This document shows positions 1-64,000 of a stretch of 64,000 bases of DNA, piece after piece. The notes below the pieces were generated by a model. The model did no database searches and had not been told where the DNA came from. It worked only from the letters and a program-made list of their open reading frames with translations. Positions within the stretch are counted from its first letter, which is position 1. Every line of letters starts with the position of its first letter. Source of the DNA: an uncultured bacterium (GTDB lineage: Bacteria > Armatimonadota > Abditibacteriia > Abditibacteriales > Abditibacteriaceae); contig CAWJLW010000006.1 in NCBI GenBank assembly GCA_963843795.1, positions 2,356,001 to 2,420,000 on the forward strand, read 5' to 3'. A program made the translations under genes and the position numbers.

Positions 1-886
1 CGAACGCATCGCTCATCAAAACCGCGCAATCGCGCACATTGTTAAGCTGAAAACTCTGCACGCTGCGCATTCCCACACCGCGCCGGGAAGAACGCTGTCC
101 GGGCGCGACCACCATCACAGTCGGCGGAACATCAAAACTCACATTGTAATCGCTCATTTGCGCATACGCCACGTCTCCCAAACCTTCGGGCGCCTCATCA
201 ATCCAGCGCCCGTTTTGGCGCATCGCCAGCGTCGGATACCAGAACGCGCCCAGGCTCAGAACCTCGCTGCCATAAGAATACAAACCGTAATCGACATTTT
301 TCGGCTTGGCGGTTTCGGTTGTCGGCATTCCCAGCAAACCGCCAACATCGCTGCTTAGGCCGCCCATCATTTCCATGATGCCGCCGCTGCCTTCGGGCGC
401 GCGCGGAACGACGCCGTGCCATTTCAGATGCAACGTGACCGGTGAATTCTGCGCGTTCGTCCAACTGGTGCGCAAAACTGCGCCCTCTAATTTCCAGTTG
501 ACCGATTGCCCATTTATTTCCACGCTATCAATCGCCACGTTCAAGCGCTTGTCATCGGCGCCGCCAACGCCGCCCGCATTAGCGAAGACGAAAAAAACCG
601 CATCGCGCAGGTTTTCGCCATTGGTCGGAACCGTGATGTCGCCCTCGGCGCGAAACGTCATCAGTTGCCAATCGATGGTCGCGCGCATTTGATAGTTGGG
701 CCGCACGTTTTGCGTTTGTCCGGTCACGATAGTAGAAAGTTCTCGCAACAGCGGTACGCTCGCCACGCTCGCGCTGATAGTACGCACGCCAGTCGCGCCG
801 CTAACGACCTGATTCACCGCGTATAACGGAGCGGCGACAACGACCAAAGCGAGCGCGGCACGCCCGAAAAGAGGAACAGTTTTCAT
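1..886 (-). CDS. Secreted M1-family metallopeptidase-like protein, N-terminal part (runs off the window edge)
   Basis: Hand-translated from ATG at 886, open to base 1: MKTVPLFGRAALALVVVAAP (signal-like)...LGAFWYPTLA...GDVAYAQMSDYNVSFDVP...NNVRDCAV, resembling M1 N-terminal regions. The HEXXH motif lies outside the window. Not in the ORF track because it has no stop. Confidence 0.6.
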   Translation of the reverse strand, partial: MKTVPLFGRAALALVVVAAPLYAVNQVVSGATGVRTISASVASVPLLRELSTIVTGQTQNVRPNYQMRATIDWQLMTFRAEGDITVPTNGENLRDAVFFVFANAGGVGGADDKRLNVAIDSVEINGQSVNWKLEGAVLRTSWTNAQNSPVTLHLKWHGVVPRAPEGSGGIMEMMGGLSSDVGGLLGMPTTETAKPKNVDYGLYSYGSEVLSLGAFWYPTLAMRQNGRWIDEAPEGLGDVAYAQMSDYNVSFDVPPTVMVVAPGQRSSRRGVGMRSVQSFQLNNVRDCAVLMSDAF

Positions 887-986
887 AAATTCACCGCTTA
901 AAAATGGCCTGCAAGTACTTGCAGGCGCAACTGATGGAGAATGACTTGCAAGGCAGTGCGTCCATCAATTACGAGGACAACCTATT

Positions 987-2174
987 ATGCTCAACGCTCT
1001 GATTTTCGATCTCGACGGCACTCTGCTCGACAGCAACCAATTACACGTCCAAGCCTGGCAAAACGCTTTTCACGATCACAAATTTTTCGTCACCGACGCA
1101 CGCATTGAGGCCGAAGTCGGTAAAGGCGGCGACCAATTAGTGCCTGCCATCATCGGCAAAGTCGATGACCAAACTTCACAAAAATTGCGCGATTCGTATT
1201 CGCAACACATCGAAACCATTTTGAAAACCGCGCAAATCCCCATCATTGATGGCGCGCGCGAACTTCTTCAAGAACTCAAAAACCGCGAAATTCGGTTGGC
1301 GCTGGCCACGTCTTCCAAAAGCGATTTTCTGGAACAAATGGAGCGCGCGGCGGGTTGGAAATTCCGCGAGGAATTTGAAGTCGTCACGACATCCGATGAT
1401 GCACCGAGTTCCAAGCCCGCGCCCGACATCATCAGCGCTGTCGTCGAGAAATTGCAACTTTCGCCCGCCCAATGCGCCCTTGTTGGCGACACACCTTTCG
1501 ATGCGCAAGCCGCACGTCTGGGCGGTGTCAGTTGTCTGGGTGTTTTGTCGAGCAAAATGGGCGTACAAGGCGAAGTTCTGCAAGCTGCTGGCGCGCGTGA
1601 AGTTTATGACAACTGCGCCGACATAAGGCGTCATTTGGATGCCGCTCTCCATATGGCTTCGCCACTGCAAATTTCACTTTCCACCGAAAAATTGCAAGCT
1701 TTAATGCGCGCCGCTTTGGATTGCGCGCGCGAAGGCATGAGCAATGGCGAAGTTCCGATTGGCAGCGTACTAGCGGACGGCGCGGGCGAAATTGTGGCGC
1801 GCGGCTGGAATCAAATGAATGCCACGCAATGCAAAACCGCGCACGCCGAAATGCAATGTTTTCAAGATAGTGCAGGCAAAATTGCACTTGATGCGCGCGA
1901 TTCAATTCTGGTTTCCACACTCGAACCGTGTGTGATGTGTACTGGCGCCGCTATGGAAAGCGCCGTCGAAACCATTGTTTATGCTTTGGAAGCGCCGCCC
2001 GACAGCGGTAGCGCGCGCGTCGATTGCCCGCGTTCGCCCGAAAGCCAGATGCCGCGCATTATCGGTGGTATCTTGCGCGACGAATCGCGCGAATTGTTTG
2101 TCGAGTGGTTGAACAAAAACGGCGATAGTTCGCAAGCCAAATTCGTGCGCGCGCTGCTGGAATCGGCAGATTGA
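987..2174 (+). CDS. HAD-superfamily phosphatase fused to a zinc-dependent nucleoside/CMP deaminase domain
   Basis: N-terminal DLDGTLLDS, SKPAPD and VGDT HAD motifs; C-terminal HAE...TLEPCVMC deaminase motif; GAGGA RBS upstream. Confidence 0.85.
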   Translation: MLNALIFDLDGTLLDSNQLHVQAWQNAFHDHKFFVTDARIEAEVGKGGDQLVPAIIGKVDDQTSQKLRDSYSQHIETILKTAQIPIIDGARELLQELKNREIRLALATSSKSDFLEQMERAAGWKFREEFEVVTTSDDAPSSKPAPDIISAVVEKLQLSPAQCALVGDTPFDAQAARLGGVSCLGVLSSKMGVQGEVLQAAGAREVYDNCADIRRHLDAALHMASPLQISLSTEKLQALMRAALDCAREGMSNGEVPIGSVLADGAGEIVARGWNQMNATQCKTAHAEMQCFQDSAGKIALDARDSILVSTLEPCVMCTGAAMESAVETIVYALEAPPDSGSARVDCPRSPESQMPRIIGGILRDESRELFVEWLNKNGDSSQAKFVRALLESAD

Positions 2175-2202
2175 AAGGGTGCAGACTGCTTGCACCCTAT
2201 TT

Positions 2203-2856
2203 TCACAATTTCAGCGAAAATTTCTCGCCGCGTTTGCTCAAATTTGCGCCATTGAATAAGTGAAGCCACGCAAGTTGGCGTTTGAAATCGACCAGCCACA
2301 CGCCGCCAGCGCCTTTCTCTTTGCTATCAGCAATTTTGCCAGCATTGAGATTTATTAAATTGCCAAAACGCCGAAGCATACGCTGATGAGTATGGCCGTT
2401 TATCATAAATCGGAAACGGTTTTCGCGAATCAACTCGTTTAATTCCGTGTTCCACTGCAGGGTATATTTATCGTCATAGGGCCGTAAATCGCGCATGAAA
2501 TTTCCGCCCACGCCGTGACATTGCAATAGTTCGCCATGTGGCGTGTCCCATTGGCGCATTAGCGGCAGAGCATCGAGCCACGCACGGCCATCAGCATCGA
2601 GATCCTCAGAGTGATGCGCGTGTTCCAATTGCAATTGGAGGCCGCGCACAAACCAATCGTCATGATTACCGCGCACCGTTTGCACATTGTATTGTTGAAG
2701 CAAATCGACGCAGCGTTGCAAATTGCCCGCGCCATCGGGCACATCGCCGACGCTCAAAATCGTTTCGGCACGCTGTTTTGTCAGCCATTGCAGCGCGCTT
2801 TCCAAACGCGCGTCTTCGCCATGAATATCACCAATTATGCCCGTTAAATTTAGCAT
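2203..2856 (-). CDS. Calcineurin-like metallophosphoesterase
   Basis: DIHG, GD, GNHD and GHTH motifs; start moved to MLNLTG at 2856. Confidence 0.85.
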   Translation of the reverse strand: MLNLTGIIGDIHGEDARLESALQWLTKQRAETILSVGDVPDGAGNLQRCVDLLQQYNVQTVRGNHDDWFVRGLQLQLEHAHHSEDLDADGRAWLDALPLMRQWDTPHGELLQCHGVGGNFMRDLRPYDDKYTLQWNTELNELIRENRFRFMINGHTHQRMLRRFGNLINLNAGKIADSKEKGAGGVWLVDFKRQLAWLHLFNGANLSKRGEKFSLKL

Positions 2857-2935
2857 TGCGCTTCTCAATATCGTGATCACAAGGGCGGTGGCCGAAAATT
2901 GGCACCGCAAGTACTTGCAGGAGAATATAACGTTT

Positions 2936-4333
2936 ATGAAATTGATTTCCCAGATTCGAGAAAAGCACGCGCCTTTGGCGCTGGCCACAACCGGCATTGC
3001 CTTTCTGGTCGGCTGTCTGCCCTTACAGCAAAACACGCCCGAAGCGCAGGCGCAAGTTCAAAATCAACCGGCTCGTAACAACGCCAAAAGTAGCGCGCAG
3101 AAGCAGAATGTTTTGACCGGCGAAGCCGCGCGCGGCGATTGGACAACCGATGCGCCGGGCGTGCGGCGCTTGCTGACGCTCAAAGATTTGGATGAACCCT
3201 ACGAAACCCGTTCGGCCAATAACGGACCCAAAGTCGTTCCGCGTCCCGAAGGAGCGTGGCCGCGCGTGCCCGCAGGTTTCAAAGTCACGGCTTTTGCTGA
3301 AGATTTGAATAATCCGCGTGTAATAACGACTGCGCCCAACGGCGACATTTTCGTGGCCGAAAGCCGAGCCAATCGCGTGCGTATTTTGCGCGACCAAAAT
3401 GGCGATGGTAACGCTGAAACCAAAGAGATTTTCGTCGATGGTTTGAAACAACCTTTTGGCATCGCTTTTTATCCGCCCGGGTCGAATCCCCAATATGTTT
3501 ACGTCGCTAACACAGATTCCGTCGTGCGTTTTCCTTACAAAAACGGCGATTTGAAAGCGCGCGGCACAGGCGAAGTTGTTGTCAACGATTTGGATGGTGG
3601 TGGACGTTTGACCGGCGGCGGCCATTGGACGCGCGACGTGGTATTTTCCAAAGATGGCAAAAAAATGTTCGTTTCCATCGGTTCGAAATCGAACGTGGAT
3701 GAAAATAACGATCCGATTGAGAATCGTCGCGCGCGCATATTTCAATATTCGCCTGATGGTAAAAACGAACGCGTTTTCGCCAGTGGCATTCGTAATCCGG
3801 TCGGTTTGGCGATCAATCCGCAAACCGGCGCACTGTGGACTTCGGTGAACGAACGCGATGGACTGGGCGACCATCTGGTGCCCGATTACATCACCAGCGT
3901 GAAAGACGGCGGTTTTTACGGCTGGCCATGGTATTATCTGGGCGATAACCAAGACCCGCGCCACAAAGGTGCGCATCCTGAATTAAAGGAAAAAACCATC
4001 GTGCCCGATGTGCTGGTTCAATCGCACTCGGCTTCGCTGGATATGATTTTTTATACAGGAAAACAATTTCCCAATGCGTATCGCAACGATGCTTTCGCTG
4101 CCGAACACGGCAGTTGGAACCGCTCACGTCGCACTGGATATAAAATCATTCGTGTGCCGATGCAAGGTGGCAAAGCGACCGGCGAATACGAAGATTTCGT
4201 GACCGGATTTGTAACCGGTGATGGCGATGTATGGGGACGCCCGGTTGGCGTAACAGTCGCCAAAGACGGCGCGCTGTTGTTCAGTGACGATGGCGGCAAT
4301 TTGGTGTGGCGCGTGGCTTATACGGGCAAATAA
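2936..4333 (+). CDS. Glucose/sorbosone dehydrogenase family beta-propeller, probable lipoprotein
   Basis: GHWTR, GIRNPVG, VNERDGLGD and EHGSWNR motifs; lipobox-like FLVGC; GGAG before ATG 2936. Confidence 0.85.
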   Translation: MKLISQIREKHAPLALATTGIAFLVGCLPLQQNTPEAQAQVQNQPARNNAKSSAQKQNVLTGEAARGDWTTDAPGVRRLLTLKDLDEPYETRSANNGPKVVPRPEGAWPRVPAGFKVTAFAEDLNNPRVITTAPNGDIFVAESRANRVRILRDQNGDGNAETKEIFVDGLKQPFGIAFYPPGSNPQYVYVANTDSVVRFPYKNGDLKARGTGEVVVNDLDGGGRLTGGGHWTRDVVFSKDGKKMFVSIGSKSNVDENNDPIENRRARIFQYSPDGKNERVFASGIRNPVGLAINPQTGALWTSVNERDGLGDHLVPDYITSVKDGGFYGWPWYYLGDNQDPRHKGAHPELKEKTIVPDVLVQSHSASLDMIFYTGKQFPNAYRNDAFAAEHGSWNRSRRTGYKIIRVPMQGGKATGEYEDFVTGFVTGDGDVWGRPVGVTVAKDGALLFSDDGGNLVWRVAYTGK

Positions 4334-4345
4334 TTTTCAATTTCT

Positions 4346-4395
4346 AAAACGATAAAAGCGCGCTGCAAGTACTTGCAGTGCGCTTTTATCGTTTT
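4346..4395. terminator. 50-bp near-perfect palindrome centred on the repeat, probable bidirectional terminator
   Basis: AAAACGATAAAAGCGCGCTGCAAGT|ACTTGCAGTGCGCTTTTATCGTTTT (one mismatch), between convergent genes. Confidence 0.75.
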
Positions 4396-4414
4396 TACGG
4401 GCATTTTGTCTACA

Positions 4415-6049
4415 TTACTCAGCACCGATGCCCGCGTAAGTGCGCAATTTTTCTTCGTCGAATTTGAGCGCGGCGGCAGGTTCGGGCTTCAACAGCGATA
4501 CGATGATACCGACAATAAACGCGGCGGGCATTGAAATGAGGGCCGGACTTTTCCACGGAAACGGCGCAGCGGAAGTGGGCAATTTGTCGGCGACCGCTTG
4601 GGCTTGAAAGACATCAACCCAAACCGTGGGCGATAAAATGATGAGAACGACAGCCAAAACCAATCCCGTCACCATGCTGGCGACTGCACCGTTCGTCGTG
4701 AACTTTTTCCATAACACCGACATCAGCAGTGCCGGAAAATTGGCGCTGGCCGCTACGGAAAACGCCAGACCAACCATAAAAGCTACATTGACTGATTTGA
4801 ATGCCAGACCAAACAGAACTGCCAGAATGCCCAAGCCAATCGTGGCTCCACGCGCAACGCGCATTTCCTCTTTTTCCGCAGGCTCGCCACGACGAATGAC
4901 GCCAACATAAATATCGTGCGACAAAGCCGAAGCGCCGGCTAAAGTTAAGCCCGCAACAACCGCCAGAATCGTGGCAAAGGCCACAGCCGAAAGAAAGCCC
5001 AGAAACGCTGGGCCGCCTAAAATTTCAGCCAAGAGTAACGCCGCCGCATTGGAAGTTTTACCCAGCGTGCCTTCCTTAATGGGTGCGAGGTAATCTTTAG
5101 CAATCAGAGCGGCCGCGCCGTAACCGATGGTGAAAGTCAAAACGTAAAAATAACCGATGAAACCAGTTGCATAAAAAACCGATTTGCGCGCTTCACGAGC
5201 GTCGGGCACGGTGTAGAAACGCATTAAGATATGCGGCAAACCCGCAGTGCCAAACATCAATGAAATTGACAAAGAAAGCACGTCCCATGGCGAAGTTGCG
5301 ACAGCTTTAGTGATATCGGGCTGTAAAAGTTTGGCGCCTTCGCCACCCGAAGAAGCAGCGACTGCGGCGAAAAGATTGTTGTAACTCCAACCGTAGTGAC
5401 TGAGTACCATCAGTACCAAAATTGTCGCGCCGCCCAGAAGCAGCACGGCCTTGATAATTTGCACCCATGTCGTCGCCAGCATACCACCAAAAATGACGTA
5501 AGCGATCATCAAAGCGCCCACCACGAGAAGCGCAACCTGATAATCCAACCCGAACATCAGCTTCACCAAACTGCCCGCGCCCACCATTTGCGCGGTGAGA
5601 TACAGCAAAACTGTTGTCAGCGAACCAATGGCGGCCATAGTACGAATGGGACGAACCTGCAGGCGATAAGCGACCACATCGGCGAAGGTATATTTGCCCA
5701 GATTGCGCAGCGGTTCGGCGACCAAAAACATTACAATCGGCCAGCCCACCAAATAACCCACCGAATAAATCAGCCCGTTATAGCCGCCGGTCGCGACCAA
5801 ACCCGCGATGCCAAGGAAACTGGCCGCACTCATATAATCGCCAGCCAGCGCCAAGCCGTTTTGAAATCCGGAAATCGAGCGATCAGCCGCATAAAACTCG
5901 CTCGCCGATTTGGTTTTCTTCGCGGCCCAGTAGGTGATGCCCAAAGTGACCAGAACGAAACCGAAAAAGAAAGCGATAGCAATCGGATGCGGCTTGCCAA
6001 TTGTGGTTTGCAGGGCAGATTGCGCGGCGGCGGGTGCAGATGGTGGCAT
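4415..6049 (-). CDS. actP: Cation/acetate symporter (SSS family)
   Basis: NGLALAGDYMSAASFLG and FGTAGLPHILMRFYTVP signatures; many TM helices; downstream of DUF485. Confidence 0.9.
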   Translation of the reverse strand: MPPSAPAAAQSALQTTIGKPHPIAIAFFFGFVLVTLGITYWAAKKTKSASEFYAADRSISGFQNGLALAGDYMSAASFLGIAGLVATGGYNGLIYSVGYLVGWPIVMFLVAEPLRNLGKYTFADVVAYRLQVRPIRTMAAIGSLTTVLLYLTAQMVGAGSLVKLMFGLDYQVALLVVGALMIAYVIFGGMLATTWVQIIKAVLLLGGATILVLMVLSHYGWSYNNLFAAVAASSGGEGAKLLQPDITKAVATSPWDVLSLSISLMFGTAGLPHILMRFYTVPDAREARKSVFYATGFIGYFYVLTFTIGYGAAALIAKDYLAPIKEGTLGKTSNAAALLLAEILGGPAFLGFLSAVAFATILAVVAGLTLAGASALSHDIYVGVIRRGEPAEKEEMRVARGATIGLGILAVLFGLAFKSVNVAFMVGLAFSVAASANFPALLMSVLWKKFTTNGAVASMVTGLVLAVVLIILSPTVWVDVFQAQAVADKLPTSAAPFPWKSPALISMPAAFIVGIIVSLLKPEPAAALKFDEEKLRTYAGIGAE

Positions 6050-6114
6050 GAATTCTCCGTGAATGCGATGAAAGTTGTTTGCTGACGAGCTTCAAGTCTT
6101 GCTTCAGATTTAGT

Positions 6115-6429
6115 TCAGGCTTCGTATTTGGCTTTAAATTGCGCGATCAGGGCATCGTAAGTGTTGTTCGCCCAGCGCACATAAATTCCGGTAAGCACCC
6201 ACGCCACAATAATCACACCGATGCCGATGGGAATTCCCAGAGTCGCATTGCCTATTGGAGCGGCGAGTACGTCGCGGCCAAAGGCCAGCAATAGAACAAA
6301 CCCGAAATAAAACACCAGCATGGCAATGGTCAGAGTGGTGGAAATCGCATTTTTGCGCTTCACCAATTGTTGAAATTCGGGGTCGTTGAGAATTTTGTCA
6401 CGGGCGTGATGAATATTGTCCTGGCTCAT
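6115..6429 (-). CDS. yjcH: DUF485 inner-membrane protein, partner of ActP
   Basis: Two TM segments; IYVRWAN..YD motif; immediately upstream of actP. Confidence 0.85.
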   Translation of the reverse strand: MSQDNIHHARDKILNDPEFQQLVKRKNAISTTLTIAMLVFYFGFVLLLAFGRDVLAAPIGNATLGIPIGIGVIIVAWVLTGIYVRWANNTYDALIAQFKAKYEA

Positions 6430-6635
6430 GCGGCCTCCAAAATGCTTTAATAAGGAAATTCGTTACTTTCTTATCACAAAACCCTTATTACTGAAAGTCA
6501 CGTCTTTGAAAACACGCCTCTCCTGATGTGCCATGCGGATCGCTAACGCGAAGTGAAACAAAAAGCGCGCTGCAAGTACTTGCAGCGCCCGAAAAGTCAT
6601 TCAAAGCGCGCCTTTGCTAAACTGCGCCCGCTTTT

Positions 6636-7637
6636 ATGGAGATTGAAAACACACTTTCGCAACTCGAGTCCGATGCCGTTTCGCGCATCGACGCTACTAC
6701 CGACCGCGCACAATTGGACGAAGTGCGGCGCTCGTTGCTGGGCAAAAAAGGCGAACTGACGCTGCTTTTGCGCACGTTGGGAAAAATGGAAGCTTCGCAA
6801 CGCGCGGCTGCCGGACAATCCATCAACGCTGCTAAAACGCGCGTCGAAAGCGCTATCACTGCGCGTGACAGCGAAATTTTGAACGCTGCGCGCGATAAAG
6901 AACTGGTCGCCGAAGCGATTGATGTCACACTTCCCGCCGCGCCTTTACCATTTGGGCGGCGCCATCCGTTAATGCAAACGTGGGATGACATCGTGCGCAT
7001 CTTTGGTTTGCTCGGTTACAGCGTAGTGAGCGGGCCGGAAGTCGAAACCGAATATTACAATTTCGATGCGCTCAATATCGGTCCCGATCATCCGGCGCGC
7101 GACGAACGCGATTCGCTGTTTGTCGGTAACGGTTTGGTGATGCGCACGGAAACTTCAGCGGTGCAGATTCGCGTGATGGAAAACCGCGAACCGCCGCTGC
7201 AAATCATCGCGCCGGGCCGCGTTTATCGGCGCGATGCCGTTGACCGCACGCACTCGGCGATTTTTCATCAAGTCGAAGGTTTGCTGGTGGGAGAAAACGT
7301 CACATTCGGCGACCTCAAAGGCACGCTTTCGACGTTTTTGCAGCAGTTGTTCGATGCCGCGCCCGGCGGCGCGTTGCAGACGCGCTTTCGCCCGCACTTT
7401 TTCCCGTTCACCGAACCATCGGCGGAATTCGATGTGTGGTTTGGCGAACGCTGGCTCGAACTGGGCGGCTGTGGCATGGTGCATCCGACTGTATTGGAAA
7501 ATGTCGGCTACGATTCCGAAAAATACACCGGCTTCGCCTTTGGCTTTGGCATCGAGCGCATGGCGATGATTAAATTTGGCATCGACGATCTGCGCGCGTT
7601 TTACGAAAACGATTGGCGCTTCCTGTCCCAATTCTAA
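6636..7637 (+). CDS. pheS: Phenylalanine--tRNA ligase alpha subunit
   Basis: NFDALN..DHPARD, FHQVEGL, FPFTEPS and GFAFGFGIERMAM motifs. Confidence 0.97.
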   Translation: MEIENTLSQLESDAVSRIDATTDRAQLDEVRRSLLGKKGELTLLLRTLGKMEASQRAAAGQSINAAKTRVESAITARDSEILNAARDKELVAEAIDVTLPAAPLPFGRRHPLMQTWDDIVRIFGLLGYSVVSGPEVETEYYNFDALNIGPDHPARDERDSLFVGNGLVMRTETSAVQIRVMENREPPLQIIAPGRVYRRDAVDRTHSAIFHQVEGLLVGENVTFGDLKGTLSTFLQQLFDAAPGGALQTRFRPHFFPFTEPSAEFDVWFGERWLELGGCGMVHPTVLENVGYDSEKYTGFAFGFGIERMAMIKFGIDDLRAFYENDWRFLSQF

Positions 7638-7643
7638 ACTTAA

Positions 7644-7759
7644 TTCACCGCAAAGGACACGAAGTTCGCAAAGGGAAAAGGAAAGGAAAAAGGCTCTGCA
7701 AGTACTTGCAGAATGATTTCTCGGAAAAGCTTTGCGAACTTCGTGTCCTTTGCGGTGAA
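7644..7759. repeat. REP/MITE-like element: perfect 30-bp inverted repeats enclosing the palindrome
   Basis: TTCACCGCAAAGGACACGAAGTTCGCAAAG (7644-7673) and its exact reverse complement (7730-7759); core palindrome at 7699. Confidence 0.85.
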
Positions 7760-7769
7760 CTTTTAAATT

Positions 7770-9830
7770 ATGCGAATTTCCAACGAATGGCTGCGCGATT
7801 TCGTCGAACTGCCCGACCAACGCGAGCTGGATAACACCTTTGAAATGGCCGGTCTGGGCGTTGAGAATTACTTCGACGACGTATGGAGCCTGGAAGTCAC
7901 TTCCAATCGCGGCGATTGCCTGAGTGCCATTGGTCTGGCACGCGAAATTTCCGCCATGACCGGGTCACGTCTGCGTTTGCCCACTCTCGAAGTTGAAGAA
8001 AACGGGCCGGATATCGCCGGTCGCGTACAAATCGAAATCGAAAATCCCGACGATTGCACCAATTATGTGGCGCGCTTGTTTGAAATCGAACTCGGCCCAT
8101 CGCCCGACTGGATGCAGCAGCGTTTAATTGAATGCGGAATGCGCCCAATTAACAACGTGGTTGACATCACTAACTACGTCATGCTCGAAACCGGGCAACC
8201 GCTGCACGCTTTCGACGCCGCGCAAGTACTTGCAGCCGATGGTACGCATCGCATCGTGGTGCGGCGCGCGCGCGAAGGCGAAGCACTGGAAACTTTGGAT
8301 GGCGTGACGCGCACTTTAAATGCGGAAATCTTGGTCATTGCCGATAGCGAAAAACCGATTGCGATTGCTGGCATTATGGGCGGCGCGGCTTCGGAAGTGA
8401 CTGAAAACACCACGCAAATTTTGCTCGAAAGCGCGCATTTTGCGCCCAGTCGCATACGTCGTGGCAAACGTATTTTGGGTTTGAATTCCGAAGCGGCGCG
8501 ACGTTATGAACGCCATGTCGATCCGAATAACACGCGCCGTTGTGCCGACCGCGCCGCACAACTGCTGGCTCGCTACGCCGGAGCCAAAGTCGCGCGCGGC
8601 GTGGTCGAGCGCATCGGCAAAATCATCGAAAAACCGGTTGTCACGCTGCGTCCCGAACGCTGCAATGCCGTGCTGGGATTGCATTTAAAAGTGCATGCGA
8701 TAAGCGATAGCTTGCAGCGCCTGGGCTTACAAGTCACAGGTGATGATAATTTGCTCAGCGTCACCGTTCCGACGTGGCGGGGCGACATCGAGCGCGAAAT
8801 TGATTTGATCGAAGAAGTGGCGCGCATTCATGGCTACTCGCAGATTCCCAACACCTTGCCTCATAACGCCAACCCAACCGCAGGGCGTTCTTTAGCGCAA
8901 CGTTTGGAAGGCCGTGCGCGCGAAGCTTTAGGGCGCTGCGGCCTGAGCGAAATCGTGACCTATTCGCTGGAAAGCGCGGCGGGCGTTGAACGCGCGGGCA
9001 TGGATAAGACAGCGCCCGTCGTGCGTTTGCGCAACCCGCTGTCGGAAGATTACGCGCAACTGCGCACTTCAATTTTGCCGTCGCTGCTGGAAGTTTTGGG
9101 GCGCAACGCGCGCACGGCAGTGCGCTTTTTTGAGCTGGCGCGCGTTTATGAACCGCAAGTACTTGCGGCGCCCATTGATGGACACGATGCGCAGCCGTAT
9201 GAAAAACCGGTGATTGGACTGACGATGTTGAACGCGCCAACACCCGCGCACTGGCAAAAGCAAAACACCGAAATTGATTTTTACACACTTAAAGCGGTCA
9301 TCGAAACTCTGCTGCAAGCGCTGGGTGCGCCGCGTGGCGAATGGCTTGGTGAAAGTCGCGCGCCATTTCATCCCGGACGTTGCGCGACGCTTCAAGTCAA
9401 CGGGCAGGAAATTGGCGTTATGGGCGAGGTGCATCCCGCCATTGCGGAGAATTATGATTTGCAAGGCCGCGCCTATTTAGCGGAACTCGATTTCGACGCG
9501 CTAATTCGCCATGTGAGCATCGATCAAAACGTGCAGCCAATTGCGCGTTTCCCGGTCGCCGACCGCGACATTGCCTTGGTTTTGCGCCGCGATTTGCCGG
9601 CCTCGCAAGTCGAAACCACAGTGCGCGCAGCGGCGGGCGAACTGTTGGAATCGGCGCGTGTGTTCGATGTTTACACCGGTCCGCCGATGGGCGAAAACGA
9701 AAAAAGTCTGGCGATTGCCCTGAAATTCCGCGCACCAAATCGCACCTTGACCGATGACGAAGTCGAAGCCGCGATGGCGCGCATTCGGGAAGCCGCGAAT
9801 GCTCATCTGAACGCACAAATTCGCAGTTGA
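7770..9830 (+). CDS. pheT: Phenylalanine--tRNA ligase beta subunit (short form)
   Basis: VTSNRGDCLS, INNVVDITNYVMLETGQPLHAFD and DLIEEVARIHGY motifs; C-terminal FDX-ACB domain; follows pheS. Confidence 0.95.
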   Translation: MRISNEWLRDFVELPDQRELDNTFEMAGLGVENYFDDVWSLEVTSNRGDCLSAIGLAREISAMTGSRLRLPTLEVEENGPDIAGRVQIEIENPDDCTNYVARLFEIELGPSPDWMQQRLIECGMRPINNVVDITNYVMLETGQPLHAFDAAQVLAADGTHRIVVRRAREGEALETLDGVTRTLNAEILVIADSEKPIAIAGIMGGAASEVTENTTQILLESAHFAPSRIRRGKRILGLNSEAARRYERHVDPNNTRRCADRAAQLLARYAGAKVARGVVERIGKIIEKPVVTLRPERCNAVLGLHLKVHAISDSLQRLGLQVTGDDNLLSVTVPTWRGDIEREIDLIEEVARIHGYSQIPNTLPHNANPTAGRSLAQRLEGRAREALGRCGLSEIVTYSLESAAGVERAGMDKTAPVVRLRNPLSEDYAQLRTSILPSLLEVLGRNARTAVRFFELARVYEPQVLAAPIDGHDAQPYEKPVIGLTMLNAPTPAHWQKQNTEIDFYTLKAVIETLLQALGAPRGEWLGESRAPFHPGRCATLQVNGQEIGVMGEVHPAIAENYDLQGRAYLAELDFDALIRHVSIDQNVQPIARFPVADRDIALVLRRDLPASQVETTVRAAAGELLESARVFDVYTGPPMGENEKSLAIALKFRAPNRTLTDDEVEAAMARIREAANAHLNAQIRS

Positions 9831-9872
9831 ACCACGCTGCAAGTACTTGCAGCATTGGTTTCTCGGTACTTT

Positions 9873-11213
9873 ATGAAAAATCACTTCAAAAATTCACTGC
9901 CCATCTGCGCCGCACTGCTGGCAAGCAGCACCGCATACGCCGCGTCAAATGATGATACGGGCCAAAAGCCTTATCGTGGATGGAGCAGTTGGAGTTTGGA
10001 AGCCACCAAATATCCCGGCTACAACGGACAAGATTGGCTCACCGCGCAGCACATCAAAGAACAATCGGACGCGATGGCGCGCACGCTGCAAGCGCACGGC
10101 TACAATTACATCAACATCGATTCCGGCTGGCGCGGCGGTTGGGACGAGTTCGGTCGGCCTACCGCCAACAAGCAGCGTTTTCCCGATGGCATGGCCGTAA
10201 TGGCCGATTACGTTCACGCGCGTGGGCAGAAATTTGGCATTTATTACGTGCCTGGAATCGACGACGATTTATTGCAAAAAAATCCGCCGATTAAAGGCAC
10301 AAATGCGCACATTCAAGACATCGTTTTAAAGCCGCAGCGCATTGCCAACGCGTGGGGCGGTGGCCACGCGATTGATTTTTCCAAGCCCGCCGCGCAAGCC
10401 TATATTCAATCCATCGCCGATTTATTCGCCGAGTGGAAGATTGATTTTCTCAAGTTCGATGGCGTGACGCCGGGCAGCGAACATTACGATTTAAAAATCG
10501 ACGCGCGCCCCAGTGTCGTTGCGTGGAGCCGCGCGTTGAAGCGGGTTGACCGTCCGATTTGGCTCACGCTGTCGTGGAAAATTGATATGCGCTACAACGA
10601 TTTTTGGCGCGCACATTCCAACGCTCTGCGTACCGATCAGGATGTCGAATCTTACGATTCCAAACTTACGCACTGGGAGCAAATCTCCCGTCGTTTCAAT
10701 GCCGCGCGCGCTTATAATTATCTCGCGGGAACAGGCAAAGGCTGGAACGATCTCGATTCAATTCTGGTCGGCAACGGCGAAATGAGCGGCTTGAGCGAGG
10801 ATGAGCGACGCAGCGCGATGACGATTTGGACGATTTCCTGCTCGCCGCTCTACTCGGGCGACGATCTCACCAAATTGGACGCGCTGGGCGTGCAGATTTT
10901 GACTAACGACGAAGTTCTGGCCGTGCAGCAGCGCGGCAATGTGGCCGCGTTGGTCAACGCGGCTGATGCGCCCCAAGAACAAGTTTGGATGGCGAAAAAT
11001 GCCGATGGCAGCACAACAGTCGCGCTGTTTAATCTCGATGACCGCGAAACGCGCACGGTGACGGCGTGGTGGAAAGATGTCAATTTATTTGGAAAAGTGA
11101 GGGTGCGCGATTTGTGGGCACAACGCGAACTTGGCGAAAGCGAAGACAAGTTTGAAGCGCGTTTGGCGCCGCACGCTTGTCGTTTGCTGTTGATGACGCC
11201 AATCCAAAAGTGA
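9873..11213 (+). CDS. Secreted GH27 alpha-galactosidase-like glycosidase
   Basis: GWSSW, YINIDSGW, IDFLKFDG and WNDLD motifs; signal peptide. Confidence 0.85.
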   Translation: MKNHFKNSLPICAALLASSTAYAASNDDTGQKPYRGWSSWSLEATKYPGYNGQDWLTAQHIKEQSDAMARTLQAHGYNYINIDSGWRGGWDEFGRPTANKQRFPDGMAVMADYVHARGQKFGIYYVPGIDDDLLQKNPPIKGTNAHIQDIVLKPQRIANAWGGGHAIDFSKPAAQAYIQSIADLFAEWKIDFLKFDGVTPGSEHYDLKIDARPSVVAWSRALKRVDRPIWLTLSWKIDMRYNDFWRAHSNALRTDQDVESYDSKLTHWEQISRRFNAARAYNYLAGTGKGWNDLDSILVGNGEMSGLSEDERRSAMTIWTISCSPLYSGDDLTKLDALGVQILTNDEVLAVQQRGNVAALVNAADAPQEQVWMAKNADGSTTVALFNLDDRETRTVTAWWKDVNLFGKVRVRDLWAQRELGESEDKFEARLAPHACRLLLMTPIQK

Positions 11214-11219
11214 CGATTT

Positions 11220-12254
11220 ATGAAAGTTCTTTTATTGACCGATGAGCGCCATCTCGAAATGTCGGAAATGCCGACGCCCGAAATCGGCGCCGATGACGTT
11301 TTGATTCGTGTGCGCGCCTGCGGCATTTGCGGCAGCGATGTTCACGGCTACGACGGCAGCAGCGGACGACGCATTCCGCCGCTGGTCATGGGACACGAAG
11401 CATCTGGCGCGGTTGAAAGCATCGGCGCCAATGTGCAAAATTTCGCGGTTGGTGATCGCGTCACTTTCGATTCGACGGTCAGTTGCGGGCAGTGCGATTT
11501 TTGTCGCGCCGGTCAAATCAATTTGTGCGACAATCGTCGCGTTTTGGGTGTGTCGTGCGAAGAATATCGGCGACACGGCGCTTTTGCCGAGTTTGTTGCT
11601 GTGCCCAGTCGCATTGTGTATCGTTTGCCGGACGATTTGAGCTTTGAACACGCGGCGATGATCGAAGCGGTTTCGATTGCCGTTCACGCCGTTGGTCGTG
11701 CCGATGCGCATTTGCCGCTGGGCGCGAGCGCATTAGTTGTGGGCACCGGCATGATCGGGCAATTGGTGGTGCAAACTCTGCGCGCGCGTGGTTGCGGGAC
11801 GATAATCGCGGTCGATAAAAGCGCGGAGCGCGTGCAAATCGCCGGAAAATGCGGTGCCGATCATTGCTTAGAAGCCGATCAAAATGTGGCGGAGCGCGTG
11901 CGCGAATTGACTGGTGGGCGCGGCGCGGATGTGGCGTTTGAAGCCGTCGGCGCGAATGCATCATTTGCCACAGCAGTAAACAGCGTGCGCAAAGGCGGCG
12001 CGCTGGTTTTAATTGGAAATTTGACACCCAAAGTCGAGATGCCGCTGCAAGACATCGTGACGCGCGAATTAACGCTTTTAGGAACCTGCGCTTCAAGCGG
12101 TGAATACGCGGCGTGCATGGAATTGATGGCGCGCGGCGCGATTGATGTGGCGCCAATGCTGAGCGCGGTCGCGCCCCTCGAAGAAGGCGCATCGTGGTTT
12201 GAGCGATTGTATGCGGGCGAAAACGGCTTGATGAAAGTGTTGCTGCAACCGTAA
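11220..12254 (+). CDS. Zinc-binding sugar-alcohol dehydrogenase (MDR family)
   Basis: CGICGSD, GHE, CGQCDFC...C and GTGMIG motifs. Confidence 0.9.
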   Translation: MKVLLLTDERHLEMSEMPTPEIGADDVLIRVRACGICGSDVHGYDGSSGRRIPPLVMGHEASGAVESIGANVQNFAVGDRVTFDSTVSCGQCDFCRAGQINLCDNRRVLGVSCEEYRRHGAFAEFVAVPSRIVYRLPDDLSFEHAAMIEAVSIAVHAVGRADAHLPLGASALVVGTGMIGQLVVQTLRARGCGTIIAVDKSAERVQIAGKCGADHCLEADQNVAERVRELTGGRGADVAFEAVGANASFATAVNSVRKGGALVLIGNLTPKVEMPLQDIVTRELTLLGTCASSGEYAACMELMARGAIDVAPMLSAVAPLEEGASWFERLYAGENGLMKVLLQP

Positions 12255-12310
12255 TTGAAGAAAATGGGCACTGCAAGTACTTGCAACGCACAATCCTCCA
12301 CAGAATCATC

Positions 12311-13381
12311 GTGAAGATCAAAGTCGGCCTCATCGGTCTGGGGAAAGTCGCGCATTTGCACGCGCGCGCACTACAAGCGGTGCCGCACGCCAAATTCGTC
12401 GCGGTATGCGGGCGCGATGTGCAACGCACGCAAGCGTTTGCGGCTGAATATGGCGTGCGCGCGTTCACCGATGTGGACGCGCTGTTGGGCGAAATCGATT
12501 GTCTTATTGTGGGCACGCCGCATCCGGCACACGCGGAAATTACCGTCGCCGCGTCGAAGGCGGGTGTGCACGTTTTGGTGGAAAAACCGCTAGCGGCTTC
12601 CTTAGAAGATTGCGACCGCATGATTGCAGCAGCGAGTGATAACAAGGTGAAATTGGGCACGATTTCGCAGCGGCGTTTTTATGCGCCGTGTCAGCGCATC
12701 AAAGCGGCAATTGATGAAGGCAAAATTGGGCGCGCGGTTTTAGGCAGCGTGGCGATGTATGGTTGGCGCGACCGCGCATATTACGAAAGCGATGCGTGGC
12801 GCGGGACGTGGCGCGGTGAAGGCGGCGGTGTCCTGGTGAATCAAGCGCCGCATCAGTTGGATTTGTTGTTGTGGTTCATGGGGCCGGTCGCGCAGTTGGC
12901 GGGCTATCACGCCAATTTTAATCATCCTTATATTGAAGTCGAAGACACGGCAGTGGCTGTTGTGCGTTTCGAAAGTGGCGCGCTGGGGCAAATCACCGTC
13001 AGCAACGCACAGAACCCCGCCCTGTGGGGCAAAGTAACAGTTCACGGCGCAAATGGCGCGTCTGTAGGGGTGCAAACCGACGGTGGCGCGATGTTTATCG
13101 CGGGCGTCTCCAAAATCGAGGAAGCGCCGGTCAATGATTTGTGGACAATTCCGGGCGAAGATTTGAAAACATGGCAGCGCGAAGATGAAGCGTTTTTCGC
13201 TTCGATTGATGCGACGACGCATTATCATGGCTTGCAGATCGCGGATTTTTTAGCGGCTATAGAAGAAGATCGCGCGCCCCTGGTGACGGGCGAAGATGGC
13301 CGACGCACGGTCGAATTGTTCACAGCGATTTATCGCTCGCAAAGATTGGGAGGCCCAATCGATTTTCCACTTAAGTCATAG
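12311..13381 (+). CDS. Gfo/Idh/MocA family oxidoreductase
   Basis: GLIGLG, EKP and GGGVLVNQAPHQLD motifs; probable GTG start. Confidence 0.9.
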   Translation: MKIKVGLIGLGKVAHLHARALQAVPHAKFVAVCGRDVQRTQAFAAEYGVRAFTDVDALLGEIDCLIVGTPHPAHAEITVAASKAGVHVLVEKPLAASLEDCDRMIAAASDNKVKLGTISQRRFYAPCQRIKAAIDEGKIGRAVLGSVAMYGWRDRAYYESDAWRGTWRGEGGGVLVNQAPHQLDLLLWFMGPVAQLAGYHANFNHPYIEVEDTAVAVVRFESGALGQITVSNAQNPALWGKVTVHGANGASVGVQTDGGAMFIAGVSKIEEAPVNDLWTIPGEDLKTWQREDEAFFASIDATTHYHGLQIADFLAAIEEDRAPLVTGEDGRRTVELFTAIYRSQRLGGPIDFPLKS

Positions 13382-13469
13382 GAATTGCGGTAGGCTGTGG
13401 CGAAAATGTGGTATAACGGGAACGCATAATTCGAGGCCGTTGGGCCATTTTATCGCGGTAAAAATTTTC

Positions 13470-15569
13470 ATGAACTCCACCAATCCTTCCGAACTCCATA
13501 ATCAGTGGCTGGATTTTTACACTCTGCTGGGCGTTGAACCCGATGTCGAGAAAGACGAGTTGCGCCGAAAAATTGGCGCGACTTACGCTGAGGCCAGCGC
13601 CAACTGCGATCACCGCGACCTCAATCGCCGCCACTATTTTCAAACTATGGTCGAGCGCGTGCTCCCGCAGTGTCGTCGCGTCTTGCTCGATCCCGATTTG
13701 CGCGCAGCTTACGACGCCCAAACTCAACTGCATCGCGCGAACGACCCCAGAGCGCTCGATTACGTGACGTTCATGGCGTCGCTGCAAAACGGCGGCACTG
13801 TGGCGACAGCCGGCGCAAGTTCGTTCGATGCGCCCGCCGATGCGGTGCTGGGTTCGTATATGGATTCCGATCTAGCGGCACTGCCCGAACGCGTGCGCAA
13901 TGAAATTAATCTCGCACGTCAGGTGTTGGAATGCGTTCAGTCGGGCGAAGAACTCGACTTTCTTCCGGCACGCGCTGTTTCCTTCTCTCACGATAGTTCT
14001 CAAAACAATTTAAATACGCCCATTGGCGATTCAGATGCTGAAAGCGAGATGGTTGAAAGCGCGACGGCTGAGCCGGTGCAAGAAGATACTTCTACGCCTG
14101 AGCCAATCAAGCAGCGCGCGCCGCGCCCGCGCCCGCTTTCTGAAACCTATCACATGGACGGCGCCCAGCTGGATACAACCCGTGCTTCGGATGCCAAGGC
14201 AGCAAATTCTGATGTTCGCGAAATTCCCAACGATGCGGCGTCGGTGATTCGATCACGCGTCTTGGATATAAATCAACATGGCAGTGCGAAGACGCTGGCC
14301 GATTTGCGCGAAGAAGCAGCGCAACGCGCGGTTTCGGGCGGCATCGCGACACCAAAATCACGCGAACAGCGCGCCGAAAAACCTAAAGCCTATCAATCGC
14401 GTGTCGTGATTGAAGACGAATTCGAGCAACGTGAAAACCACAGCGCCAAAACGGCGCGGAAAAGCATTTTGACGCCGCTCAGCAAATATATTCTCACGGC
14501 GATGGCCGCAGCGGCTCTCACTTGGACAATTTTGCACACCGATACACCTCAGGCACCGCCAGTGGCGCGCGTGCCATTGAGCGTGGTTTACGCAGCGCAG
14601 TTGGGGCCAGTAATGCAGGTTTCCAAGCAACAATTCGAGGCTTCACCTGAAGGCGCGGGTATCGATATAGTGCTGCAACAGATGGATTCGCAAAACGCGC
14701 TTCGTCAGGTATTGAACGCCAAAAAGAATGCGCCCGATGTGTGGATTCCCTCCGAATCTCTGTGGAGTGAGCGCTATAATCAGGCCGCTGCTCAAGCCAA
14801 AGTCACACCCATCAACAGCGATGCGCAGCTCGCGCTCACGCCCATCGTGTTGGTCGTGCGCAGCGACCACGCGTCCATTTTGCGCGCCGACTATTCCAAT
14901 CACAAAATCTCTTCGTGGGCTGCGCTGCAAAATTTGGTCAGAACGCAAAGCGCCAATCATTTCGGCCTCAGCAGTCCGCAACAAAGCGGCGCGGGCGCAT
15001 TAGTGCGCTATCTGATGGCGCGCGAATGGTGCATTAAAAACAAAGTTCCTTTCAATGCCAAGTCGATGGGCGATGCGCGCCTGTGGCAATGGCTGAGCGG
15101 TTTCGAAAGCAACGTGCCAGCATGGAAAATGCCCGGCGATATGTTGCAGGATTTGGCTTTAGGGACGACCGGCCAATTCTGGTGGACGCTGGCTTATGAA
15201 AGCGATGCGATTTCATGGATCGGTAAGGGTCAGAAAATCGAAATCTTTTATCTTCCTGCGACTTATTACGCCGAGCATCCGTTCTGCCATATCGAACGCC
15301 CTGACGATACACGCGCCATTGCCACTGCTCGCGTACGATTCGAAAGCTTTTTGCACTCGCCGCCGATGCAAACTGCGCTGTTGCAGAACGGTCTCCGCGC
15401 ACCCGGCATCGACATCAAAAGCGCCGTTGCGGGCAATCCGTTTATCGACAAAGGTTACGAAGCGCGCGGAGTGCGCGCAGGTGGCATCACACTCGGCCCG
15501 CGCGTCGATAAGCGCGTTCTCAGCGCGCTCACCGCGCAGTGGGCCAAGCGCTATCAGAGTGAAAATTAA
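13470..15569 (+). CDS. Membrane protein with N-terminal DnaJ-like domain and C-terminal extracellular solute-binding-type domain
   Basis: DFYTLLGV...LLDPDLRAAYD (J-like); TM segment YILTAMAAAALTWTIL; PDVWIPSE..W, TPIVL, AYESDAI and EHPF resemble SBP_bac_11-type proteins. Confidence 0.65.
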   Translation: MNSTNPSELHNQWLDFYTLLGVEPDVEKDELRRKIGATYAEASANCDHRDLNRRHYFQTMVERVLPQCRRVLLDPDLRAAYDAQTQLHRANDPRALDYVTFMASLQNGGTVATAGASSFDAPADAVLGSYMDSDLAALPERVRNEINLARQVLECVQSGEELDFLPARAVSFSHDSSQNNLNTPIGDSDAESEMVESATAEPVQEDTSTPEPIKQRAPRPRPLSETYHMDGAQLDTTRASDAKAANSDVREIPNDAASVIRSRVLDINQHGSAKTLADLREEAAQRAVSGGIATPKSREQRAEKPKAYQSRVVIEDEFEQRENHSAKTARKSILTPLSKYILTAMAAAALTWTILHTDTPQAPPVARVPLSVVYAAQLGPVMQVSKQQFEASPEGAGIDIVLQQMDSQNALRQVLNAKKNAPDVWIPSESLWSERYNQAAAQAKVTPINSDAQLALTPIVLVVRSDHASILRADYSNHKISSWAALQNLVRTQSANHFGLSSPQQSGAGALVRYLMAREWCIKNKVPFNAKSMGDARLWQWLSGFESNVPAWKMPGDMLQDLALGTTGQFWWTLAYESDAISWIGKGQKIEIFYLPATYYAEHPFCHIERPDDTRAIATARVRFESFLHSPPMQTALLQNGLRAPGIDIKSAVAGNPFIDKGYEARGVRAGGITLGPRVDKRVLSALTAQWAKRYQSEN

Positions 15570-15573
15570 AACC

Positions 15574-15606
15574 AAAAAAGCCGCGCGAAATCGCGCGGCT
15601 TTTTTT
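15574..15606. terminator. Bidirectional intrinsic terminator
   Basis: AAAAAAGCCGCGCGA-AA-TCGCGCGGCTTTTTTT between convergent genes. Confidence 0.8.
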
Positions 15607-15661
15607 GCATCCAAGTTTTGTAGAGTGTGTGTTTCTGAGCCGCACTCTATAAAACGCAAAA

Positions 15662-16030
15662 TCAAATGGTTTTGCGCGCATCAATGAAAAAGCGCACCGC
15701 GAGAATAATAAAAACTAAACACAGCACATTCAGAGCAGCGCTTTCGTAAGCTACTATTGGGTCGGGCGCGCCGGGCGCGTTCGATAATGCTGCGGGTAAT
15801 TTGAAGGCGCGCGAAATTGAACCCACAAAGCCCAATAATGCAATCACGACCGCAACGTGCATCGCAGCTTTGCGACGCAGGTCATTCAAAGCTACAAAGC
15901 CACAAATCGCCAGCGGCAATCCGACGAACGCGGGAATCATAGCCGTAATACTTTTGCCGCCGGTCCCGATGTAAAACGCGACGCCGATTGCTATCAAAAT
16001 TAAGCCAACAAATATCGCTACTCTTGCCAT
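15662..16030 (-). CDS. Small four-TM membrane protein
   Basis: Four hydrophobic segments; SITAMIPAFVG...MHVAVVIALLG. Confidence 0.75.
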   Translation of the reverse strand: MARVAIFVGLILIAIGVAFYIGTGGKSITAMIPAFVGLPLAICGFVALNDLRRKAAMHVAVVIALLGFVGSISRAFKLPAALSNAPGAPDPIVAYESAALNVLCLVFIILAVRFFIDARKTI

Positions 16031-16078
16031 TCCAGTTCCTTTCCAGTTCAACGTGTTGCAAGTACTTGCAACACCTCA

Positions 16079-17161
16079 TCAGCCGTTTTTCTGCGCAAAT
16101 TCGTTCATAAAGCCGGCAAGTACTTGCGCGCTTTCAATCGGCAGTGCGTTATACAGCGACGCACGCACGCCGCCGACATCGCGGTGGCCGGGCAAACCCA
16201 TCATATCGTGCGCAGCAGCCTCACTCAAAAATTGCGCTTCTAAACTTTCCTCGCGCAAACGAAACGTCACGTTCATCTGGCTGCGACTATCGATTTCCGC
16301 ATGACCACGATAAAAGCCATCTGAATGGTCGATACAATCGTAAATCAATTTGGCTTTTTCCTGATTGCGCTTTTCTATCGCGCTCAAGCCACCCAAATTT
16401 GCAATCCATTCGCACACTAAATCGACCAGATAAATGCCAAAAGTGTTCGGCGTATTATACAGCGAACGACTTTTGATATGCGTACGATAATCCAACATCG
16501 TCGGCAAATTCTCGGTCGTGGGCAACCAATCTTCGCGCACGATGACAACCGTGACACCTGCAGGGCCGATATTTTTCTGCGCGCCCGCGTAAATCAAACC
16601 GTAACGCTCGACATCAATTGAGCGGCTTAGAATATCCGACGATGCATCACACACCAGTTTCACGTCAGCGGTTTCCGGTTCACTGGCCCATTGCACGCCT
16701 TGAATGGTTTCATTGGACGTAAAATGCACATATTTGGCGCTGTCGTCCAATGTCATTTCATCGGCATTTGGCACGCGACGAAAACCACCATCTTCGGTCG
16801 AAGCGATGACGGACGCATCACCGAGCAGTTGAGCTTCTTTGAAGGCTTTGCGTCCCCAATCGCCGGTCAATAAATAACCGGCGCGCCGATTTTCGCCGAG
16901 CAAATTCATCGGCGCCATCGAAAATTGCAAACTGGCGCCACCCTGCAAAAACAAAACTCGAAAATCTTCGGGCAAACCTAACAAGGTGCGAATGCGATTT
17001 TCGGCAGATTGCGCGATGGTTTCAAAGCGCTTCGATCGATGGCTCAGTTCCATGACCGACGCACCCGCATCGGGCAGTTCGGGCAATTCTTCGCGCACGC
17101 GTTCGAGAACGGGCAGCGGCAACACAGCGGGGCCGGCATTAAAATTATGGCTTCGTGGCAT
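16079..17161 (-). CDS. serC: Phosphoserine aminotransferase
   Basis: NFNAGPA, ELSHRS, YAGAQKNIGPAG and GHRDVGGVRASLYNA motifs. Start is 17161 or 17170. Confidence 0.95.
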   Translation of the reverse strand: MPRSHNFNAGPAVLPLPVLERVREELPELPDAGASVMELSHRSKRFETIAQSAENRIRTLLGLPEDFRVLFLQGGASLQFSMAPMNLLGENRRAGYLLTGDWGRKAFKEAQLLGDASVIASTEDGGFRRVPNADEMTLDDSAKYVHFTSNETIQGVQWASEPETADVKLVCDASSDILSRSIDVERYGLIYAGAQKNIGPAGVTVVIVREDWLPTTENLPTMLDYRTHIKSRSLYNTPNTFGIYLVDLVCEWIANLGGLSAIEKRNQEKAKLIYDCIDHSDGFYRGHAEIDSRSQMNVTFRLREESLEAQFLSEAAAHDMMGLPGHRDVGGVRASLYNALPIESAQVLAGFMNEFAQKNG

Positions 17162-17324
17162 GACTTTCATTATACGAAAGCGCGGCACCGGTTCGCGGAC
17201 GCGTTTCTCATCAAAGCCAATCGAAAGACTGATATAAATGCTCTGGCAAGTACTTGCCAGAGCATTTTTGTCGATGCCGGTTCTTTGGCCGCACTTCTGC
17301 AAGAAATTAGCTGAGAGGTGACTT

Positions 17325-17753
17325 ATGCTGACACGGAATCAAAATACGGACAATAAGCCCAAAGATGACCGTTCGCTGGGCGAGCTGTTCGGCGAACTGG
17401 GTCGTAACACGTCGAATTTAGTGCGCCAGGAAGTGCAACTGGCCAAAACCGAGTTGATGCAAAAAGCGGTGACTTTTGGCAAAAGTGCAGCGTTTTTAGT
17501 CGTTGCGGGCGTATTGGCTTTCGTAGGTTTTGAAGCGCTCATCGTGGCGGCGATTTTAGTTTTGGCTCATGTACTGAGCACCTGGTTGGCTGCGCTAATT
17601 GTCGGTTTTGGATTGTTAATAATAGCGGGCATTTTGGTAATGCTGGCGATTGGAGCCATAAAAAAAGAAGGCGTCGTGCCGACGAAAACCATTAAATCGG
17701 TGCAGGAGAACGCGAAATGGGCCAAGGAGGAAATCAGTGACTTACGAAAATAA
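17325..17753 (+). CDS. DUF1469/YqjE-like (holin-X) membrane protein
   Basis: RSLGELFGEL...LVRQEVQLAKTE; two TM helices; upstream of a DUF3618 gene. Confidence 0.8.
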   Translation: MLTRNQNTDNKPKDDRSLGELFGELGRNTSNLVRQEVQLAKTELMQKAVTFGKSAAFLVVAGVLAFVGFEALIVAAILVLAHVLSTWLAALIVGFGLLIIAGILVMLAIGAIKKEGVVPTKTIKSVQENAKWAKEEISDLRK

Positions 17754-19071
17754 TCAAATCACAGCTAACGAAAATCCCAAAGAAGTTCGCGCCGACATCG
17801 AGCAAACGCGCGAGGAAATGAGTCGCACATTGGAAGCTATTGCAGAAAAAGTCAGTCCACAAAACGTGAAGGCGCGCGCGCAAGATGCCGTTGTTTCGCG
17901 TGTTCAGGACGTGGCCCATCAAGCCAAAGATAAAATTGCGCCCGTTATCGGCGTTGCGCAAGATTTATTTCAACAAGCCGAAAGCAAAGTGCAGCAAATG
18001 ACCGACAAGGGCACCGTTCCCGAAGGCGACGGCACACTCGAAGGCGGTTCTCTGGCTAAAGTCGGTCACAATTTAAAGCCGATTAGTGAGCAAGTTGCCG
18101 TGGTTTTTGGCGCTTCGAGCGGAATCGGACGCGAGACAGCGCTGGAATTTGCGCGGCAGGGCGCTAAAGTTGTCGCGGCTGGCCGCAGTCAGAGCGCTCT
18201 CGATTCGCTGCAAGAAGATTTCGGCCATCTCAAAGCCGAATCTATCGTTTGCGTGGCCGATGCCGCCGATTTTGCTCAGGTAAAAAGCGTCGCCGAGCGA
18301 GCCGTTGGAAAATTTGGGCGCATCGATACGTGGGTGCATTGCGCGGCGGTTTCCATCTACGCGACGTTTGAAAACACCACACCCGAAGAATTCAAGCAAG
18401 TTATCGAGGTAAATCTGATGGGCGCAGTTCACGGTGCGCAAGCCGCTCTTCCGCACCTGAGGCGTGAAGGGCGCGGGGCCTTAATCGTGATTTCTTCGGT
18501 TGAAGGCAAAGTTGCGTTGCCCTATCAAAGCGCTTATTCTTCGTCGAAGCACGCGATTATCGGCTTTTTGGATGCGCTGCGATTGGAATTGCAAAAAGAA
18601 GGTGTACCGATTTCTGTCACCAACGTGATGCCATCAAGTATCAACACGCCATTTTTCAATAAAGCCAAAACCAAATTGGGCGTCAAGCCTCAGCCGATAG
18701 CGCCAATTTACCAGCCCAGTGTAGTGGCCGAGACAATTATCTACGCCGCGCAAAATCCCACGCGCGACATTGTGGCTGGTGGCGCGGGCAAAATGCTGAA
18801 TTTAGTGCAAAAATTGTCGCCCGCTTTACTGGATAAAATGCTTATCAAAAGTGCATTCGAAGGCCAAAAAACCGATCAGGAAAAAAGTATTGGTGCTCCG
18901 GACAATTTATACAAAACGCTGGACGGACCTTCACATATCGGCGGAGATTTTTTCAACGGCGCCAAGAGCAAAAGCTGGGGCACCTGGTTGGAAGTTCATC
19001 CGCAAGCGCAAAACGCGCTCAAAGCGGCCGCATTTGTGGGCGCAGTCATTTTCCTGACGCGCCGTCGGTAA
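17737..19071 (+). CDS. DUF3618 domain fused to a short-chain dehydrogenase/reductase
   Basis: EVRADIEQTREEMSRTLEAIAEKVSP (DUF3618-like), then GASSGIG and YSSSK SDR motifs. Confidence 0.85.
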   Translation: MTYENNQITANENPKEVRADIEQTREEMSRTLEAIAEKVSPQNVKARAQDAVVSRVQDVAHQAKDKIAPVIGVAQDLFQQAESKVQQMTDKGTVPEGDGTLEGGSLAKVGHNLKPISEQVAVVFGASSGIGRETALEFARQGAKVVAAGRSQSALDSLQEDFGHLKAESIVCVADAADFAQVKSVAERAVGKFGRIDTWVHCAAVSIYATFENTTPEEFKQVIEVNLMGAVHGAQAALPHLRREGRGALIVISSVEGKVALPYQSAYSSSKHAIIGFLDALRLELQKEGVPISVTNVMPSSINTPFFNKAKTKLGVKPQPIAPIYQPSVVAETIIYAAQNPTRDIVAGGAGKMLNLVQKLSPALLDKMLIKSAFEGQKTDQEKSIGAPDNLYKTLDGPSHIGGDFFNGAKSKSWGTWLEVHPQAQNALKAAAFVGAVIFLTRRR

Positions 19072-19120
19072 AAACATATCTGCAAGTACTTGCAGGAAAG
19101 GGCGAGAAAAGGTTGAAAAA

Positions 19121-19597
19121 ATGGAAAGTAAAACTAAAGTCTTAGGACACGCGCTTCACCCGATTTTGATTGTGTTTCCGCTGGGATTACTGGTGACGGG
19201 CGCGGCCTACGACTTATTGTATCGCCGCAATAAAAACCCCGAAACCGCGAAAACGGCGCGTTCTTTAATTGGCGTCGGCGTAGTCAGCGGTTTAATCGCT
19301 GCGGTTCCCGGCATCATCGATTGGCTGGCAATCCCACAGAATACACGCGCCAAAAGGGTCGGTCTCTGGCACGCCGTGGGCAATGTCACGCAATTGGGAT
19401 TGTTCGGTCTCAGTTGGCTATCGCGCCGCTCGCAACCAGAACAACCTTCGGGCGCAGCACTCAACTTATCGCTGGGCGGCTTGCTGATTGGCAATGGCGC
19501 AGCGTGGCTGGGCGGCGAGTTGGTGCACCGCTTAAATGTGGGCAACGATGATGGCGCCAATTTAGATGCGCCCAGTTCGCTGTCCGGACCGGTCTAA
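19121..19597 (+). CDS. DUF2231 membrane protein
   Basis: GHALHPILIVFP and GLWHAVGN...WLGGELV motifs. Confidence 0.85.
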   Translation: MESKTKVLGHALHPILIVFPLGLLVTGAAYDLLYRRNKNPETAKTARSLIGVGVVSGLIAAVPGIIDWLAIPQNTRAKRVGLWHAVGNVTQLGLFGLSWLSRRSQPEQPSGAALNLSLGGLLIGNGAAWLGGELVHRLNVGNDDGANLDAPSSLSGPV

Positions 19598-19675
19598 ATT
19601 CTGGTCGTTGCAACCTGACTCTCCAAGTGCTGAGCTACGAATTTTGTATCCTCAAAGTACTTGGAGAGTTTTTTT

Positions 19676-20710
19676 ATGACTTACGTTCACACCGCCCTGC
19701 GCGCCGTCACAGCGGGCCAGCATTTGTCGGATACAGAAGCGCACGACGCGTTGGACGAAATGATGAGCGGCGAAGCGTCCGCGCTGCAAATTGCCGCACT
19801 TTTGGGCGCACTCAGAATGCGCGGCGAAAGCATTGATGAAATCACCGGCTTCGCACGCGCGATGCGTGAACGCGCTGTTCCGGTGCGTCCGCAGGCGCGA
19901 CCTCTAGTCGATACTTGCGGCACCGGCGGCGATGCCAGCACGCATTCCATCGCGACGTTCAATATTTCCACAGCGGCTTCGTTTATCGCCGCGGGCGCGG
20001 GCGTACACATCGCCAAACACGGCAATCGTGCCATGAGTTCACGCTGCGGCAGCGCCGATGTTTTGGAATCGCTGGGCGTAAATTTGCAAATGGACGCCGA
20101 GAAAATCGCGCGCTGCATTGATGAAATCGGCATCGGTTTTATGTTCGCGCAAAACCATCATCCCGCGATGAAGCATGTCGCGCCGATTCGCCGCGAGTTG
20201 GGCATTCGTACGGTTTTCAACCTGCTCGGCCCATTGGCGAATCCGGCGGGTGCGACGCGTCAAGTGATGGGCGTTTCCGACCGCCGCTGGCTCGAACCGA
20301 TTGCGCAAGTTCTGGTCAATCTGGGCATCGAACGCGCGATTGTGTGCCACTCGCAAGACGGCATGGACGAATTTTCGACCTGCGCGCCCACCGATTACAT
20401 CTTGATTCGCGACGGCCAAATCAGCGCGCACGTTTGCAATCCCGAAGAATTTGGCGTCGCGTGCGCCAACGTGCAAGCCCTTGCGGGCGGCGATGCCGAT
20501 TACAACGCCACAATTATTCAGCAATTGCTGCACGATAGCGCGGGCGCAACCGCCGACATCGCGTGTTTGAACGCCGCGGCGATTTTAGTTGTTGCCGGTT
20601 TGGCCGAAGATTTAATCGAAGGATTGAAGTTAGCGCGCGCCAGCGTCGATGCGGGCGCAGCGCGCGAAAAATTGGCGCGTCTGGCCGAATGGTCACAACA
20701 AGAATCGTAA
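19676..20710 (+). CDS. trpD: Anthranilate phosphoribosyltransferase
   Basis: DTCGTGGD, FNIST, KHGNR and GSADVLE motifs. Confidence 0.96.
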   Translation: MTYVHTALRAVTAGQHLSDTEAHDALDEMMSGEASALQIAALLGALRMRGESIDEITGFARAMRERAVPVRPQARPLVDTCGTGGDASTHSIATFNISTAASFIAAGAGVHIAKHGNRAMSSRCGSADVLESLGVNLQMDAEKIARCIDEIGIGFMFAQNHHPAMKHVAPIRRELGIRTVFNLLGPLANPAGATRQVMGVSDRRWLEPIAQVLVNLGIERAIVCHSQDGMDEFSTCAPTDYILIRDGQISAHVCNPEEFGVACANVQALAGGDADYNATIIQQLLHDSAGATADIACLNAAAILVVAGLAEDLIEGLKLARASVDAGAAREKLARLAEWSQQES

Positions 20711-20763
20711 AAATACGCTGCAAGTACTTGCAACCCACAAATTCTAAATTCCACATTCCAATT

Positions 20764-21558
20764 ATGATTTTGCACGACATTGTCATCGCCACGCGCGCGC
20801 GCTTAGAGCGCGAAATGACCGACGATAACATCTTGAAACTCGAAGCGCGCTTAGAAGAAAAGCTCGCACAAACACCCGTTTTGAAACCCCGTCCGTTCGC
20901 GGCAGCGTTGCGCCACGAAAATCGCTTGGGCTTGATTGCTGAAATCAAAAAAGCCAGCCCGTCCAAAGGCGTTATTGCCGAAAATTTCGACCCGACCAAA
21001 CAGGCCGGAATTTATCGTGCTGGCGGCGCCGATTGCCTGAGCGTTTTGACCGAACCCGATTTTTTTCAAGGCCAATTGAACGACCTCAGCGCGGCGCGCG
21101 AAGTTTCAGGCTTGCCGTGCATTCGCAAAGATTTCATCATCGACCAGTATCAAATCGGTCAGGCGCGTTTGGCCGGTGCCGATTGCGTTTTATTAATCGC
21201 GGCGATTCTGAAAGATTGGGAAATCCGCGCTTTCAAGGCTGCCGCGCATCGTTACGGAATGGACGCTTTGGTCGAAGTGCACGACGAAACCGAAGCCAAG
21301 CGCACGGTCGCCAACGGTTGCAAATTCGTCGGCATCAATAATCGCGATTTGAATACGTTTGAAGTCGATTTGGGCACAACCGAAAAACTGAGAAAATTGT
21401 TGCCCGATGATGTCACAGTCGTCGCGGAATCCGGCGTGTGGAACGGCGACGACGCGCGACGTTTGCGCGATGCCGGAGCCGATGCGCTGCTGGTCGGCGA
21501 AAGTTTGATGCGTTCAGGCGATGTTGCGAGCGCGATTGGGGAATTACTGAAAGCGTGA
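20764..21558 (+). CDS. trpC: Indole-3-glycerol phosphate synthase
   Basis: IAEIKKASPSKG, LSVLTE, RKDFII and GINNRDL motifs. Confidence 0.96.
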   Translation: MILHDIVIATRARLEREMTDDNILKLEARLEEKLAQTPVLKPRPFAAALRHENRLGLIAEIKKASPSKGVIAENFDPTKQAGIYRAGGADCLSVLTEPDFFQGQLNDLSAAREVSGLPCIRKDFIIDQYQIGQARLAGADCVLLIAAILKDWEIRAFKAAAHRYGMDALVEVHDETEAKRTVANGCKFVGINNRDLNTFEVDLGTTEKLRKLLPDDVTVVAESGVWNGDDARRLRDAGADALLVGESLMRSGDVASAIGELLKA

Positions 21559-21567
21559 GGTGAAAAG

Positions 21568-21780
21568 ATGAGTTTAATTTTGGAATTGCCGGAAAAATTG
21601 GAGCAGCAGTTGCGCGATGCCGCCGAAAAAATGCAAACCAGCCCAGAAGTTTTCGCGGTTTCGATGCTCGAAAAAGCGCTGGCGCCGGAGGCAGATAGCG
21701 AATTGAGTGACACCGATTTCGAGGCCGCAGCGAAATACGTCATGGAAAAGAACGCGGAATTATATCGAAGGTTGGCCTGA
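21568..21780 (+). CDS. Putative antitoxin of a Doc/Fic module
   Basis: 70 aa, ending KNAELYRRLA, a tail typical of doc-adjacent antitoxins; its stop overlaps the doc ATG (TGATG). Confidence 0.65.
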   Translation: MSLILELPEKLEQQLRDAAEKMQTSPEVFAVSMLEKALAPEADSELSDTDFEAAAKYVMEKNAELYRRLA

Positions 21781-22170
21781 TGAAATTTCTCACCTTCGAG
21801 CAAATTCTGATTCTGCACGCGCGCGTAATCGAAACAATCGGGCGGCCCGGATGGAATCCGTGATCGCAACGCGATTGAATCGGCGCTGGCACAGCCGCAG
21901 ATGACTTTTGGCGGCCAAGATTTGTATCCAACGTTAGCCGAGAAAGCCGCCGCGCTGGGCTTTTCGCTTATCGCCAATCATCCGTTCGTCGATGGTAACA
22001 AGCGCATCGGTCACGCTGCAATGGAAACTTTTTTGGTAATTAACGGCCACAAAATCGACGCCGATGTGGACGAACAAGAGCGCGTGGTTTTGGCCGTTGC
22101 AGAGGGCGAAATGGAGCACGACGCATGGACGATTTGGGTGCAAAATCATCTGACAACTTTCGAGCGTTGA
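21780..22170 (+). pseudogene. doc: Death-on-curing (Doc/Fic) toxin with a +1 frameshift near 21830-21840
   Basis: ATG 21780 gives MKFLTFEQILILHARVIE; another frame continues GGPDGIRDRNAIESALAQPQMTFGGQDLY...HPFVDGNKR. One extra base in GAAACAATCG separates them. Confidence 0.8.
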
Positions 22171-22195
22171 ACGAATTGAAAGCAAAAGGTAGCGT

Positions 22196-22417
22196 ATGAA
22201 ACTGAATGTCGAAGTGGCCGCTGATGTCGAAAAATGGCTAAGCGGCAAAGCGCACGAGTTGGAAATCAGCACGGAAACTTTCGCCGCGTCAATTTTGGAA
22301 GAAGCGATGTTGCGCGATGCCGAAACGTTGAGCGGCGAAGACCTTGAACTTTTGGCGGGCGATGTGGTTGATATTGTCGATGATGAAGACAGTACGAAAA
22401 ATTCAACGCCTAAGTGA
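22196..22417 (+). CDS. Small acidic protein, apparent paralogue of the antitoxin at 21568
   Basis: MKLNVEVAADVEKWLSGKAHELEISTETFAASILEEAM resembles MSLILELPEKLEQQLRDAAEKMQTSPEVFAVSMLEKAL; AAAGG RBS upstream. Confidence 0.55.
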   Translation: MKLNVEVAADVEKWLSGKAHELEISTETFAASILEEAMLRDAETLSGEDLELLAGDVVDIVDDEDSTKNSTPK

Positions 22418-22424
22418 ATTTGAG

Positions 22425-22466
22425 AACAAAAAGCGCGCTGCAAGTACTTGCAGCGCGCTTTTTGTT
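22425..22466. terminator. Perfect 42-bp palindrome centred on the repeat, probable bidirectional terminator
   Basis: AACAAAAAGCGCGCTGCAAGT|ACTTGCAGCGCGCTTTTTGTT between convergent genes. Confidence 0.75.
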
Positions 22467-23021
22467 TTATTGGGCGTTCAATTCCTGCAACATATTACAA
22501 AACAGCGCGCCTTGCTCGATGGCATCATCGAGCGCGCGATGCGTATGCGGCAAATCATCGAACCAATGGCGTGGCATCCGGCGTTTAGTGGCATTACGAT
22601 AATCGACTTTGAGCAGCGCCATGGCCAGCGTTTTCATATCGAGCGCCGAATGCGAAAACGGGCTTTCGCCCACAAAGCGCATTAAATACCAATACACGAA
22701 CAGAAAATCGAATGCGGCGGGATAACCAACGAAAACCGGCTTTCCCGGCAAGTTTTGAAGCCACTGCAAGTACTTGCGCATTGCAATTTCTGGCGTTTGC
22801 AAATCGCTCCGGCACGCTTGCCACGCGTCCGGCTGCGTTTCCCACCACGCCATCGTTTGGGCGTCAATTGTGGCTTCGGGCAGGGTTTCCAAGTTGGCTT
22901 CAAAAGTCGCAACCAAAATTTTATCGGGCCAATAGGCCGCCGAACCGAAACTGAGCATCGAGTTCTGGCCGGGAATCGGGCCATCAGTTTCAATATCGGT
23001 GCTGACGTAAATTTCTTTCAT
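22467..23021 (-). CDS. DEDDh 3'-5' exonuclease/exoribonuclease
   Basis: [12 protein letters not shown] and HRALDDA motifs. Confidence 0.85.
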
Positions 23022-23114
23022 GTTTCTCTCGTTTTGTCGGCGTGCCATTTATTATTTTCGCCAAACGCAGAAAACTTTGCGCGCAACTGGTAAAACTAAG
23101 ATGCGAACCGAATT

Positions 23115-24365
23115 ATGAATGCTACTCAACTCGAAACAACTCAACCCGAAGGTGCGCTGACCAAAGCTGCGGTTTCCGAGCAAATGACTTCTTCTTTGCG
23201 CGGTCATTTTGGCGATTTCGGTGGGCAATATGTGCCGGAAACACTGATGGTCGCGCTGCGTGAACTGGAAGACATTTACAACGAAGCGCGCGAAGACCAG
23301 GCGTTTCAAGACGAACTCGCCGGTCTTTTGCGCGATTTCGCCGGACGTCCGACGCCGCTTTACTACGCCGAACGCTTGAGTGAGCATTTCGGCGGCGCGA
23401 AAATTTATCTCAAGCGCGAAGATTTGCTGCACACCGGCGCGCACAAAATCAACAACGCGCTGGGCCAAGCTTTGTTGGCCAAACGCATGGGCAAGCCGCG
23501 TTTGATTGCCGAAACTGGAGCCGGTCAGCACGGCGTCGCGACCGCGACTGTCGCCGCACGCTTTGGTTTTCAATGCGATGTTTACATGGGCGAAGAAGAC
23601 ACGCAGCGTCAGGCGCTCAACGTGTTTCGCATGCGACTTCTGGGCACGCGCGTGATTCCAGTTTCGAGCGGCACCAAAACGCTCAAAGACGCCACCAACG
23701 AAGCGATGCGCGACTGGGTGACCAATGTGCGCGACACGCATTACATTATCGGCTCGGTCGTCGGCCCGCATCCGTTTCCCACCATGGTGCGCGATTTTCA
23801 CGCGGTGACGGGACAGGAAGCGCGCCAGCAAAGTTTGGATCAACTGGGACGTTTGCCCGATGCGTGCGTGGCGTGCGTCGGCGGCGGCTCGAACGCGATG
23901 GGAATTTTCTATCCGTTCGTCGAAGATATTGATGTGCGCTTAATCGGCGTCGAAGCCGCAGGCGATGGCTTGGAAACCGACCGTCACGCCGCACCGCTCA
24001 ATCGCGGTTCGAAGGGCGTTTTGCATGGCAGTTTGAGCATGATTATGCAAGACAAAGCTGGCCAAATTTCGCCCACGCACTCGATTTCGGCGGGCCTGGA
24101 TTATCCCGGCGTCGGCCCCGAGCACGCGCATTTGCACCAAACCGGACGCGCCCAATACGTCGCCGTCACCGATCAAGAAGCCTTAGAAGCTTTGCAGTTG
24201 TTGTGCAAATTGGAAGGTATTCTGCCCGCTCTCGAATCGAGCCACGCGCTGGCCTATTTGCCCGAACTGTGCAAAGAATTGGGGCCGGACGGCATCATCG
24301 TTTTAAACCTGTCGGGGCGCGGCGACAAAGACGTGCAAACCGTGCAAAATGCGCTCGACGCTTAA
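23115..24365 (+). CDS. trpB: Tryptophan synthase beta chain
   Basis: [24 protein letters not shown] and [15 protein letters not shown] motifs. Confidence 0.98.
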
Positions 24366-24373
24366 TTAATTTC

Positions 24374-24482
24374 AACCACAGAGGTCGGGGAGGACACAGA
24401 GATTATTGCGAAAAGCGCGCTGCAAGTACTTGCAAACAGATTCTCATTAAAAATCTCTGTATTCTCCGTGGCCTCTGTGGTT
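24374..24482. repeat. Second REP/MITE-like inverted-repeat element enclosing the palindrome
   Basis: AACCACAGAGGTCGGGGAGGACACAGAGATT (24374-24404) pairs at 26 of 31 positions with AATCTCTGTATTCTCCGTGGCCTCTGTGGTT (24452-24482); core at 24423. Confidence 0.75.
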
Positions 24483-24489
24483 CATTCCT

Positions 24490-25293
24490 ATGTCTCGATT
24501 GAAAAAAACTTTTGATGATTTACGCGCGCGCAACGAGCGCGCGTTGGTGCCGTTTGTGACTTGCGGCGATCCAGATTTGAACGTGACGCGCGATTTGATG
24601 CTGGCTTACATCGAAGCCGGAGCCGATGTGGTCGAAGTCGGCATTCCGTTCACCGATCCATTGGCCGATGGGCCGACAATTCAGCGCGCCAGCGAGCGCG
24701 CTTTGGCAGCGGGTACGACGATGGACGATGCGCTGCAACTGATTTCCGAAGTGCGCGCGCAAACCCAAGTGCCGATTGTGCCGATGACTTATATCAATCC
24801 GGTCTATCAAATCGGCTACGAAAGTTTCGCGCAGCGTTGCGCGCAAGTCGGCGCCGATGGCGTGATTATCTCCGATTTGCCGCCCGAAGAAGGCGCCGAT
24901 TGGATCGAAGCCGGAGCCAATTACGGCGTCGATACGGTTTTTCTGCTGGCTCCGACTTCGGATGAAACGCGCTTGCAAAGCGTGGCGCAATCAGCGAGCG
25001 GTTTCATTTACGCCGTCGCGCGTTTAGGCGTAACTGGCGCGCGCGATGATGTGCCGCCCGAAATCGGCGATTTGATTGGACGGATTCGCGCGCATTCTGA
25101 TACGCCAATTTGTGCGGGATTTGGTTTTTCTTCGGCCCAGCAAATTCGCCGCACTTGTGCGGAAAGCGAACTCGATGGCATCGTGGTTGCCTCGGCTTTG
25201 ATTGACCGTTTCGAGAAAACACAAGGCACGACTGGGCAACGCATCGAAGCCGCAGCCCGCTTGGTGCGCGAATTAAAAGACGCGACGCGTTAA
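24490..25293 (+). CDS. trpA: Tryptophan synthase alpha chain
   Basis: EVGIPFTDPLADGPTIQ, DLPPEE and GVTGAR motifs. Confidence 0.97.
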   Translation: MSRLKKTFDDLRARNERALVPFVTCGDPDLNVTRDLMLAYIEAGADVVEVGIPFTDPLADGPTIQRASERALAAGTTMDDALQLISEVRAQTQVPIVPMTYINPVYQIGYESFAQRCAQVGADGVIISDLPPEEGADWIEAGANYGVDTVFLLAPTSDETRLQSVAQSASGFIYAVARLGVTGARDDVPPEIGDLIGRIRAHSDTPICAGFGFSSAQQIRRTCAESELDGIVVASALIDRFEKTQGTTGQRIEAAARLVRELKDATR

Positions 25294-25335
25294 AAGTGCG
25301 GTGCAAGTACTTGCCGCATAAATTTGAGGAAAGTT

Positions 25336-26082
25336 ATGACTTTGAACAGCGAACAAAAACTTCATTTGAGAAATCAAGGTTTCGTGCAGCTCGAAAGCGC
25401 TATCCCACCCGAACTAGTCGAGCGCGCGCAACAAACGATCAACTGGAAAATGGGTCAGGGCATTCCTGCTGACAAACTCACAACGTGGAGCAGTCAATCG
25501 TTTTTTCCCGAATTGCAAGGCACGCCCACTATTACCGATTTGATGAATGCTTCCGGCTTGATTCCCACGCTGGAAAGCGTGCTGGGCGAAAATACGGTTT
25601 CTCCGGCGCGTGGAGGACAAATCGCGTTGCGTTTCCCGCGCGAACCGGGTACGCCGCCGCAACCCCCACATCCTCACATCGACGGCATTTATTCTCCGCA
25701 CAACGGCGTGCCCAAAGGCACTGTCGGGAGTTTCACCGCACTAATCGGCGTATTGCTAAGCGATTTAACACGCGACAATGCGGGCAATTTTTGCGTGTGG
25801 CCAGCTTCTCACCAGAAGCTGAATGCGCATTTCCGAGAACATGGCACCGACGAACTGTTCGCGGGCCAAATGCCCAAAATTGACCTAGGCACGCCGCATC
25901 AAATTCGGGGCAAAGCTGGCGATGCGGTTTTGTGCCATTATCAACTGGCACACAGCGCAGTGGCGAACGTCGGGCCGCTACCGCGTTATGCGATTTTCTT
26001 CCGCGTTACCCATCCTAATCACAATGATGACCGTGCGGCGCGCTTGCAGAATTTGTGGATGGATTGGCCGGGCATTTCGTAA
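25336..26082 (+). CDS. Phytanoyl-CoA dioxygenase (2OG-Fe(II)) family protein
   Basis: HID...WPASH...GDAVL.H.Q..H pattern; GAGG RBS upstream. Confidence 0.8.
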   Translation: MTLNSEQKLHLRNQGFVQLESAIPPELVERAQQTINWKMGQGIPADKLTTWSSQSFFPELQGTPTITDLMNASGLIPTLESVLGENTVSPARGGQIALRFPREPGTPPQPPHPHIDGIYSPHNGVPKGTVGSFTALIGVLLSDLTRDNAGNFCVWPASHQKLNAHFREHGTDELFAGQMPKIDLGTPHQIRGKAGDAVLCHYQLAHSAVANVGPLPRYAIFFRVTHPNHNDDRAARLQNLWMDWPGIS

Positions 26083-26134
26083 AGTTAGTGCGCTGCAAGT
26101 ACTTGCATCACGTTTTTCCTCTGCTCTCTAAATT

Positions 26135-26947
26135 ATGGCACGCACAGCCGCATCGGTTCCTTTTGCGACGCGCGCAATTGTTTTGCGGGTGCGGCCTTTG
26201 GGCGAAAAAGACCGTATCGCGACAGTTTTCGCGCCCGATATCGGACGTTTTGGCGCGGTCGCGCGCGGCGCACGGGCGACGAAATCGAAGCTGGCCGCAG
26301 TCGCACAACCCTTCGTGAGCGGGCGTTTCTTATTTGCCCGCGGGCGTTCTCTGGACACATTAACGCAGGTCGAAATCGAAAACGCGCATTTTCATCTGGC
26401 AACGCACGCGCTGGGCGGCGCGTGGGCGACTTATTGTTGCGAACTGTGCGATGCTTTGCCCGAACGCCATCCCGAACCGGAAATTTTTCATACCCTGTCC
26501 GACACTTTGAGCGCAATGGATGCGCTGTGTGCCGAAAATGCCGAAAATGCCACACTGATTTTAATCGGTCACTGGTTTGAAATTCGCTTTCTGGCTCTGT
26601 TGGGTTATCCCAGCCAAATCGGGCGTTGTGTGGAATGCGAACGAAAAATCGTGGTGCCTCCAGGAAATGACACGCGAACTATCGCGTTTTCTCCTCAGCG
26701 CGGAGGAACGCTATGCGAACAATGCGCGCGCCTGGATGCCGGACGAATGACGCCGAGTGTGGCGACTTTGCGACGCTGGCACGCTTTGGAGCGCATGGAA
26801 AGCGCGACGCAAGTACTTGCGGGCGAATTGCCATCGCCCAAGCTGCTGGGCGAATTGCGCGATTTACTGCGGCGACAAATCACCACTCATCTGGATATGC
26901 GTTTACGTTCGCGGCGTTTTCTGGATGATGTTTCTCAAGCGTTATAA
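26135..26947 (+). CDS. recO: DNA repair protein RecO
   Basis: LGEKDRI...ARGAR; zinc finger CVEC...CEQC. Confidence 0.9.
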   Translation: MARTAASVPFATRAIVLRVRPLGEKDRIATVFAPDIGRFGAVARGARATKSKLAAVAQPFVSGRFLFARGRSLDTLTQVEIENAHFHLATHALGGAWATYCCELCDALPERHPEPEIFHTLSDTLSAMDALCAENAENATLILIGHWFEIRFLALLGYPSQIGRCVECERKIVVPPGNDTRTIAFSPQRGGTLCEQCARLDAGRMTPSVATLRRWHALERMESATQVLAGELPSPKLLGELRDLLRRQITTHLDMRLRSRRFLDDVSQAL

Positions 26948-26978
26948 CGCGTATTGTTAAGGGCGAAATGCGTTCGGG

Positions 26979-27007
26979 TTCAAAAAAATTGAAAAATCGC
27001 GTATAAT
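26979..27007 (+). promoter_or_regulatory. Putative sigma70 promoter
   Basis: TTCAAA-17 bp-TATAAT upstream of the 27078 gene. Confidence 0.45.
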
Positions 27008-27077
27008 GAGGGGCGGCACAGCGCGAAAATTGTAGAAAGTTGCGACTTCGATTTTGAATCAGAGGGAGGATCATTCG

Positions 27078-27836
27078 ATGGATTCACCGGTTTCCTCAAC
27101 GCCAAATGGCACCAGGAATGAGAATGCAGAAGGGACGAACGACCATGCGAGTCAGGATTCAAGTGGCCCCGATTTAGATTGGGTGTGGCGTGAAGTACGC
27201 AAACGCGTGTTTTTGAAAGTGCCTTTTGGCATCGGTATCAAAGATGCGCTCGAAGCAGCTCATCCGATTGCATTCGACAACGATCATTTCGTGGTCGGTT
27301 TACATCCGCGCCACTCTGCCCTGACCAGTAACCTGACCACGCCGCATATTCAGAACACTATCGAAAACATTCTCAGCAGCGCTTCTCATCGTCCGATTAA
27401 ATTGGAAGTGATAGAAGGTGTTTCCGAAGCCGACTGGCATCTGGTGCGCAACCGGCGCAATCGCGCGCAGGAAGCGGTTGTCGAAATGGCGCAAAAGCAT
27501 TCCGACGCTCATCATTTCGACGATGTACTGAACCAAATCGTGGGCGAAATTCGCGCGAACTTGGCCAGCACCAAAGATCGCGGTTTGCCGCAGGTGCGCG
27601 CTCAGATGATGCTGGACGTAGTACCCAGCATGGCCGATGCGTGCGAAATGTTATTTCCCGATCCTGATGCCCACGAAGCCCGTCGCGCGATGGCGCGTGC
27701 CATTGATCGCGTGGCGTCGTTTTTAGAAGTGCAGCCGATCATTTTAGCTTTGGAAATTGAACGTTATCGCCGTCAAGAAGGACACGATGTCAAATCGAGT
27801 ATGCGCGCTTCCAACGCGGCAGTTGGCAACGCTTAA
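27078..27836 (+). CDS. Hypothetical protein, possible DnaA-N/DciA-like N-terminal fold
   Basis: Strong GGGAGG RBS and an open frame; the fold assignment is by eye only. Confidence 0.6.
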   Translation: MDSPVSSTPNGTRNENAEGTNDHASQDSSGPDLDWVWREVRKRVFLKVPFGIGIKDALEAAHPIAFDNDHFVVGLHPRHSALTSNLTTPHIQNTIENILSSASHRPIKLEVIEGVSEADWHLVRNRRNRAQEAVVEMAQKHSDAHHFDDVLNQIVGEIRANLASTKDRGLPQVRAQMMLDVVPSMADACEMLFPDPDAHEARRAMARAIDRVASFLEVQPIILALEIERYRRQEGHDVKSSMRASNAAVGNA

Positions 27837-28001
27837 TTGCCGCGTGTGCATATCGCGCTCCTTATTTTGTGCGCTGATAAAATTGCCATTCTGAATGGAA
27901 CCTGCGGTTCGGTAGGTTCTCTCACTTGCTACTGGTTAAACTACTTAATCATCTTAATCATCGTCTTCGCCTCATAATTTTGCGGAGGCCCAACTCCGCC
28001 C

Positions 28002-30419
28002 GTGACTTTTTCGCCTTTTTCCAACTCACCCGAAACTCCCGAACCCAATGGCAGCGCCACCAACGAAAACGTGGCCCATGATGACCCTGCCATTCACAGC
28101 GCCGCGCCCGCCACTTCCAGCGAACTGGATTCCAGCGAACTGGATTCCAGCAATCAGGATGTGGTTTCCGAAGGGTTAGAGCCGACAGAAACGGTGCAAG
28201 TACTTGCACCGCCTGCGCAGCTATCGAATGGAACGAAAACACAGAGCGTTTCCAAACCGATGCTGGCTTCGGCGCTGGCGGTCGGTGCGGCGGGCTGCGT
28301 CGCGTTGGCGTTCTGGGCTTCCAAAACCGGTCAACTGTCCACGAATCCAGCTTTGGTCGTCGCTCCTACTGCAGCCAGCGCGACGCCTGTGCCCAATGCC
28401 ACGCAACCGCCGATTGTTTTCACCGCGCCCCAACTCAACCGTCCCAATCCCAAGGCAACCGGAAAAAACGCGCCCAAATCCGCTGGAGCAAGAACAGAAG
28501 TGCCAAACGCAAATGCGGGCGCGTCGGCGAATCCATTGGGGAATGGCAGTTTGCCAGCCGGAGGAAATCCGGCGCGCGCTTTGTCTCAACTGCCGCCAGC
28601 ACCCGGAACAGGCGGAGGAACGAGACCCAATGCGGCGATTGCGCAAGATTTCGACCGCGCAGTTGCGGCGCAGAAAGCGGGCAACATCGAAGAAGCCATA
28701 AAATGGTATCGTTCAGTTCTGCAAAAGCAGCCTGCAGCACTTGAAGCGCGCACAAATATGGCAATCCTGTTCGCGCAAAATAAGCAGCCCGCCAAAGCTG
28801 TCGAGCAGTTGGAAGCCGCGCGCAAAATAGCACCCGAGAATCCGGCGATCAACTGGCAGTTGGCGCAAATGCAACTCGCCTTGAAAAAGCCGGACAAAGC
28901 TCTTGAACCGTTGCGCGCAGTGCTCAAAGCCGATCCGAAAAATGTGCCCGCGCACGTTTTGCAGGCACAAATCTTAACTGAAACCAGAAAATTCCCCGAA
29001 GCCTATCAAGCCTGGCAGCGCGTGGCAGAAATGACGCCCAAAGACGGACAGGCGGCGCTCGCGGCGGGCAGTATTGCGCTTCAGGAATTGAAAAAACCGG
29101 CTGAAGCCGAGAAGTGGTTGCGCCGCGCCACTGCGCTCCCGCCCGCCAATCCGCGCGCGCCGCTAGCTTTGGCGCAGGCACTTCTGGCGCAAAAGAAAGC
29201 CGGTAGCGCAGTGCGAGTGCTGGCTCCCGCAGCCAAAAAATATCCCGAAATCATCGAATTCGGCACGATGCTGTCCGATGCGCGCGCCGCAGATGGCGAC
29301 TTGAAGGGCGCGACCAGTGCACTGCGCGCCGTTATCAGCAAAGTGCCCCAGAAAACCGGCGCAGCGTATGGACAGTTGCGCTGGCAAATGGGCCGTTTGT
29401 TGGCCGGTCAGAAAGAATGGAAGGATGCGCAAAGGGAACTGCAAGCCGCCGCCAAAGAATTACCTAAAAACGCCGATTTGCGCGGTGCGCTAGCCGAAGT
29501 CGCCCTGCAGGCGAACGATAAAAAAGCAGGCGTGGCGAACTTGAAAACGCTGCTTGAACTGGATCCGAAACGCGTCGGGGCGCGTGTGGTTCTGGCGCAG
29601 GTCTTGGCACAAAACGGTGACTTCAAAAGCGCCAATGAACAATACCGCAAGTACTTGCAGGCCAAACCGGGCGATGCCACAATTGTAGCCGAACGCGCGG
29701 TCGTGCTGGAAAAGCTGGGCCGCACCGACGACGCTTTAAAATTGTGGACGCGCGCCGAACAATTGCTGCCCGACAATCCGCTGCCGATGTTGCAGCGCGG
29801 TCGAGTTTTGCGCAAAGCCAAGCGCGACAAGGAAGCGCTACAAGCGTTTCGTCATGTGTTGCAGGTGAAGCCAAACGAGCCGCGCGCGCTGCTCAATGCT
29901 GCTGAATTAGAAACTCAAAGCGGCCAATACAGCAGCGCCGTAACGCGCTGGAAGGCGCTTATCGCGCAGGAGCCGGGCTACGATGCAGCGTATGGCAACC
30001 TGATGGAAAGCGCGCGCAACGACCGTGGCAACAGGCAAAGCTTGGAAACTGCGGCCAATTTTCTCAAAGCGCAGCTGGCGAAAAATCCCAGTCGCCCGGC
30101 GGCGTATCGAGCGATTCTGAATTCGTATCAAAAAGCCGGACGCGGCAAGGAAGGTCGCGCTTTTGTCGATAATTTGGCGCGCTTACATCCCAAAGCCCAA
30201 GCGCCGCGCGAAGCTTTGGCCGCTTACGACCACCAAAGTAAAGCGGCCGCGCCAACCTCAGCGCCCGCACCGATTTCGACGCCAACACCAACGCTTACAA
30301 TTGCGCCACCCAAACCCAAAGTCACGCCGGGCGTAACCGGCTCATTGGATACAAAAAGCCAAACGGACGCGACCGCGGCACCGAAAACGAGCCCGGAGAC
30401 CAAAGACAAAAATCCGTAA
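28002..30419 (+). CDS. Membrane-anchored tetratricopeptide-repeat protein
   Basis: TM segment, Pro-rich linker and many TPR-like A...L...P helical repeats. Confidence 0.85.
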   Translation: MTFSPFSNSPETPEPNGSATNENVAHDDPAIHSAAPATSSELDSSELDSSNQDVVSEGLEPTETVQVLAPPAQLSNGTKTQSVSKPMLASALAVGAAGCVALAFWASKTGQLSTNPALVVAPTAASATPVPNATQPPIVFTAPQLNRPNPKATGKNAPKSAGARTEVPNANAGASANPLGNGSLPAGGNPARALSQLPPAPGTGGGTRPNAAIAQDFDRAVAAQKAGNIEEAIKWYRSVLQKQPAALEARTNMAILFAQNKQPAKAVEQLEAARKIAPENPAINWQLAQMQLALKKPDKALEPLRAVLKADPKNVPAHVLQAQILTETRKFPEAYQAWQRVAEMTPKDGQAALAAGSIALQELKKPAEAEKWLRRATALPPANPRAPLALAQALLAQKKAGSAVRVLAPAAKKYPEIIEFGTMLSDARAADGDLKGATSALRAVISKVPQKTGAAYGQLRWQMGRLLAGQKEWKDAQRELQAAAKELPKNADLRGALAEVALQANDKKAGVANLKTLLELDPKRVGARVVLAQVLAQNGDFKSANEQYRKYLQAKPGDATIVAERAVVLEKLGRTDDALKLWTRAEQLLPDNPLPMLQRGRVLRKAKRDKEALQAFRHVLQVKPNEPRALLNAAELETQSGQYSSAVTRWKALIAQEPGYDAAYGNLMESARNDRGNRQSLETAANFLKAQLAKNPSRPAAYRAILNSYQKAGRGKEGRAFVDNLARLHPKAQAPREALAAYDHQSKAAAPTSAPAPISTPTPTLTIAPPKPKVTPGVTGSLDTKSQTDATAAPKTSPETKDKNP
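28114..28151 (+). repeat. 15-bp tandem repeat (about 2.5 units) in coding sequence
   Basis: TTCCAGCGAACTGGA x2 plus TTCCAGC, encoding SSELD SSELD SS. Confidence 0.7.
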
Positions 30420-30581
30420 GCCAAATCCCTCACATAACAATGCCCTGCAAGTACTTGCAGGGCATTGTGCTAAAAATAAATTCGCGATAACGCAGATTTG
30501 CAATGGAATTGCAAATCTGCAACGCTTATAATGAAAGTTGGTTTTGATAAGCTGAGCCGAGAAGGGACAAAAGGAAAAAAT

Positions 30582-33500
30582 ATGAACGACTTCACACGGC
30601 AATGGGCACATTTCTCGCGTCGCGCCCGCCCCACAATTGGGAACAGTCGCCTGCGAGCCTTGATGCTGACGCTATTGGCGCTGATTTCACTGGGCGCTCA
30701 AAGCGGCGCTCAGTTGCGCGCGCAAGACACGACCGGCCCGACGGTGCGAGTCACTGCGCCAGTCGCCAGTTCGACTTCGCGCCAGATTTCAACAATTGCA
30801 GGCACCGCTATTGATAACGCGGGCGGCAGTGGCGTCAGCAGCGTAACGACTTCGCTTTTCCGTAACGCCGACCGCAAATGGTGGAGCGGCACGACCTGGG
30901 TTGATAACATCGTTTTGCTGGCGACAAATTTCAACGCCAGCAACGGCAATTGGACGATCAATGCGCCCTTGCCAACGGGAAGTAATTTGCAGGACGGATT
31001 ATATGTCGCTATCGGTTCGGCCATCGACAGGTCGAATAATACGGGAACTGGCGATAGCGCGTTTTTCATCGATAAAACTCCTCCCGGCCCGCTGGCTTTT
31101 ATTAATCCCACCAATGGCCAACTGGTCAACAATCTTTCCAACATTAACGGAACAGTCGATGACAACAGTGGCGGCAGTGGCATCGCGAGCGTACTGGTGA
31201 CGATTCAGCGCGTCAGCGATAGCAGATATTGGAATGGCAGCGCCTTTGTTTCCTCTGCCTTCGAGATTTCCGCACAGGCTGGCGGCGGAAATTGGTCGCT
31301 GAGCACCAGCTTGGTCGCGGGCAACGATCCCAACACGACGCTGACAAATGGTGATTATAAAATTACCGCCACGGCGCGCGACAAAGCCGACAACGCCAGC
31401 ACCAACAACATCACAGTGACTTCGTTGAACGATTTCACTGCGCCCACGGTCGCGTGGACAAATCCGACCGCGAATTCAGCGCAGTTGAGCCTGCCAACTT
31501 TGAGTGGAACAGCACAAGATAACCCGGGTGGCAGCGGCTTGGGCGGCGCGCAGCTCGCGCTCTTACGCAATAGCGATCAGTTCTGGTGGAATGGCACGAC
31601 ATGGCAGCCCAATTTCGTTTTTCTGCCTGCCGCCCTCAACGGCAATATTTTCAACAATACCGGCGCTTTGCCTACCGGTGCCAACTTGCAAAACGGCGCT
31701 TATGTCGCCATTGCCTATATCACTGACAGGCTGGGCAATCGAGGCGAACAAGACGTTTTCTTTGAAATCGATAAAATCGCGCCGAACGCGCCAACTGTCA
31801 CGCGCCCAAGCGATGGGCAGTTGCTCAACAACTTACAGGTCATCGAAGGCCGTGCGACCGATAATGATGGAGGCAGCGGCATTGGCGTTGTCGATGTAGC
31901 GATTCAACGCCAGAGCGATAATTTATATTGGAACGGCAACGCGTTCGCGCCCGGCCCGATTAATTTGACTGCGCAAAGCGGCGGCGGCTTCTGGTCGCTG
32001 ACCACGACCTTGCGCGCTGGCGATAATTTACCCGATGGCGCCTATAACCTCACCGCGAGCGCGCGCGATAAAGCCGGCAACAGCACGGCGACAACAATCG
32101 CGGTGCAAGTACTTGCCGACGCCCTCGCGCCCACAATCAACTGGACGAACCCGACGCAGGGCCAGATTATTCAATCGCTGCCGACTTTGAGCGGCACCAC
32201 GCAAGATAACGCGGGAGGCAGTGGCTTGGCGAGCGCGCAGCTGGCATTGTTGCGCACGAGCGATCAGTTCTGGTGGAACGGTAGCGGCTGGCAGCCCGAT
32301 TTCGCTTTTCTACCCGCCGTTTTGAACGGTAACAACTTCAGCAACGCGGGTGCTTTGCCCGCCGATGCCAATCTGCAAAATGGCGGTTATGTCGCCATTG
32401 CGTATATCCTTGACCGCATCGGAAATCGCGGCGAACAAGATGTAGCGTTTTCAGTGGGCACCGCACCTCCTGCACAAGACACCGCACCGCCGACGATTGC
32501 GATCACACGACCCACAATTAACAGTTTTGTGAGCCAAATCGCACCAATTGCCGGCACGGCCAGCGACAACGCTGGCGGCAGCGGATTGGAACGCGTATCG
32601 CTTGGCCTCAATCGAGTGGCCGATAACACATGGTGGAATGGCAGCGCTTGGACACCGACTTTCATCGAGCTGCGCACCGCGCTTTCCGGCACTAACTGGG
32701 TACTTGATTCTGGCTTGCCCCAAGGCAGCGATTTAAACGACGGCGCTTATTTTGTGCTCGCGATTGCGACCGATCGCTCCGGCAATCGCGGTCAAACTCA
32801 GAACGCATTCAACGTCGATGTCACCAGTCCCAACGAGCCGACGTTCACGCAGCCCACCGATGGACAATTCGTGACCGATTTACTCAACATCACCGGTAAA
32901 GCGGCCGATACAAGCGGTGGCAGCGGCGTGACAAATGTTGACATCGCGATTCGCCGTTTGAGCGACGGCCTGTATTGGAACGGCACTGCGTTCGTTGCTG
33001 GGCCGGTTAACCTCGCCGCGCAAAGTGGCAACGGACTGTGGTCGCTGCAAACATCGCTGCGCGCAGGTGTCAATTTAGCCGATGGCTCTTATCAGCTCAC
33101 CGCAACATCACACGACGCAGCGGGCAACCTGAGTAATGGCTCGATTACCGTCCGCGTGCTTAACGATGCCATCGCTCCGACGATTCAATGGACATTTCCC
33201 GTCGCGGGCCAAACCTCCCAAGCATTGCCCGAATTGCGCGGCCTGACTCAAGACAACGAAGGCGGCAGCGGACTGGCCAAAGCGCAAGTCGCACTTTTGC
33301 GCAACAGCGACAAAGCTTGGTGGAACGGAAGCGGCTGGCAGCCTGATTTCGCTTTCCTGAATGCGACGCTGAGTGGTAACACCTATGCGCGAGTCGGTGG
33401 TTTGCCAACGGGCACGAATCTGACAAACGGCACTTATGTCGCGATTGCTTACGTTTATGATCGCGTCGGCAATCGTGGCGAAAAAGATGTGACGTTTAGC

Positions 33501-35912
33501 GTCGGCCCGCCGCCGCCGCCGCCCGATACCGTCGCGCCAACTGTTACGATCACGCGCCCGACGATTTCGCAGGCCGTGCGCTCGGTTACTCCCGCGATCG
33601 GAACCGCCCAAGACAACAATGGCGGCACCGGTTTGTTGGGTGTCGAAGTCGCGCTGTATCGGATTGCCGATAACACTTATTGGAATGGACGCGCTTTCGC
33701 GCCCGGCATCAAGCGCTTCCGCGCCGCCCAAAGTGGCGAGCAGTGGCTGGTCGGCGCGGCTTTGCCCAACGGCCGTCAATTGACCAGCGGACAATACGTG
33801 CTGATCGCGTTTGCGCGCGACCGCTCTGGAAACGAAGGCCAGACCCAAAGTACTTTCAGTGTTGATATTACGCCGCCCGCACTGGCGACTTTTGAAACGC
33901 CCGACGGCACCACTCCGGTGAACAATCTCGTCGAAATCAATGGTCGCGTGGCCGATAACGACGGCGGCAGTGGCGTGGTCGGAGTGGATTTGTATATCCA
34001 ACGTTTCGACCGCGCGTACTGGAACGGTAGCGCGTGGACGGCGGCTCTAACACCGCTCAAAGCGCGCGTGACCGGCAATTTCTGGGAAGTGCGCACTACC
34101 CTTGATACAGGTGCAAATTTACCAAGCGGCAACTATTTAATGACCGCTTTGAGCTTTGACCAAGCAGGCAACCGCAGCGGACGCAGCCAGCGCTTCGTGC
34201 GTGTCATCAGCGATGCGTTGCCGCCGCTCGTGAAGTGGACGGCTCCAGCGAGCAACGCCGCGTTCCGTAGCTTCCCGAGTTTGCAGGGCGAAGCCAAAGA
34301 CAATCCGGATGGCGAAGCCAGCGGACTGGCGCGCGTCGAAATTGGCATTTTGCGACCCCGTGATAATGCGTGGTGGAACGGTAGTAGCTGGCAGGCACAA
34401 TTCGCCACGTTGCCCGCGACAGTTCAGGGCGAAAAATGGCAGCTCAGCACCAATCTTCCGCCCGATTCGGCTTTGCAGCCGCAGCGCTATGTAACGATTG
34501 CTTACGCTTACGACAAAATTGGTTTGCAGGGCAAGGCCGATATTTCGTTCTTGATCGATACCATTGCACCGCTCGCACCGCAATTCTCCAACCCAACCAA
34601 TGGTAGTCAGGTTGTCACGCTGGCTCCAATCACTGGGCGCGCCATCGACGCGCCCAACCCCGAAGCGACCGGCAGCGGCATCGGTGCAGTTGATGTGGTC
34701 ATTCAGAGATTGAGCGACAATTTTACTTGGAACGGTTCCGAGTGGACGCGCGAAATTCATTACTTGCCCACCAACCTGAACAACGCCAGCTTCCGTCGTG
34801 ATGGCACTCCGGGCGGCATTAATCTACAAAGCGGGGATTATCGTTTGACCGCGCGCGCCACCGATCGCGCTGGCAATACCAGCCAGAATGCGATTACAGT
34901 TCGCGTGATCGATGGACAATCGCCCAACATCGCGATTGTCTCACCCGGCAACAATGAGCTGTTGGGCGCTCTTACGACAATTTCGGGCACAACCAGCGGC
35001 ACTAACGATACACCCAACGATACCGTGCGCGTCGGAATTTCTATTCAACGCGACAGCGATGGTTTGTATTGGAACGGCAGCACTTATGCGCCAGCGCCAA
35101 CCTTATTGCCTACGACGTTGGCCGCCAATGGCACCTGGACTTTCAATGGGGTGCCCAAAGGCACGAATCTACCCAGCGGCACTTACACGATTCGCGCAAC
35201 GGCTTTCGATGCCAGCGGCAACCAGAGTCAGAGCGCGATCAAAGTGCGCATTTCCAACGACACAATCGCTCCGACCCTGACCCTCACCGATCCCAAAGCT
35301 GGTGTCACTGTTCGCCAGTTGGAGCGCGTGGCGGGTACAGCGACGGACGAAACCAATGGTTCAGGCTTGGTTCGCGTCGGTGTCGCGATTTTGCGGCAGC
35401 GCGATCAGCTGTGGTGGAACGGCGCGAAATGGACGGATCAATTCTTTCTGTTGCCCGCAACAATAAGTGGCATCAATTGGGCCGTCACGTCCAATCTGCC
35501 GCGCACTGCCGACACACCAGCTGGTGGCTATCTCGTCATCGCACAAGCGTATGACAAAGTTGGCAATACCAGCCAGCAGGAAGTTATCATCGGCATCGAC
35601 GCCAACGGCCCGGTGCAAGGCGCTTCGCAAACGCAAAACGCAGCGGTTTCGTTGGTCAAACTTTCGACATGGAAAGCTGACGGTGCCAAAGTGCAACTCT
35701 TCTTCACCGGCGCACTCGATGTCGATTCCGCAACCGATGTCGATAATTATCGTGTTGCAGTCGGTGGCAGCATCCAAAGCGTCGAATCAGCATCCTATAG
35801 CTCCAACGTCGTCACCCTGACCTTGAAACAAAATGTCAGCTCAGACACGGAAATCTCGTGGCAGCTGCAAGATGCAGCGAACCGCATCCTCAGCGGACAC
35901 TTGACGCACTGA
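30582..35912 (+). CDS. Large secreted protein with about 14 Ig-like repeats
   Basis: Signal-like N-terminus; repeats of about 115 aa, DxxxP...DNxGGSG...[WY]WNG...NLxxGxY...DRxGN; AAGGA RBS upstream. Confidence 0.85.
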   Translation: MNDFTRQWAHFSRRARPTIGNSRLRALMLTLLALISLGAQSGAQLRAQDTTGPTVRVTAPVASSTSRQISTIAGTAIDNAGGSGVSSVTTSLFRNADRKWWSGTTWVDNIVLLATNFNASNGNWTINAPLPTGSNLQDGLYVAIGSAIDRSNNTGTGDSAFFIDKTPPGPLAFINPTNGQLVNNLSNINGTVDDNSGGSGIASVLVTIQRVSDSRYWNGSAFVSSAFEISAQAGGGNWSLSTSLVAGNDPNTTLTNGDYKITATARDKADNASTNNITVTSLNDFTAPTVAWTNPTANSAQLSLPTLSGTAQDNPGGSGLGGAQLALLRNSDQFWWNGTTWQPNFVFLPAALNGNIFNNTGALPTGANLQNGAYVAIAYITDRLGNRGEQDVFFEIDKIAPNAPTVTRPSDGQLLNNLQVIEGRATDNDGGSGIGVVDVAIQRQSDNLYWNGNAFAPGPINLTAQSGGGFWSLTTTLRAGDNLPDGAYNLTASARDKAGNSTATTIAVQVLADALAPTINWTNPTQGQIIQSLPTLSGTTQDNAGGSGLASAQLALLRTSDQFWWNGSGWQPDFAFLPAVLNGNNFSNAGALPADANLQNGGYVAIAYILDRIGNRGEQDVAFSVGTAPPAQDTAPPTIAITRPTINSFVSQIAPIAGTASDNAGGSGLERVSLGLNRVADNTWWNGSAWTPTFIELRTALSGTNWVLDSGLPQGSDLNDGAYFVLAIATDRSGNRGQTQNAFNVDVTSPNEPTFTQPTDGQFVTDLLNITGKAADTSGGSGVTNVDIAIRRLSDGLYWNGTAFVAGPVNLAAQSGNGLWSLQTSLRAGVNLADGSYQLTATSHDAAGNLSNGSITVRVLNDAIAPTIQWTFPVAGQTSQALPELRGLTQDNEGGSGLAKAQVALLRNSDKAWWNGSGWQPDFAFLNATLSGNTYARVGGLPTGTNLTNGTYVAIAYVYDRVGNRGEKDVTFSVGPPPPPPDTVAPTVTITRPTISQAVRSVTPAIGTAQDNNGGTGLLGVEVALYRIADNTYWNGRAFAPGIKRFRAAQSGEQWLVGAALPNGRQLTSGQYVLIAFARDRSGNEGQTQSTFSVDITPPALATFETPDGTTPVNNLVEINGRVADNDGGSGVVGVDLYIQRFDRAYWNGSAWTAALTPLKARVTGNFWEVRTTLDTGANLPSGNYLMTALSFDQAGNRSGRSQRFVRVISDALPPLVKWTAPASNAAFRSFPSLQGEAKDNPDGEASGLARVEIGILRPRDNAWWNGSSWQAQFATLPATVQGEKWQLSTNLPPDSALQPQRYVTIAYAYDKIGLQGKADISFLIDTIAPLAPQFSNPTNGSQVVTLAPITGRAIDAPNPEATGSGIGAVDVVIQRLSDNFTWNGSEWTREIHYLPTNLNNASFRRDGTPGGINLQSGDYRLTARATDRAGNTSQNAITVRVIDGQSPNIAIVSPGNNELLGALTTISGTTSGTNDTPNDTVRVGISIQRDSDGLYWNGSTYAPAPTLLPTTLAANGTWTFNGVPKGTNLPSGTYTIRATAFDASGNQSQSAIKVRISNDTIAPTLTLTDPKAGVTVRQLERVAGTATDETNGSGLVRVGVAILRQRDQLWWNGAKWTDQFFLLPATISGINWAVTSNLPRTADTPAGGYLVIAQAYDKVGNTSQQEVIIGIDANGPVQGASQTQNAAVSLVKLSTWKADGAKVQLFFTGALDVDSATDVDNYRVAVGGSIQSVESASYSSNVVTLTLKQNVSSDTEISWQLQDAANRILSGHLTH

Positions 35913-35916
35913 AGCG

Positions 35917-35964
35917 ATTTTGCCCAGGTGCATTGCAAGTACTTGCAATGCACCTGGGCAAAAT
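35917..35964. repeat. Perfect 48-bp palindrome centred on the repeat
   Basis: ATTTTGCCCAGGTGCATTGCAAGT|ACTTGCAATGCACCTGGGCAAAAT just after the stop codon. Confidence 0.9.
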
Positions 35965-36148
35965 ATGGCAAGTGAAACTGTGCGAGTGACTGCAAGTTAC
36001 TTGCGACCTATTTTCAGGAATTTCAATGGGTTTGGCTTTGTTTCGGCTGTGTAAATTCTCAGTAACTCACGCTCTTTTTTGTGGTCAAATAGAAATAGAG
36101 CGCAGCCAATTGAAGGTGAAATTTCGCTGCGTAATCAGGGAGAAAAAT

Positions 36149-36604
36149 ATGAAAGATAAAATGATTGGAAAATTTGGTTGGGTTCAAGCTGCCACACTGG
36201 CAACGGTGCTAACGACTTCGTTGGCTATGGCAACTACGAGCTTTGCCGCTCCGCAGAAACCAGCTGGCAAAGGCGCAGGAAAAGGTGGCCCGGGTGGTCG
36301 TGGCGGAATGCGCGGTGGCCCGATGCGCATGATGAAAGAATTGAATCTGACTGCCGCGCAGCAGACCAAAATTAAAGCCATTATGGAAGCTTCGCGCCCA
36401 CAAATGAAAGCGTTGCGCGAAAACACCAAACTATCCGAGCAAGACAAGCACGCGCAGATGATGAAGATGCGCAAAGCTCAAATGGAAAAAATCAACGCCG
36501 TTTTGACCCCCGCACAGCGCACCAAATTCGCCGCGATGCAGAAAGAAATGCGAGAAAAAATGAAGAACATGAAACCCGGCGACCGTCCGGGCGGCCCTCG
36601 CTAA
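36149..36604 (+). CDS. Spy/CpxP-family periplasmic chaperone (LTxxQ)
   Basis: Signal peptide; LNLTAAQQ and VLTPAQR motifs. Confidence 0.8.
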   Translation: MKDKMIGKFGWVQAATLATVLTTSLAMATTSFAAPQKPAGKGAGKGGPGGRGGMRGGPMRMMKELNLTAAQQTKIKAIMEASRPQMKALRENTKLSEQDKHAQMMKMRKAQMEKINAVLTPAQRTKFAAMQKEMREKMKNMKPGDRPGGPR

Positions 36605-36624
36605 ATTTCAAATTCAACAATCAC

Positions 36625-36662
36625 AAAGCCGCGCCCGAGAAATTTTCGGGCGCGGCTTTTTT
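36625..36662 (+). terminator. Intrinsic terminator
   Basis: AAAGCCGCGCCCGA-loop-TCGGGCGCGGCTTTTTT. Confidence 0.8.
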
Positions 36663-36817
36663 GTGTCTGCAGGTACTTGCAGTCGCATAGAGAGGTGGCC
36701 GAATAACAGTACAATTAGCACACAGAGAAGCGATTCTTCTAAAGAGTTGAATTTTCTTCACGGTTTGCGCTCGAAAGTGCTGGCGGCGCGTCAAACTGCA
36801 CTCTCACTTCTGAATCC

Positions 36818-36826
36818 TGCTATACT
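36818..36826 (+). promoter_or_regulatory. Putative extended -10 promoter of the DEAD-box helicase gene
   Basis: TGCTATACT about 175 bp upstream of the start codon. Confidence 0.4.
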
Positions 36827-37002
36827 GTCGCGTAGATTTGATTGATGTCGCCAAATTTAATTCTCCGGCGACACGAGACACGTTTGTGCGCTGCGTCCTT
36901 CCGTTGGCTTCCGGCTGTGACAGTTCGTCCAGATGCGTCATCAAAGTATGGCCCGTCTTTTCACTTATTTAACTGCCACGGGACAAAAGGAAACAACAGA
37001 AT

Positions 37003-38457
37003 ATGAACAGCACTCAAGAGAACCGCACAGCGGTTGCTCCTCATTCGTTCGCGTCTGAAACCCACACGGAAATTCATACCGACGAAACAACCACCGACCA
37101 AACCAACACCAGTTTTCACGATCTCGAACTCGATGACTCAATTCTCAAAGTTCTGGATCGTTTGAAATTTGTCACACCTACGCCGATTCAAGAGCGCGCC
37201 ATTCCTATTGGGCTTACCGGCGACGATGTCATTGGCATCGCACAAACCGGAACCGGCAAAACGCTGGCATTCGCCCTCCCGATTTTGCAGCGTTTCGTCG
37301 CTCAAGGCAAGCGTTCGCGCGGGCGCGCGTTGGTGATTTTACCGACTCGTGAACTGGCCTTGCAAGTCGAAGAAACCTTTTCAAAAATTGGCAAGCCGTT
37401 CGGCCTCAAAAGCATCGTCTTGATTGGCGGCGCGCCAATGCGCCCGCAGTTGGCCGATTTGCGACGCAATCCTGACGTAATTATCGCCACGCCGGGTCGC
37501 TTGATTGACCATGTGCAATCGCGCAACGTCGATTTGCGCACCGTTGATACCTTGATTTTGGACGAAGCGGACAGAATGTTGGACATGGGTTTTGCGCCCC
37601 AGATCAAGCAGATTTTGCGCGAAGTGCCCGAAGAACGGCAGACCTTGTTGTTTTCGGCAACGATGCCCGACGACATCGCGCAAATCGCGCGCAATCACAT
37701 GGTCGATCCGCAGCGCGTCGAAGTGGCGCGTCAGGGCACGGCAGCCGAAAACGTGACGCAGGAATGTGTCATCGTGTCGCAGGAAGGCAAGAACGACATT
37801 CTGGAAGATTTGCTGGAAAAATACGAAGGCACGATTTTGGTGTTCGCGCGCACTCGTTCGCGCGCGGCGCGCATCACGCGCACCTTGCGTCGTAATAATC
37901 ACAACGCAGCCGAAATTCATTCCGACCGCAGTTTGTCGCAGCGTCGTGCAGCTTTGGACGGCTTCAAAAACGGTACTTATCGCGTTTTGGTCGCTACCGA
38001 CATCGCTGCACGCGGCATTGATGTGACCGGCATCGAATTGGTTTTGAACTACGATTTGCCCGACGCTGCCGAAGATTATGTGCATCGCATCGGACGCACC
38101 GGACGTGCAGGCAAAAGTGGTCACGCAATTTCATTTGCCGCGCCCGATCAGGGTTCGGACGTGAAAGCTATCGAGCGCTTGCTGCGCACTACATTGGATA
38201 TTTCCGACCGCTCGCGCGCCAATTTCGATGCAAGCACGTCCAAATCGCGCTCACGTCGTGGCGGTGGCGGCGGCGGACAGCGCAATGGCGGCCAGAATGG
38301 CGGCGGTCAGCGCAGCGGTGGTGGAGGCCAAAACGGTTATCGCGGCGCGCGTTCGTCTTCGCCAAACGGCGGCCCGCAGCGCTCGTCCGGTCCGTCGAAC
38401 GGCGGCGCTGGTAGCAGTTCGAGCCGTCCGCGCACGTTCTCCGGTCGCAATCGCTAA
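37003..38457 (+). CDS. DEAD-box RNA helicase (RhlE-like)
   Basis: Q motif, AQTGTGKT, PTRELA, DEAD, SAT and HRIGRTGR; Gly/Arg-rich tail. Confidence 0.95.
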   Translation: MNSTQENRTAVAPHSFASETHTEIHTDETTTDQTNTSFHDLELDDSILKVLDRLKFVTPTPIQERAIPIGLTGDDVIGIAQTGTGKTLAFALPILQRFVAQGKRSRGRALVILPTRELALQVEETFSKIGKPFGLKSIVLIGGAPMRPQLADLRRNPDVIIATPGRLIDHVQSRNVDLRTVDTLILDEADRMLDMGFAPQIKQILREVPEERQTLLFSATMPDDIAQIARNHMVDPQRVEVARQGTAAENVTQECVIVSQEGKNDILEDLLEKYEGTILVFARTRSRAARITRTLRRNNHNAAEIHSDRSLSQRRAALDGFKNGTYRVLVATDIAARGIDVTGIELVLNYDLPDAAEDYVHRIGRTGRAGKSGHAISFAAPDQGSDVKAIERLLRTTLDISDRSRANFDASTSKSRSRRGGGGGGQRNGGQNGGGQRSGGGGQNGYRGARSSSPNGGPQRSSGPSNGGAGSSSSRPRTFSGRNR

Positions 38458-38480
38458 TAGCAATCGCTAAACACTCGCAC

Positions 38481-38534
38481 AACGAAAACGCCCCGCACAA
38501 AAGCCGAAGCCGGTTTGTGCGGGGCGTTTTCGTT
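38481..38534 (+). terminator. Long-stem intrinsic terminator
   Basis: AACGAAAACGCCCCGCACAAA-loop-TTTGTGCGGGGCGTTTTCGTT. Confidence 0.75.
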
Positions 38535-38633
38535 TCTGCAACTTTGCTTCTGCAAGTACTTGCAAGGCGCTTTTTGCAGCTCTCAACGCAACATCGCACG
38601 CCCAATGTTATCGAAAGATGTCATTCAAAAGGG

Positions 38634-40469
38634 ATGAAAATGAAAATACAAATCACTACTCTTTTACTGTTGTGCGGCGCATTGGCGAGCGGAATGGCGT
38701 GCGCGCAGAATCAACCGAAAAGCGAGCCGCAAGGCACGCCAATTTTAGAGAAAAGCGCGCTGGAAAGCGTGAAGTTGGGCACGACACCAATTGAAACGAT
38801 TGATGTAACCGGTCAGGAATTCAAGCGCGCTTTGCGCGTTCGCGTGCCACAAACCAACGGCGAAAGCAACGCGATTCAAATCACACTGAACAACAAAGCG
38901 CCGGTTGCCAAAGGCGATGCCCTGATGGCAACTTTCGCGGCACGAGGACAGGCGGAAAAAGGCGCGCCGCAAATGATGTTTTTGTTCGAGCGCAACCGCG
39001 ATCCGTGGACGAAAAGTGCTTCACAAGGCGTTTCGCTGCCGATTGATGGCAGTTGGAAACGTGTGGCAATTCCGTTCACCGCACAGGAAGATTACGCGCC
39101 CGGCGAAGTGATGAGTTCGCTGCGATTGGCTTTCGGCGCGCAAACTTTGGATATCGCTGAGATGCAGGTTTTCGATTATGGCAAAAATCTCACTGTCGCG
39201 CAGTTGCAAGTACTTGCCGCGCAAATGTCGCCGATAGGAAACGTAAAATTGCAAATCGCCCCCAATGAAAAACGCCAAATGATGCGCGGTCTGGGCGGTA
39301 ACTACACCGGCGGCTGGCGCGCAGGCAACGGCGAACCCAATGACCGCGTGGCTCAATACACCCGCAAGTACTTGCAGCCCGCACACGCGCGTCTGGCTTT
39401 ATCGCTGAAATTGTGGCAGCCCGATGAAAATGGCGCATTTCACGCTGATGGCAAAAACGCGGGCGTGCTGCAAATGGCGAAAGAATTTACCGAAAAACGC
39501 GTGCCCCTGACACTCAGTATCTGGGAAGTTCCCGATTGGATGACCGCCAAAGCCAATGGCAAAACAATCATTCCCGAAGCGCATTGGGACAACGCGATCA
39601 ACGCTTTAGCAGGTTTTCTGGAGCGAGCGCGCGATGAATTCAAAGCGCCAATTGACACGATTTCCTTCAACGAAGCCGATTGGGGCGTCGATGTTTATTT
39701 CACGCCCGAACGTATGGCTGCGTTCATCAAGCGCGCCGTGCCCGAATTCCAAAAACGCGGTTTGAAAACTCTGTGGTTGGCGGGCGATACCACGAGCGGA
39801 GGCAATTGGGCAAAGTGGACGCGCCCGCAATTGGAAGATGCCGCCTTGCGTCCGTTTCTCGGCCCGGTCGCGTTTCACTCGTGGGACGCATTGAGTGCCA
39901 GCGACGCGAGTTATCAGGAAATCGCGCAAATTGCCCAAGAATATAATCGCGAAGTGTGGTGCTTGGAAGCCGGTTCCGATTCGCAGGCGTGGCAACTCAA
40001 ACCTGCGGTGTGGCCGACGTGGAACTACGCGATGCAACTGGCGCAATCTTATGCGAAAACTATCGGCGTTGCGCGCGCTTCTCTGCTCGATTACTGGACC
40101 TATCGCAACGATTATCCCTTAATTTCGGGCGAGGATACACCTTATCCATCGTTCAAAATTTTGCGACAGTTGGGCGAGAATTTCGGCAAAGGCACACAAG
40201 TCATCGGCGTAATCAGCGACAACACGGGCGTGCAAACCATCGCAGGCGTAAAGCCCGATGGCACAACGGTTATTTTTATCGTCAATCCCAATGGCACAGG
40301 TGACATGACAATTAGCAGTTTGAAGGCGAATGCAAAAGCGACGCTGACTGTTTCGGATGAAAGCGCACAAAATCGCACATTGCCGAATAAATTGAGCGTT
40401 GATAAAGCGGGTGAATTGAAAGTTCAATTGCCGTTGCGTTCGGTTTTGCTGATTGAAGTCGCTAAATAA
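38634..40469 (+). CDS. Secreted clan GH-A (GH30-like) glycoside hydrolase with an N-terminal CBM-like domain
   Basis: Signal peptide; RQMMRGLGG, SFNE (acid/base) and VWCLE (nucleophile) pattern; C-terminal beta sandwich. Confidence 0.6.
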   Translation: MKMKIQITTLLLLCGALASGMACAQNQPKSEPQGTPILEKSALESVKLGTTPIETIDVTGQEFKRALRVRVPQTNGESNAIQITLNNKAPVAKGDALMATFAARGQAEKGAPQMMFLFERNRDPWTKSASQGVSLPIDGSWKRVAIPFTAQEDYAPGEVMSSLRLAFGAQTLDIAEMQVFDYGKNLTVAQLQVLAAQMSPIGNVKLQIAPNEKRQMMRGLGGNYTGGWRAGNGEPNDRVAQYTRKYLQPAHARLALSLKLWQPDENGAFHADGKNAGVLQMAKEFTEKRVPLTLSIWEVPDWMTAKANGKTIIPEAHWDNAINALAGFLERARDEFKAPIDTISFNEADWGVDVYFTPERMAAFIKRAVPEFQKRGLKTLWLAGDTTSGGNWAKWTRPQLEDAALRPFLGPVAFHSWDALSASDASYQEIAQIAQEYNREVWCLEAGSDSQAWQLKPAVWPTWNYAMQLAQSYAKTIGVARASLLDYWTYRNDYPLISGEDTPYPSFKILRQLGENFGKGTQVIGVISDNTGVQTIAGVKPDGTTVIFIVNPNGTGDMTISSLKANAKATLTVSDESAQNRTLPNKLSVDKAGELKVQLPLRSVLLIEVAK

Positions 40470-40489
40470 TGCTGCAAGTACTTGCAGCG

Positions 40490-41251
40490 TCAATTGTGAT
40501 GATCCCATTCCCAACGCCACACATCGGCGCGCGTGACGATGCCTTGCAGCGGTTGATTATCGTGCCCATCTTTGGAAATTAACACGGTTTCAAGCCAGGT
40601 GTTTTGGTGAAATTGGTGAGCGATTTCCTGAACGCTCGACTGCGCATCCATCCATTGAAAGACGCGGCGGCGTGATTGTTTTTGCGAACCCGCAGCGAAT
40701 TTCAAAACTTCGCGCACGCGCGCATTATCGAGATCGACGCAATTGCTGGCGCTCTGCGCGGCCAGCCAGCGCGCCAGCAATGTTTCGGAAAATACCCCGC
40801 GAAACTGCTTGGTTTCGTAAACCGGCAACACGCCGAAACCGCGCTCGTGCATCACTTGCAGCGCGCGGCGCAACGAATCGCCGCCTTGCAATAGTTCGAC
40901 GCGACGCTCGAAACGTGGCAGCGCGCGTTCGGGATGCAGCAATTCATCGCGCACTCGCTCGATTTCCTCGACCAATTTCCATGACGGCACGCACGGATAC
41001 TGCTGCGGCGCGTATGTTTCGTGAACCAGGATATTGCGCAAATTGGCGCTCAGGCGCAGCGTTTCGGCGTGCGGCCACCACGGTTCGCGCCGCGATAACC
41101 AATCGACCAGCGAACGAAACGATTGATGGCCCGTCGCGCCGTCACGTTCGCGTAAAGAAAACAGGTTCTGCAAATGCGCATCGAGCGTATTGTACGCGCC
41201 CAAAAATCGCTCGACGCGCTCGCTTTCGTTGGCGGATTCTCCAGTTCTCAT
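40490..41251 (-). CDS. CBS-pair protein with an N-terminal helical, HEPN-like domain
   Basis: CBS segments ALQVMHERGFGVLPV and GIVTRAD; N-terminal LRNILVH. Confidence 0.75.
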   Translation of the reverse strand: MRTGESANESERVERFLGAYNTLDAHLQNLFSLRERDGATGHQSFRSLVDWLSRREPWWPHAETLRLSANLRNILVHETYAPQQYPCVPSWKLVEEIERVRDELLHPERALPRFERRVELLQGGDSLRRALQVMHERGFGVLPVYETKQFRGVFSETLLARWLAAQSASNCVDLDNARVREVLKFAAGSQKQSRRRVFQWMDAQSSVQEIAHQFHQNTWLETVLISKDGHDNQPLQGIVTRADVWRWEWDHHN

Positions 41252-42897
41252 GATTGATTTATCGGCGAAAGACGCAAATCGTCAATGTCCAAAATGCCAC
41301 TTTCGGTTTGAAACAAAGCAGGCATGATTTCTAAAAATGCCGCGCCGGCGGGCACCGTAAAAATTACGTTTTGCTCTGTCCATTGCTTTTCGTCAGCGGG
41401 CAAAGAAAGCGAAGCCGGTTCGGGTTCAATTTTCAATGGTTGGCGCTCTTTGTCGCGCCAGTGAAAAATGAACCGCGCGTCATGATAAGGCTCTTTGCCT
41501 CGCTTGACGTTTTGCGTGCGAAAGCGAAATTGCAGTTCGACGCGTAGCGCGGCAGAAATGGGTAGCGGAATCAGATGATATAAATGCGTGAATTCACCCG
41601 CTGTGGGCTGTTGTAAACGCAGAAAATGGTTGGTAGCGGCCTCGACTTTTTCAGTTTCCCAGCTTAAATTAGCTTCGCGCTCGAATCCCAGCGGCCAATT
41701 ATCTTTGCCGCTTTCAAAGTCACCATTTTGAATCAGAAAATCTGCACTCGTCGCTGCGGCAACGGGGAAACCGCCAGGAAAGTTTTTCAGAACACGCATT
41801 TGCGGACGTTCGGGTACGCCGCGTCCATTCCATTCCAATGCCAGCTTATCACCCACGGGCCAGCGCGGTCCGCCCGCCCAGTAAGCACCACCAATTTGGT
41901 TGGCTTGCAAATAACCCAAAAAATTCTCTAAAACTGGCAGCCAGCGCACATCATCGCCCGGCAACCCGAATTCGCCGATAAAGCCACGCTGCTTTTTCTC
42001 ACGACACCATTCGACGAAAGGCCGCGCGCGTTCAACGCCGATATTTGCATCGAATTTGGGATTTTTGGCTTCGTCATCGTAGCTTTTGCCGTAAGTGCCA
42101 CTCGAATTGTCATCGAAATATTGATGCGCTTCGTAAACGATGTTGTTAGAGTTATCGTGAATGGCAAGATTTTCGTTGACTTTGTGCCACGAATGCGCGC
42201 CGCTCCAACTGTCGCCCGCCACGAAAATCGCGGTTTTGGTGTCCACTTCGCGAATCGCATCGGTCGCCGCTTGCGCTGAGCGCGGCCAGTTTTGCCCGTC
42301 GCCCATGTCGTGCGGTTCGTTCATCAAACCGTAGCCCAAAATCGCGCTATTTAAATCGCCGCGATAATGTTCGGCCAAGCGTCGCCACAAATCGGCGAAA
42401 GAGGAAAATGGTAGTTCTGCACTTCCCAGACGATATTCAATCGTACTTTTGCCATCCGGCGCCAGCGCGTTATAACGCCCATAATTGTGACAGTCGAGCA
42501 AAATTAACATTTCTCGCTTTTGCGCGGCTTCGACAACTGCATCCAGCGCTTTTAACTGCGCATCATTCAAGGGCGCGTTGAGTTTGGGTTGCACGCGTTC
42601 CCAGCGAAATGGCACGCGAAAAATGCGCCTCCCGCGACTTTTGTAGAAATCGAGCTCGGCAGGTTTGGGAAAATCGTATTCGGTGCCTTTGGTCCCCGGA
42701 TAAATCGTGCGCGTATTGTTTTGCGATGGCCCAATCGAGCCAAATTCGCCGCCCGCTAAATTGACACCGAACCAACCCACAGCTTCACGTTGGATTTTGG
42801 TTTCGTCCGGTTGGGGTTCATCGCTTTGAGATGAAGTCGCGGTTGTCAGCAGCAATGCGAGGCCCGCGATTGCGGAAATTGGGCGCAATTTTTTCAC
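41248..42897 (-). CDS. Secreted GH5 endoglucanase-like protein with a C-terminal CBM-like domain
   Basis: GVNLAGGEFG, LDCHNY, MNEPH, YEAHQY and IGEFG motifs; IQNGDFE begins the C-terminal domain. Confidence 0.88.
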   Translation of the reverse strand: MKKLRPISAIAGLALLLTTATSSQSDEPQPDETKIQREAVGWFGVNLAGGEFGSIGPSQNNTRTIYPGTKGTEYDFPKPAELDFYKSRGRRIFRVPFRWERVQPKLNAPLNDAQLKALDAVVEAAQKREMLILLDCHNYGRYNALAPDGKSTIEYRLGSAELPFSSFADLWRRLAEHYRGDLNSAILGYGLMNEPHDMGDGQNWPRSAQAATDAIREVDTKTAIFVAGDSWSGAHSWHKVNENLAIHDNSNNIVYEAHQYFDDNSSGTYGKSYDDEAKNPKFDANIGVERARPFVEWCREKKQRGFIGEFGLPGDDVRWLPVLENFLGYLQANQIGGAYWAGGPRWPVGDKLALEWNGRGVPERPQMRVLKNFPGGFPVAAATSADFLIQNGDFESGKDNWPLGFEREANLSWETEKVEAATNHFLRLQQPTAGEFTHLYHLIPLPISAALRVELQFRFRTQNVKRGKEPYHDARFIFHWRDKERQPLKIEPEPASLSLPADEKQWTEQNVIFTVPAGAAFLEIMPALFQTESGILDIDDLRLSPINQS

Positions 42898-43014
42898 AGT
42901 TCACCTTTGATAAATTGAAAGTAAAATAGCCCTGCAAGTACTTGCAGGGCTATTTTATCATTTGTGCTTCAGAAGTCGTATTTCCAGCGCGCTGCAAGTA
43001 CTTGCAAAGCAACT

Positions 43015-46000
43015 TCAGCGCGCCGCCATTTGCGCGCCTGCGGCACCGATTTTATCGCCTTGAAAATTCGCGATTTCATATGATGCGCCCAGATGATTGC
43101 CGCCCAAGCCGCACAAAACGTAATCTTGGTTGGGCGCGGCGAACGCGATTTCCTGAACCGCTGTGCCCAGATTCGCTTGGCGCAACGCGCTCAATAGATC
43201 GAACTGCGCGTGATGCCATTGTCTGTCGGCTTTCACGTCGGCGATTTGTCCCAAAACCACGCTACTATCAACGGGCATTGCGGGCAGCGGCGCGAAACCG
43301 GCAGTAATCGCCGGACGATTGGGTGCATCATCAAAGGGCGCCAGAGACGTGTTGCCCAGCTCGTCAGCGGCTGCGGGTGAAACAGTTCCGTTACCGGTGA
43401 AACCGATTTCGCGCCAGCGATTGTCAATTTTCACATACACATTGACCAGCGCATCGCTACCGATGCGGTAATCGAAACCTAAAATCGGGCGCGCCTTGGC
43501 GTCGTAGGCGCGGCGCGAAACGTAAGTCGTCCAATCGCCGCCACTTTGCGGATTGACGATTTTCACGCCATTTTTGCCCGCTTCGCTAATTTCCTGCACG
43601 CGCGAACTGATTTTTAATACATCATCACGGCGCGGCGCCCACTCATCCAAAGCGTTTTTCACCGGAGTCACGACCGGCACAATTTCAGGTTTTTGTGCGG
43701 TTAACAGCGGCGCGGTAGCGGGTGACAAATTTTGATACCACAAGCGCGCACGCGCAATCGACAGCCCACCGTTGTAAGTCCAAAAAGCGAAACGACCACC
43801 GCTTTTTCCGCTGTCCAGCGGTTGCGGGTCAGTGAATTCCATTACCACACGGTTATTGACACTGTATTTAAAATTCAAACCTTGCGGGGTGCGACGGCGC
43901 TCGACGCGCACATAAAACCAATCCTGATGCGTATTATCAGAACCAGGTGGCAATTCAAACGGCTTCTCAAGCACGATTTTATCGCCGCGATAAATCCGAC
44001 TCACGGTCCGATTTTCGCCACCGAAAACGAACGAATAGCCAGACGCCAGATCGCGACCATCGCCAGCGACGGTTAGGTTCAAATCAATTGGCGAACGTTC
44101 GCCGCGCGTCAAGTCCATCGGCGTAGCAACATAGGCTTCGAGCGTCCAATCGTCGCGCGTTCCAAAGCGGCTCCACAAAGTGGGATTAACGGCGTTGGAG
44201 CCGACGAAAAACGCCCACTGCGGCGAACACGTCCAGCGCTCGGCGACTTCCCATTTGCCTTGCGTGGCCTGCCAATCGACCGGCGCCGAAGTGAAGGTGT
44301 AATCCAAGGCTTGCGTGGTTGTTGCGAGCGTATTTTCCCAATCGACGACACTTTGCACCACAGCGGGCCGCCAAATTTGCAGCGCGACTTTTTCGCCGGG
44401 CTTTTTGGTTTGTACTTGCGCGATGATTTGTTCGGCACTATCAACGGCTTTGCCATCAACGTTTTGCACGATGTCGTTATCTTTTAAGCCCGCTTTGAGC
44501 GCTGGTGAAGCGGCTTCGACCCCTTGAATGAATGCACCTTTGCCGTCGTAATCCAAATCTTTTTGCAGCGGTGGTGTGATTTCAGCTAGACGCACGCCCA
44601 CATAAGCACGTTTTTCGCGCTCGGTGGTCGTGAGTTCGATGTTTATCACGTTACCTTTAGGCGGTGTGGGAATTGTGCCACCCCAAGTCACGCCACTCTT
44701 GATACCATCGACTTTGCTGCTCTGCGTGGTCTGCGACATCAATGCGCGCCCGTTAGCTGCTACGCGCAACAGTGCGCGTTCAGAATCGAGCGGACGGCGC
44801 ACAAAGCGAACCGTGCGCACTTCGTCTTTCCAATCGGCATCGGCCAAGGTTTGTGTGTCCAAAGTTTTCCCGTTTTGCGATAGCGTCCATTGCCAATTTG
44901 TGCCCGCGCGCGCGATTTTCACCTGCGCGCCACTTTCGGAGTTGGCCGGATTGGCGGCTAAGCGCAACGTCAAAGTTCCGCCGTCGGGCAGTTTGGGCAG
45001 AGGAAGCGTTAGGGCTGAATCGCCGAAAAAGTCGCCCACGTGCCACCATGTTCCATCGCTGCCACGCTTCCACGCTGCAGCGTTCGATGCCCAGTTTTTC
45101 ATCAGCACATCTTTGGCGAAACGTTCGGGCAGCGCACCTTCGCCCCAAGAGGGAGCGGCTCCCAAGGCACGAAACGATGTGAGTGCCACACTTTTGGCCG
45201 TACCCACACTCCACACGCCCACGCGTCCGGCGGGCACAGATGCGACAGTCGCCATTGTGCTGGCGCTTCCGGCGCGCGCGGTGATAATGCCATCGCGCCA
45301 TTCAATTTCAATTTTCGGCGTCAGACCAAAAGTTGCTTTGGTGGCCGAAAGCAAACGTGGCGTGTCTGCATTTACTTCCACGATTTCCAATTGACCAGCA
45401 CGCAAACGCGCTGCGTAGAAATTTTTGGCATCGCGCGCGGCAAAAACTACAGCGGGCACGCTATTTTTATCGCTCAAAGCAAAAGTCGCTTCGACCAAAC
45501 CTTCTTCGCGTTCGCTGCCGCCGGTCAGGCTCAAAGCACTGCCCGCACTCAATGCGACGCGACGGCCAGATTTGTTCTGAGCTTGGGTTTGCCACACGCC
45601 TTGCCAATCGTCCCAGCGCCCAACAATAGCGTGCGCGAATTGATCGGAAGTCGCATCGGTTGGCACAGCGCGCACATCATCGAAATCAATCGTGTTCGCG
45701 CCGCCGGTGTTGGCCGACAGCGCTAAAGGCCCTTGCGCGAGGTCACCTTCGCTGCTTTCGCCATCGACTCGCACGCGCTCGACGCCGTCGACCAGTAAAC
45801 GCAAGGTGCCTGGCCCGGGATCGAGATAAATGCGATGCCATTGATCGGGATCGACTTCAAACGCCGCGCTCGCTCCCAAAACTTTACTGCCACGCTTGAT
45901 TGTCGCGCGACCCGTGCGAAAATCGACTTCGCCGCTGACGCGCGTGCCATCTTTCTGCACATACGCATTCAAGGCCGCCACGAGAGGCGCATTCGCATCA

Positions 46001-46821
46001 TGTAACATCGGCTTGACCGCCGCTGCCACAGCGTAATCGCTCCAAAACCATTGGCCCGCAGTCGTGAGCGCGGTTTGTGTTTTGGTCGCATCGGTTAAAG
46101 AAGCGCGAAACACAAACGGATTCGGATTGAGGGCGGCGTCGGCGCGCTGCCCCAGCAAACCGCTGGTTTTCCATTCGCCGCTCACGCGCGTCCACTGACC
46201 GGGGTTTTCCTTTTCGTCGGGGCTTTCGGCGCGCATGAAATCGTCGCTGAAGTAGGTCGCTTCCCAAGGTTGCACGCGCGCACTTTCGATTTTCGCTCCT
46301 TGACTGGCCACGCCCCATGAGCCTTGAGGAATTTCGCCCCACATTTGCGCCACCACCGCACCGTTCCACAACGCCCGCGTGCGCGCACTGGTATGTTGCA
46401 GCGAAAGCTGAGCGTTAGCCGAAAGTACTTGCGACGCGCCATCTTGACCGACCGGCGATAATTTTCCGTTTTGCGCGCGCCAAAACTGCGCTTTGATTTG
46501 CTTGCCATCGCTTTTCAACAACAACATCTGATAATCGCGCTCCGATATGCGCGCGAAAATCAAGCGCGTTTCAAAAGGCGCGTTAGCCGACAAATCGCCG
46601 CGCCACGTCCAGGCACTTTCATCATTATCTTCCCATGTAAACGAGTTCTCCCAGCCACGATTATCGGGCGCAGCGATTGGAGCAGAATTTATGACAGCCG
46701 GCGCGGCGTGCAGCGGTGAAAACAGGCTGCAAGTACTTGCAGCCAGAAATACCCCGCAAGTACTTGCAGGGCGATAATTTTTAAAAGAAGTGATTAGTGA
46801 GCGGCGAGAAAGAAAACGCAT
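43015..46821 (-). CDS. Large secreted beta-sandwich protein with an inserted PDZ domain
   Basis: YVGVRL...SPALKAGLKDNDIV..VDG (PDZ); LamG/ConA-like WHRI...VDG segments; start moved to MRFLS. Confidence 0.7.
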   Translation of the reverse strand: MRFLSRRSLITSFKNYRPASTCGVFLAASTCSLFSPLHAAPAVINSAPIAAPDNRGWENSFTWEDNDESAWTWRGDLSANAPFETRLIFARISERDYQMLLLKSDGKQIKAQFWRAQNGKLSPVGQDGASQVLSANAQLSLQHTSARTRALWNGAVVAQMWGEIPQGSWGVASQGAKIESARVQPWEATYFSDDFMRAESPDEKENPGQWTRVSGEWKTSGLLGQRADAALNPNPFVFRASLTDATKTQTALTTAGQWFWSDYAVAAAVKPMLHDANAPLVAALNAYVQKDGTRVSGEVDFRTGRATIKRGSKVLGASAAFEVDPDQWHRIYLDPGPGTLRLLVDGVERVRVDGESSEGDLAQGPLALSANTGGANTIDFDDVRAVPTDATSDQFAHAIVGRWDDWQGVWQTQAQNKSGRRVALSAGSALSLTGGSEREEGLVEATFALSDKNSVPAVVFAARDAKNFYAARLRAGQLEIVEVNADTPRLLSATKATFGLTPKIEIEWRDGIITARAGSASTMATVASVPAGRVGVWSVGTAKSVALTSFRALGAAPSWGEGALPERFAKDVLMKNWASNAAAWKRGSDGTWWHVGDFFGDSALTLPLPKLPDGGTLTLRLAANPANSESGAQVKIARAGTNWQWTLSQNGKTLDTQTLADADWKDEVRTVRFVRRPLDSERALLRVAANGRALMSQTTQSSKVDGIKSGVTWGGTIPTPPKGNVINIELTTTEREKRAYVGVRLAEITPPLQKDLDYDGKGAFIQGVEAASPALKAGLKDNDIVQNVDGKAVDSAEQIIAQVQTKKPGEKVALQIWRPAVVQSVVDWENTLATTTQALDYTFTSAPVDWQATQGKWEVAERWTCSPQWAFFVGSNAVNPTLWSRFGTRDDWTLEAYVATPMDLTRGERSPIDLNLTVAGDGRDLASGYSFVFGGENRTVSRIYRGDKIVLEKPFELPPGSDNTHQDWFYVRVERRRTPQGLNFKYSVNNRVVMEFTDPQPLDSGKSGGRFAFWTYNGGLSIARARLWYQNLSPATAPLLTAQKPEIVPVVTPVKNALDEWAPRRDDVLKISSRVQEISEAGKNGVKIVNPQSGGDWTTYVSRRAYDAKARPILGFDYRIGSDALVNVYVKIDNRWREIGFTGNGTVSPAAADELGNTSLAPFDDAPNRPAITAGFAPLPAMPVDSSVVLGQIADVKADRQWHHAQFDLLSALRQANLGTAVQEIAFAAPNQDYVLCGLGGNHLGASYEIANFQGDKIGAAGAQMAAR

Positions 46822-47035
46822 AGCGAATTCAGACAACGATGCTGGCTTAACGGTTCCGCAGACCCAAAGCAAATGTGGCCAAAGCGTGGCAGCTGCTGGC
46901 AGCAACTTGTCATGACAAATCACAACTCGATTGTTGAAACGTTGTCTACTTCCCATCGTTTCTAACTCGAATAAGACTCGGGGAAAGGAAAAGCCGCAAA
47001 CGCGGTTCTCGTTGTTTCAACGTTTCAATTGTTTT

Positions 47036-49432
47036 ATGAAATCTTCGTTTTTAATAGCTGGAAGTTTAGTGATGGTGGGAGGCATCGCGTGGGGAGCGAA
47101 ATTGCCTACACGCGTGCTTTATGTGCCGCTCGAACGCGCCAACTCGCAAGCCAAAGCGGCCTCATCCTCAGCCAAAACCACCGATAATCCCTCGTTCGAG
47201 CGCGATGTCAAGCCGGTCATCGCCAAATATTGCCTCAGTTGTCACGCGGGCGAAGATGCTTCGGCGGGTTTGGATTTATCGAAATTTCAGAACACGTCGC
47301 AAGTTTTGAAAGATGGAGAAACCTGGGAGAGCGTGGCGCGCAACGTCGGCGAATCGCATATGCCACCCAAGAAACAGCCACAGCCTTCGCCCCAACAGCG
47401 CGACCGTTTGGTGGCGTGGATCGAAAGCACTTTATCGCAGGCTTACTGCGATTTGAGCGATCCGGGCCGCGTGACACTGCGGCGGTTGAACCGCGAAGAA
47501 TATAACAATTCGGTGCGCGATTTATTTGGCATTGATTTCCGGCCTGCCGATACTTTTCCTTCTGATGATGTGGGCTACGGCTTCGATAATATCGGCGATG
47601 TGCTGTCGATGTCGCCACTATTGATGGAAAAATATCTCAGCGCCGCCGAAAAAGTCGCCGCCAAAGCTATCGTCGCGCCCGATGGCGATATTCGGATTGC
47701 GACTTATAGCGGCGATAAATTCACACCGGCCAATGTGGGTGGTATTTCAGAAAGTGGTGGAAGAAATCTCAGTTCACAAGCTGAAGTTGGTGTGGACTAC
47801 AACTTCCCCGCCGAAGGTCAGTATGTTTTGCGCGTTCATACGTGGGCCGAACAAGCCGGTGACGAGCCGGCAAAAATGAAGCTCGCCTTAGACGGAAAAG
47901 CTTTGCAAACCTACGAAGTGAAAGGAACCAATGGCAATACGCAAATTTGCGAATTCCCACTGGAGGTGGCAACGGGCAAACATCGTGTGACAGTCGAATT
48001 TCTCAATGATTTTTATGACGAAACGCGGCCCGCAGGACAACGCGACCGCAATTTGATTATCGAAAGCATTGAAATTGAAGGCCCGCGTTTAAAAAACATT
48101 GTACCCAATGCTTCGCACCTGAAAATTCTGCCAGAAACGCCGAATAAAATGTGGAGCGCCGATAAGAAAGCGCAGTTTACACGCGTGGCAGTGAGCAAGT
48201 TGGCGAAGCGCGTGTTTCGTCGCCCGCCCAGTCAAGACGAAATTACACGTCTGGCCAGCTACGTCGATCTGGTGGAAAAAGATGGCGGTTCTTACGAACG
48301 TGGAATGCAGGTCGCACTGCAAGCGATGTTGGTTTCGCCGCATTTTCTGTTTCGCGTCGAACTCGATCCGGCCAAAGGCAAAGCCACGCGGCCACTCAAC
48401 GATTACGAACTGGCGACACGCCTGAGCTATTTTCTGTGGAACAGCACGCCCGACGATTCTCTGCTGTGGTGGGCCAGTCAGGGAAATTTGCACGATCCTA
48501 AACATTTAGCGCACCAGGTGCGGCGCATGTTGCAAGACCCCCGTGCCGAATCTCTGGCGAATAATTTCGCGATGCAGTGGCTGGAATTGCGACGCTTGAA
48601 CGATGTCGCGCCCGACCCAGAAACCTTTCCACAGTGGACGCCGCAATTGCGTGATGCCATGCAGACAGAAACTACGATGTTTTGCAACGAGATCATCCAA
48701 AAAGATCGCTCGATTTTGGATTTCCTCGACGCTCGTTTTTCCTATATGAACGAGCCGTTGGCCAAATTGTATGGAATATCCAGCGTGAAGGGCGACAATT
48801 TTCAGCGGGTGATTTTCAACGACGAACAAGCCAAACAACGCGGAGGTTTGGTGACACAAGCTAGCGTTTTAACTGTCACATCCAATCCGACTCGCACCAG
48901 TCCGGTGAAGCGCGGCAAGTGGGTTCTCGGGCAGATTCTGGGCACGCCACCGCCGCCCGCGCCACCCAACGTACCGCAGTTGAATGAAGACAAAAAAATC
49001 GTGGCTTCGGCACCGATTCGCGAGCGCATGGCGCAGCATCGCAAAGATCCGGTTTGTGCCAGTTGTCACGCGCGTATGGACCCGATTGGTTTCGGTTTGG
49101 AATCGTTCGATGGCATCGGCGCGTGGCGATTGAAAGATGGTAATTTTCCGGTCGATGCGCACGGCGAGCTTTCCGGCGGGCAAAAATTTGAAGGGCCGCA
49201 AGGTTTGCGCGCTTTGCTCAAAACACGCAAAGACGCGTTCTCGCGCGCGCTGAGCGAAAAATTATTGATTTACGCAATTGGGCGTGGTTTGGAGCGCACC
49301 GATAAATGTTTCGTTGATGACATCGCTTTAGAAACCAAAAAACAGAATTACAAATTTTCTGCACTGGTTTTGTCGATTGTCAACAGCGAACCCTTTCGCA
49401 CCAAAAGCGCCGATAATATAAATAAGAAATAA
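47036..49432 (+). CDS. DUF1592/1588/1587/1595/1585 protein with c-type heme motifs
   Basis: CLSCH and CASCH; LRRLNREEYNNS, ELATRLSYFLW and TSPVKRGKW motifs. Confidence 0.9.
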   Translation: MKSSFLIAGSLVMVGGIAWGAKLPTRVLYVPLERANSQAKAASSSAKTTDNPSFERDVKPVIAKYCLSCHAGEDASAGLDLSKFQNTSQVLKDGETWESVARNVGESHMPPKKQPQPSPQQRDRLVAWIESTLSQAYCDLSDPGRVTLRRLNREEYNNSVRDLFGIDFRPADTFPSDDVGYGFDNIGDVLSMSPLLMEKYLSAAEKVAAKAIVAPDGDIRIATYSGDKFTPANVGGISESGGRNLSSQAEVGVDYNFPAEGQYVLRVHTWAEQAGDEPAKMKLALDGKALQTYEVKGTNGNTQICEFPLEVATGKHRVTVEFLNDFYDETRPAGQRDRNLIIESIEIEGPRLKNIVPNASHLKILPETPNKMWSADKKAQFTRVAVSKLAKRVFRRPPSQDEITRLASYVDLVEKDGGSYERGMQVALQAMLVSPHFLFRVELDPAKGKATRPLNDYELATRLSYFLWNSTPDDSLLWWASQGNLHDPKHLAHQVRRMLQDPRAESLANNFAMQWLELRRLNDVAPDPETFPQWTPQLRDAMQTETTMFCNEIIQKDRSILDFLDARFSYMNEPLAKLYGISSVKGDNFQRVIFNDEQAKQRGGLVTQASVLTVTSNPTRTSPVKRGKWVLGQILGTPPPPAPPNVPQLNEDKKIVASAPIRERMAQHRKDPVCASCHARMDPIGFGLESFDGIGAWRLKDGNFPVDAHGELSGGQKFEGPQGLRALLKTRKDAFSRALSEKLLIYAIGRGLERTDKCFVDDIALETKKQNYKFSALVLSIVNSEPFRTKSADNINKK

Positions 49433-49468
49433 CGTCGCAAGTACTTGCAAAGCAGCTCAAGGACAATT

Positions 49469-50833
49469 ATGAATCGAGAACTCAATCGCCGCAAATTTTT
49501 GCGGGGCATCGGAACCGCCATGGCGTTGCCATTATTAGACAGCGCGCTGCCCGTTTCGGGCGTCGCACGCGCTGCGGTAGGCGCAATTAGTAAAGCCAGC
49601 GAAATCGCGCGTCCTAACCGGATGCTTTTCGTTTTTGTGCCCAATGGAATGCATATGCCCGATTGGACACCCGCTACTACCGGTGCGAATTTCGAGTTGC
49701 CGCCGACGTTGCAGGCCTTGAAAAACTTGCGCAGCGATTTCTCGGTTCTGACCGGCTTAGCGCAGAATAACGCGCGCGCTTTAGGCGATGGCGGCGGCGA
49801 TCATGCGCGTTCCTGCGCGACATGGCTCACCGGAATTCATCCGCATAAAACTGATGGCGCCGATATCAAAGCGGGTATTTCGGTTGATCAGCTGGCAGCG
49901 CAGCACTTGGGTGAGAAAACACGCTTTCCTTCTTTAGAAATCGGCATTGAACGTGGCGCGCAGGCCGGAAACTGCGATTCAGGCTATTCGTGCGCCTATT
50001 CATCGAGCGTTTCATGGCGCGGAGAAAGCACACCGGTTGCTAAAGAAATCAATCCGCGCGCGGTTTTCGAGCGTTTGTTCGGCAACGGCGACGATGTAGA
50101 AGCCGCGCAAAGCCGGTTTTACCGCGAGCGCTATCGCAAAAGCATTCTCGATTTCGTGCTCGAAGATGCTAAAACATTGAAAAAGCAGTTGGGTGGCCAT
50201 GACCAGCGCAAATTGGACGAATATATGTCGGGCGTGCGCGAAATCGAGCGCCGGGTATCGAGCTTTGAAACCGCAGCCAACCTTGACGTTGACATGAAAT
50301 TGCAGCCGAACGGCGTGCCCAAAGATGTCGGCGAGCACATTCGCTTGATGAGCGACATGCTGATTCTGGCGTTTCAAGCCGACATCACGCGCATTTCAAC
50401 CTTCATGTATGCTAACGACGGCAGTAACCGTTCGTATCGTAATATCGGCATTTCCGATGGCCACCACGAAGTTTCGCATCACCAAAACGATCCCACCAAG
50501 CAAGACAAAATCAAGCAAATCAATCGTTTTCACGTCGAGCAATTAGCGTATATGTTGGAGAAAATGAAGTCGATTGACGAAAACGGCCATTCGATGCTCG
50601 ACAATTCGATGATCGTTTACGGTGCGGGCATTTCGGATGGCGACCGCCACAACCACAACGATTTGCCGATTCTACTCGCTGGCGGTGGCGCAGGCACTTT
50701 GAAGCAAGGCCAACATTTGAAATTTGAAAACGACACGCCGATGTCGAATTTGTTCGTCACCATGCTGGACAAAATGAAAATTCCCGTCGATAAGTTCGGT
50801 GATAGCAACGGCAATTTGAAAGCTTTGCTGTAA
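49469..50833 (+). CDS. DUF1552 (HXXSHH) protein with a Tat-like signal
   Basis: NRRKFLRG..ALP.LD, CDSGYSCAY and HHEVSHH; typical partner of DUF1592. Confidence 0.9.
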   Translation: MNRELNRRKFLRGIGTAMALPLLDSALPVSGVARAAVGAISKASEIARPNRMLFVFVPNGMHMPDWTPATTGANFELPPTLQALKNLRSDFSVLTGLAQNNARALGDGGGDHARSCATWLTGIHPHKTDGADIKAGISVDQLAAQHLGEKTRFPSLEIGIERGAQAGNCDSGYSCAYSSSVSWRGESTPVAKEINPRAVFERLFGNGDDVEAAQSRFYRERYRKSILDFVLEDAKTLKKQLGGHDQRKLDEYMSGVREIERRVSSFETAANLDVDMKLQPNGVPKDVGEHIRLMSDMLILAFQADITRISTFMYANDGSNRSYRNIGISDGHHEVSHHQNDPTKQDKIKQINRFHVEQLAYMLEKMKSIDENGHSMLDNSMIVYGAGISDGDRHNHNDLPILLAGGGAGTLKQGQHLKFENDTPMSNLFVTMLDKMKIPVDKFGDSNGNLKALL

Positions 50834-50852
50834 CGAACTGATATGGAATACT

Positions 50853-50885
50853 AAAAAGCGAACGTGAAAATCACGTTCGCTTTTT
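50853..50885. terminator. Bidirectional intrinsic terminator
   Basis: AAAAAGCGAACGTGA-AAA-TCACGTTCGCTTTTT. Confidence 0.75.
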
Positions 50886-50925
50886 GGCTTTTGGAATCAA
50901 CGATTTTGGTTCTTCATATTTCTGA

Positions 50926-50981
50926 TTTCCACCCAAAACGCCGCTCTGCAAGTACTTGCAGAGCGGCGTTTTGGGTGGAAA
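50926..50981. repeat. Perfect 56-bp palindrome centred on the repeat (longest in the window)
   Basis: TTTCCACCCAAAACGCCGCTCTGCAAGT|ACTTGCAGAGCGGCGTTTTGGGTGGAAA. Confidence 0.92.
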
Positions 50982-50990
50982 CGAACAACT

Positions 50991-51521
50991 TTATTTTGCG
51001 GGAGCTTCGGCAGCCGGAGCTTCGGCTGCCGGAGCTTCTTCAGCAGGCGCTTTAACTGCCGGCGCGGGTGCGCCTTTTTCGATCCACAAACGCACGGATT
51101 CGATTTCTGCAGCGCTGGGACGAATTTCCGATTTTTTGGGCGGCATCGGATTGTCTTTGTCGATCATCAGCAAATACAGTTCAGATTCGTCGGGTTTTCC
51201 AGGCACAACTTTTTCCTGCTTGGTAACCAATTTTTCATACGATTCGCGGTCGGTAGCGGCCACGCGATTCAAACGCTTGCCCGCGCCGTGACAACTGCTG
51301 CAATTCTTTTCCAGAACTTTGTAAGCAGCATCAGACAATTCGGCGGGCGTCAGTTCGGCTTTTTTGGCATCTTCGGCAGGCGCGGCATCTTGCGCGTGCG
51401 CGGGCTGAATCGCCACATAGCGTAATGGCGTAGCTTGCGAATTGAAGCCAATGAACGACAGCGGCGCGACAGTGAGAAGGCCGATGGCGGCCAGTGCGGA
51501 GGGTTTCAAAAATTTATTCAT
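50991..51521 (-). CDS. Secreted planctomycete-type cytochrome c domain protein
   Basis: Signal peptide; CSSCHG, VVPGKPDESEL, MPP and WIEKGA motifs. Confidence 0.85.
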   Translation of the reverse strand: MNKFLKPSALAAIGLLTVAPLSFIGFNSQATPLRYVAIQPAHAQDAAPAEDAKKAELTPAELSDAAYKVLEKNCSSCHGAGKRLNRVAATDRESYEKLVTKQEKVVPGKPDESELYLLMIDKDNPMPPKKSEIRPSAAEIESVRLWIEKGAPAPAVKAPAEEAPAAEAPAAEAPAK

Positions 51522-51734
51522 AGCATTTCGGATGGCACGTTTTGAACATTAAATTATGATTCAAACGCGCTTTTCAGTTGTCTCCCGTGTGAATTCAAGA
51601 TTCAGCGTTTTTAGAAGCTACCAGCAGATTTTGGTTGCGCAAGCGTGGCAAGTACTTGCGAGCTTTGCCAGACGTGTTCCACCATAAAAGTTCTTTAATT
51701 TCTTTTTCGATTGGACGTTTTAATTAATTTTTTA

Positions 51735-52328
51735 TCAGAGGTCTTTCTCCATTTCCCAGCGCGTCACTTCATAACCAGACCGCTCGTATAAACGCACGGC
51801 ATCTTGATTGGAAGATGTTACAGTGAGGCGCACACGACGAATGCGACGGTTGCGAAAAAACGCGTCGGCTTGTAGCATCAGTTCGCACGCCAAACCCTGA
51901 CCTCGCAAGTGTGGACTGACGAAAATGTTGTTGATGTAACCATAGCGCTCGCTCGTCCAGGTGTTTTCACAAACTACCAGCCACAAAAACCCCACCGGCG
52001 CGCCATTATCCAAAACGAACATTTCGTGAGCGGTGTCCAGAGAAGCGCGGCGCAAATCGTGACGAAATGCTTGATCGAATTCCGGCGTGAAGTCGAAATC
52101 GGGAAAATTGACGCGATAAGTTTCCTGCTGAAAAGCGCAAATCGCGTCGGCATCGTGCGCAAAATCGAACGAACGCAGCGCGATGCGCGCCCCAGTTCCC
52201 AACCATTTAATCGCCGGACGCGGCAGGGCGTGTGCACGCGAAACACCTTCTAAAACGGAGGTATCGGCCTTATTGGAAACAGTTTTCATTCGATGACGCC
52301 AAAACGCCAGAGGTCGCAGCGCACTCAT
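51735..52328 (-). CDS. GNAT acetyltransferase
   Basis: VSPHLRGQGLA and NQDAVRLYERSGY motifs. The start may instead be 52289. Confidence 0.85.
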   Translation of the reverse strand: MSALRPLAFWRHRMKTVSNKADTSVLEGVSRAHALPRPAIKWLGTGARIALRSFDFAHDADAICAFQQETYRVNFPDFDFTPEFDQAFRHDLRRASLDTAHEMFVLDNGAPVGFLWLVVCENTWTSERYGYINNIFVSPHLRGQGLACELMLQADAFFRNRRIRRVRLTVTSSNQDAVRLYERSGYEVTRWEMEKDL

Positions 52329-52589
52329 TGAACTTATTTTATCGCGTCCAGACCCATCTGTGTGTCAAGTTCATCAACTGTCAGCAATTTTTGTTGATAC
52401 AGCTTCTGCTTTGGGCACACCCTGACCAGATAAATTTTCGCTCGCTTAAAACAAAGAGCGCGCGTGGCAAGTACTTGCCAGGCTTTTTTGGATATTTTGG
52501 ATAATGGCTGCCGTTTTACGATGTGGCGGCATAAAATATGCAGAGGCTGAGTTATCACAGATATTTAGTAGTTACACAAGGAGATTAAA

Positions 52590-53024
52590 ATGGCTGACGA
52601 TATTCGCGATGACGGAATCCAACACGGAATTGATGACAATCCGCATGATGATGGCAAGAAAGGTTTGGAACTGGGCGGCCTGGGTGGCGGCACAGTCGGC
52701 GCCATTGCAGGCGCAGCAGCCGGTCCCGTAGGTGCGGTCGTGGGCGCTTTAGTCGGCGGAACTGTCGGCTCCATCGCTTCGGGCGCTGCTGTCGATGCCG
52801 TTGATTCGGTTGATAACGACAATACAATTACGGGCATTGGTTCGGGCGCAACTGCTGATGTCAACGATACCACGCACGTTAACACGCCGGGCAACGATGT
52901 TCCGGGTGTGCAAACGGGTGGCACCACCACTGCGGGAGCCGATACGCGTGGCGTTACCGAGAAAGCTGCCGATGCCATCACCGGCGACAACATCGATGAC
53001 AAAACCGGTGGCCGCACGTATTAA
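52590..53024 (+). CDS. Small acidic glycine-zipper protein
   Basis: AAGGAG RBS; GGLGGGTVGAIAGAAAGPVGAVVGALVGG. Confidence 0.75.
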   Translation: MADDIRDDGIQHGIDDNPHDDGKKGLELGGLGGGTVGAIAGAAAGPVGAVVGALVGGTVGSIASGAAVDAVDSVDNDNTITGIGSGATADVNDTTHVNTPGNDVPGVQTGGTTTAGADTRGVTEKAADAITGDNIDDKTGGRTY

Positions 53025-53072
53025 TTGCATCCGATTCGAGTTTCAATTAACGAGACGCGAATTCAACAAAAG

Positions 53073-53108
53073 AAAAGCGGAGCCAGAAATATTTCTGGCT
53101 CCGCTTTT
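53073..53108. terminator. Perfect 36-bp palindrome, probable bidirectional terminator
   Basis: AAAAGCGGAGCCAGAAAT|ATTTCTGGCTCCGCTTTT between convergent genes. Confidence 0.8.
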
Positions 53109-53143
53109 TCGTTGCTCCGAACGATTTATTTGCCGATTGAGAT

Positions 53144-53740
53144 TCAACCGCCGTGGGGCAGAGAGTTCTGATCTTCGCTTTCGCGTGCTGTCCATTCCTG
53201 ACGCGTAAAACGGTCGAGCAGGTCGTCCCAGTGGCCCTGTGCGCTTAAAATCAGTTCAACGACTTCACGCACTGCGCCTTGCCCACCCTTTCGCGTTGAA
53301 ACGTAGTTGGCATAGCTCAATAAGGCGGGTTCGGCATCGGCAACGGCAACGCGCACGGCGCACTGTGCGAACGCGGGCAAATCAGGCAAATCGTCGCCGA
53401 CGAAACAACATTGTTCCTTTGAAAATCCGTGTTGGTTTTGCAAATCGCGCAGCGCCTGAGCTTTATCGGCACAGGCCAGCAGGCAATGATGGCCGCCCAA
53501 TTCTTCAAATCGATGTTGCGCCACAGCCGAAGCGCGCCCTGAAATCCAGGCCACAATAATGCCAGCCCGCCGCGCTGCGACCAGACCAAAGCCATCGCGC
53601 ACATTGAAAGTTTGATATAGCTTGCCACTTTCATCGAAAGTCAAATCGCCATTGGTCAGCGTGCCGTCCACGTCCAAAGCCAAAAGTCGAATCTCGCGCC
53701 ATTGAAGCGAATCGGGCGTGAGTAAAGCTGATGTCGTCAT
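53144..53740 (-). CDS. kdsC: KDO-8-phosphate phosphatase (HAD family)
   Basis: LDVDGTLT, FNVRDG.G, VGDDLPD and GGQGAVRE motifs. Confidence 0.85.
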   Translation of the reverse strand: MTTSALLTPDSLQWREIRLLALDVDGTLTNGDLTFDESGKLYQTFNVRDGFGLVAARRAGIIVAWISGRASAVAQHRFEELGGHHCLLACADKAQALRDLQNQHGFSKEQCCFVGDDLPDLPAFAQCAVRVAVADAEPALLSYANYVSTRKGGQGAVREVVELILSAQGHWDDLLDRFTRQEWTARESEDQNSLPHGG

Positions 53741-53928
53741 GATTTTCCCTTAAATTTCTTTCAAACAGGTGCCTCATTTTACTCTGCTGCAAGGTCAGAA
53801 AGCGCTGCAAGTACTTGCAGCGCGTTTTTCCTCGTCCTCAGAATTAGGTATAAAGGAATACACCGTACTTGTGTTTTTTACGATTGGTGCGCGGAATTAT
53901 CAAAAATTTGGGATAAAAGGTTTTATTA

Positions 53929-56900
53929 ATGAAGGTTTCTCATCGAGTTGGGTTTTCATTGTTGCTGCTGGCACCGATTGGCGCGACCAGCACATTGCCA
54001 GTTGCAGCACAAACGGCCAGAACTGACGCTTTAGCAAAGGGCTTCACCGCGCCGCCCGACAGCGCCAAGCCGCATACATGGTGGCATTGGATGGACGGCA
54101 ACACGACGCGCGAAGGCATTACTGCCGATTTGGAAGCGATGAAACGCGCGGGCATCGGTGGTGCACAGATTTTCTCGGTTTCGCAAGATATTCCCAGCGG
54201 CCCAGTGCCATTTATGTCGCCACAGTATCGCGAAATGATTCGTTTCGCCGCGCAGGAAGCCAATCGGTTGGGCATCGAACTGTGTCTGCACAATTGCGCG
54301 GGCTGGTCGAGCAGCGGTGGGCCGTGGAACACGCCCGCAAACGCAATGCAATTTGTGACGACAAGCGAAAAAACTGTGACCGGCCCGACGCGCTTCGATG
54401 ATGATTTGGCGCAGCCGAATACGCGACTGAATTATTATCGCGATGTTGCCGTATTAGCGTTCCCCACGCCCGCGCAAAACGTGCGCATCGAAAATCTGGG
54501 CCCCAAAGCCTTATATGAACGCGGTGGTGAAATCGAGCCCTCGAACGCAAAGGGCGCGCCGCCCGAAGCGACGATTGCACCCGACAGAATCGTTAATCTC
54601 ACTGCAAAAATGCAAAACGGGCATTTGACGTGGGATGTGCCAGCAGGCAATTGGACGATTTTGCGTATCGGCCACACGCCAACCGGTGCAGTGAATGCGC
54701 CTGCGCCTGATGCGGGACGCGGGCCAGAAGTCGATAAATTATCGAAAACTGCCCTTGATGCGCACTTCAAGGGTATGATGCAGCCGCTTTTGGATGAAGT
54801 CGGGCCGCTCGCCGCTAAGACGATTAACAATTCGCTGATTGATTCTTACGAAGTCGGCAGCCAGAACTGGACGCCGTTGTTGCAGCAAGAATTCCAGAAG
54901 CGACGCGGCTACGACATGTTGCCGTATTTGCCAGCTTACACCGGTCGCATCGTCGGCAACAGCGCGCAAACCGAGCGTTTTTTGTGGGATTTACGGCGCA
55001 CCGTCGCCGAATTGATGGACGAAAATTATTTCGGCCATTTCGCAGAATTATGCCACGAACGTGGTTTGAAATTTTCAGTCGAGCCTTATGGTAATGGTCC
55101 GTTCGACGAACTCACAGCGGGCAAAATGGCCGACGTGCCGATGGGCGAATTCTGGATTGGCGGAGCCGCAGCCGAAACCTGCAAATTGGCTGCATCAGTC
55201 GCGCATGTTTACGGTCGGCAACTGGTTGGTGCCGAATCGTTCACTGCCGGGCCGGATGAAGGTCGCTGGCAAAACGATCCGTATTCAATCAAAGCGCAGG
55301 GCGACGCGATTTTCTGCAAGGGCATCAATCGTTACATTTTCCATCGCTACGCCATGCAGCCGTGGCTGAACCGTTATCCGGGCATGACAATGGGCCAATG
55401 GGGCATCAATTTCGAGCGCACCAACACGATCTGGGAACCGCAACAAACTTGGCTGCAATACGTCGCGCGCTGCCAATTTTTGCTACAACAAGGCCGCTTT
55501 GTGGCTGATGCGTTATATTTCAGCGGCGAAAATTCGCCCACTAGCCAGCGCAACGCCGGACAAGGTTTGCCCGCGGGCTACGATTACGACAGTTGCAGTT
55601 TCGACGCGTTAATGAATCGAATCAGCGTGCGCGATGGACGTTTGGTAACGCCCGCTGGAATGAGCTATCGCGTCTTGATTTTGCCGCCTGGCGAAACTAT
55701 GACGCCGCAACTGGCGACCAAACTGCGCGACTTGGTTCGCGCTGGTGCGACGGTTATCGGTTCGCGCCCGACGCGTTCGCCGAGTCTGCAAAACTTTCCG
55801 GTTGCCGACCGGCAAGTGCAGCAAATCGCGCAGGAAATCTGGGGTGATAGCGATGGCAAAACCGTGACTGCGCATCGTTTGGGTAAAGGTCAGGTTTTCT
55901 GGGGACAAAGCGTCGCGCAAGTACTTGCAGCGCTCAAAGTTGCGCCCGACTTCAGCTACGATAGCAGCAAAGCGCGTCTAATGCAGATTCATCGCACGTC
56001 CAATGGCAGCGAAATTTATTTCGTTTCTAATCAGCAAAAGAAAACCATCGAAATCGAGTGCTCGTTTCGCGCGACCGGCGTTCCTCAACTGTGGCACGCC
56101 GACACGGGACGTATGGAAAGCGCACCGATTTATCGTGTCGAAAACGGGCGCACAATTGTCACGTTGCGTTTCGATCCGGTGGGTTCGGTTTTCGTAATCT
56201 TTCGTCCTGGCAAGGCACCAAACCATTTGGTCGCGACACGCTTCGTCGGCACGACAGCCGTAGCGAAGAAGCTGCCAAAGTTGACGATTCTCAGCGCGCG
56301 CTATGAAGCTATTGATGGCGCGGGCGGTGCGGATGTGACCGATAAAGTGGCCGCCCAGGTTGCTAACGATTCGCTGAGCATCGTCGCTAATAACCAACTT
56401 TTTGGCGATCCGGCAGATTTGCATGTCAAGCATTTGGTCGTCGAATATATGCTGGGCGATGAGAAGAAAAGCGTCACAGTCGGCGAAAATTCTAACTTAG
56501 ACTTAGGTAGCGAAAGCGGCAATACGGCTTATCCTCCGTTCTCATGGAGTTCGGATACGCGTGGCAATACGCAGGTCACAGCGTGGCAAGGTGGCTTCTT
56601 GAACTGGCAAAACTCGCGCGGGCAAAATCGCCGAACGACGCTGCCAGCGAATGCCGACGCGCAGGAAATTTCTGGCGCGTGGCAGTTGAATTTTCCGCCT
56701 AATTGGGGCGCGCCCGCGCAGGTTGCTCTGGACAAATTGATTTCGTGGACGGAACATCCCGAATCGGGCGTGCGCTATTTTTCAGGTACCGCAACTTATC
56801 GCAAAACTTTCGATTTGCCAGCCAGCCAATTCGGCAAAAATTCGGTCATTTCGCTAGATTTAGGTCAAGTGAAAAATTTAGCGCGCGTGCGTTTGAACGG

Positions 56901-57222
56901 CAATGATTTGGGCGTGCTGTGGAAAGCTCCCTTCCGCGTCGATATTTCCGATGCGGCGCGCGTGGGTGCCAATAATCTGGAAATCGAAATCACCAATATG
57001 TGGCCCAACCGCTTGATTGGAGACGAGCAGTTGCCACCTGACCGCGAGTGGGAAGGCAAACACTTAAAAGAGTGGCCGCAGTGGGTTTTAGATGGCAAGC
57101 CCAGCCCGACGGGTCGTTATACATTTACGACGTGGCATCACTGGACAAAAGATTCGCCACTGCTCGAATCGGGATTACTCGGCCCGGTTACGCTGCATTT
57201 CGGACGCAAAGTTCCTCTGTAA
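53929..57222 (+). CDS. Secreted GH106 alpha-L-rhamnosidase-like glycosidase
   Basis: PHTWWHWMDGN, GWSSSGGPW, IDSYE and GAESFT motifs; C-terminal NMWPNRLIGD...SGLLGPV. Confidence 0.88.
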   Translation: MKVSHRVGFSLLLLAPIGATSTLPVAAQTARTDALAKGFTAPPDSAKPHTWWHWMDGNTTREGITADLEAMKRAGIGGAQIFSVSQDIPSGPVPFMSPQYREMIRFAAQEANRLGIELCLHNCAGWSSSGGPWNTPANAMQFVTTSEKTVTGPTRFDDDLAQPNTRLNYYRDVAVLAFPTPAQNVRIENLGPKALYERGGEIEPSNAKGAPPEATIAPDRIVNLTAKMQNGHLTWDVPAGNWTILRIGHTPTGAVNAPAPDAGRGPEVDKLSKTALDAHFKGMMQPLLDEVGPLAAKTINNSLIDSYEVGSQNWTPLLQQEFQKRRGYDMLPYLPAYTGRIVGNSAQTERFLWDLRRTVAELMDENYFGHFAELCHERGLKFSVEPYGNGPFDELTAGKMADVPMGEFWIGGAAAETCKLAASVAHVYGRQLVGAESFTAGPDEGRWQNDPYSIKAQGDAIFCKGINRYIFHRYAMQPWLNRYPGMTMGQWGINFERTNTIWEPQQTWLQYVARCQFLLQQGRFVADALYFSGENSPTSQRNAGQGLPAGYDYDSCSFDALMNRISVRDGRLVTPAGMSYRVLILPPGETMTPQLATKLRDLVRAGATVIGSRPTRSPSLQNFPVADRQVQQIAQEIWGDSDGKTVTAHRLGKGQVFWGQSVAQVLAALKVAPDFSYDSSKARLMQIHRTSNGSEIYFVSNQQKKTIEIECSFRATGVPQLWHADTGRMESAPIYRVENGRTIVTLRFDPVGSVFVIFRPGKAPNHLVATRFVGTTAVAKKLPKLTILSARYEAIDGAGGADVTDKVAAQVANDSLSIVANNQLFGDPADLHVKHLVVEYMLGDEKKSVTVGENSNLDLGSESGNTAYPPFSWSSDTRGNTQVTAWQGGFLNWQNSRGQNRRTTLPANADAQEISGAWQLNFPPNWGAPAQVALDKLISWTEHPESGVRYFSGTATYRKTFDLPASQFGKNSVISLDLGQVKNLARVRLNGNDLGVLWKAPFRVDISDAARVGANNLEIEITNMWPNRLIGDEQLPPDREWEGKHLKEWPQWVLDGKPSPTGRYTFTTWHHWTKDSPLLESGLLGPVTLHFGRKVPL

Positions 57223-57351
57223 AATCAGAGAATGAAGAGGCGCTCTGCAAGTACTTGCAGAGCGCCTTTTTCGTGTCGGGAGTTGAATCGATTGGCGTAT
57301 TTATCCGCAAGTACTTGCAGCGACACAACGCGCGGGCCTAACTGTAGCGCT

Positions 57352-57936
57352 ATGAATTGGCTTTATTTTGATGTTGAAACCTTGCGCTCTGCCGAAGAAG
57401 TCGGTGGCTGGCGCAATATTGAAGCGATGGGCATCGCTTGTACCGTAACTTACAGTTCGCGCGACAAACAATTTCGGGTTTATCGCGAGCACGAATGCGA
57501 GGCTTTGAGCGTGGCAATGCAACAATGCGACGCGCTGTGCGGCTTCAACTCGCGTCGTTTCGACCTGCGCGTTTTACAGCCGCACATCGATTGCGATTTA
57601 TCAGCGCTGCCGCACTTGGACTTGATGCTCGACCTCAAAAGTGCGCTCGGTTTTGCGCCCTCGCTGAACGCGTGTTGCCGCGCAACTTTAGATGCGGGCA
57701 AAACCAGTAACGGTTTGGAATCTTTGCAATGGTGGCGCGAAGGCCGTGAAGATGAAGTGATCGCTTATTGCCGCGAAGATGTGAAATTGACGCGCCGATT
57801 GCACGAGTTCGGTGCCAAAAATGGCTCCATCGCGCTGGAGACTCGTGGGCGCGGCGCGCGCAATGCCGTACGCCACGTCGAAGTCGATTGGAGCTTAGAC
57901 GCTCTGCATCGCACCATTCAAGGCTCGTTATTTTGA
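57352..57936 (+). CDS. RNase H-like DEDD nuclease domain protein (RNase_H_2/YprB-like)
   Basis: YFDVET, GFN..RFD and YCREDV motifs; start moved to MNWLY. Confidence 0.8.
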   Translation: MNWLYFDVETLRSAEEVGGWRNIEAMGIACTVTYSSRDKQFRVYREHECEALSVAMQQCDALCGFNSRRFDLRVLQPHIDCDLSALPHLDLMLDLKSALGFAPSLNACCRATLDAGKTSNGLESLQWWREGREDEVIAYCREDVKLTRRLHEFGAKNGSIALETRGRGARNAVRHVEVDWSLDALHRTIQGSLF

Positions 57937-57952
57937 AAAGTATTTGTGGGCT

Positions 57953-58519
57953 TCATAAGTTTTTGGGTTGCCCGGCAAGTACTTGCAGACGTGAAATACG
58001 CCACACGAGCGCGATTAACACCAAGAGGCCTAGATACAATCCGACAGCGGCGACACTGCTATAGCGGGCGTGCGCGGCATCGAAGACAGCTTTGGACGCC
58101 GGATCGCCGAGCTTGGTTTGCAAACCTTGAATCTGTGGCATCAGCACTTGATTGAGATAAAGCGCAATTCCAAGCATCGCCAGCGAAGACGCGCCCTGAA
58201 TCCACCACCAAATCCTATCGACTCGGTCGCTTACCGCTCCGTTAATTTGCTCTACAAGCCAACCCAGCAAAAGCAGCACGCTACACGCGTAAGTGACGTA
58301 GCCAAAGCGCGAAAGCATTAACGCGACCATCTGCGGTGCGAGTTCGCCCTGCCCTGCCGCGCGCGCGATTTTGAACATTGCGGGCGCGGCCAGCGCGCCG
58401 AAAAATCCCAAACCGCCAATCCATAGCGCTAGCGCTAAAAGCACGAAAACACGCGCGATGGTTAGCAAAATCAAAGGTGTTTGACGAGTTTTAGGTCGGG
58501 GGATTTGAACAGTTGACAT
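57953..58519 (-). CDS. DUF4149/TMEM205-like membrane protein
   Basis: WIGG..FF..AAP..F; four TM helices; FDAAH..YS. Confidence 0.8.
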   Translation of the reverse strand: MSTVQIPRPKTRQTPLILLTIARVFVLLALALWIGGLGFFGALAAPAMFKIARAAGQGELAPQMVALMLSRFGYVTYACSVLLLLGWLVEQINGAVSDRVDRIWWWIQGASSLAMLGIALYLNQVLMPQIQGLQTKLGDPASKAVFDAAHARYSSVAAVGLYLGLLVLIALVWRISRLQVLAGQPKNL

Positions 58520-58656
58520 AGCAACAAGTGTGGAAATTTTCCTTCAGGAGCGCAACGCGCGTTTGCTTGGCATTGTTTTTATTAGAAGTCAGCGCTACAA
58601 GTACTTGCAGCGAGAAATTCCGAAGTGTTCTGGAGGTAAAACTATCACTGCAAAAA

Positions 58657-58696
58657 TAATAAGGCCACAGCAATATATATTGCTGTGGCCTTATTA
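58657..58696. terminator. Perfect 40-bp palindrome downstream of the giant minus-strand gene
   Basis: TAATAAGGCCACAGCAATAT|ATATTGCTGTGGCCTTATTA. Confidence 0.75.
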
Positions 58697-58726
58697 CTTT
58701 TGCAACCAGATCAATAAGTTACGCAA

Positions 58727-61700
58727 TTACTGCGTGGTGTCAATTGGAGTAGCACCGGGACGCACGATGATTTGTACGTTATCTACGAAAGTCTGAATGA
58801 AGTAACCGACAAACGGTTGCAAGTCGGTGACGACAATCGGTTGATCGGCAGCGCCCAGAGTTGTGACCTGAGCGTTGACGATTCCGGCAGCTTGCGCGGC
58901 TTCCAGGCCCAAGAAACGACGACCATCAGGAGCAACAACGGTTGCATTCTGAATCGAAGCGGCATCGACACGAGCCGGATCGAACGGAAAGCCAATGAGG
59001 TTGAAACCAGCGTTGGCCGAGCGACTGCTCGGATCGCGGCGCAACGTGAATTGAAATTCGGTTGCACTCGTCGGTATGCGCGTCGGATCAAAGCTGGGCT
59101 TATTCAGCGAAACGCCCGCATTTTTGGGCTGCAAAGCAAGACCTTCTCCACGCCGAATGACCGAATTCGCATCCAAAGTTACATATTGCGAAGTCAGGGC
59201 ATCATAGCGCGAAAGCACATAGTTGACCGTGCCATTAGTGGCAACGGGTGGAAGGGTAAAGGCGCGAGCCACTGTTGTCGTACCGTAAGTTGCCGAACTA
59301 TCCGCATAAGGCACCGAGATTTGATACGACTGGCCCGGCACATAATCTTCTGCACCCGTTCCTGGAGGATCGGTCGGCACCAAAGCTAAGGCAATCGTCG
59401 GCACCGACACGTTTTGCCCAGCGGTTACGCGGAACTGCGCACTTTTTCCGGTGGCACTTTGTCCGCCACCGCTTAGCGACGCCGCGACCACGTAAACGCC
59501 AGGCTGCACGCCAGAGAAGGTGTATTTGCCATCGCTTCCAGTTCGCACTGGAGGTGCAGCATCTGTTGCACCGCTCGACAGCAACTGCACAATGGCACCC
59601 ACTGCGGGCCGTCCGTTGAACGACACACCACCACTGACCGACTGCGTGCGGAAGATAAAATCTTCGACCGTAGCGCCCGCCGAACCAGTCACTACAGCAG
59701 TTTTGGTCTGCGCGACACCATTGAAGGTAGTGCGCACCGTGTAGCTGCCTGGCGGCACGTTTTCAAAGGTATAAATCCCGCTGCTGTTGGTCTGCACGCG
59801 GCGTAATGTCGTCGTGCCTTGCAACAGATCGACATCTTGTCCAGCCTTTGGAGTTCCATCAACCAGAACTCGGCCGCGAATTGATTGCGAACGAATATCA
59901 AGTAGCACAATGGTTCGACCGCTGCCTCGTTTGATAGTCACCGCTTTCGATGCCGAGAGACCGCTCACTGTCGCGGAAACCAGATAAGTCGCTGGCTGCA
60001 CGTTATCAAAATTGAAGATGCCCTGAGCATTGGTGCGCACAGCAGCAACACGACGCCCAGCATAAGTCAGTTCGACCGGAGCATTCGGCGCAATTTTGCC
60101 ATTAAGCGTAACGCGACCGATGATTTGCTGTGCAATCAATTTAATTTGCGGTGCGATAGCGTTGCGACCACGCTGCACTTCAAAGACCGGAGTCCGGACC
60201 GTCTGGCCCTCGCTTGTAACCTGCACTTGATAACGACCGGCGGGAATATCGGTAAAGGTATAGATGCCGGAAGCATCGGTGATAGCACTGCGAACCGCCT
60301 GACCATTTAAGCCCAGAATCGCTCTCACACCCGGCAGCGGTGTTGTGTTGAGGAATACGCGACCACGAATAGTTTGCAGGAACAACTTCAAGTCGATATT
60401 CACCGCGTTGTTTCCGCGTGTGATAGTGACAGCCCGCGAAACGCTATCGCCGCGCGATGATGTGCGCACTGTAAAGGTGCCAACACCAACATCGGTAAAG
60501 CTATACACGCCATTGGCCTGGCTCGCAACAATTGCAATCACACGTCCGCTTTGCAACAGTTCGACACGAGCGCCGACGACCGGTTGGCCGTTGAGCGTAA
60601 CACGACCGCTAATAATTTGGGTTGCTAACTCCAGATTCGGCACCGGAGTTGTGTAAGGCGGCTGACCTTGCAACGATTCACCACGGCGAACATTGACGCT
60701 GACAAAATCGGTGCGGTCTATCACATTACCAGCTGGGCCAAAGCGCGTGGCTCGCACTTGGAAGACGGTGCCATTCGGAGCCACCACCAAACGATCTACG
60801 GAGTAGGTTCCGTCATTGGCCACCGCAGCTTGTGCGACCAGCTGACCGTTCTGGAACACCTCAACCGTGACGCCTCCTGTCGGATTGCCGTTGAGCGTGA
60901 CTGTACCGGTCAGCGTGTGCAAAAACAAAGCAAGTTCAACATTAGGCTGATTGCCCGCTTGCAATGATAAGGGCGGCGAAGTGGCGATATCCGTTCCATT
61001 GCGGCCCGGCACGCTCGATTGCACAAAGAAAGTCGTGTTGGGCAATTCATTGAACGAGAATGTGCCATCGGCTGCCGATGTCGTGGTACGACCGGGAACG
61101 GGATTACCATTGGCATCCAGCAATTGCACTGGCAAACCACCGGTCGGCACCCCATTGACCGTGACGCGACCCGAAAGAACCCGAGCAAATAATTCGATGG
61201 TCGGCGCTACCGCATCGCCACCAGTATTTGTTGAGGGGTTGAAAACCGACACCGTGAACGGCGCCGAATCGAAAGTTGCCCCACGACGCGAAGTACGCGC
61301 GATATAGGTTCCGGGCGGCACGTCCAAAAACGTGTAAGTGCCGTCGGCTGCCGTTTGGCCGCTCTTCACGGCTACACCTGAAGAAGTGTCGATCAGAGCG
61401 ATCGGTAAAACAGTATCTGGAGGGCCACCGTTGAGAGTGACACGACCAGTCACGTCCTGTTTAAACAGATAAATATTGGGAGCGACTACGTCTGCCTGTG
61501 CGACGGTGACCGTAATCGGCGCACTGACCAATGCCAGACCGGTTTCAGGTCGCGTGTAACGTGCGATGATTTGGTATGTCCCCGACTTGATATCAAAGAA
61601 CGAATAGTTGCCACCAGCTCCGCTTTGCGTAATAAGCGAGGTCACGCGTTGGTCATCAGCACGGCCCGGTGTAACATCGGTCAACTGCAAAGCTGCCCCG

Positions 61701-64000
61701 TTGAGCGGCGTTGCGTTCAAGAAAACTTTGCCAGTGATCGTACGACCCACCGGTACCAGAATCGGGCCACCGTTGATGAAGTTGCCGTTGGCGTCCAACT
61801 GCAACGGATCATCGGCAGCAGTATCGTTAGTGCCATCGTTGAGAATGAACGGGTTGGCATCCGGAATGTTAATGGGCTGCGGACGCTGAGCATCAGGAAT
61901 CAAACGGCGACCCAAATTGGGATCGGCAGTGAACGGCGAAATGGCACTGCCATCGGGCACGTCACCACCTTGCGAAATCAGACGGCCATCCGGGTTAAAA
62001 ATGACTTCCAGATCGACCTGAGTTGGCACACCCGCAAAGCTGAAGCGGCCACCGGAATCGGTTGTAGTCACTTTGACAAAACGCCCGCCGCTGGGGAACT
62101 GCGAAGTGGGCAACAATTCGGTTATCGAGCGCACCAGAACGCGCACACCAAAGAGCGGTGTATCATCGCGGCGGTCGGCAAATGTACCGTTACTCTGCGT
62201 CGCCACACCCGAAATCGAGGACAATGGTGCCGGATTCACACGGAAGTTGGCCGTAGATTGACGAGGGCCAAGGATGAAGATGCCCTGAGGATCACCAGAA
62301 AACGAGCCAACATAACCCGGATTGAGAGAATTGCCATTGGCATCGACCGCGGGACGAGCTACGTAGCCACCCGATTGGAAGCTCGAAGGCAGACCCAGAA
62401 GTTCATAAGTGCCAATGTTGCTCTGCTGACTGCTGGTGCGGACATAGTAAGGCCCACCTGGCCCATCAATTCGCAGCAAGAAATTGGGAATCGGATCGCC
62501 AGTAGCGTTGTTGCGCACCAAACCACGAACGCTACCAGTTTTGAAATAGTAGCGCATCTGATCGGCCAGCTCGGCGCGCGCACCTAACCGTGTGCCCAAG
62601 GAACGGGAACCCACAGGAGTTTGCACGGCGTTTTCAATTGTGTAACGACGATTGATGCCATCGAAGTTAAAGCCGAAAAAGACAACGCGCGATTGGAAAT
62701 TATTGAGGCGCGCGTCGTGTTCGATGCGCTGACCAACTGGGGTGCCATCAATATTGTAAGCAGGCAGCACACGCCCGTTGGTGATGGTTGTTGGAGCAAA
62801 GCCATCGGTTCCTGCAGTGCCTGGATCGTCATAAGGCCCAACTTCAGCAACACCATTGGATTCGCCCGCGTTATTGCCATCGAGATAAGAGTTAGTCGCT
62901 CTTTCTGATGTTGCAATGGGCGGAACTGGCCGATACGGCATCTGAATGCTATTGTCGGCAGCACCGACATTAAGCTCGAAACTGTTAGCTGATGGCGCAA
63001 GCGCCTGAACCGGGGAAATAAAGTCACCAGCATAGTTGGCACCCAGTTCGTTGTTTAAAAACGTATTGGTTTGCGTGCGATTCCCCGTTAGCGAAAAAGC
63101 AATGGAACGACCAGCGAGAAACAGGCGACCACCACGATTCAGGAAATTGGTCAAGTCGAGTTGCGTTTGAGTATCGACAATGGTCCCAGGGCCGACTGTA
63201 ACCAACCCAGCATAAGGCGCGCCCCAGATAATTGCCGAATTAGCAACCGGCAAACTTCGCGTTAAGGCCGGATTAGTGGGATTTGCTGGATCAATCTGCA
63301 GGGTCTGCGTGGGCGCATACAACAACATCACGTTGAACGGTACGGGGCCACGGGACAAAATGCGCCAAACATCCACTGTTGCCGGATCGAAGGACGAAGC
63401 GCGCGGTTGTGCTCCGCCCACGATACCACCGGGCATCGTCAAGTAATAATTTTCTACTGGTGGCGCGTTGAAGAAACGCGGCTGGCCCGAAGTGGCAGGG
63501 AAATTTTGCCCCTGCATATAATCCGAAACGAACAAGTCGTTGGTGGGGCTTGCTTTACTGAACGCCTGGTTGGTAAAGCCCCAGATGTTGTCGAAATTGA
63601 AAGTATTACCAGCGACATCAGTCAGTTGAATATCGAAATAATAATCTGTAACGTTCGGCGGCGTATAGCGCCCTTCCACATAATAAATGCCATCGCCCGC
63701 AACGGCACCGGCCTGACGTTCTGGCGGCGAACCATCGGTTGGATTGGGGCCAGCATCTGTGATAATCGAAATGCCATCCGTGTTCGGCGCAGCCAAGTTA
63801 CTAGCAGTAGCAAATAGTGCCCCGATGGGATTGGGTTTAATCTGCTTGAAAGTTTGGACAGGAATGTTCTCATTGACATTGCTCACGCCAGTGGCGTCAG
63901 AAGGAGTCGATGGATTAAAGACGTTAGGGCGGTTGGTAGCATCAAAGATACGAATCGCCACCGAGTTGAGGCCACTTTCACGTTCGTCCACAACAAAGGC
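58727..64000 (-). CDS. Giant surface protein with carboxypeptidase-regulatory-like (CnaB-type) repeats; 5' end outside the window
   Basis: Repeats of about 75-80 aa, GRVTLNG.P.....V.L...T...G.Y.F.DV.PG.Y; the frame stays open to the window edge. Confidence 0.85.
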   Translation of the reverse strand, partial: AFVVDERESGLNSVAIRIFDATNRPNVFNPSTPSDATGVSNVNENIPVQTFKQIKPNPIGALFATASNLAAPNTDGISIITDAGPNPTDGSPPERQAGAVAGDGIYYVEGRYTPPNVTDYYFDIQLTDVAGNTFNFDNIWGFTNQAFSKASPTNDLFVSDYMQGQNFPATSGQPRFFNAPPVENYYLTMPGGIVGGAQPRASSFDPATVDVWRILSRGPVPFNVMLLYAPTQTLQIDPANPTNPALTRSLPVANSAIIWGAPYAGLVTVGPGTIVDTQTQLDLTNFLNRGGRLFLAGRSIAFSLTGNRTQTNTFLNNELGANYAGDFISPVQALAPSANSFELNVGAADNSIQMPYRPVPPIATSERATNSYLDGNNAGESNGVAEVGPYDDPGTAGTDGFAPTTITNGRVLPAYNIDGTPVGQRIEHDARLNNFQSRVVFFGFNFDGINRRYTIENAVQTPVGSRSLGTRLGARAELADQMRYYFKTGSVRGLVRNNATGDPIPNFLLRIDGPGGPYYVRTSSQQSNIGTYELLGLPSSFQSGGYVARPAVDANGNSLNPGYVGSFSGDPQGIFILGPRQSTANFRVNPAPLSSISGVATQSNGTFADRRDDTPLFGVRVLVRSITELLPTSQFPSGGRFVKVTTTDSGGRFSFAGVPTQVDLEVIFNPDGRLISQGGDVPDGSAISPFTADPNLGRRLIPDAQRPQPINIPDANPFILNDGTNDTAADDPLQLDANGNFINGGPILVPVGRTITGKVFLNATPLNGAALQLTDVTPGRADDQRVTSLITQSGAGGNYSFFDIKSGTYQIIARYTRPETGLALVSAPITVTVAQADVVAPNIYLFKQDVTGRVTLNGGPPDTVLPIALIDTSSGVAVKSGQTAADGTYTFLDVPPGTYIARTSRRGATFDSAPFTVSVFNPSTNTGGDAVAPTIELFARVLSGRVTVNGVPTGGLPVQLLDANGNPVPGRTTTSAADGTFSFNELPNTTFFVQSSVPGRNGTDIATSPPLSLQAGNQPNVELALFLHTLTGTVTLNGNPTGGVTVEVFQNGQLVAQAAVANDGTYSVDRLVVAPNGTVFQVRATRFGPAGNVIDRTDFVSVNVRRGESLQGQPPYTTPVPNLELATQIISGRVTLNGQPVVGARVELLQSGRVIAIVASQANGVYSFTDVGVGTFTVRTSSRGDSVSRAVTITRGNNAVNIDLKLFLQTIRGRVFLNTTPLPGVRAILGLNGQAVRSAITDASGIYTFTDIPAGRYQVQVTSEGQTVRTPVFEVQRGRNAIAPQIKLIAQQIIGRVTLNGKIAPNAPVELTYAGRRVAAVRTNAQGIFNFDNVQPATYLVSATVSGLSASKAVTIKRGSGRTIVLLDIRSQSIRGRVLVDGTPKAGQDVDLLQGTTTLRRVQTNSSGIYTFENVPPGSYTVRTTFNGVAQTKTAVVTGSAGATVEDFIFRTQSVSGGVSFNGRPAVGAIVQLLSSGATDAAPPVRTGSDGKYTFSGVQPGVYVVAASLSGGGQSATGKSAQFRVTAGQNVSVPTIALALVPTDPPGTGAEDYVPGQSYQISVPYADSSATYGTTTVARAFTLPPVATNGTVNYVLSRYDALTSQYVTLDANSVIRRGEGLALQPKNAGVSLNKPSFDPTRIPTSATEFQFTLRRDPSSRSANAGFNLIGFPFDPARVDAASIQNATVVAPDGRRFLGLEAAQAAGIVNAQVTTLGAADQPIVVTDLQPFVGYFIQTFVDNVQIIVRPGATPIDTTQ

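Follow-up and report, generated by a model that had tools for sequence, protein, structure and literature searches.

A highly iterated 12-bp palindrome with helically phased flanks in Abditibacteriaceae is a candidate site for a DNA-bending protein

Results

An iterated palindrome at the locus

The window analyzed here is a 64-kb stretch of DNA from an uncultured member of the Abditibacteriaceae. It contains 42 copies of an exact 12-mer spanning positions 911 to 57986, a perfect palindrome of 50% GC with an AGTACT core and GTAC inside it; each of 100 dinucleotide shuffles of the window contained 0. The inner 10-mer occurs 43 times, the 43rd (58598-58607) lying in a 12-mer with one mismatch. 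An earlier note on this DNA had reported matching counts, at least 43 copies with 42 full 12-mers, and placed about 29 in intergenic gaps; by our own gene calls, 30 of the 42 are intergenic, in codirectional (18), divergent (8) and convergent (4) gaps, and 12 are coding. Because genes were called with our own dicodon caller (3,390 genes in the source genome), gene starts are approximate. The sites are listed below by window position, without strand.

911..922, 12-mer, divergent gap, perfect half-arm 10
2907..2918, 12-mer, divergent gap
4365..4376, 12-mer, convergent gap
6572..6583, 12-mer upstream of pheS, divergent gap, half-arm 11
7698..7709, 12-mer between pheS and pheT
8222..8233, 12-mer in pheT (QVLA frame); AGTACT core at same aligned position in relatives G001, G009 and G019
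9155..9166, 12-mer in pheT, indel-rich loop
9839..9850, 12-mer directly after pheT stop
12273..12284, 12-mer, codirectional gap
16058..16069, 12-mer, codirectional gap, half-arm 11
16116..16127, 12-mer, coding, 3' end of aminotransferase gene
17236..17267, 32-bp perfect palindrome, divergent gap, centered on 12-mer 17246-17257
19082..19093, 12-mer, codirectional gap
20720..20731, 12-mer between trpD and trpC
22425..22466, 42-bp perfect palindrome with A/T tails, convergent gap, centered on 12-mer 22440-22451; predicted two-way terminator (z -7.6)
22766..22777, 12-mer, coding
24422..24433, 12-mer between trpB and trpA
25303..25314, 12-mer, codirectional gap
26095..26106, 12-mer upstream of recO
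26809..26820, 12-mer inside recO
28196..28207, 12-mer, coding, TPR protein
29647..29658, 12-mer, coding, TPR protein
30437..30468, 32-bp perfect palindrome, codirectional gap, centered on 12-mer 30447-30458
32105..32116, 12-mer, coding, Ig-domain protein
35917..35964, 48-bp perfect palindrome after stop codon, centered on 12-mer 35935-35946
36669..36680, one-mismatch variant, position 4 A to G (commonest variant)
38552..38563, 12-mer, codirectional gap
39206..39217, 12-mer, coding
39364..39375, 12-mer, coding
40474..40485, 12-mer, convergent gap
42922..42957, 36-bp perfect palindrome centered on 12-mer 42934-42945; predicted terminator (z -7.1)
42994..43005, second 12-mer in the same gap
46421..46432, one-mismatch variant
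46729..46740, 12-mer, divergent gap
46756..46767, 12-mer, 27 bp from the preceding copy
49437..49448, 12-mer, codirectional gap
50926..50981, 56-bp perfect palindrome, convergent gap, centered on 12-mer 50948-50959; predicted two-way terminator (z -13.3)
51648..51659, 12-mer, codirectional gap
52467..52478, 12-mer, divergent gap
53807..53818, 12-mer, divergent gap, half-arm 11
55917..55928, 12-mer, coding, rhamnosidase
57238..57267, 30-bp perfect palindrome after stop codon, centered on 12-mer 57247-57258
57307..57318, second 12-mer in the same gap
57975..57986, 12-mer, coding
58597..58608, one-mismatch variant, holds the 43rd 10-mer

Genome-wide abundance and lineage dialects

The source genome (G000, 4.30 Mb) contains 2,567 copies of the 12-mer, present on 11/11 contigs, compared to 7.5 expected under a 5th-order Markov model, a background comparison that the earlier note had proposed; the density is 597 per Mb, or about one per 1.5-1.6 kb. 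Non-coding DNA holds 71% of the copies, and the 746 coding copies occupy all three reading frames within long ORFs. Half-sites were not enriched (2,959 vs 2,988 expected), and one-mismatch variants were commonest at inner position 4 and not at the ends. Most clusters (2,218/2,392) consisted of a single copy; exact tandem 12-mers occurred 13 times, and another 11 pairs were near-tandem, at 10 or 13 bp. One DNA sequencing run in which 0.29 of the words occurred, in short contigs of low depth, may come from the source sample; it displayed no site polymorphism and was left out of the analysis, and no RNA run was listed.

Of 26 other Abditibacteriaceae genomes, 5 iterate the AGTACT core in dialects of their own, and metagenome contigs of further relatives also iterate AGTACT-core dialects. 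Four flank types were found around AGTACT, and none of 40 relatives held more than 3 copies of the exact 12-mer. By sequence comparison, the exact 12-mer is a dialect and the AGTACT core is the element common to motif-rich relatives. The earlier proposal of a chromosome-wide, lineage-specific signal is supported. That proposal was to fall if enrichment were confined to the window; enrichment was present genome-wide and in relatives. An adapter or assembly artefact was ruled out, since identical or sister motifs occur in other assemblies, from relatives at ~66-80% nucleotide identity, and since long ORFs read through coding copies in all three frames.

The motif comes at a cost in coding sequence: in the source genome, 497 of 560 QVLA peptides are encoded by the motif's codons, and at aligned protein positions Q, K and R are exchanged in step with the dialect. 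Alignments at coding sites showed no net length change in 30/42 and 25/33 cases and a net gain of four residues in only 1/42 and 1/33; because they are mostly gap-free, we conclude that coding copies arose by substitution. Coding sites common to the source genome and G009 numbered 4/45 vs 0.09 at random, and most turn over; given VL in both genomes, site sharing was 4/7 vs 18/241 (p = 0.0014; small numbers).

REP elements are extragenic palindromes with a conserved 20-40 bp hairpin and a GTAG/CGTC foot, some in terminators, that flank a Y1 transposase. Spread of the motif as a REP or MITE by a RAYT-type transposase would suit its mostly extragenic copies, the tandem and near-tandem pairs and the indel-prone stretches in which sites lie (14/31 aligned site windows were gapped), but the alignments without net length change make this highly unlikely. 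Moreover, the 437 long palindromes comprise 379 distinct sequences with no conserved body beyond ~16 bp, and the sole Y1 transposase match looks truncated and is flanked by unrelated GTAG-type repeats, leaving a RAYT/REP link, which the earlier note had suggested checking, unsupported.

Even spread along the chromosome

Gene bodies in the source genome carried 0.381, 0.214 and 0.080 copies per kb with 0, 1 and 2 motif-bearing flanking gaps, respectively, so that genes with neither flanking gap occupied hold ~5x more copies; three control words showed no such trend, on small counts. Inter-copy gaps of more than 4 kb numbered 80, compared to 127 ± 7 in the null. Copies were scarce in IS-rich (mobile) islands and densest in convergent gaps (4.25 per kb), and 236 of 441 divergent gaps held one. 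There was no origin-terminus gradient of copies in this genome, which makes a partition-type site unlikely; of the nucleoid or partition protein site suggested in the earlier note, the protein site is retained.

A/T steps in helical phase on both sides of the dyad

On either side of the 12-mer's dyad, AA/TT steps in the source genome had a best period of 10.5 bp, and the phasing reached at least 80 bp; the A/T steps sat ~4, 15, 25, 36 and 46 bp out. The in-phase AA/TT/AT amplitude was 0.075 at 18-39 bp, 0.029 at 39-60 bp and 0.019 at 60-81 bp, and 0.004-0.010 beyond 81 bp out to ~200 bp (bootstrap sd ~0.0025). Phasing graded with the match, from 0.042 for perfect sites through 0.030 for one mismatch and 0.017 for two to 0.011 for bare AGTACT, and 7/7 control hexamers fell within ±0.007. 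Individually, only 32% of sites exceeded the 95th percentile of random positions.

Several other findings bear on this signal. First, all three codon positions (0.033-0.041) showed phasing, as did non-coding bases (0.045), and 439 motif-free xVLx peptides gave ~0, refuting protein-helix periodicity as its origin. Second, near stop codons A on the upstream side balances T on the downstream side (2,312 vs 2,165), which, together with the unenriched half-sites, points to a double-stranded two-fold signal. Third, phasing was weaker in relatives: 0.012 ± 0.003 in G009, 0.021 ± 0.007 in G012, 0.006 ± 0.003 in metagenome relatives and 0.003 ± 0.008 in G001 (34 sites). Lastly, HIP1 sites of plasmid pCC7120alpha (n = 250) had no phased flanks (-0.003 ± 0.004). 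A tie to AGTACT-rich jumbo phages was unsupported: phage 121Q carries 903 AGTACT in 348.5 kb, its sites (n = 892) lack in-phase flanks (-0.0045 ± 0.002), it has no match to the source genome's methyltransferase described below, and its 22 BLAST matches to that genome are nearly all common enzyme or repeat families. Viral contigs gave six single 16-mer matches, none with a second 12-mer.

Periodic symmetric flanks also characterize the E. coli gyrase motif (130 bp, 10.75-bp period; PMC6379681), whose reach is similar. The palindrome might thus be a strong site for DNA gyrase, which would cleave with a 4-bp stagger at the central GTAC and hold the phased flanks wrapped; copy density does peak in convergent gaps, and each genome with a match has one GyrA/ParC-family gene. 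However, the dyad-aligned A+T profile and the E. coli gyrase matrix (from Table DS10) were anti-correlated (r = -0.48 both sides), rejecting gyrase centered on the dyad, and a 5-bp shift yielded only 0.36 and 0.49. Only 5 GyrA alignment columns distinguish motif-rich and motif-poor genomes, and a single variable insertion accounts for three of these. We regard a gyrase site as very unlikely.

Hairpins are a secondary use

By our own criterion, 442 of the 2,567 copies (about one in six) are terminator-like. Perfect half-arms of at least 15 were found in 181/291 convergent-gap copies, and of four folded window sites all but the coding one gave hairpins (z -7 to -13). These observations would suit a family whose main role is in transcription termination or as an RNA hairpin. 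Yet copies also occupy divergent gaps and coding sites, the Rfam search of the window returned no match, and hairpins centered on a genome's own dialect are seldom found in G009 (10 vs 136 per Mb). Terminator use is secondary; as the primary role it is largely refuted, and it is the least probable of the readings considered.

A solitary methyltransferase and its probable partner nuclease

The source genome (92% complete) encodes a solitary beta-class adenine methyltransferase (G000:C6:2517365-2518135), its sole PF01555 match, and has no match for a C5 (PF00145) or D12 methyltransferase. The nearest structures are M.RsrI, then M.BceJIV, both distant (E 1e-36 to 1e-30). M.BceJIV is an orphan that reads GTWWAC, and the enrichment of its sites in intergenic DNA has been put down largely to base composition (PMC11380664). 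Among carriers of the methyltransferase outside the family, GTAC ranked 1 to 6 in scarcity of 136 four-mers in 8/8 groups (69 loci, O/E 0.11-0.58), and this word avoidance suggests that the enzyme's target is likely GTAC. GTAC is also avoided in three genomes with no match to the enzyme (G016, 0.06; G002, 0.34; G025, 0.21), and in G006 the enzyme is present and GTAC is not avoided (0.95). The earlier note had proposed correlating motif and methyltransferase: all 6/6 motif-rich family genomes carry the gene, but so do 16/21 motif-poor ones, so it is not sufficient, and no residue cleanly splits the two groups.

A probable partner nuclease was found in 0/6 motif-rich genomes, 13/16 motif-poor carriers and 0/5 non-carriers. 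For the split between motif-rich and motif-poor genomes, p = 0.001 is an overstatement, since kin are not independent and completeness is just 63-89% in three of the motif-rich genomes; the source genome gave no profile match in six frames. The nuclease is likely GTAC-cutting, with a putative fold suggested by Atlas leads under the naming bar and a W-D...K pattern, and its sequence has a signal-peptide-like start. Around its cyanophage homologues, GTAC O/E was 0.30 in 4 loci, with GGCC, CCGG and AGCT equally low. Of the methylation-directed drive around GTAC/AGTACT suggested earlier, the link to GTAC methylation is retained as an option, but drive alone leaves the phased flanks and even spacing unexplained.

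An orphan methyltransferase with a likely inner target recalls Elhai's HIP model, a strand mark for methyl-directed mismatch repair in which hemimethylated sites direct repair within ~1 kb, accumulate to about one per kb and then saturate; the spacing of 1-1.6 kb, which saturates, fits this scale (PMC4390886), and mutS and mutL are present. We consider such a mark unlikely, since a MutH profile had no match in 5/5 genomes tested, the MutL nuclease motif is identical in motif-rich genomes and motif-poor sisters, and the 12-bp specificity, the dialects, the phased flanks and the peak of variants at position 4 rather than the ends are unaccounted for.

Search for a reader

Histone-fold profiles PF00808 and PF09123 had no match in 5/5 genomes including the source genome, which speaks against nucleosome-like positioning by a histone-fold protein. 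RHH_1 and AbrB/MazE had no match in the source genome, comparison of HU, YbaB, GyrA and MutL gave no gain linked to the motif, and the distribution of Mrr_N and HARE-HTH does not follow it. Small genes with doubled upstream sites, read by eye, yielded no supported candidate.

Discussion

We propose, at about even odds (probability roughly 0.5), that the palindrome is the site of a two-fold symmetric DNA-bending protein, likely chromosome-organizing. Counting against this reading, none of the reader candidates gained support, phasing is weaker in relatives and only a minority of sites stand out for it, GTAC avoidance has exceptions, and most coding sites turn over. Because copies are flanked by A/T runs in helical phase, each is likely a pre-bent docking site. 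The protein would dock at each copy and arrange the chromosome as short units, either bent or looped. The solitary methyltransferase likely places N6-adenine methylation on the inner GTAC, in a lineage that likely lost the GTAC-cutting partner, a loss that would lift GTAC avoidance and free the core for use as a mark. The phase of the flanks would put the central major groove, and the methyl groups expected there, on the inner face of the bend, which would make the reader sensitive to methylation. Dialects likely follow shifts in the reader's specificity, and about one-sixth of copies in the source genome were likely co-opted as two-way terminator loops, their arms probably made perfect by local template-switch copying. 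More tentatively, and doubtful in our estimation, a disarmed GTAC restriction-modification system may have become a chromatin code, in which a methyl-marked dyad in pre-bent DNA, one per 1.5 kb, positions a histone-free, sequence-specific wrapping protein chromosome-wide and dialects co-evolve with that protein.

Among the alternatives, a self-DNA uptake or recombination signal has a real but clearly smaller chance. Preferred uptake or recombination of DNA with the palindrome, perhaps methylated, as for DUS/USS or methylated HIP1, would drive the motif up until most fragments have one. The density (~600 per Mb), shared-core dialects, terminator co-option and scarcity in mobile islands resemble DUS (PMC3630211; 10.1101/2025.10.24.684340); USS likewise has helically phased T-tracts (PMC3458573), and methylated HIP1 boosts transformation (10.1101/2024.09.10.611283). 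Even spacing is also compatible, the source genome has comEC and a dprA-like gene, and the signal-peptide-like start of the lost nuclease fits screening of incoming DNA. However, DUS and USS cores are non-palindromic, and USS has two T-tracts compared to symmetric phasing over at least 80 bp here. The earlier note had proposed correlating the motif with competence genes, and comEC occurs in 27/27 family genomes irrespective of the motif. The 20 genome-maintenance genes, picked by motif or BLAST, hold 8 copies vs 6.2 expected (P = 0.29; low power).

HIP1 and other highly iterated palindromes have no settled function (PMC5861425), and the motif provides an independent case in another phylum. New here are the symmetric 10.5-bp phased flanks, the even spread, the solitary methyltransferase without its probable partner nuclease in motif-rich genomes and the substitution origin. 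The options are narrowed by a long specific site for affinity capture, the bend direction in the flanks, selection for even coverage, several natural dialects, and motif-rich and motif-poor sister genomes, which allow gene-set subtraction. A suggested route to such signals is that a restriction nuclease is lost while its methyltransferase is kept. If the reader is an architectural protein, this would be a new mode of bacterial chromosome organization; if an uptake receptor, a third uptake system, and a palindromic one. Dialects also mark resident vs recently acquired DNA and can help metagenome binning of Abditibacteriaceae.

Comparison with known systems

The earlier note held that the motif matches neither HIP1, uptake sequences nor REPs, and sequence, core and body features do differ from each. 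GTAG/CGTC REPs share extragenic palindromes, some in terminators, but the motif has no tetranucleotide tag, 20-40 bp body or linked transposase, and has coding copies. The E. coli gyrase motif shares symmetric periodic flanks around a two-fold center, with the opposite dyad phase and a degenerate core, compared to a strict 12-bp core and an amplitude that falls with distance here (PMC6379681). M.BceJIV and M.RsrI are the nearest solved relatives of the methyltransferase; M.BceJIV is likewise an orphan, but its target is GTWWAC rather than the probable GTAC, and the match is distant. DUS (Neisseriaceae) and USS (Pasteurellaceae) share thousands of copies, shared-core dialects, terminator use, in-gene frame bias and, for USS, phased T-tracts (PMC3630211, PMC3458573); their non-palindromic cores form inverted pairs in terminators, whereas the motif is a perfect palindrome, single at the hairpin center, with unenriched half-sites and long symmetric phasing.

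The closest likeness is to HIP1 (GCGATCGC) and the alternate HIPs of cyanobacteria, which are also genome-wide palindromes at hundreds per Mb in genes and spacers, with lineage replacements by variants, an orphan methyltransferase that may read an inner word and positions common between genomes above chance (PMC4390886, PMC5861425). The HIP class was defined as grossly over-represented palindromes at ~500-2,500 per Mb (Elhai 2015; PMC4390886), a range that includes the density found here, and the sites shared with G009 agree, on small numbers, with the site conservation in excess of amino-acid constraint reported for HIPs, which also show 10-90 kb periodicity along the chromosome (Xu 2018; PMC5861425). 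HIPs are 5-8 bp, mostly at least 75% GC, with C5 methylation at GmeC and a methyltransferase for the inner sequence (PMC4390886, PMC5861425); the motif differs in phylum, sequence, length and GC content, and its genome lacks a PF00145 match. CGATCG is depleted there (O/E 0.20), and the flanks of the pCC7120alpha HIP1 sites are unphased, unlike those of the largely non-coding motif, whose variants are commonest at an inner position. With a sequence other than GCGATCGC and a host in the Abditibacteriaceae, the motif is HIP1-like, not HIP1.

Abundance and placement of the palindrome

The earlier note had counted at least 43 copies of the palindrome in the window, 42 of them with the full 12-mer; the same figures were obtained here for the inner 10-mer (43) and the exact 12-mer, GCAAGTACTTGC (42, versus 0 in 100 shuffles). 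Its proposal of a chromosome-wide signal was borne out by the source Abditibacteriaceae genome (G000; 4.30 Mb; window at C6:2356001-2420000), which carries 2,567 copies with all 11 contigs represented, compared to 7.5 expected under a fifth-order Markov model of this genome. Sites with 1, 2 and 3 mismatches numbered 506, 371 and 1,534, compared to expected counts of 47, 247 and 1,581, and therefore the exact word dominates. Lone half-sites were not enriched (2,959 observed, 2,988 expected). On contig C6, density is ~30 copies per 50 kb, and no origin-terminus gradient was seen along it.

Based on our own gene calls, 746 copies lie in coding sequence (0.20 per kb) and 1,804 in gaps (1.9–4.3 per kb), with 1,619 of 3,025 gaps of at least 12 bp bearing the 12-mer. 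The two longest 12-mer-free stretches of C6, ~26 kb each, contain a type I restriction-modification island with its end close to a tRNA, as well as genes that we take to be IS-like. Likewise empty is C3:1-32000, presumably a contractile-injection-like locus judging from its protein starts. The 12-mer is also absent from the last 23 kb of C6 (C6:3600000-3623414), which have 67% GC and may be foreign or misassembled. A-runs of at least 20 are frequent in the genome (270 overlapping 20-mers).

Several other repeats were observed. There were 26 close doubles of the 12-mer in G000 (e.g. C6:373245, C6:2705917, C10:202032), comprising 13 exact tandems at 12 bp plus 7, 4 and 2 pairs at 13, 10 and 15 bp, respectively; most sit within mirrored arms, and the doubles suggest fold-back or staggered-cut events at the edge of the motif. 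An unrelated metagenome contig (L137, ~3990-4200) contains a 22-bp tandem array in which the first units carry the 12-mer and later units have an altered core. In G006, the motif-poor sister of the motif-rich G009, another palindrome is repeated; it is perfect over 24 bp, is centred on an EcoRI site and has GTAC close to either end (L053, L015). Lastly, a RAYT-type Y1 transposase gene in G000 (C6:751655-752440; L070) looks truncated and lies between REP pairs of its own, which have GTAG feet and bear no relation to the 12-mer.

Even spacing and the cost to proteins

Copy-to-copy gaps of more than 4 kb were few (80 versus 127 ± 7 expected), and two copies in one short gap were less frequent than Poisson. 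The density of coding copies varied with distance to an intergenic copy, being 0.08 per kb inside 200 bp, 0.46 per kb at 2–3 kb and again 0.08 per kb beyond 5 kb, where the low value (3 sites over 37 kb) probably reflects the motif-free islands. Genes with 0, 1 and 2 motif-bearing flanks carried 0.381, 0.214 and 0.080 copies per kb, gene starts excluded. About one site per neighbourhood is required, and a second adds little benefit.

The origin of coding copies was examined in protein alignments of G000 with G009 (190 genes) and with motif-poor G003 (145 genes), a bulk comparison covering 0.49 of 3.8 Mb and 0.46 of 6.7 Mb of these genomes, respectively. Net length was unchanged at 30/42 and 25/33 scored sites, with G000 longer by four residues at only one site in each set, while gapped windows were more common (14/31) in a smaller, heterogeneous set of motif-poor loci; therefore substitution dominates, with some indels. 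Coding sites fall in variable stretches (identity 0.39–0.40 versus 0.60–0.63). The core was common to G009 at the aligned base at 4/45 sites (0.09 expected at random) and, given VL in both genomes, at 4/7 versus 18/241 (p = 0.0014); across all motif-rich sets, whose loci partly overlap, it was shared at 20/54 sites. At pheT 8222, the aligned position reads QVL, KVL and RVL across three dialects. Since 497 of 560 QVLA peptides in G000 are encoded with motif codons, proteins are reshaped by the motif.

Dialects in relatives

The earlier note had proposed looking for enrichment in relatives. This held for the AGTACT core, which is iterated in other family genomes, and failed for the exact 12-mer, which never exceeded 3 copies in 40 relatives. 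AGTACT counts per genome are bimodal within the Abditibacteriaceae, at 2,813–4,733 in the motif-rich G000, G001, G009, G012, G015 and G019 and 1–285 in the remaining 21. The dialects, read from sampled DNA, are CAAAGTACTTTG in G001, TCGAGTACTCGA in G009, G015 and G019, and CGAGTACTCG in G012. A looser form, CAAGTACTTG, was found among the matches listed in metagenome contigs of other species (~66–80% identity), at loci picked by a 16-mer. In a tree of the single gene PheT, the motif-rich genomes are not one clade: G012 and motif-poor G017 form a pair, and motif-poor G006 joins G009, G015 and G019 (support 90/84).

Helically phased flanks and the proposed reader

AA/TT/AT steps aligned on the two-fold centre (dyad) oscillate at 10.5 bp on both flanks, with peaks near 15, 25, 36, 46 and 57 bp, compared to a background AA/TT autocorrelation peak of 11–11.5 bp in G000. 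Measured in consecutive 21-bp bins from 18 bp outward, the amplitude of the in-phase signal was 0.075, 0.029 and 0.019, then 0.004–0.010 to ~200 bp. It dropped with mismatches (0.042, 0.030, 0.017) and was 0.011 for the bare core; seven control hexamers stayed within 0.007. Phasing was seen in non-coding bases and at every codon position. None was present around 439 xVLx peptides lacking the motif, around 250 HIP1 sites on one Nostoc plasmid or around 892 AGTACT sites in phage 121Q. The signal was weaker in relatives (G009, 0.012 ± 0.003; G012, 0.021 ± 0.007; metagenome set, 0.006 ± 0.003) and not detectable on 34 sites of G001. Near stop codons, the upstream A-tract equals the downstream T-tract in strength. 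Where minor grooves are narrow ~5, 15 and 25 bp away from the centre, DNA is bent around something facing the central major groove, the groove phase found at a nucleosome dyad.

The palindrome is a double-stranded signal of two-fold symmetry that has a bend direction and is evenly spaced, at a cost to proteins. With a probability of about 0.5, we propose that a predicted dimeric protein binds the dyad inside the bend; this dimer would likely sense GTAC methylation and would likely shape chromosome loops or supercoils. Plectoneme tips are also pinned by curvature over ~70 bp (PMC6301789). A less likely alternative is an uptake or recombination signal, which would have dialects, spacing and T-tracts in common with this system, but not the palindrome or the long symmetric phasing. 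Still less probable is a repair mark, which the spacing fits but the flanks do not. Two further candidates failed direct tests: REP, and a gyrase site, as the flanks are anti-phase at the dyad to the matrix for E. coli gyrase (Table DS10 of PMC6379681).

A reader for the proposed dimer role was not identified among the families tried (histone folds, RHH_1, AbrB/MazE, HARE-HTH, Mrr_N, MutH, HU, YbaB, GyrA and MutL). The MutL C-terminal domain reads CQHRAHE or NQHRAHE in all 29 class members (L445-L473), where the canonical nuclease motif is DQHA; the variant starting with C marks genera g1, g3, g5 and g6. The single HU of G000 (C6:985654-986061; L437) is 38–49% identical to its counterparts in four family members, less than the identity seen for PheT.

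Long arms and termination

Perfect half-arms in G000 show two length peaks, the second at 16–18. The 437 sites with half-arms of at least 16 represent 379 distinct sequences. Long arms are frequent at copies in convergent gaps (62%) and scarce at copies in genes (0.7%), and the predicted folds of three such sites in the window are strong hairpins with a GUAC loop. Arm symmetry extends with a per-base probability of 0.6–0.96 and is at chance (0.22–0.31) after the first mismatch, a pattern that would be expected for template-switch copying. Hairpins of motif-poor relatives also have long perfect arms, and hairpins centred on the dialect are rare in G009 (10 versus 136 per Mb). Since 442 of 2,567 copies are terminator-like by our criterion and G009 seldom centres hairpins on its dialect, termination is a secondary, lineage-specific use; as the primary role, it failed direct tests.

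A methyltransferase and its putative lost nuclease

G000 has one PF01555 methyltransferase gene, with M.RsrI and M.BceJIV as closest structures; C5 and D12 methyltransferases gave no match in G000, and its type I M subunit lies inside a motif-free island. M.BceJIV has GTWWAC as its target (PMC11380664). When the correlation with a methyltransferase suggested earlier was followed up, the enzyme was present in 6/6 motif-rich genomes but also in 16/21 motif-poor ones of the family, two of whose copies have stops. GTAC is within the six scarcest four-mers in 8/8 groups of 69 other-phylum loci carrying the methyltransferase, compared to an O/E of 1.03 in 12 unrelated loci, a value biased slightly upward by the selection of loci. 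Among motif-poor carriers, O/E was 0–0.54 in 15/16 (exception G006, 0.95); non-carriers G010, G021 and G023 showed 0.79–0.83, yet G002 showed 0.34 and G016 0.06. From the scarcity of GTAC in carriers' DNA, exceptions included, GTAC is the likely target.

The genes concerned are as follows.

C6:2517365-2518135, PF01555 methyltransferase gene of G000
L326:2114-2845, partner gene of G003
L318:579-1373, HARE-HTH + Mrr-type nuclease gene
L327:4794-5585, HARE-HTH + Mrr-type nuclease gene
L082:1029-1892, HARE-HTH + Mrr-type nuclease gene

A partner protein of ~240 residues adjoins the methyltransferase gene in G003, G017, G020 and 4/69 other-phylum loci. It has no match in Pfam or NCBIfam, and Atlas leads pointing to nucleases of the PvuII and ScaI types fell under the naming bar. 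The partner was present in 13/16 motif-poor carriers, 0/6 motif-rich genomes and 0/5 non-carriers, a split whose statistic is weakened by incomplete genomes and kinship; a profile search of G000 gave no match. Judging from these sequences, we read the two as a putative restriction-modification pair that lost its nuclease in genomes where the motif became abundant. The partner, a probable restriction nuclease, has 995 homologues, cyanophage proteins included (phrog_6892). It also has a hydrophobic, signal-peptide-like leader; export would be unusual for a restriction enzyme.

Two side observations were made. GTAC is nearly absent from G005, G008, G011, G014, G013, G022, G041, G042 and G024 (e.g. 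L049, L050, L051), with an O/E of 0–0.08 in sampled DNA, an extreme site avoidance; AGTACT occurs once in the 6 Mb of G005. The HARE-HTH + Mrr-type nuclease gene lies directly upstream of the methyltransferase gene in G005, G014 and G041.

Comparison with known systems

In the searched, largely open-access literature, neither the 12-mer nor AGTACT as an overrepresented palindrome was found, and no paper listed for Abditibacterium repeats or palindromes named the genus. Nor is AGTACT mentioned in the available part of a preprint on hot-spring methylomes. Judged by the features tested, the motif belongs to none of HIP1, DUS/USS and REP, in agreement with the earlier note. The system is real and HIP-like, in a second phylum, and its long dyad with flanks in helical phase sets it apart from the HIP1 sites of one Nostoc plasmid.
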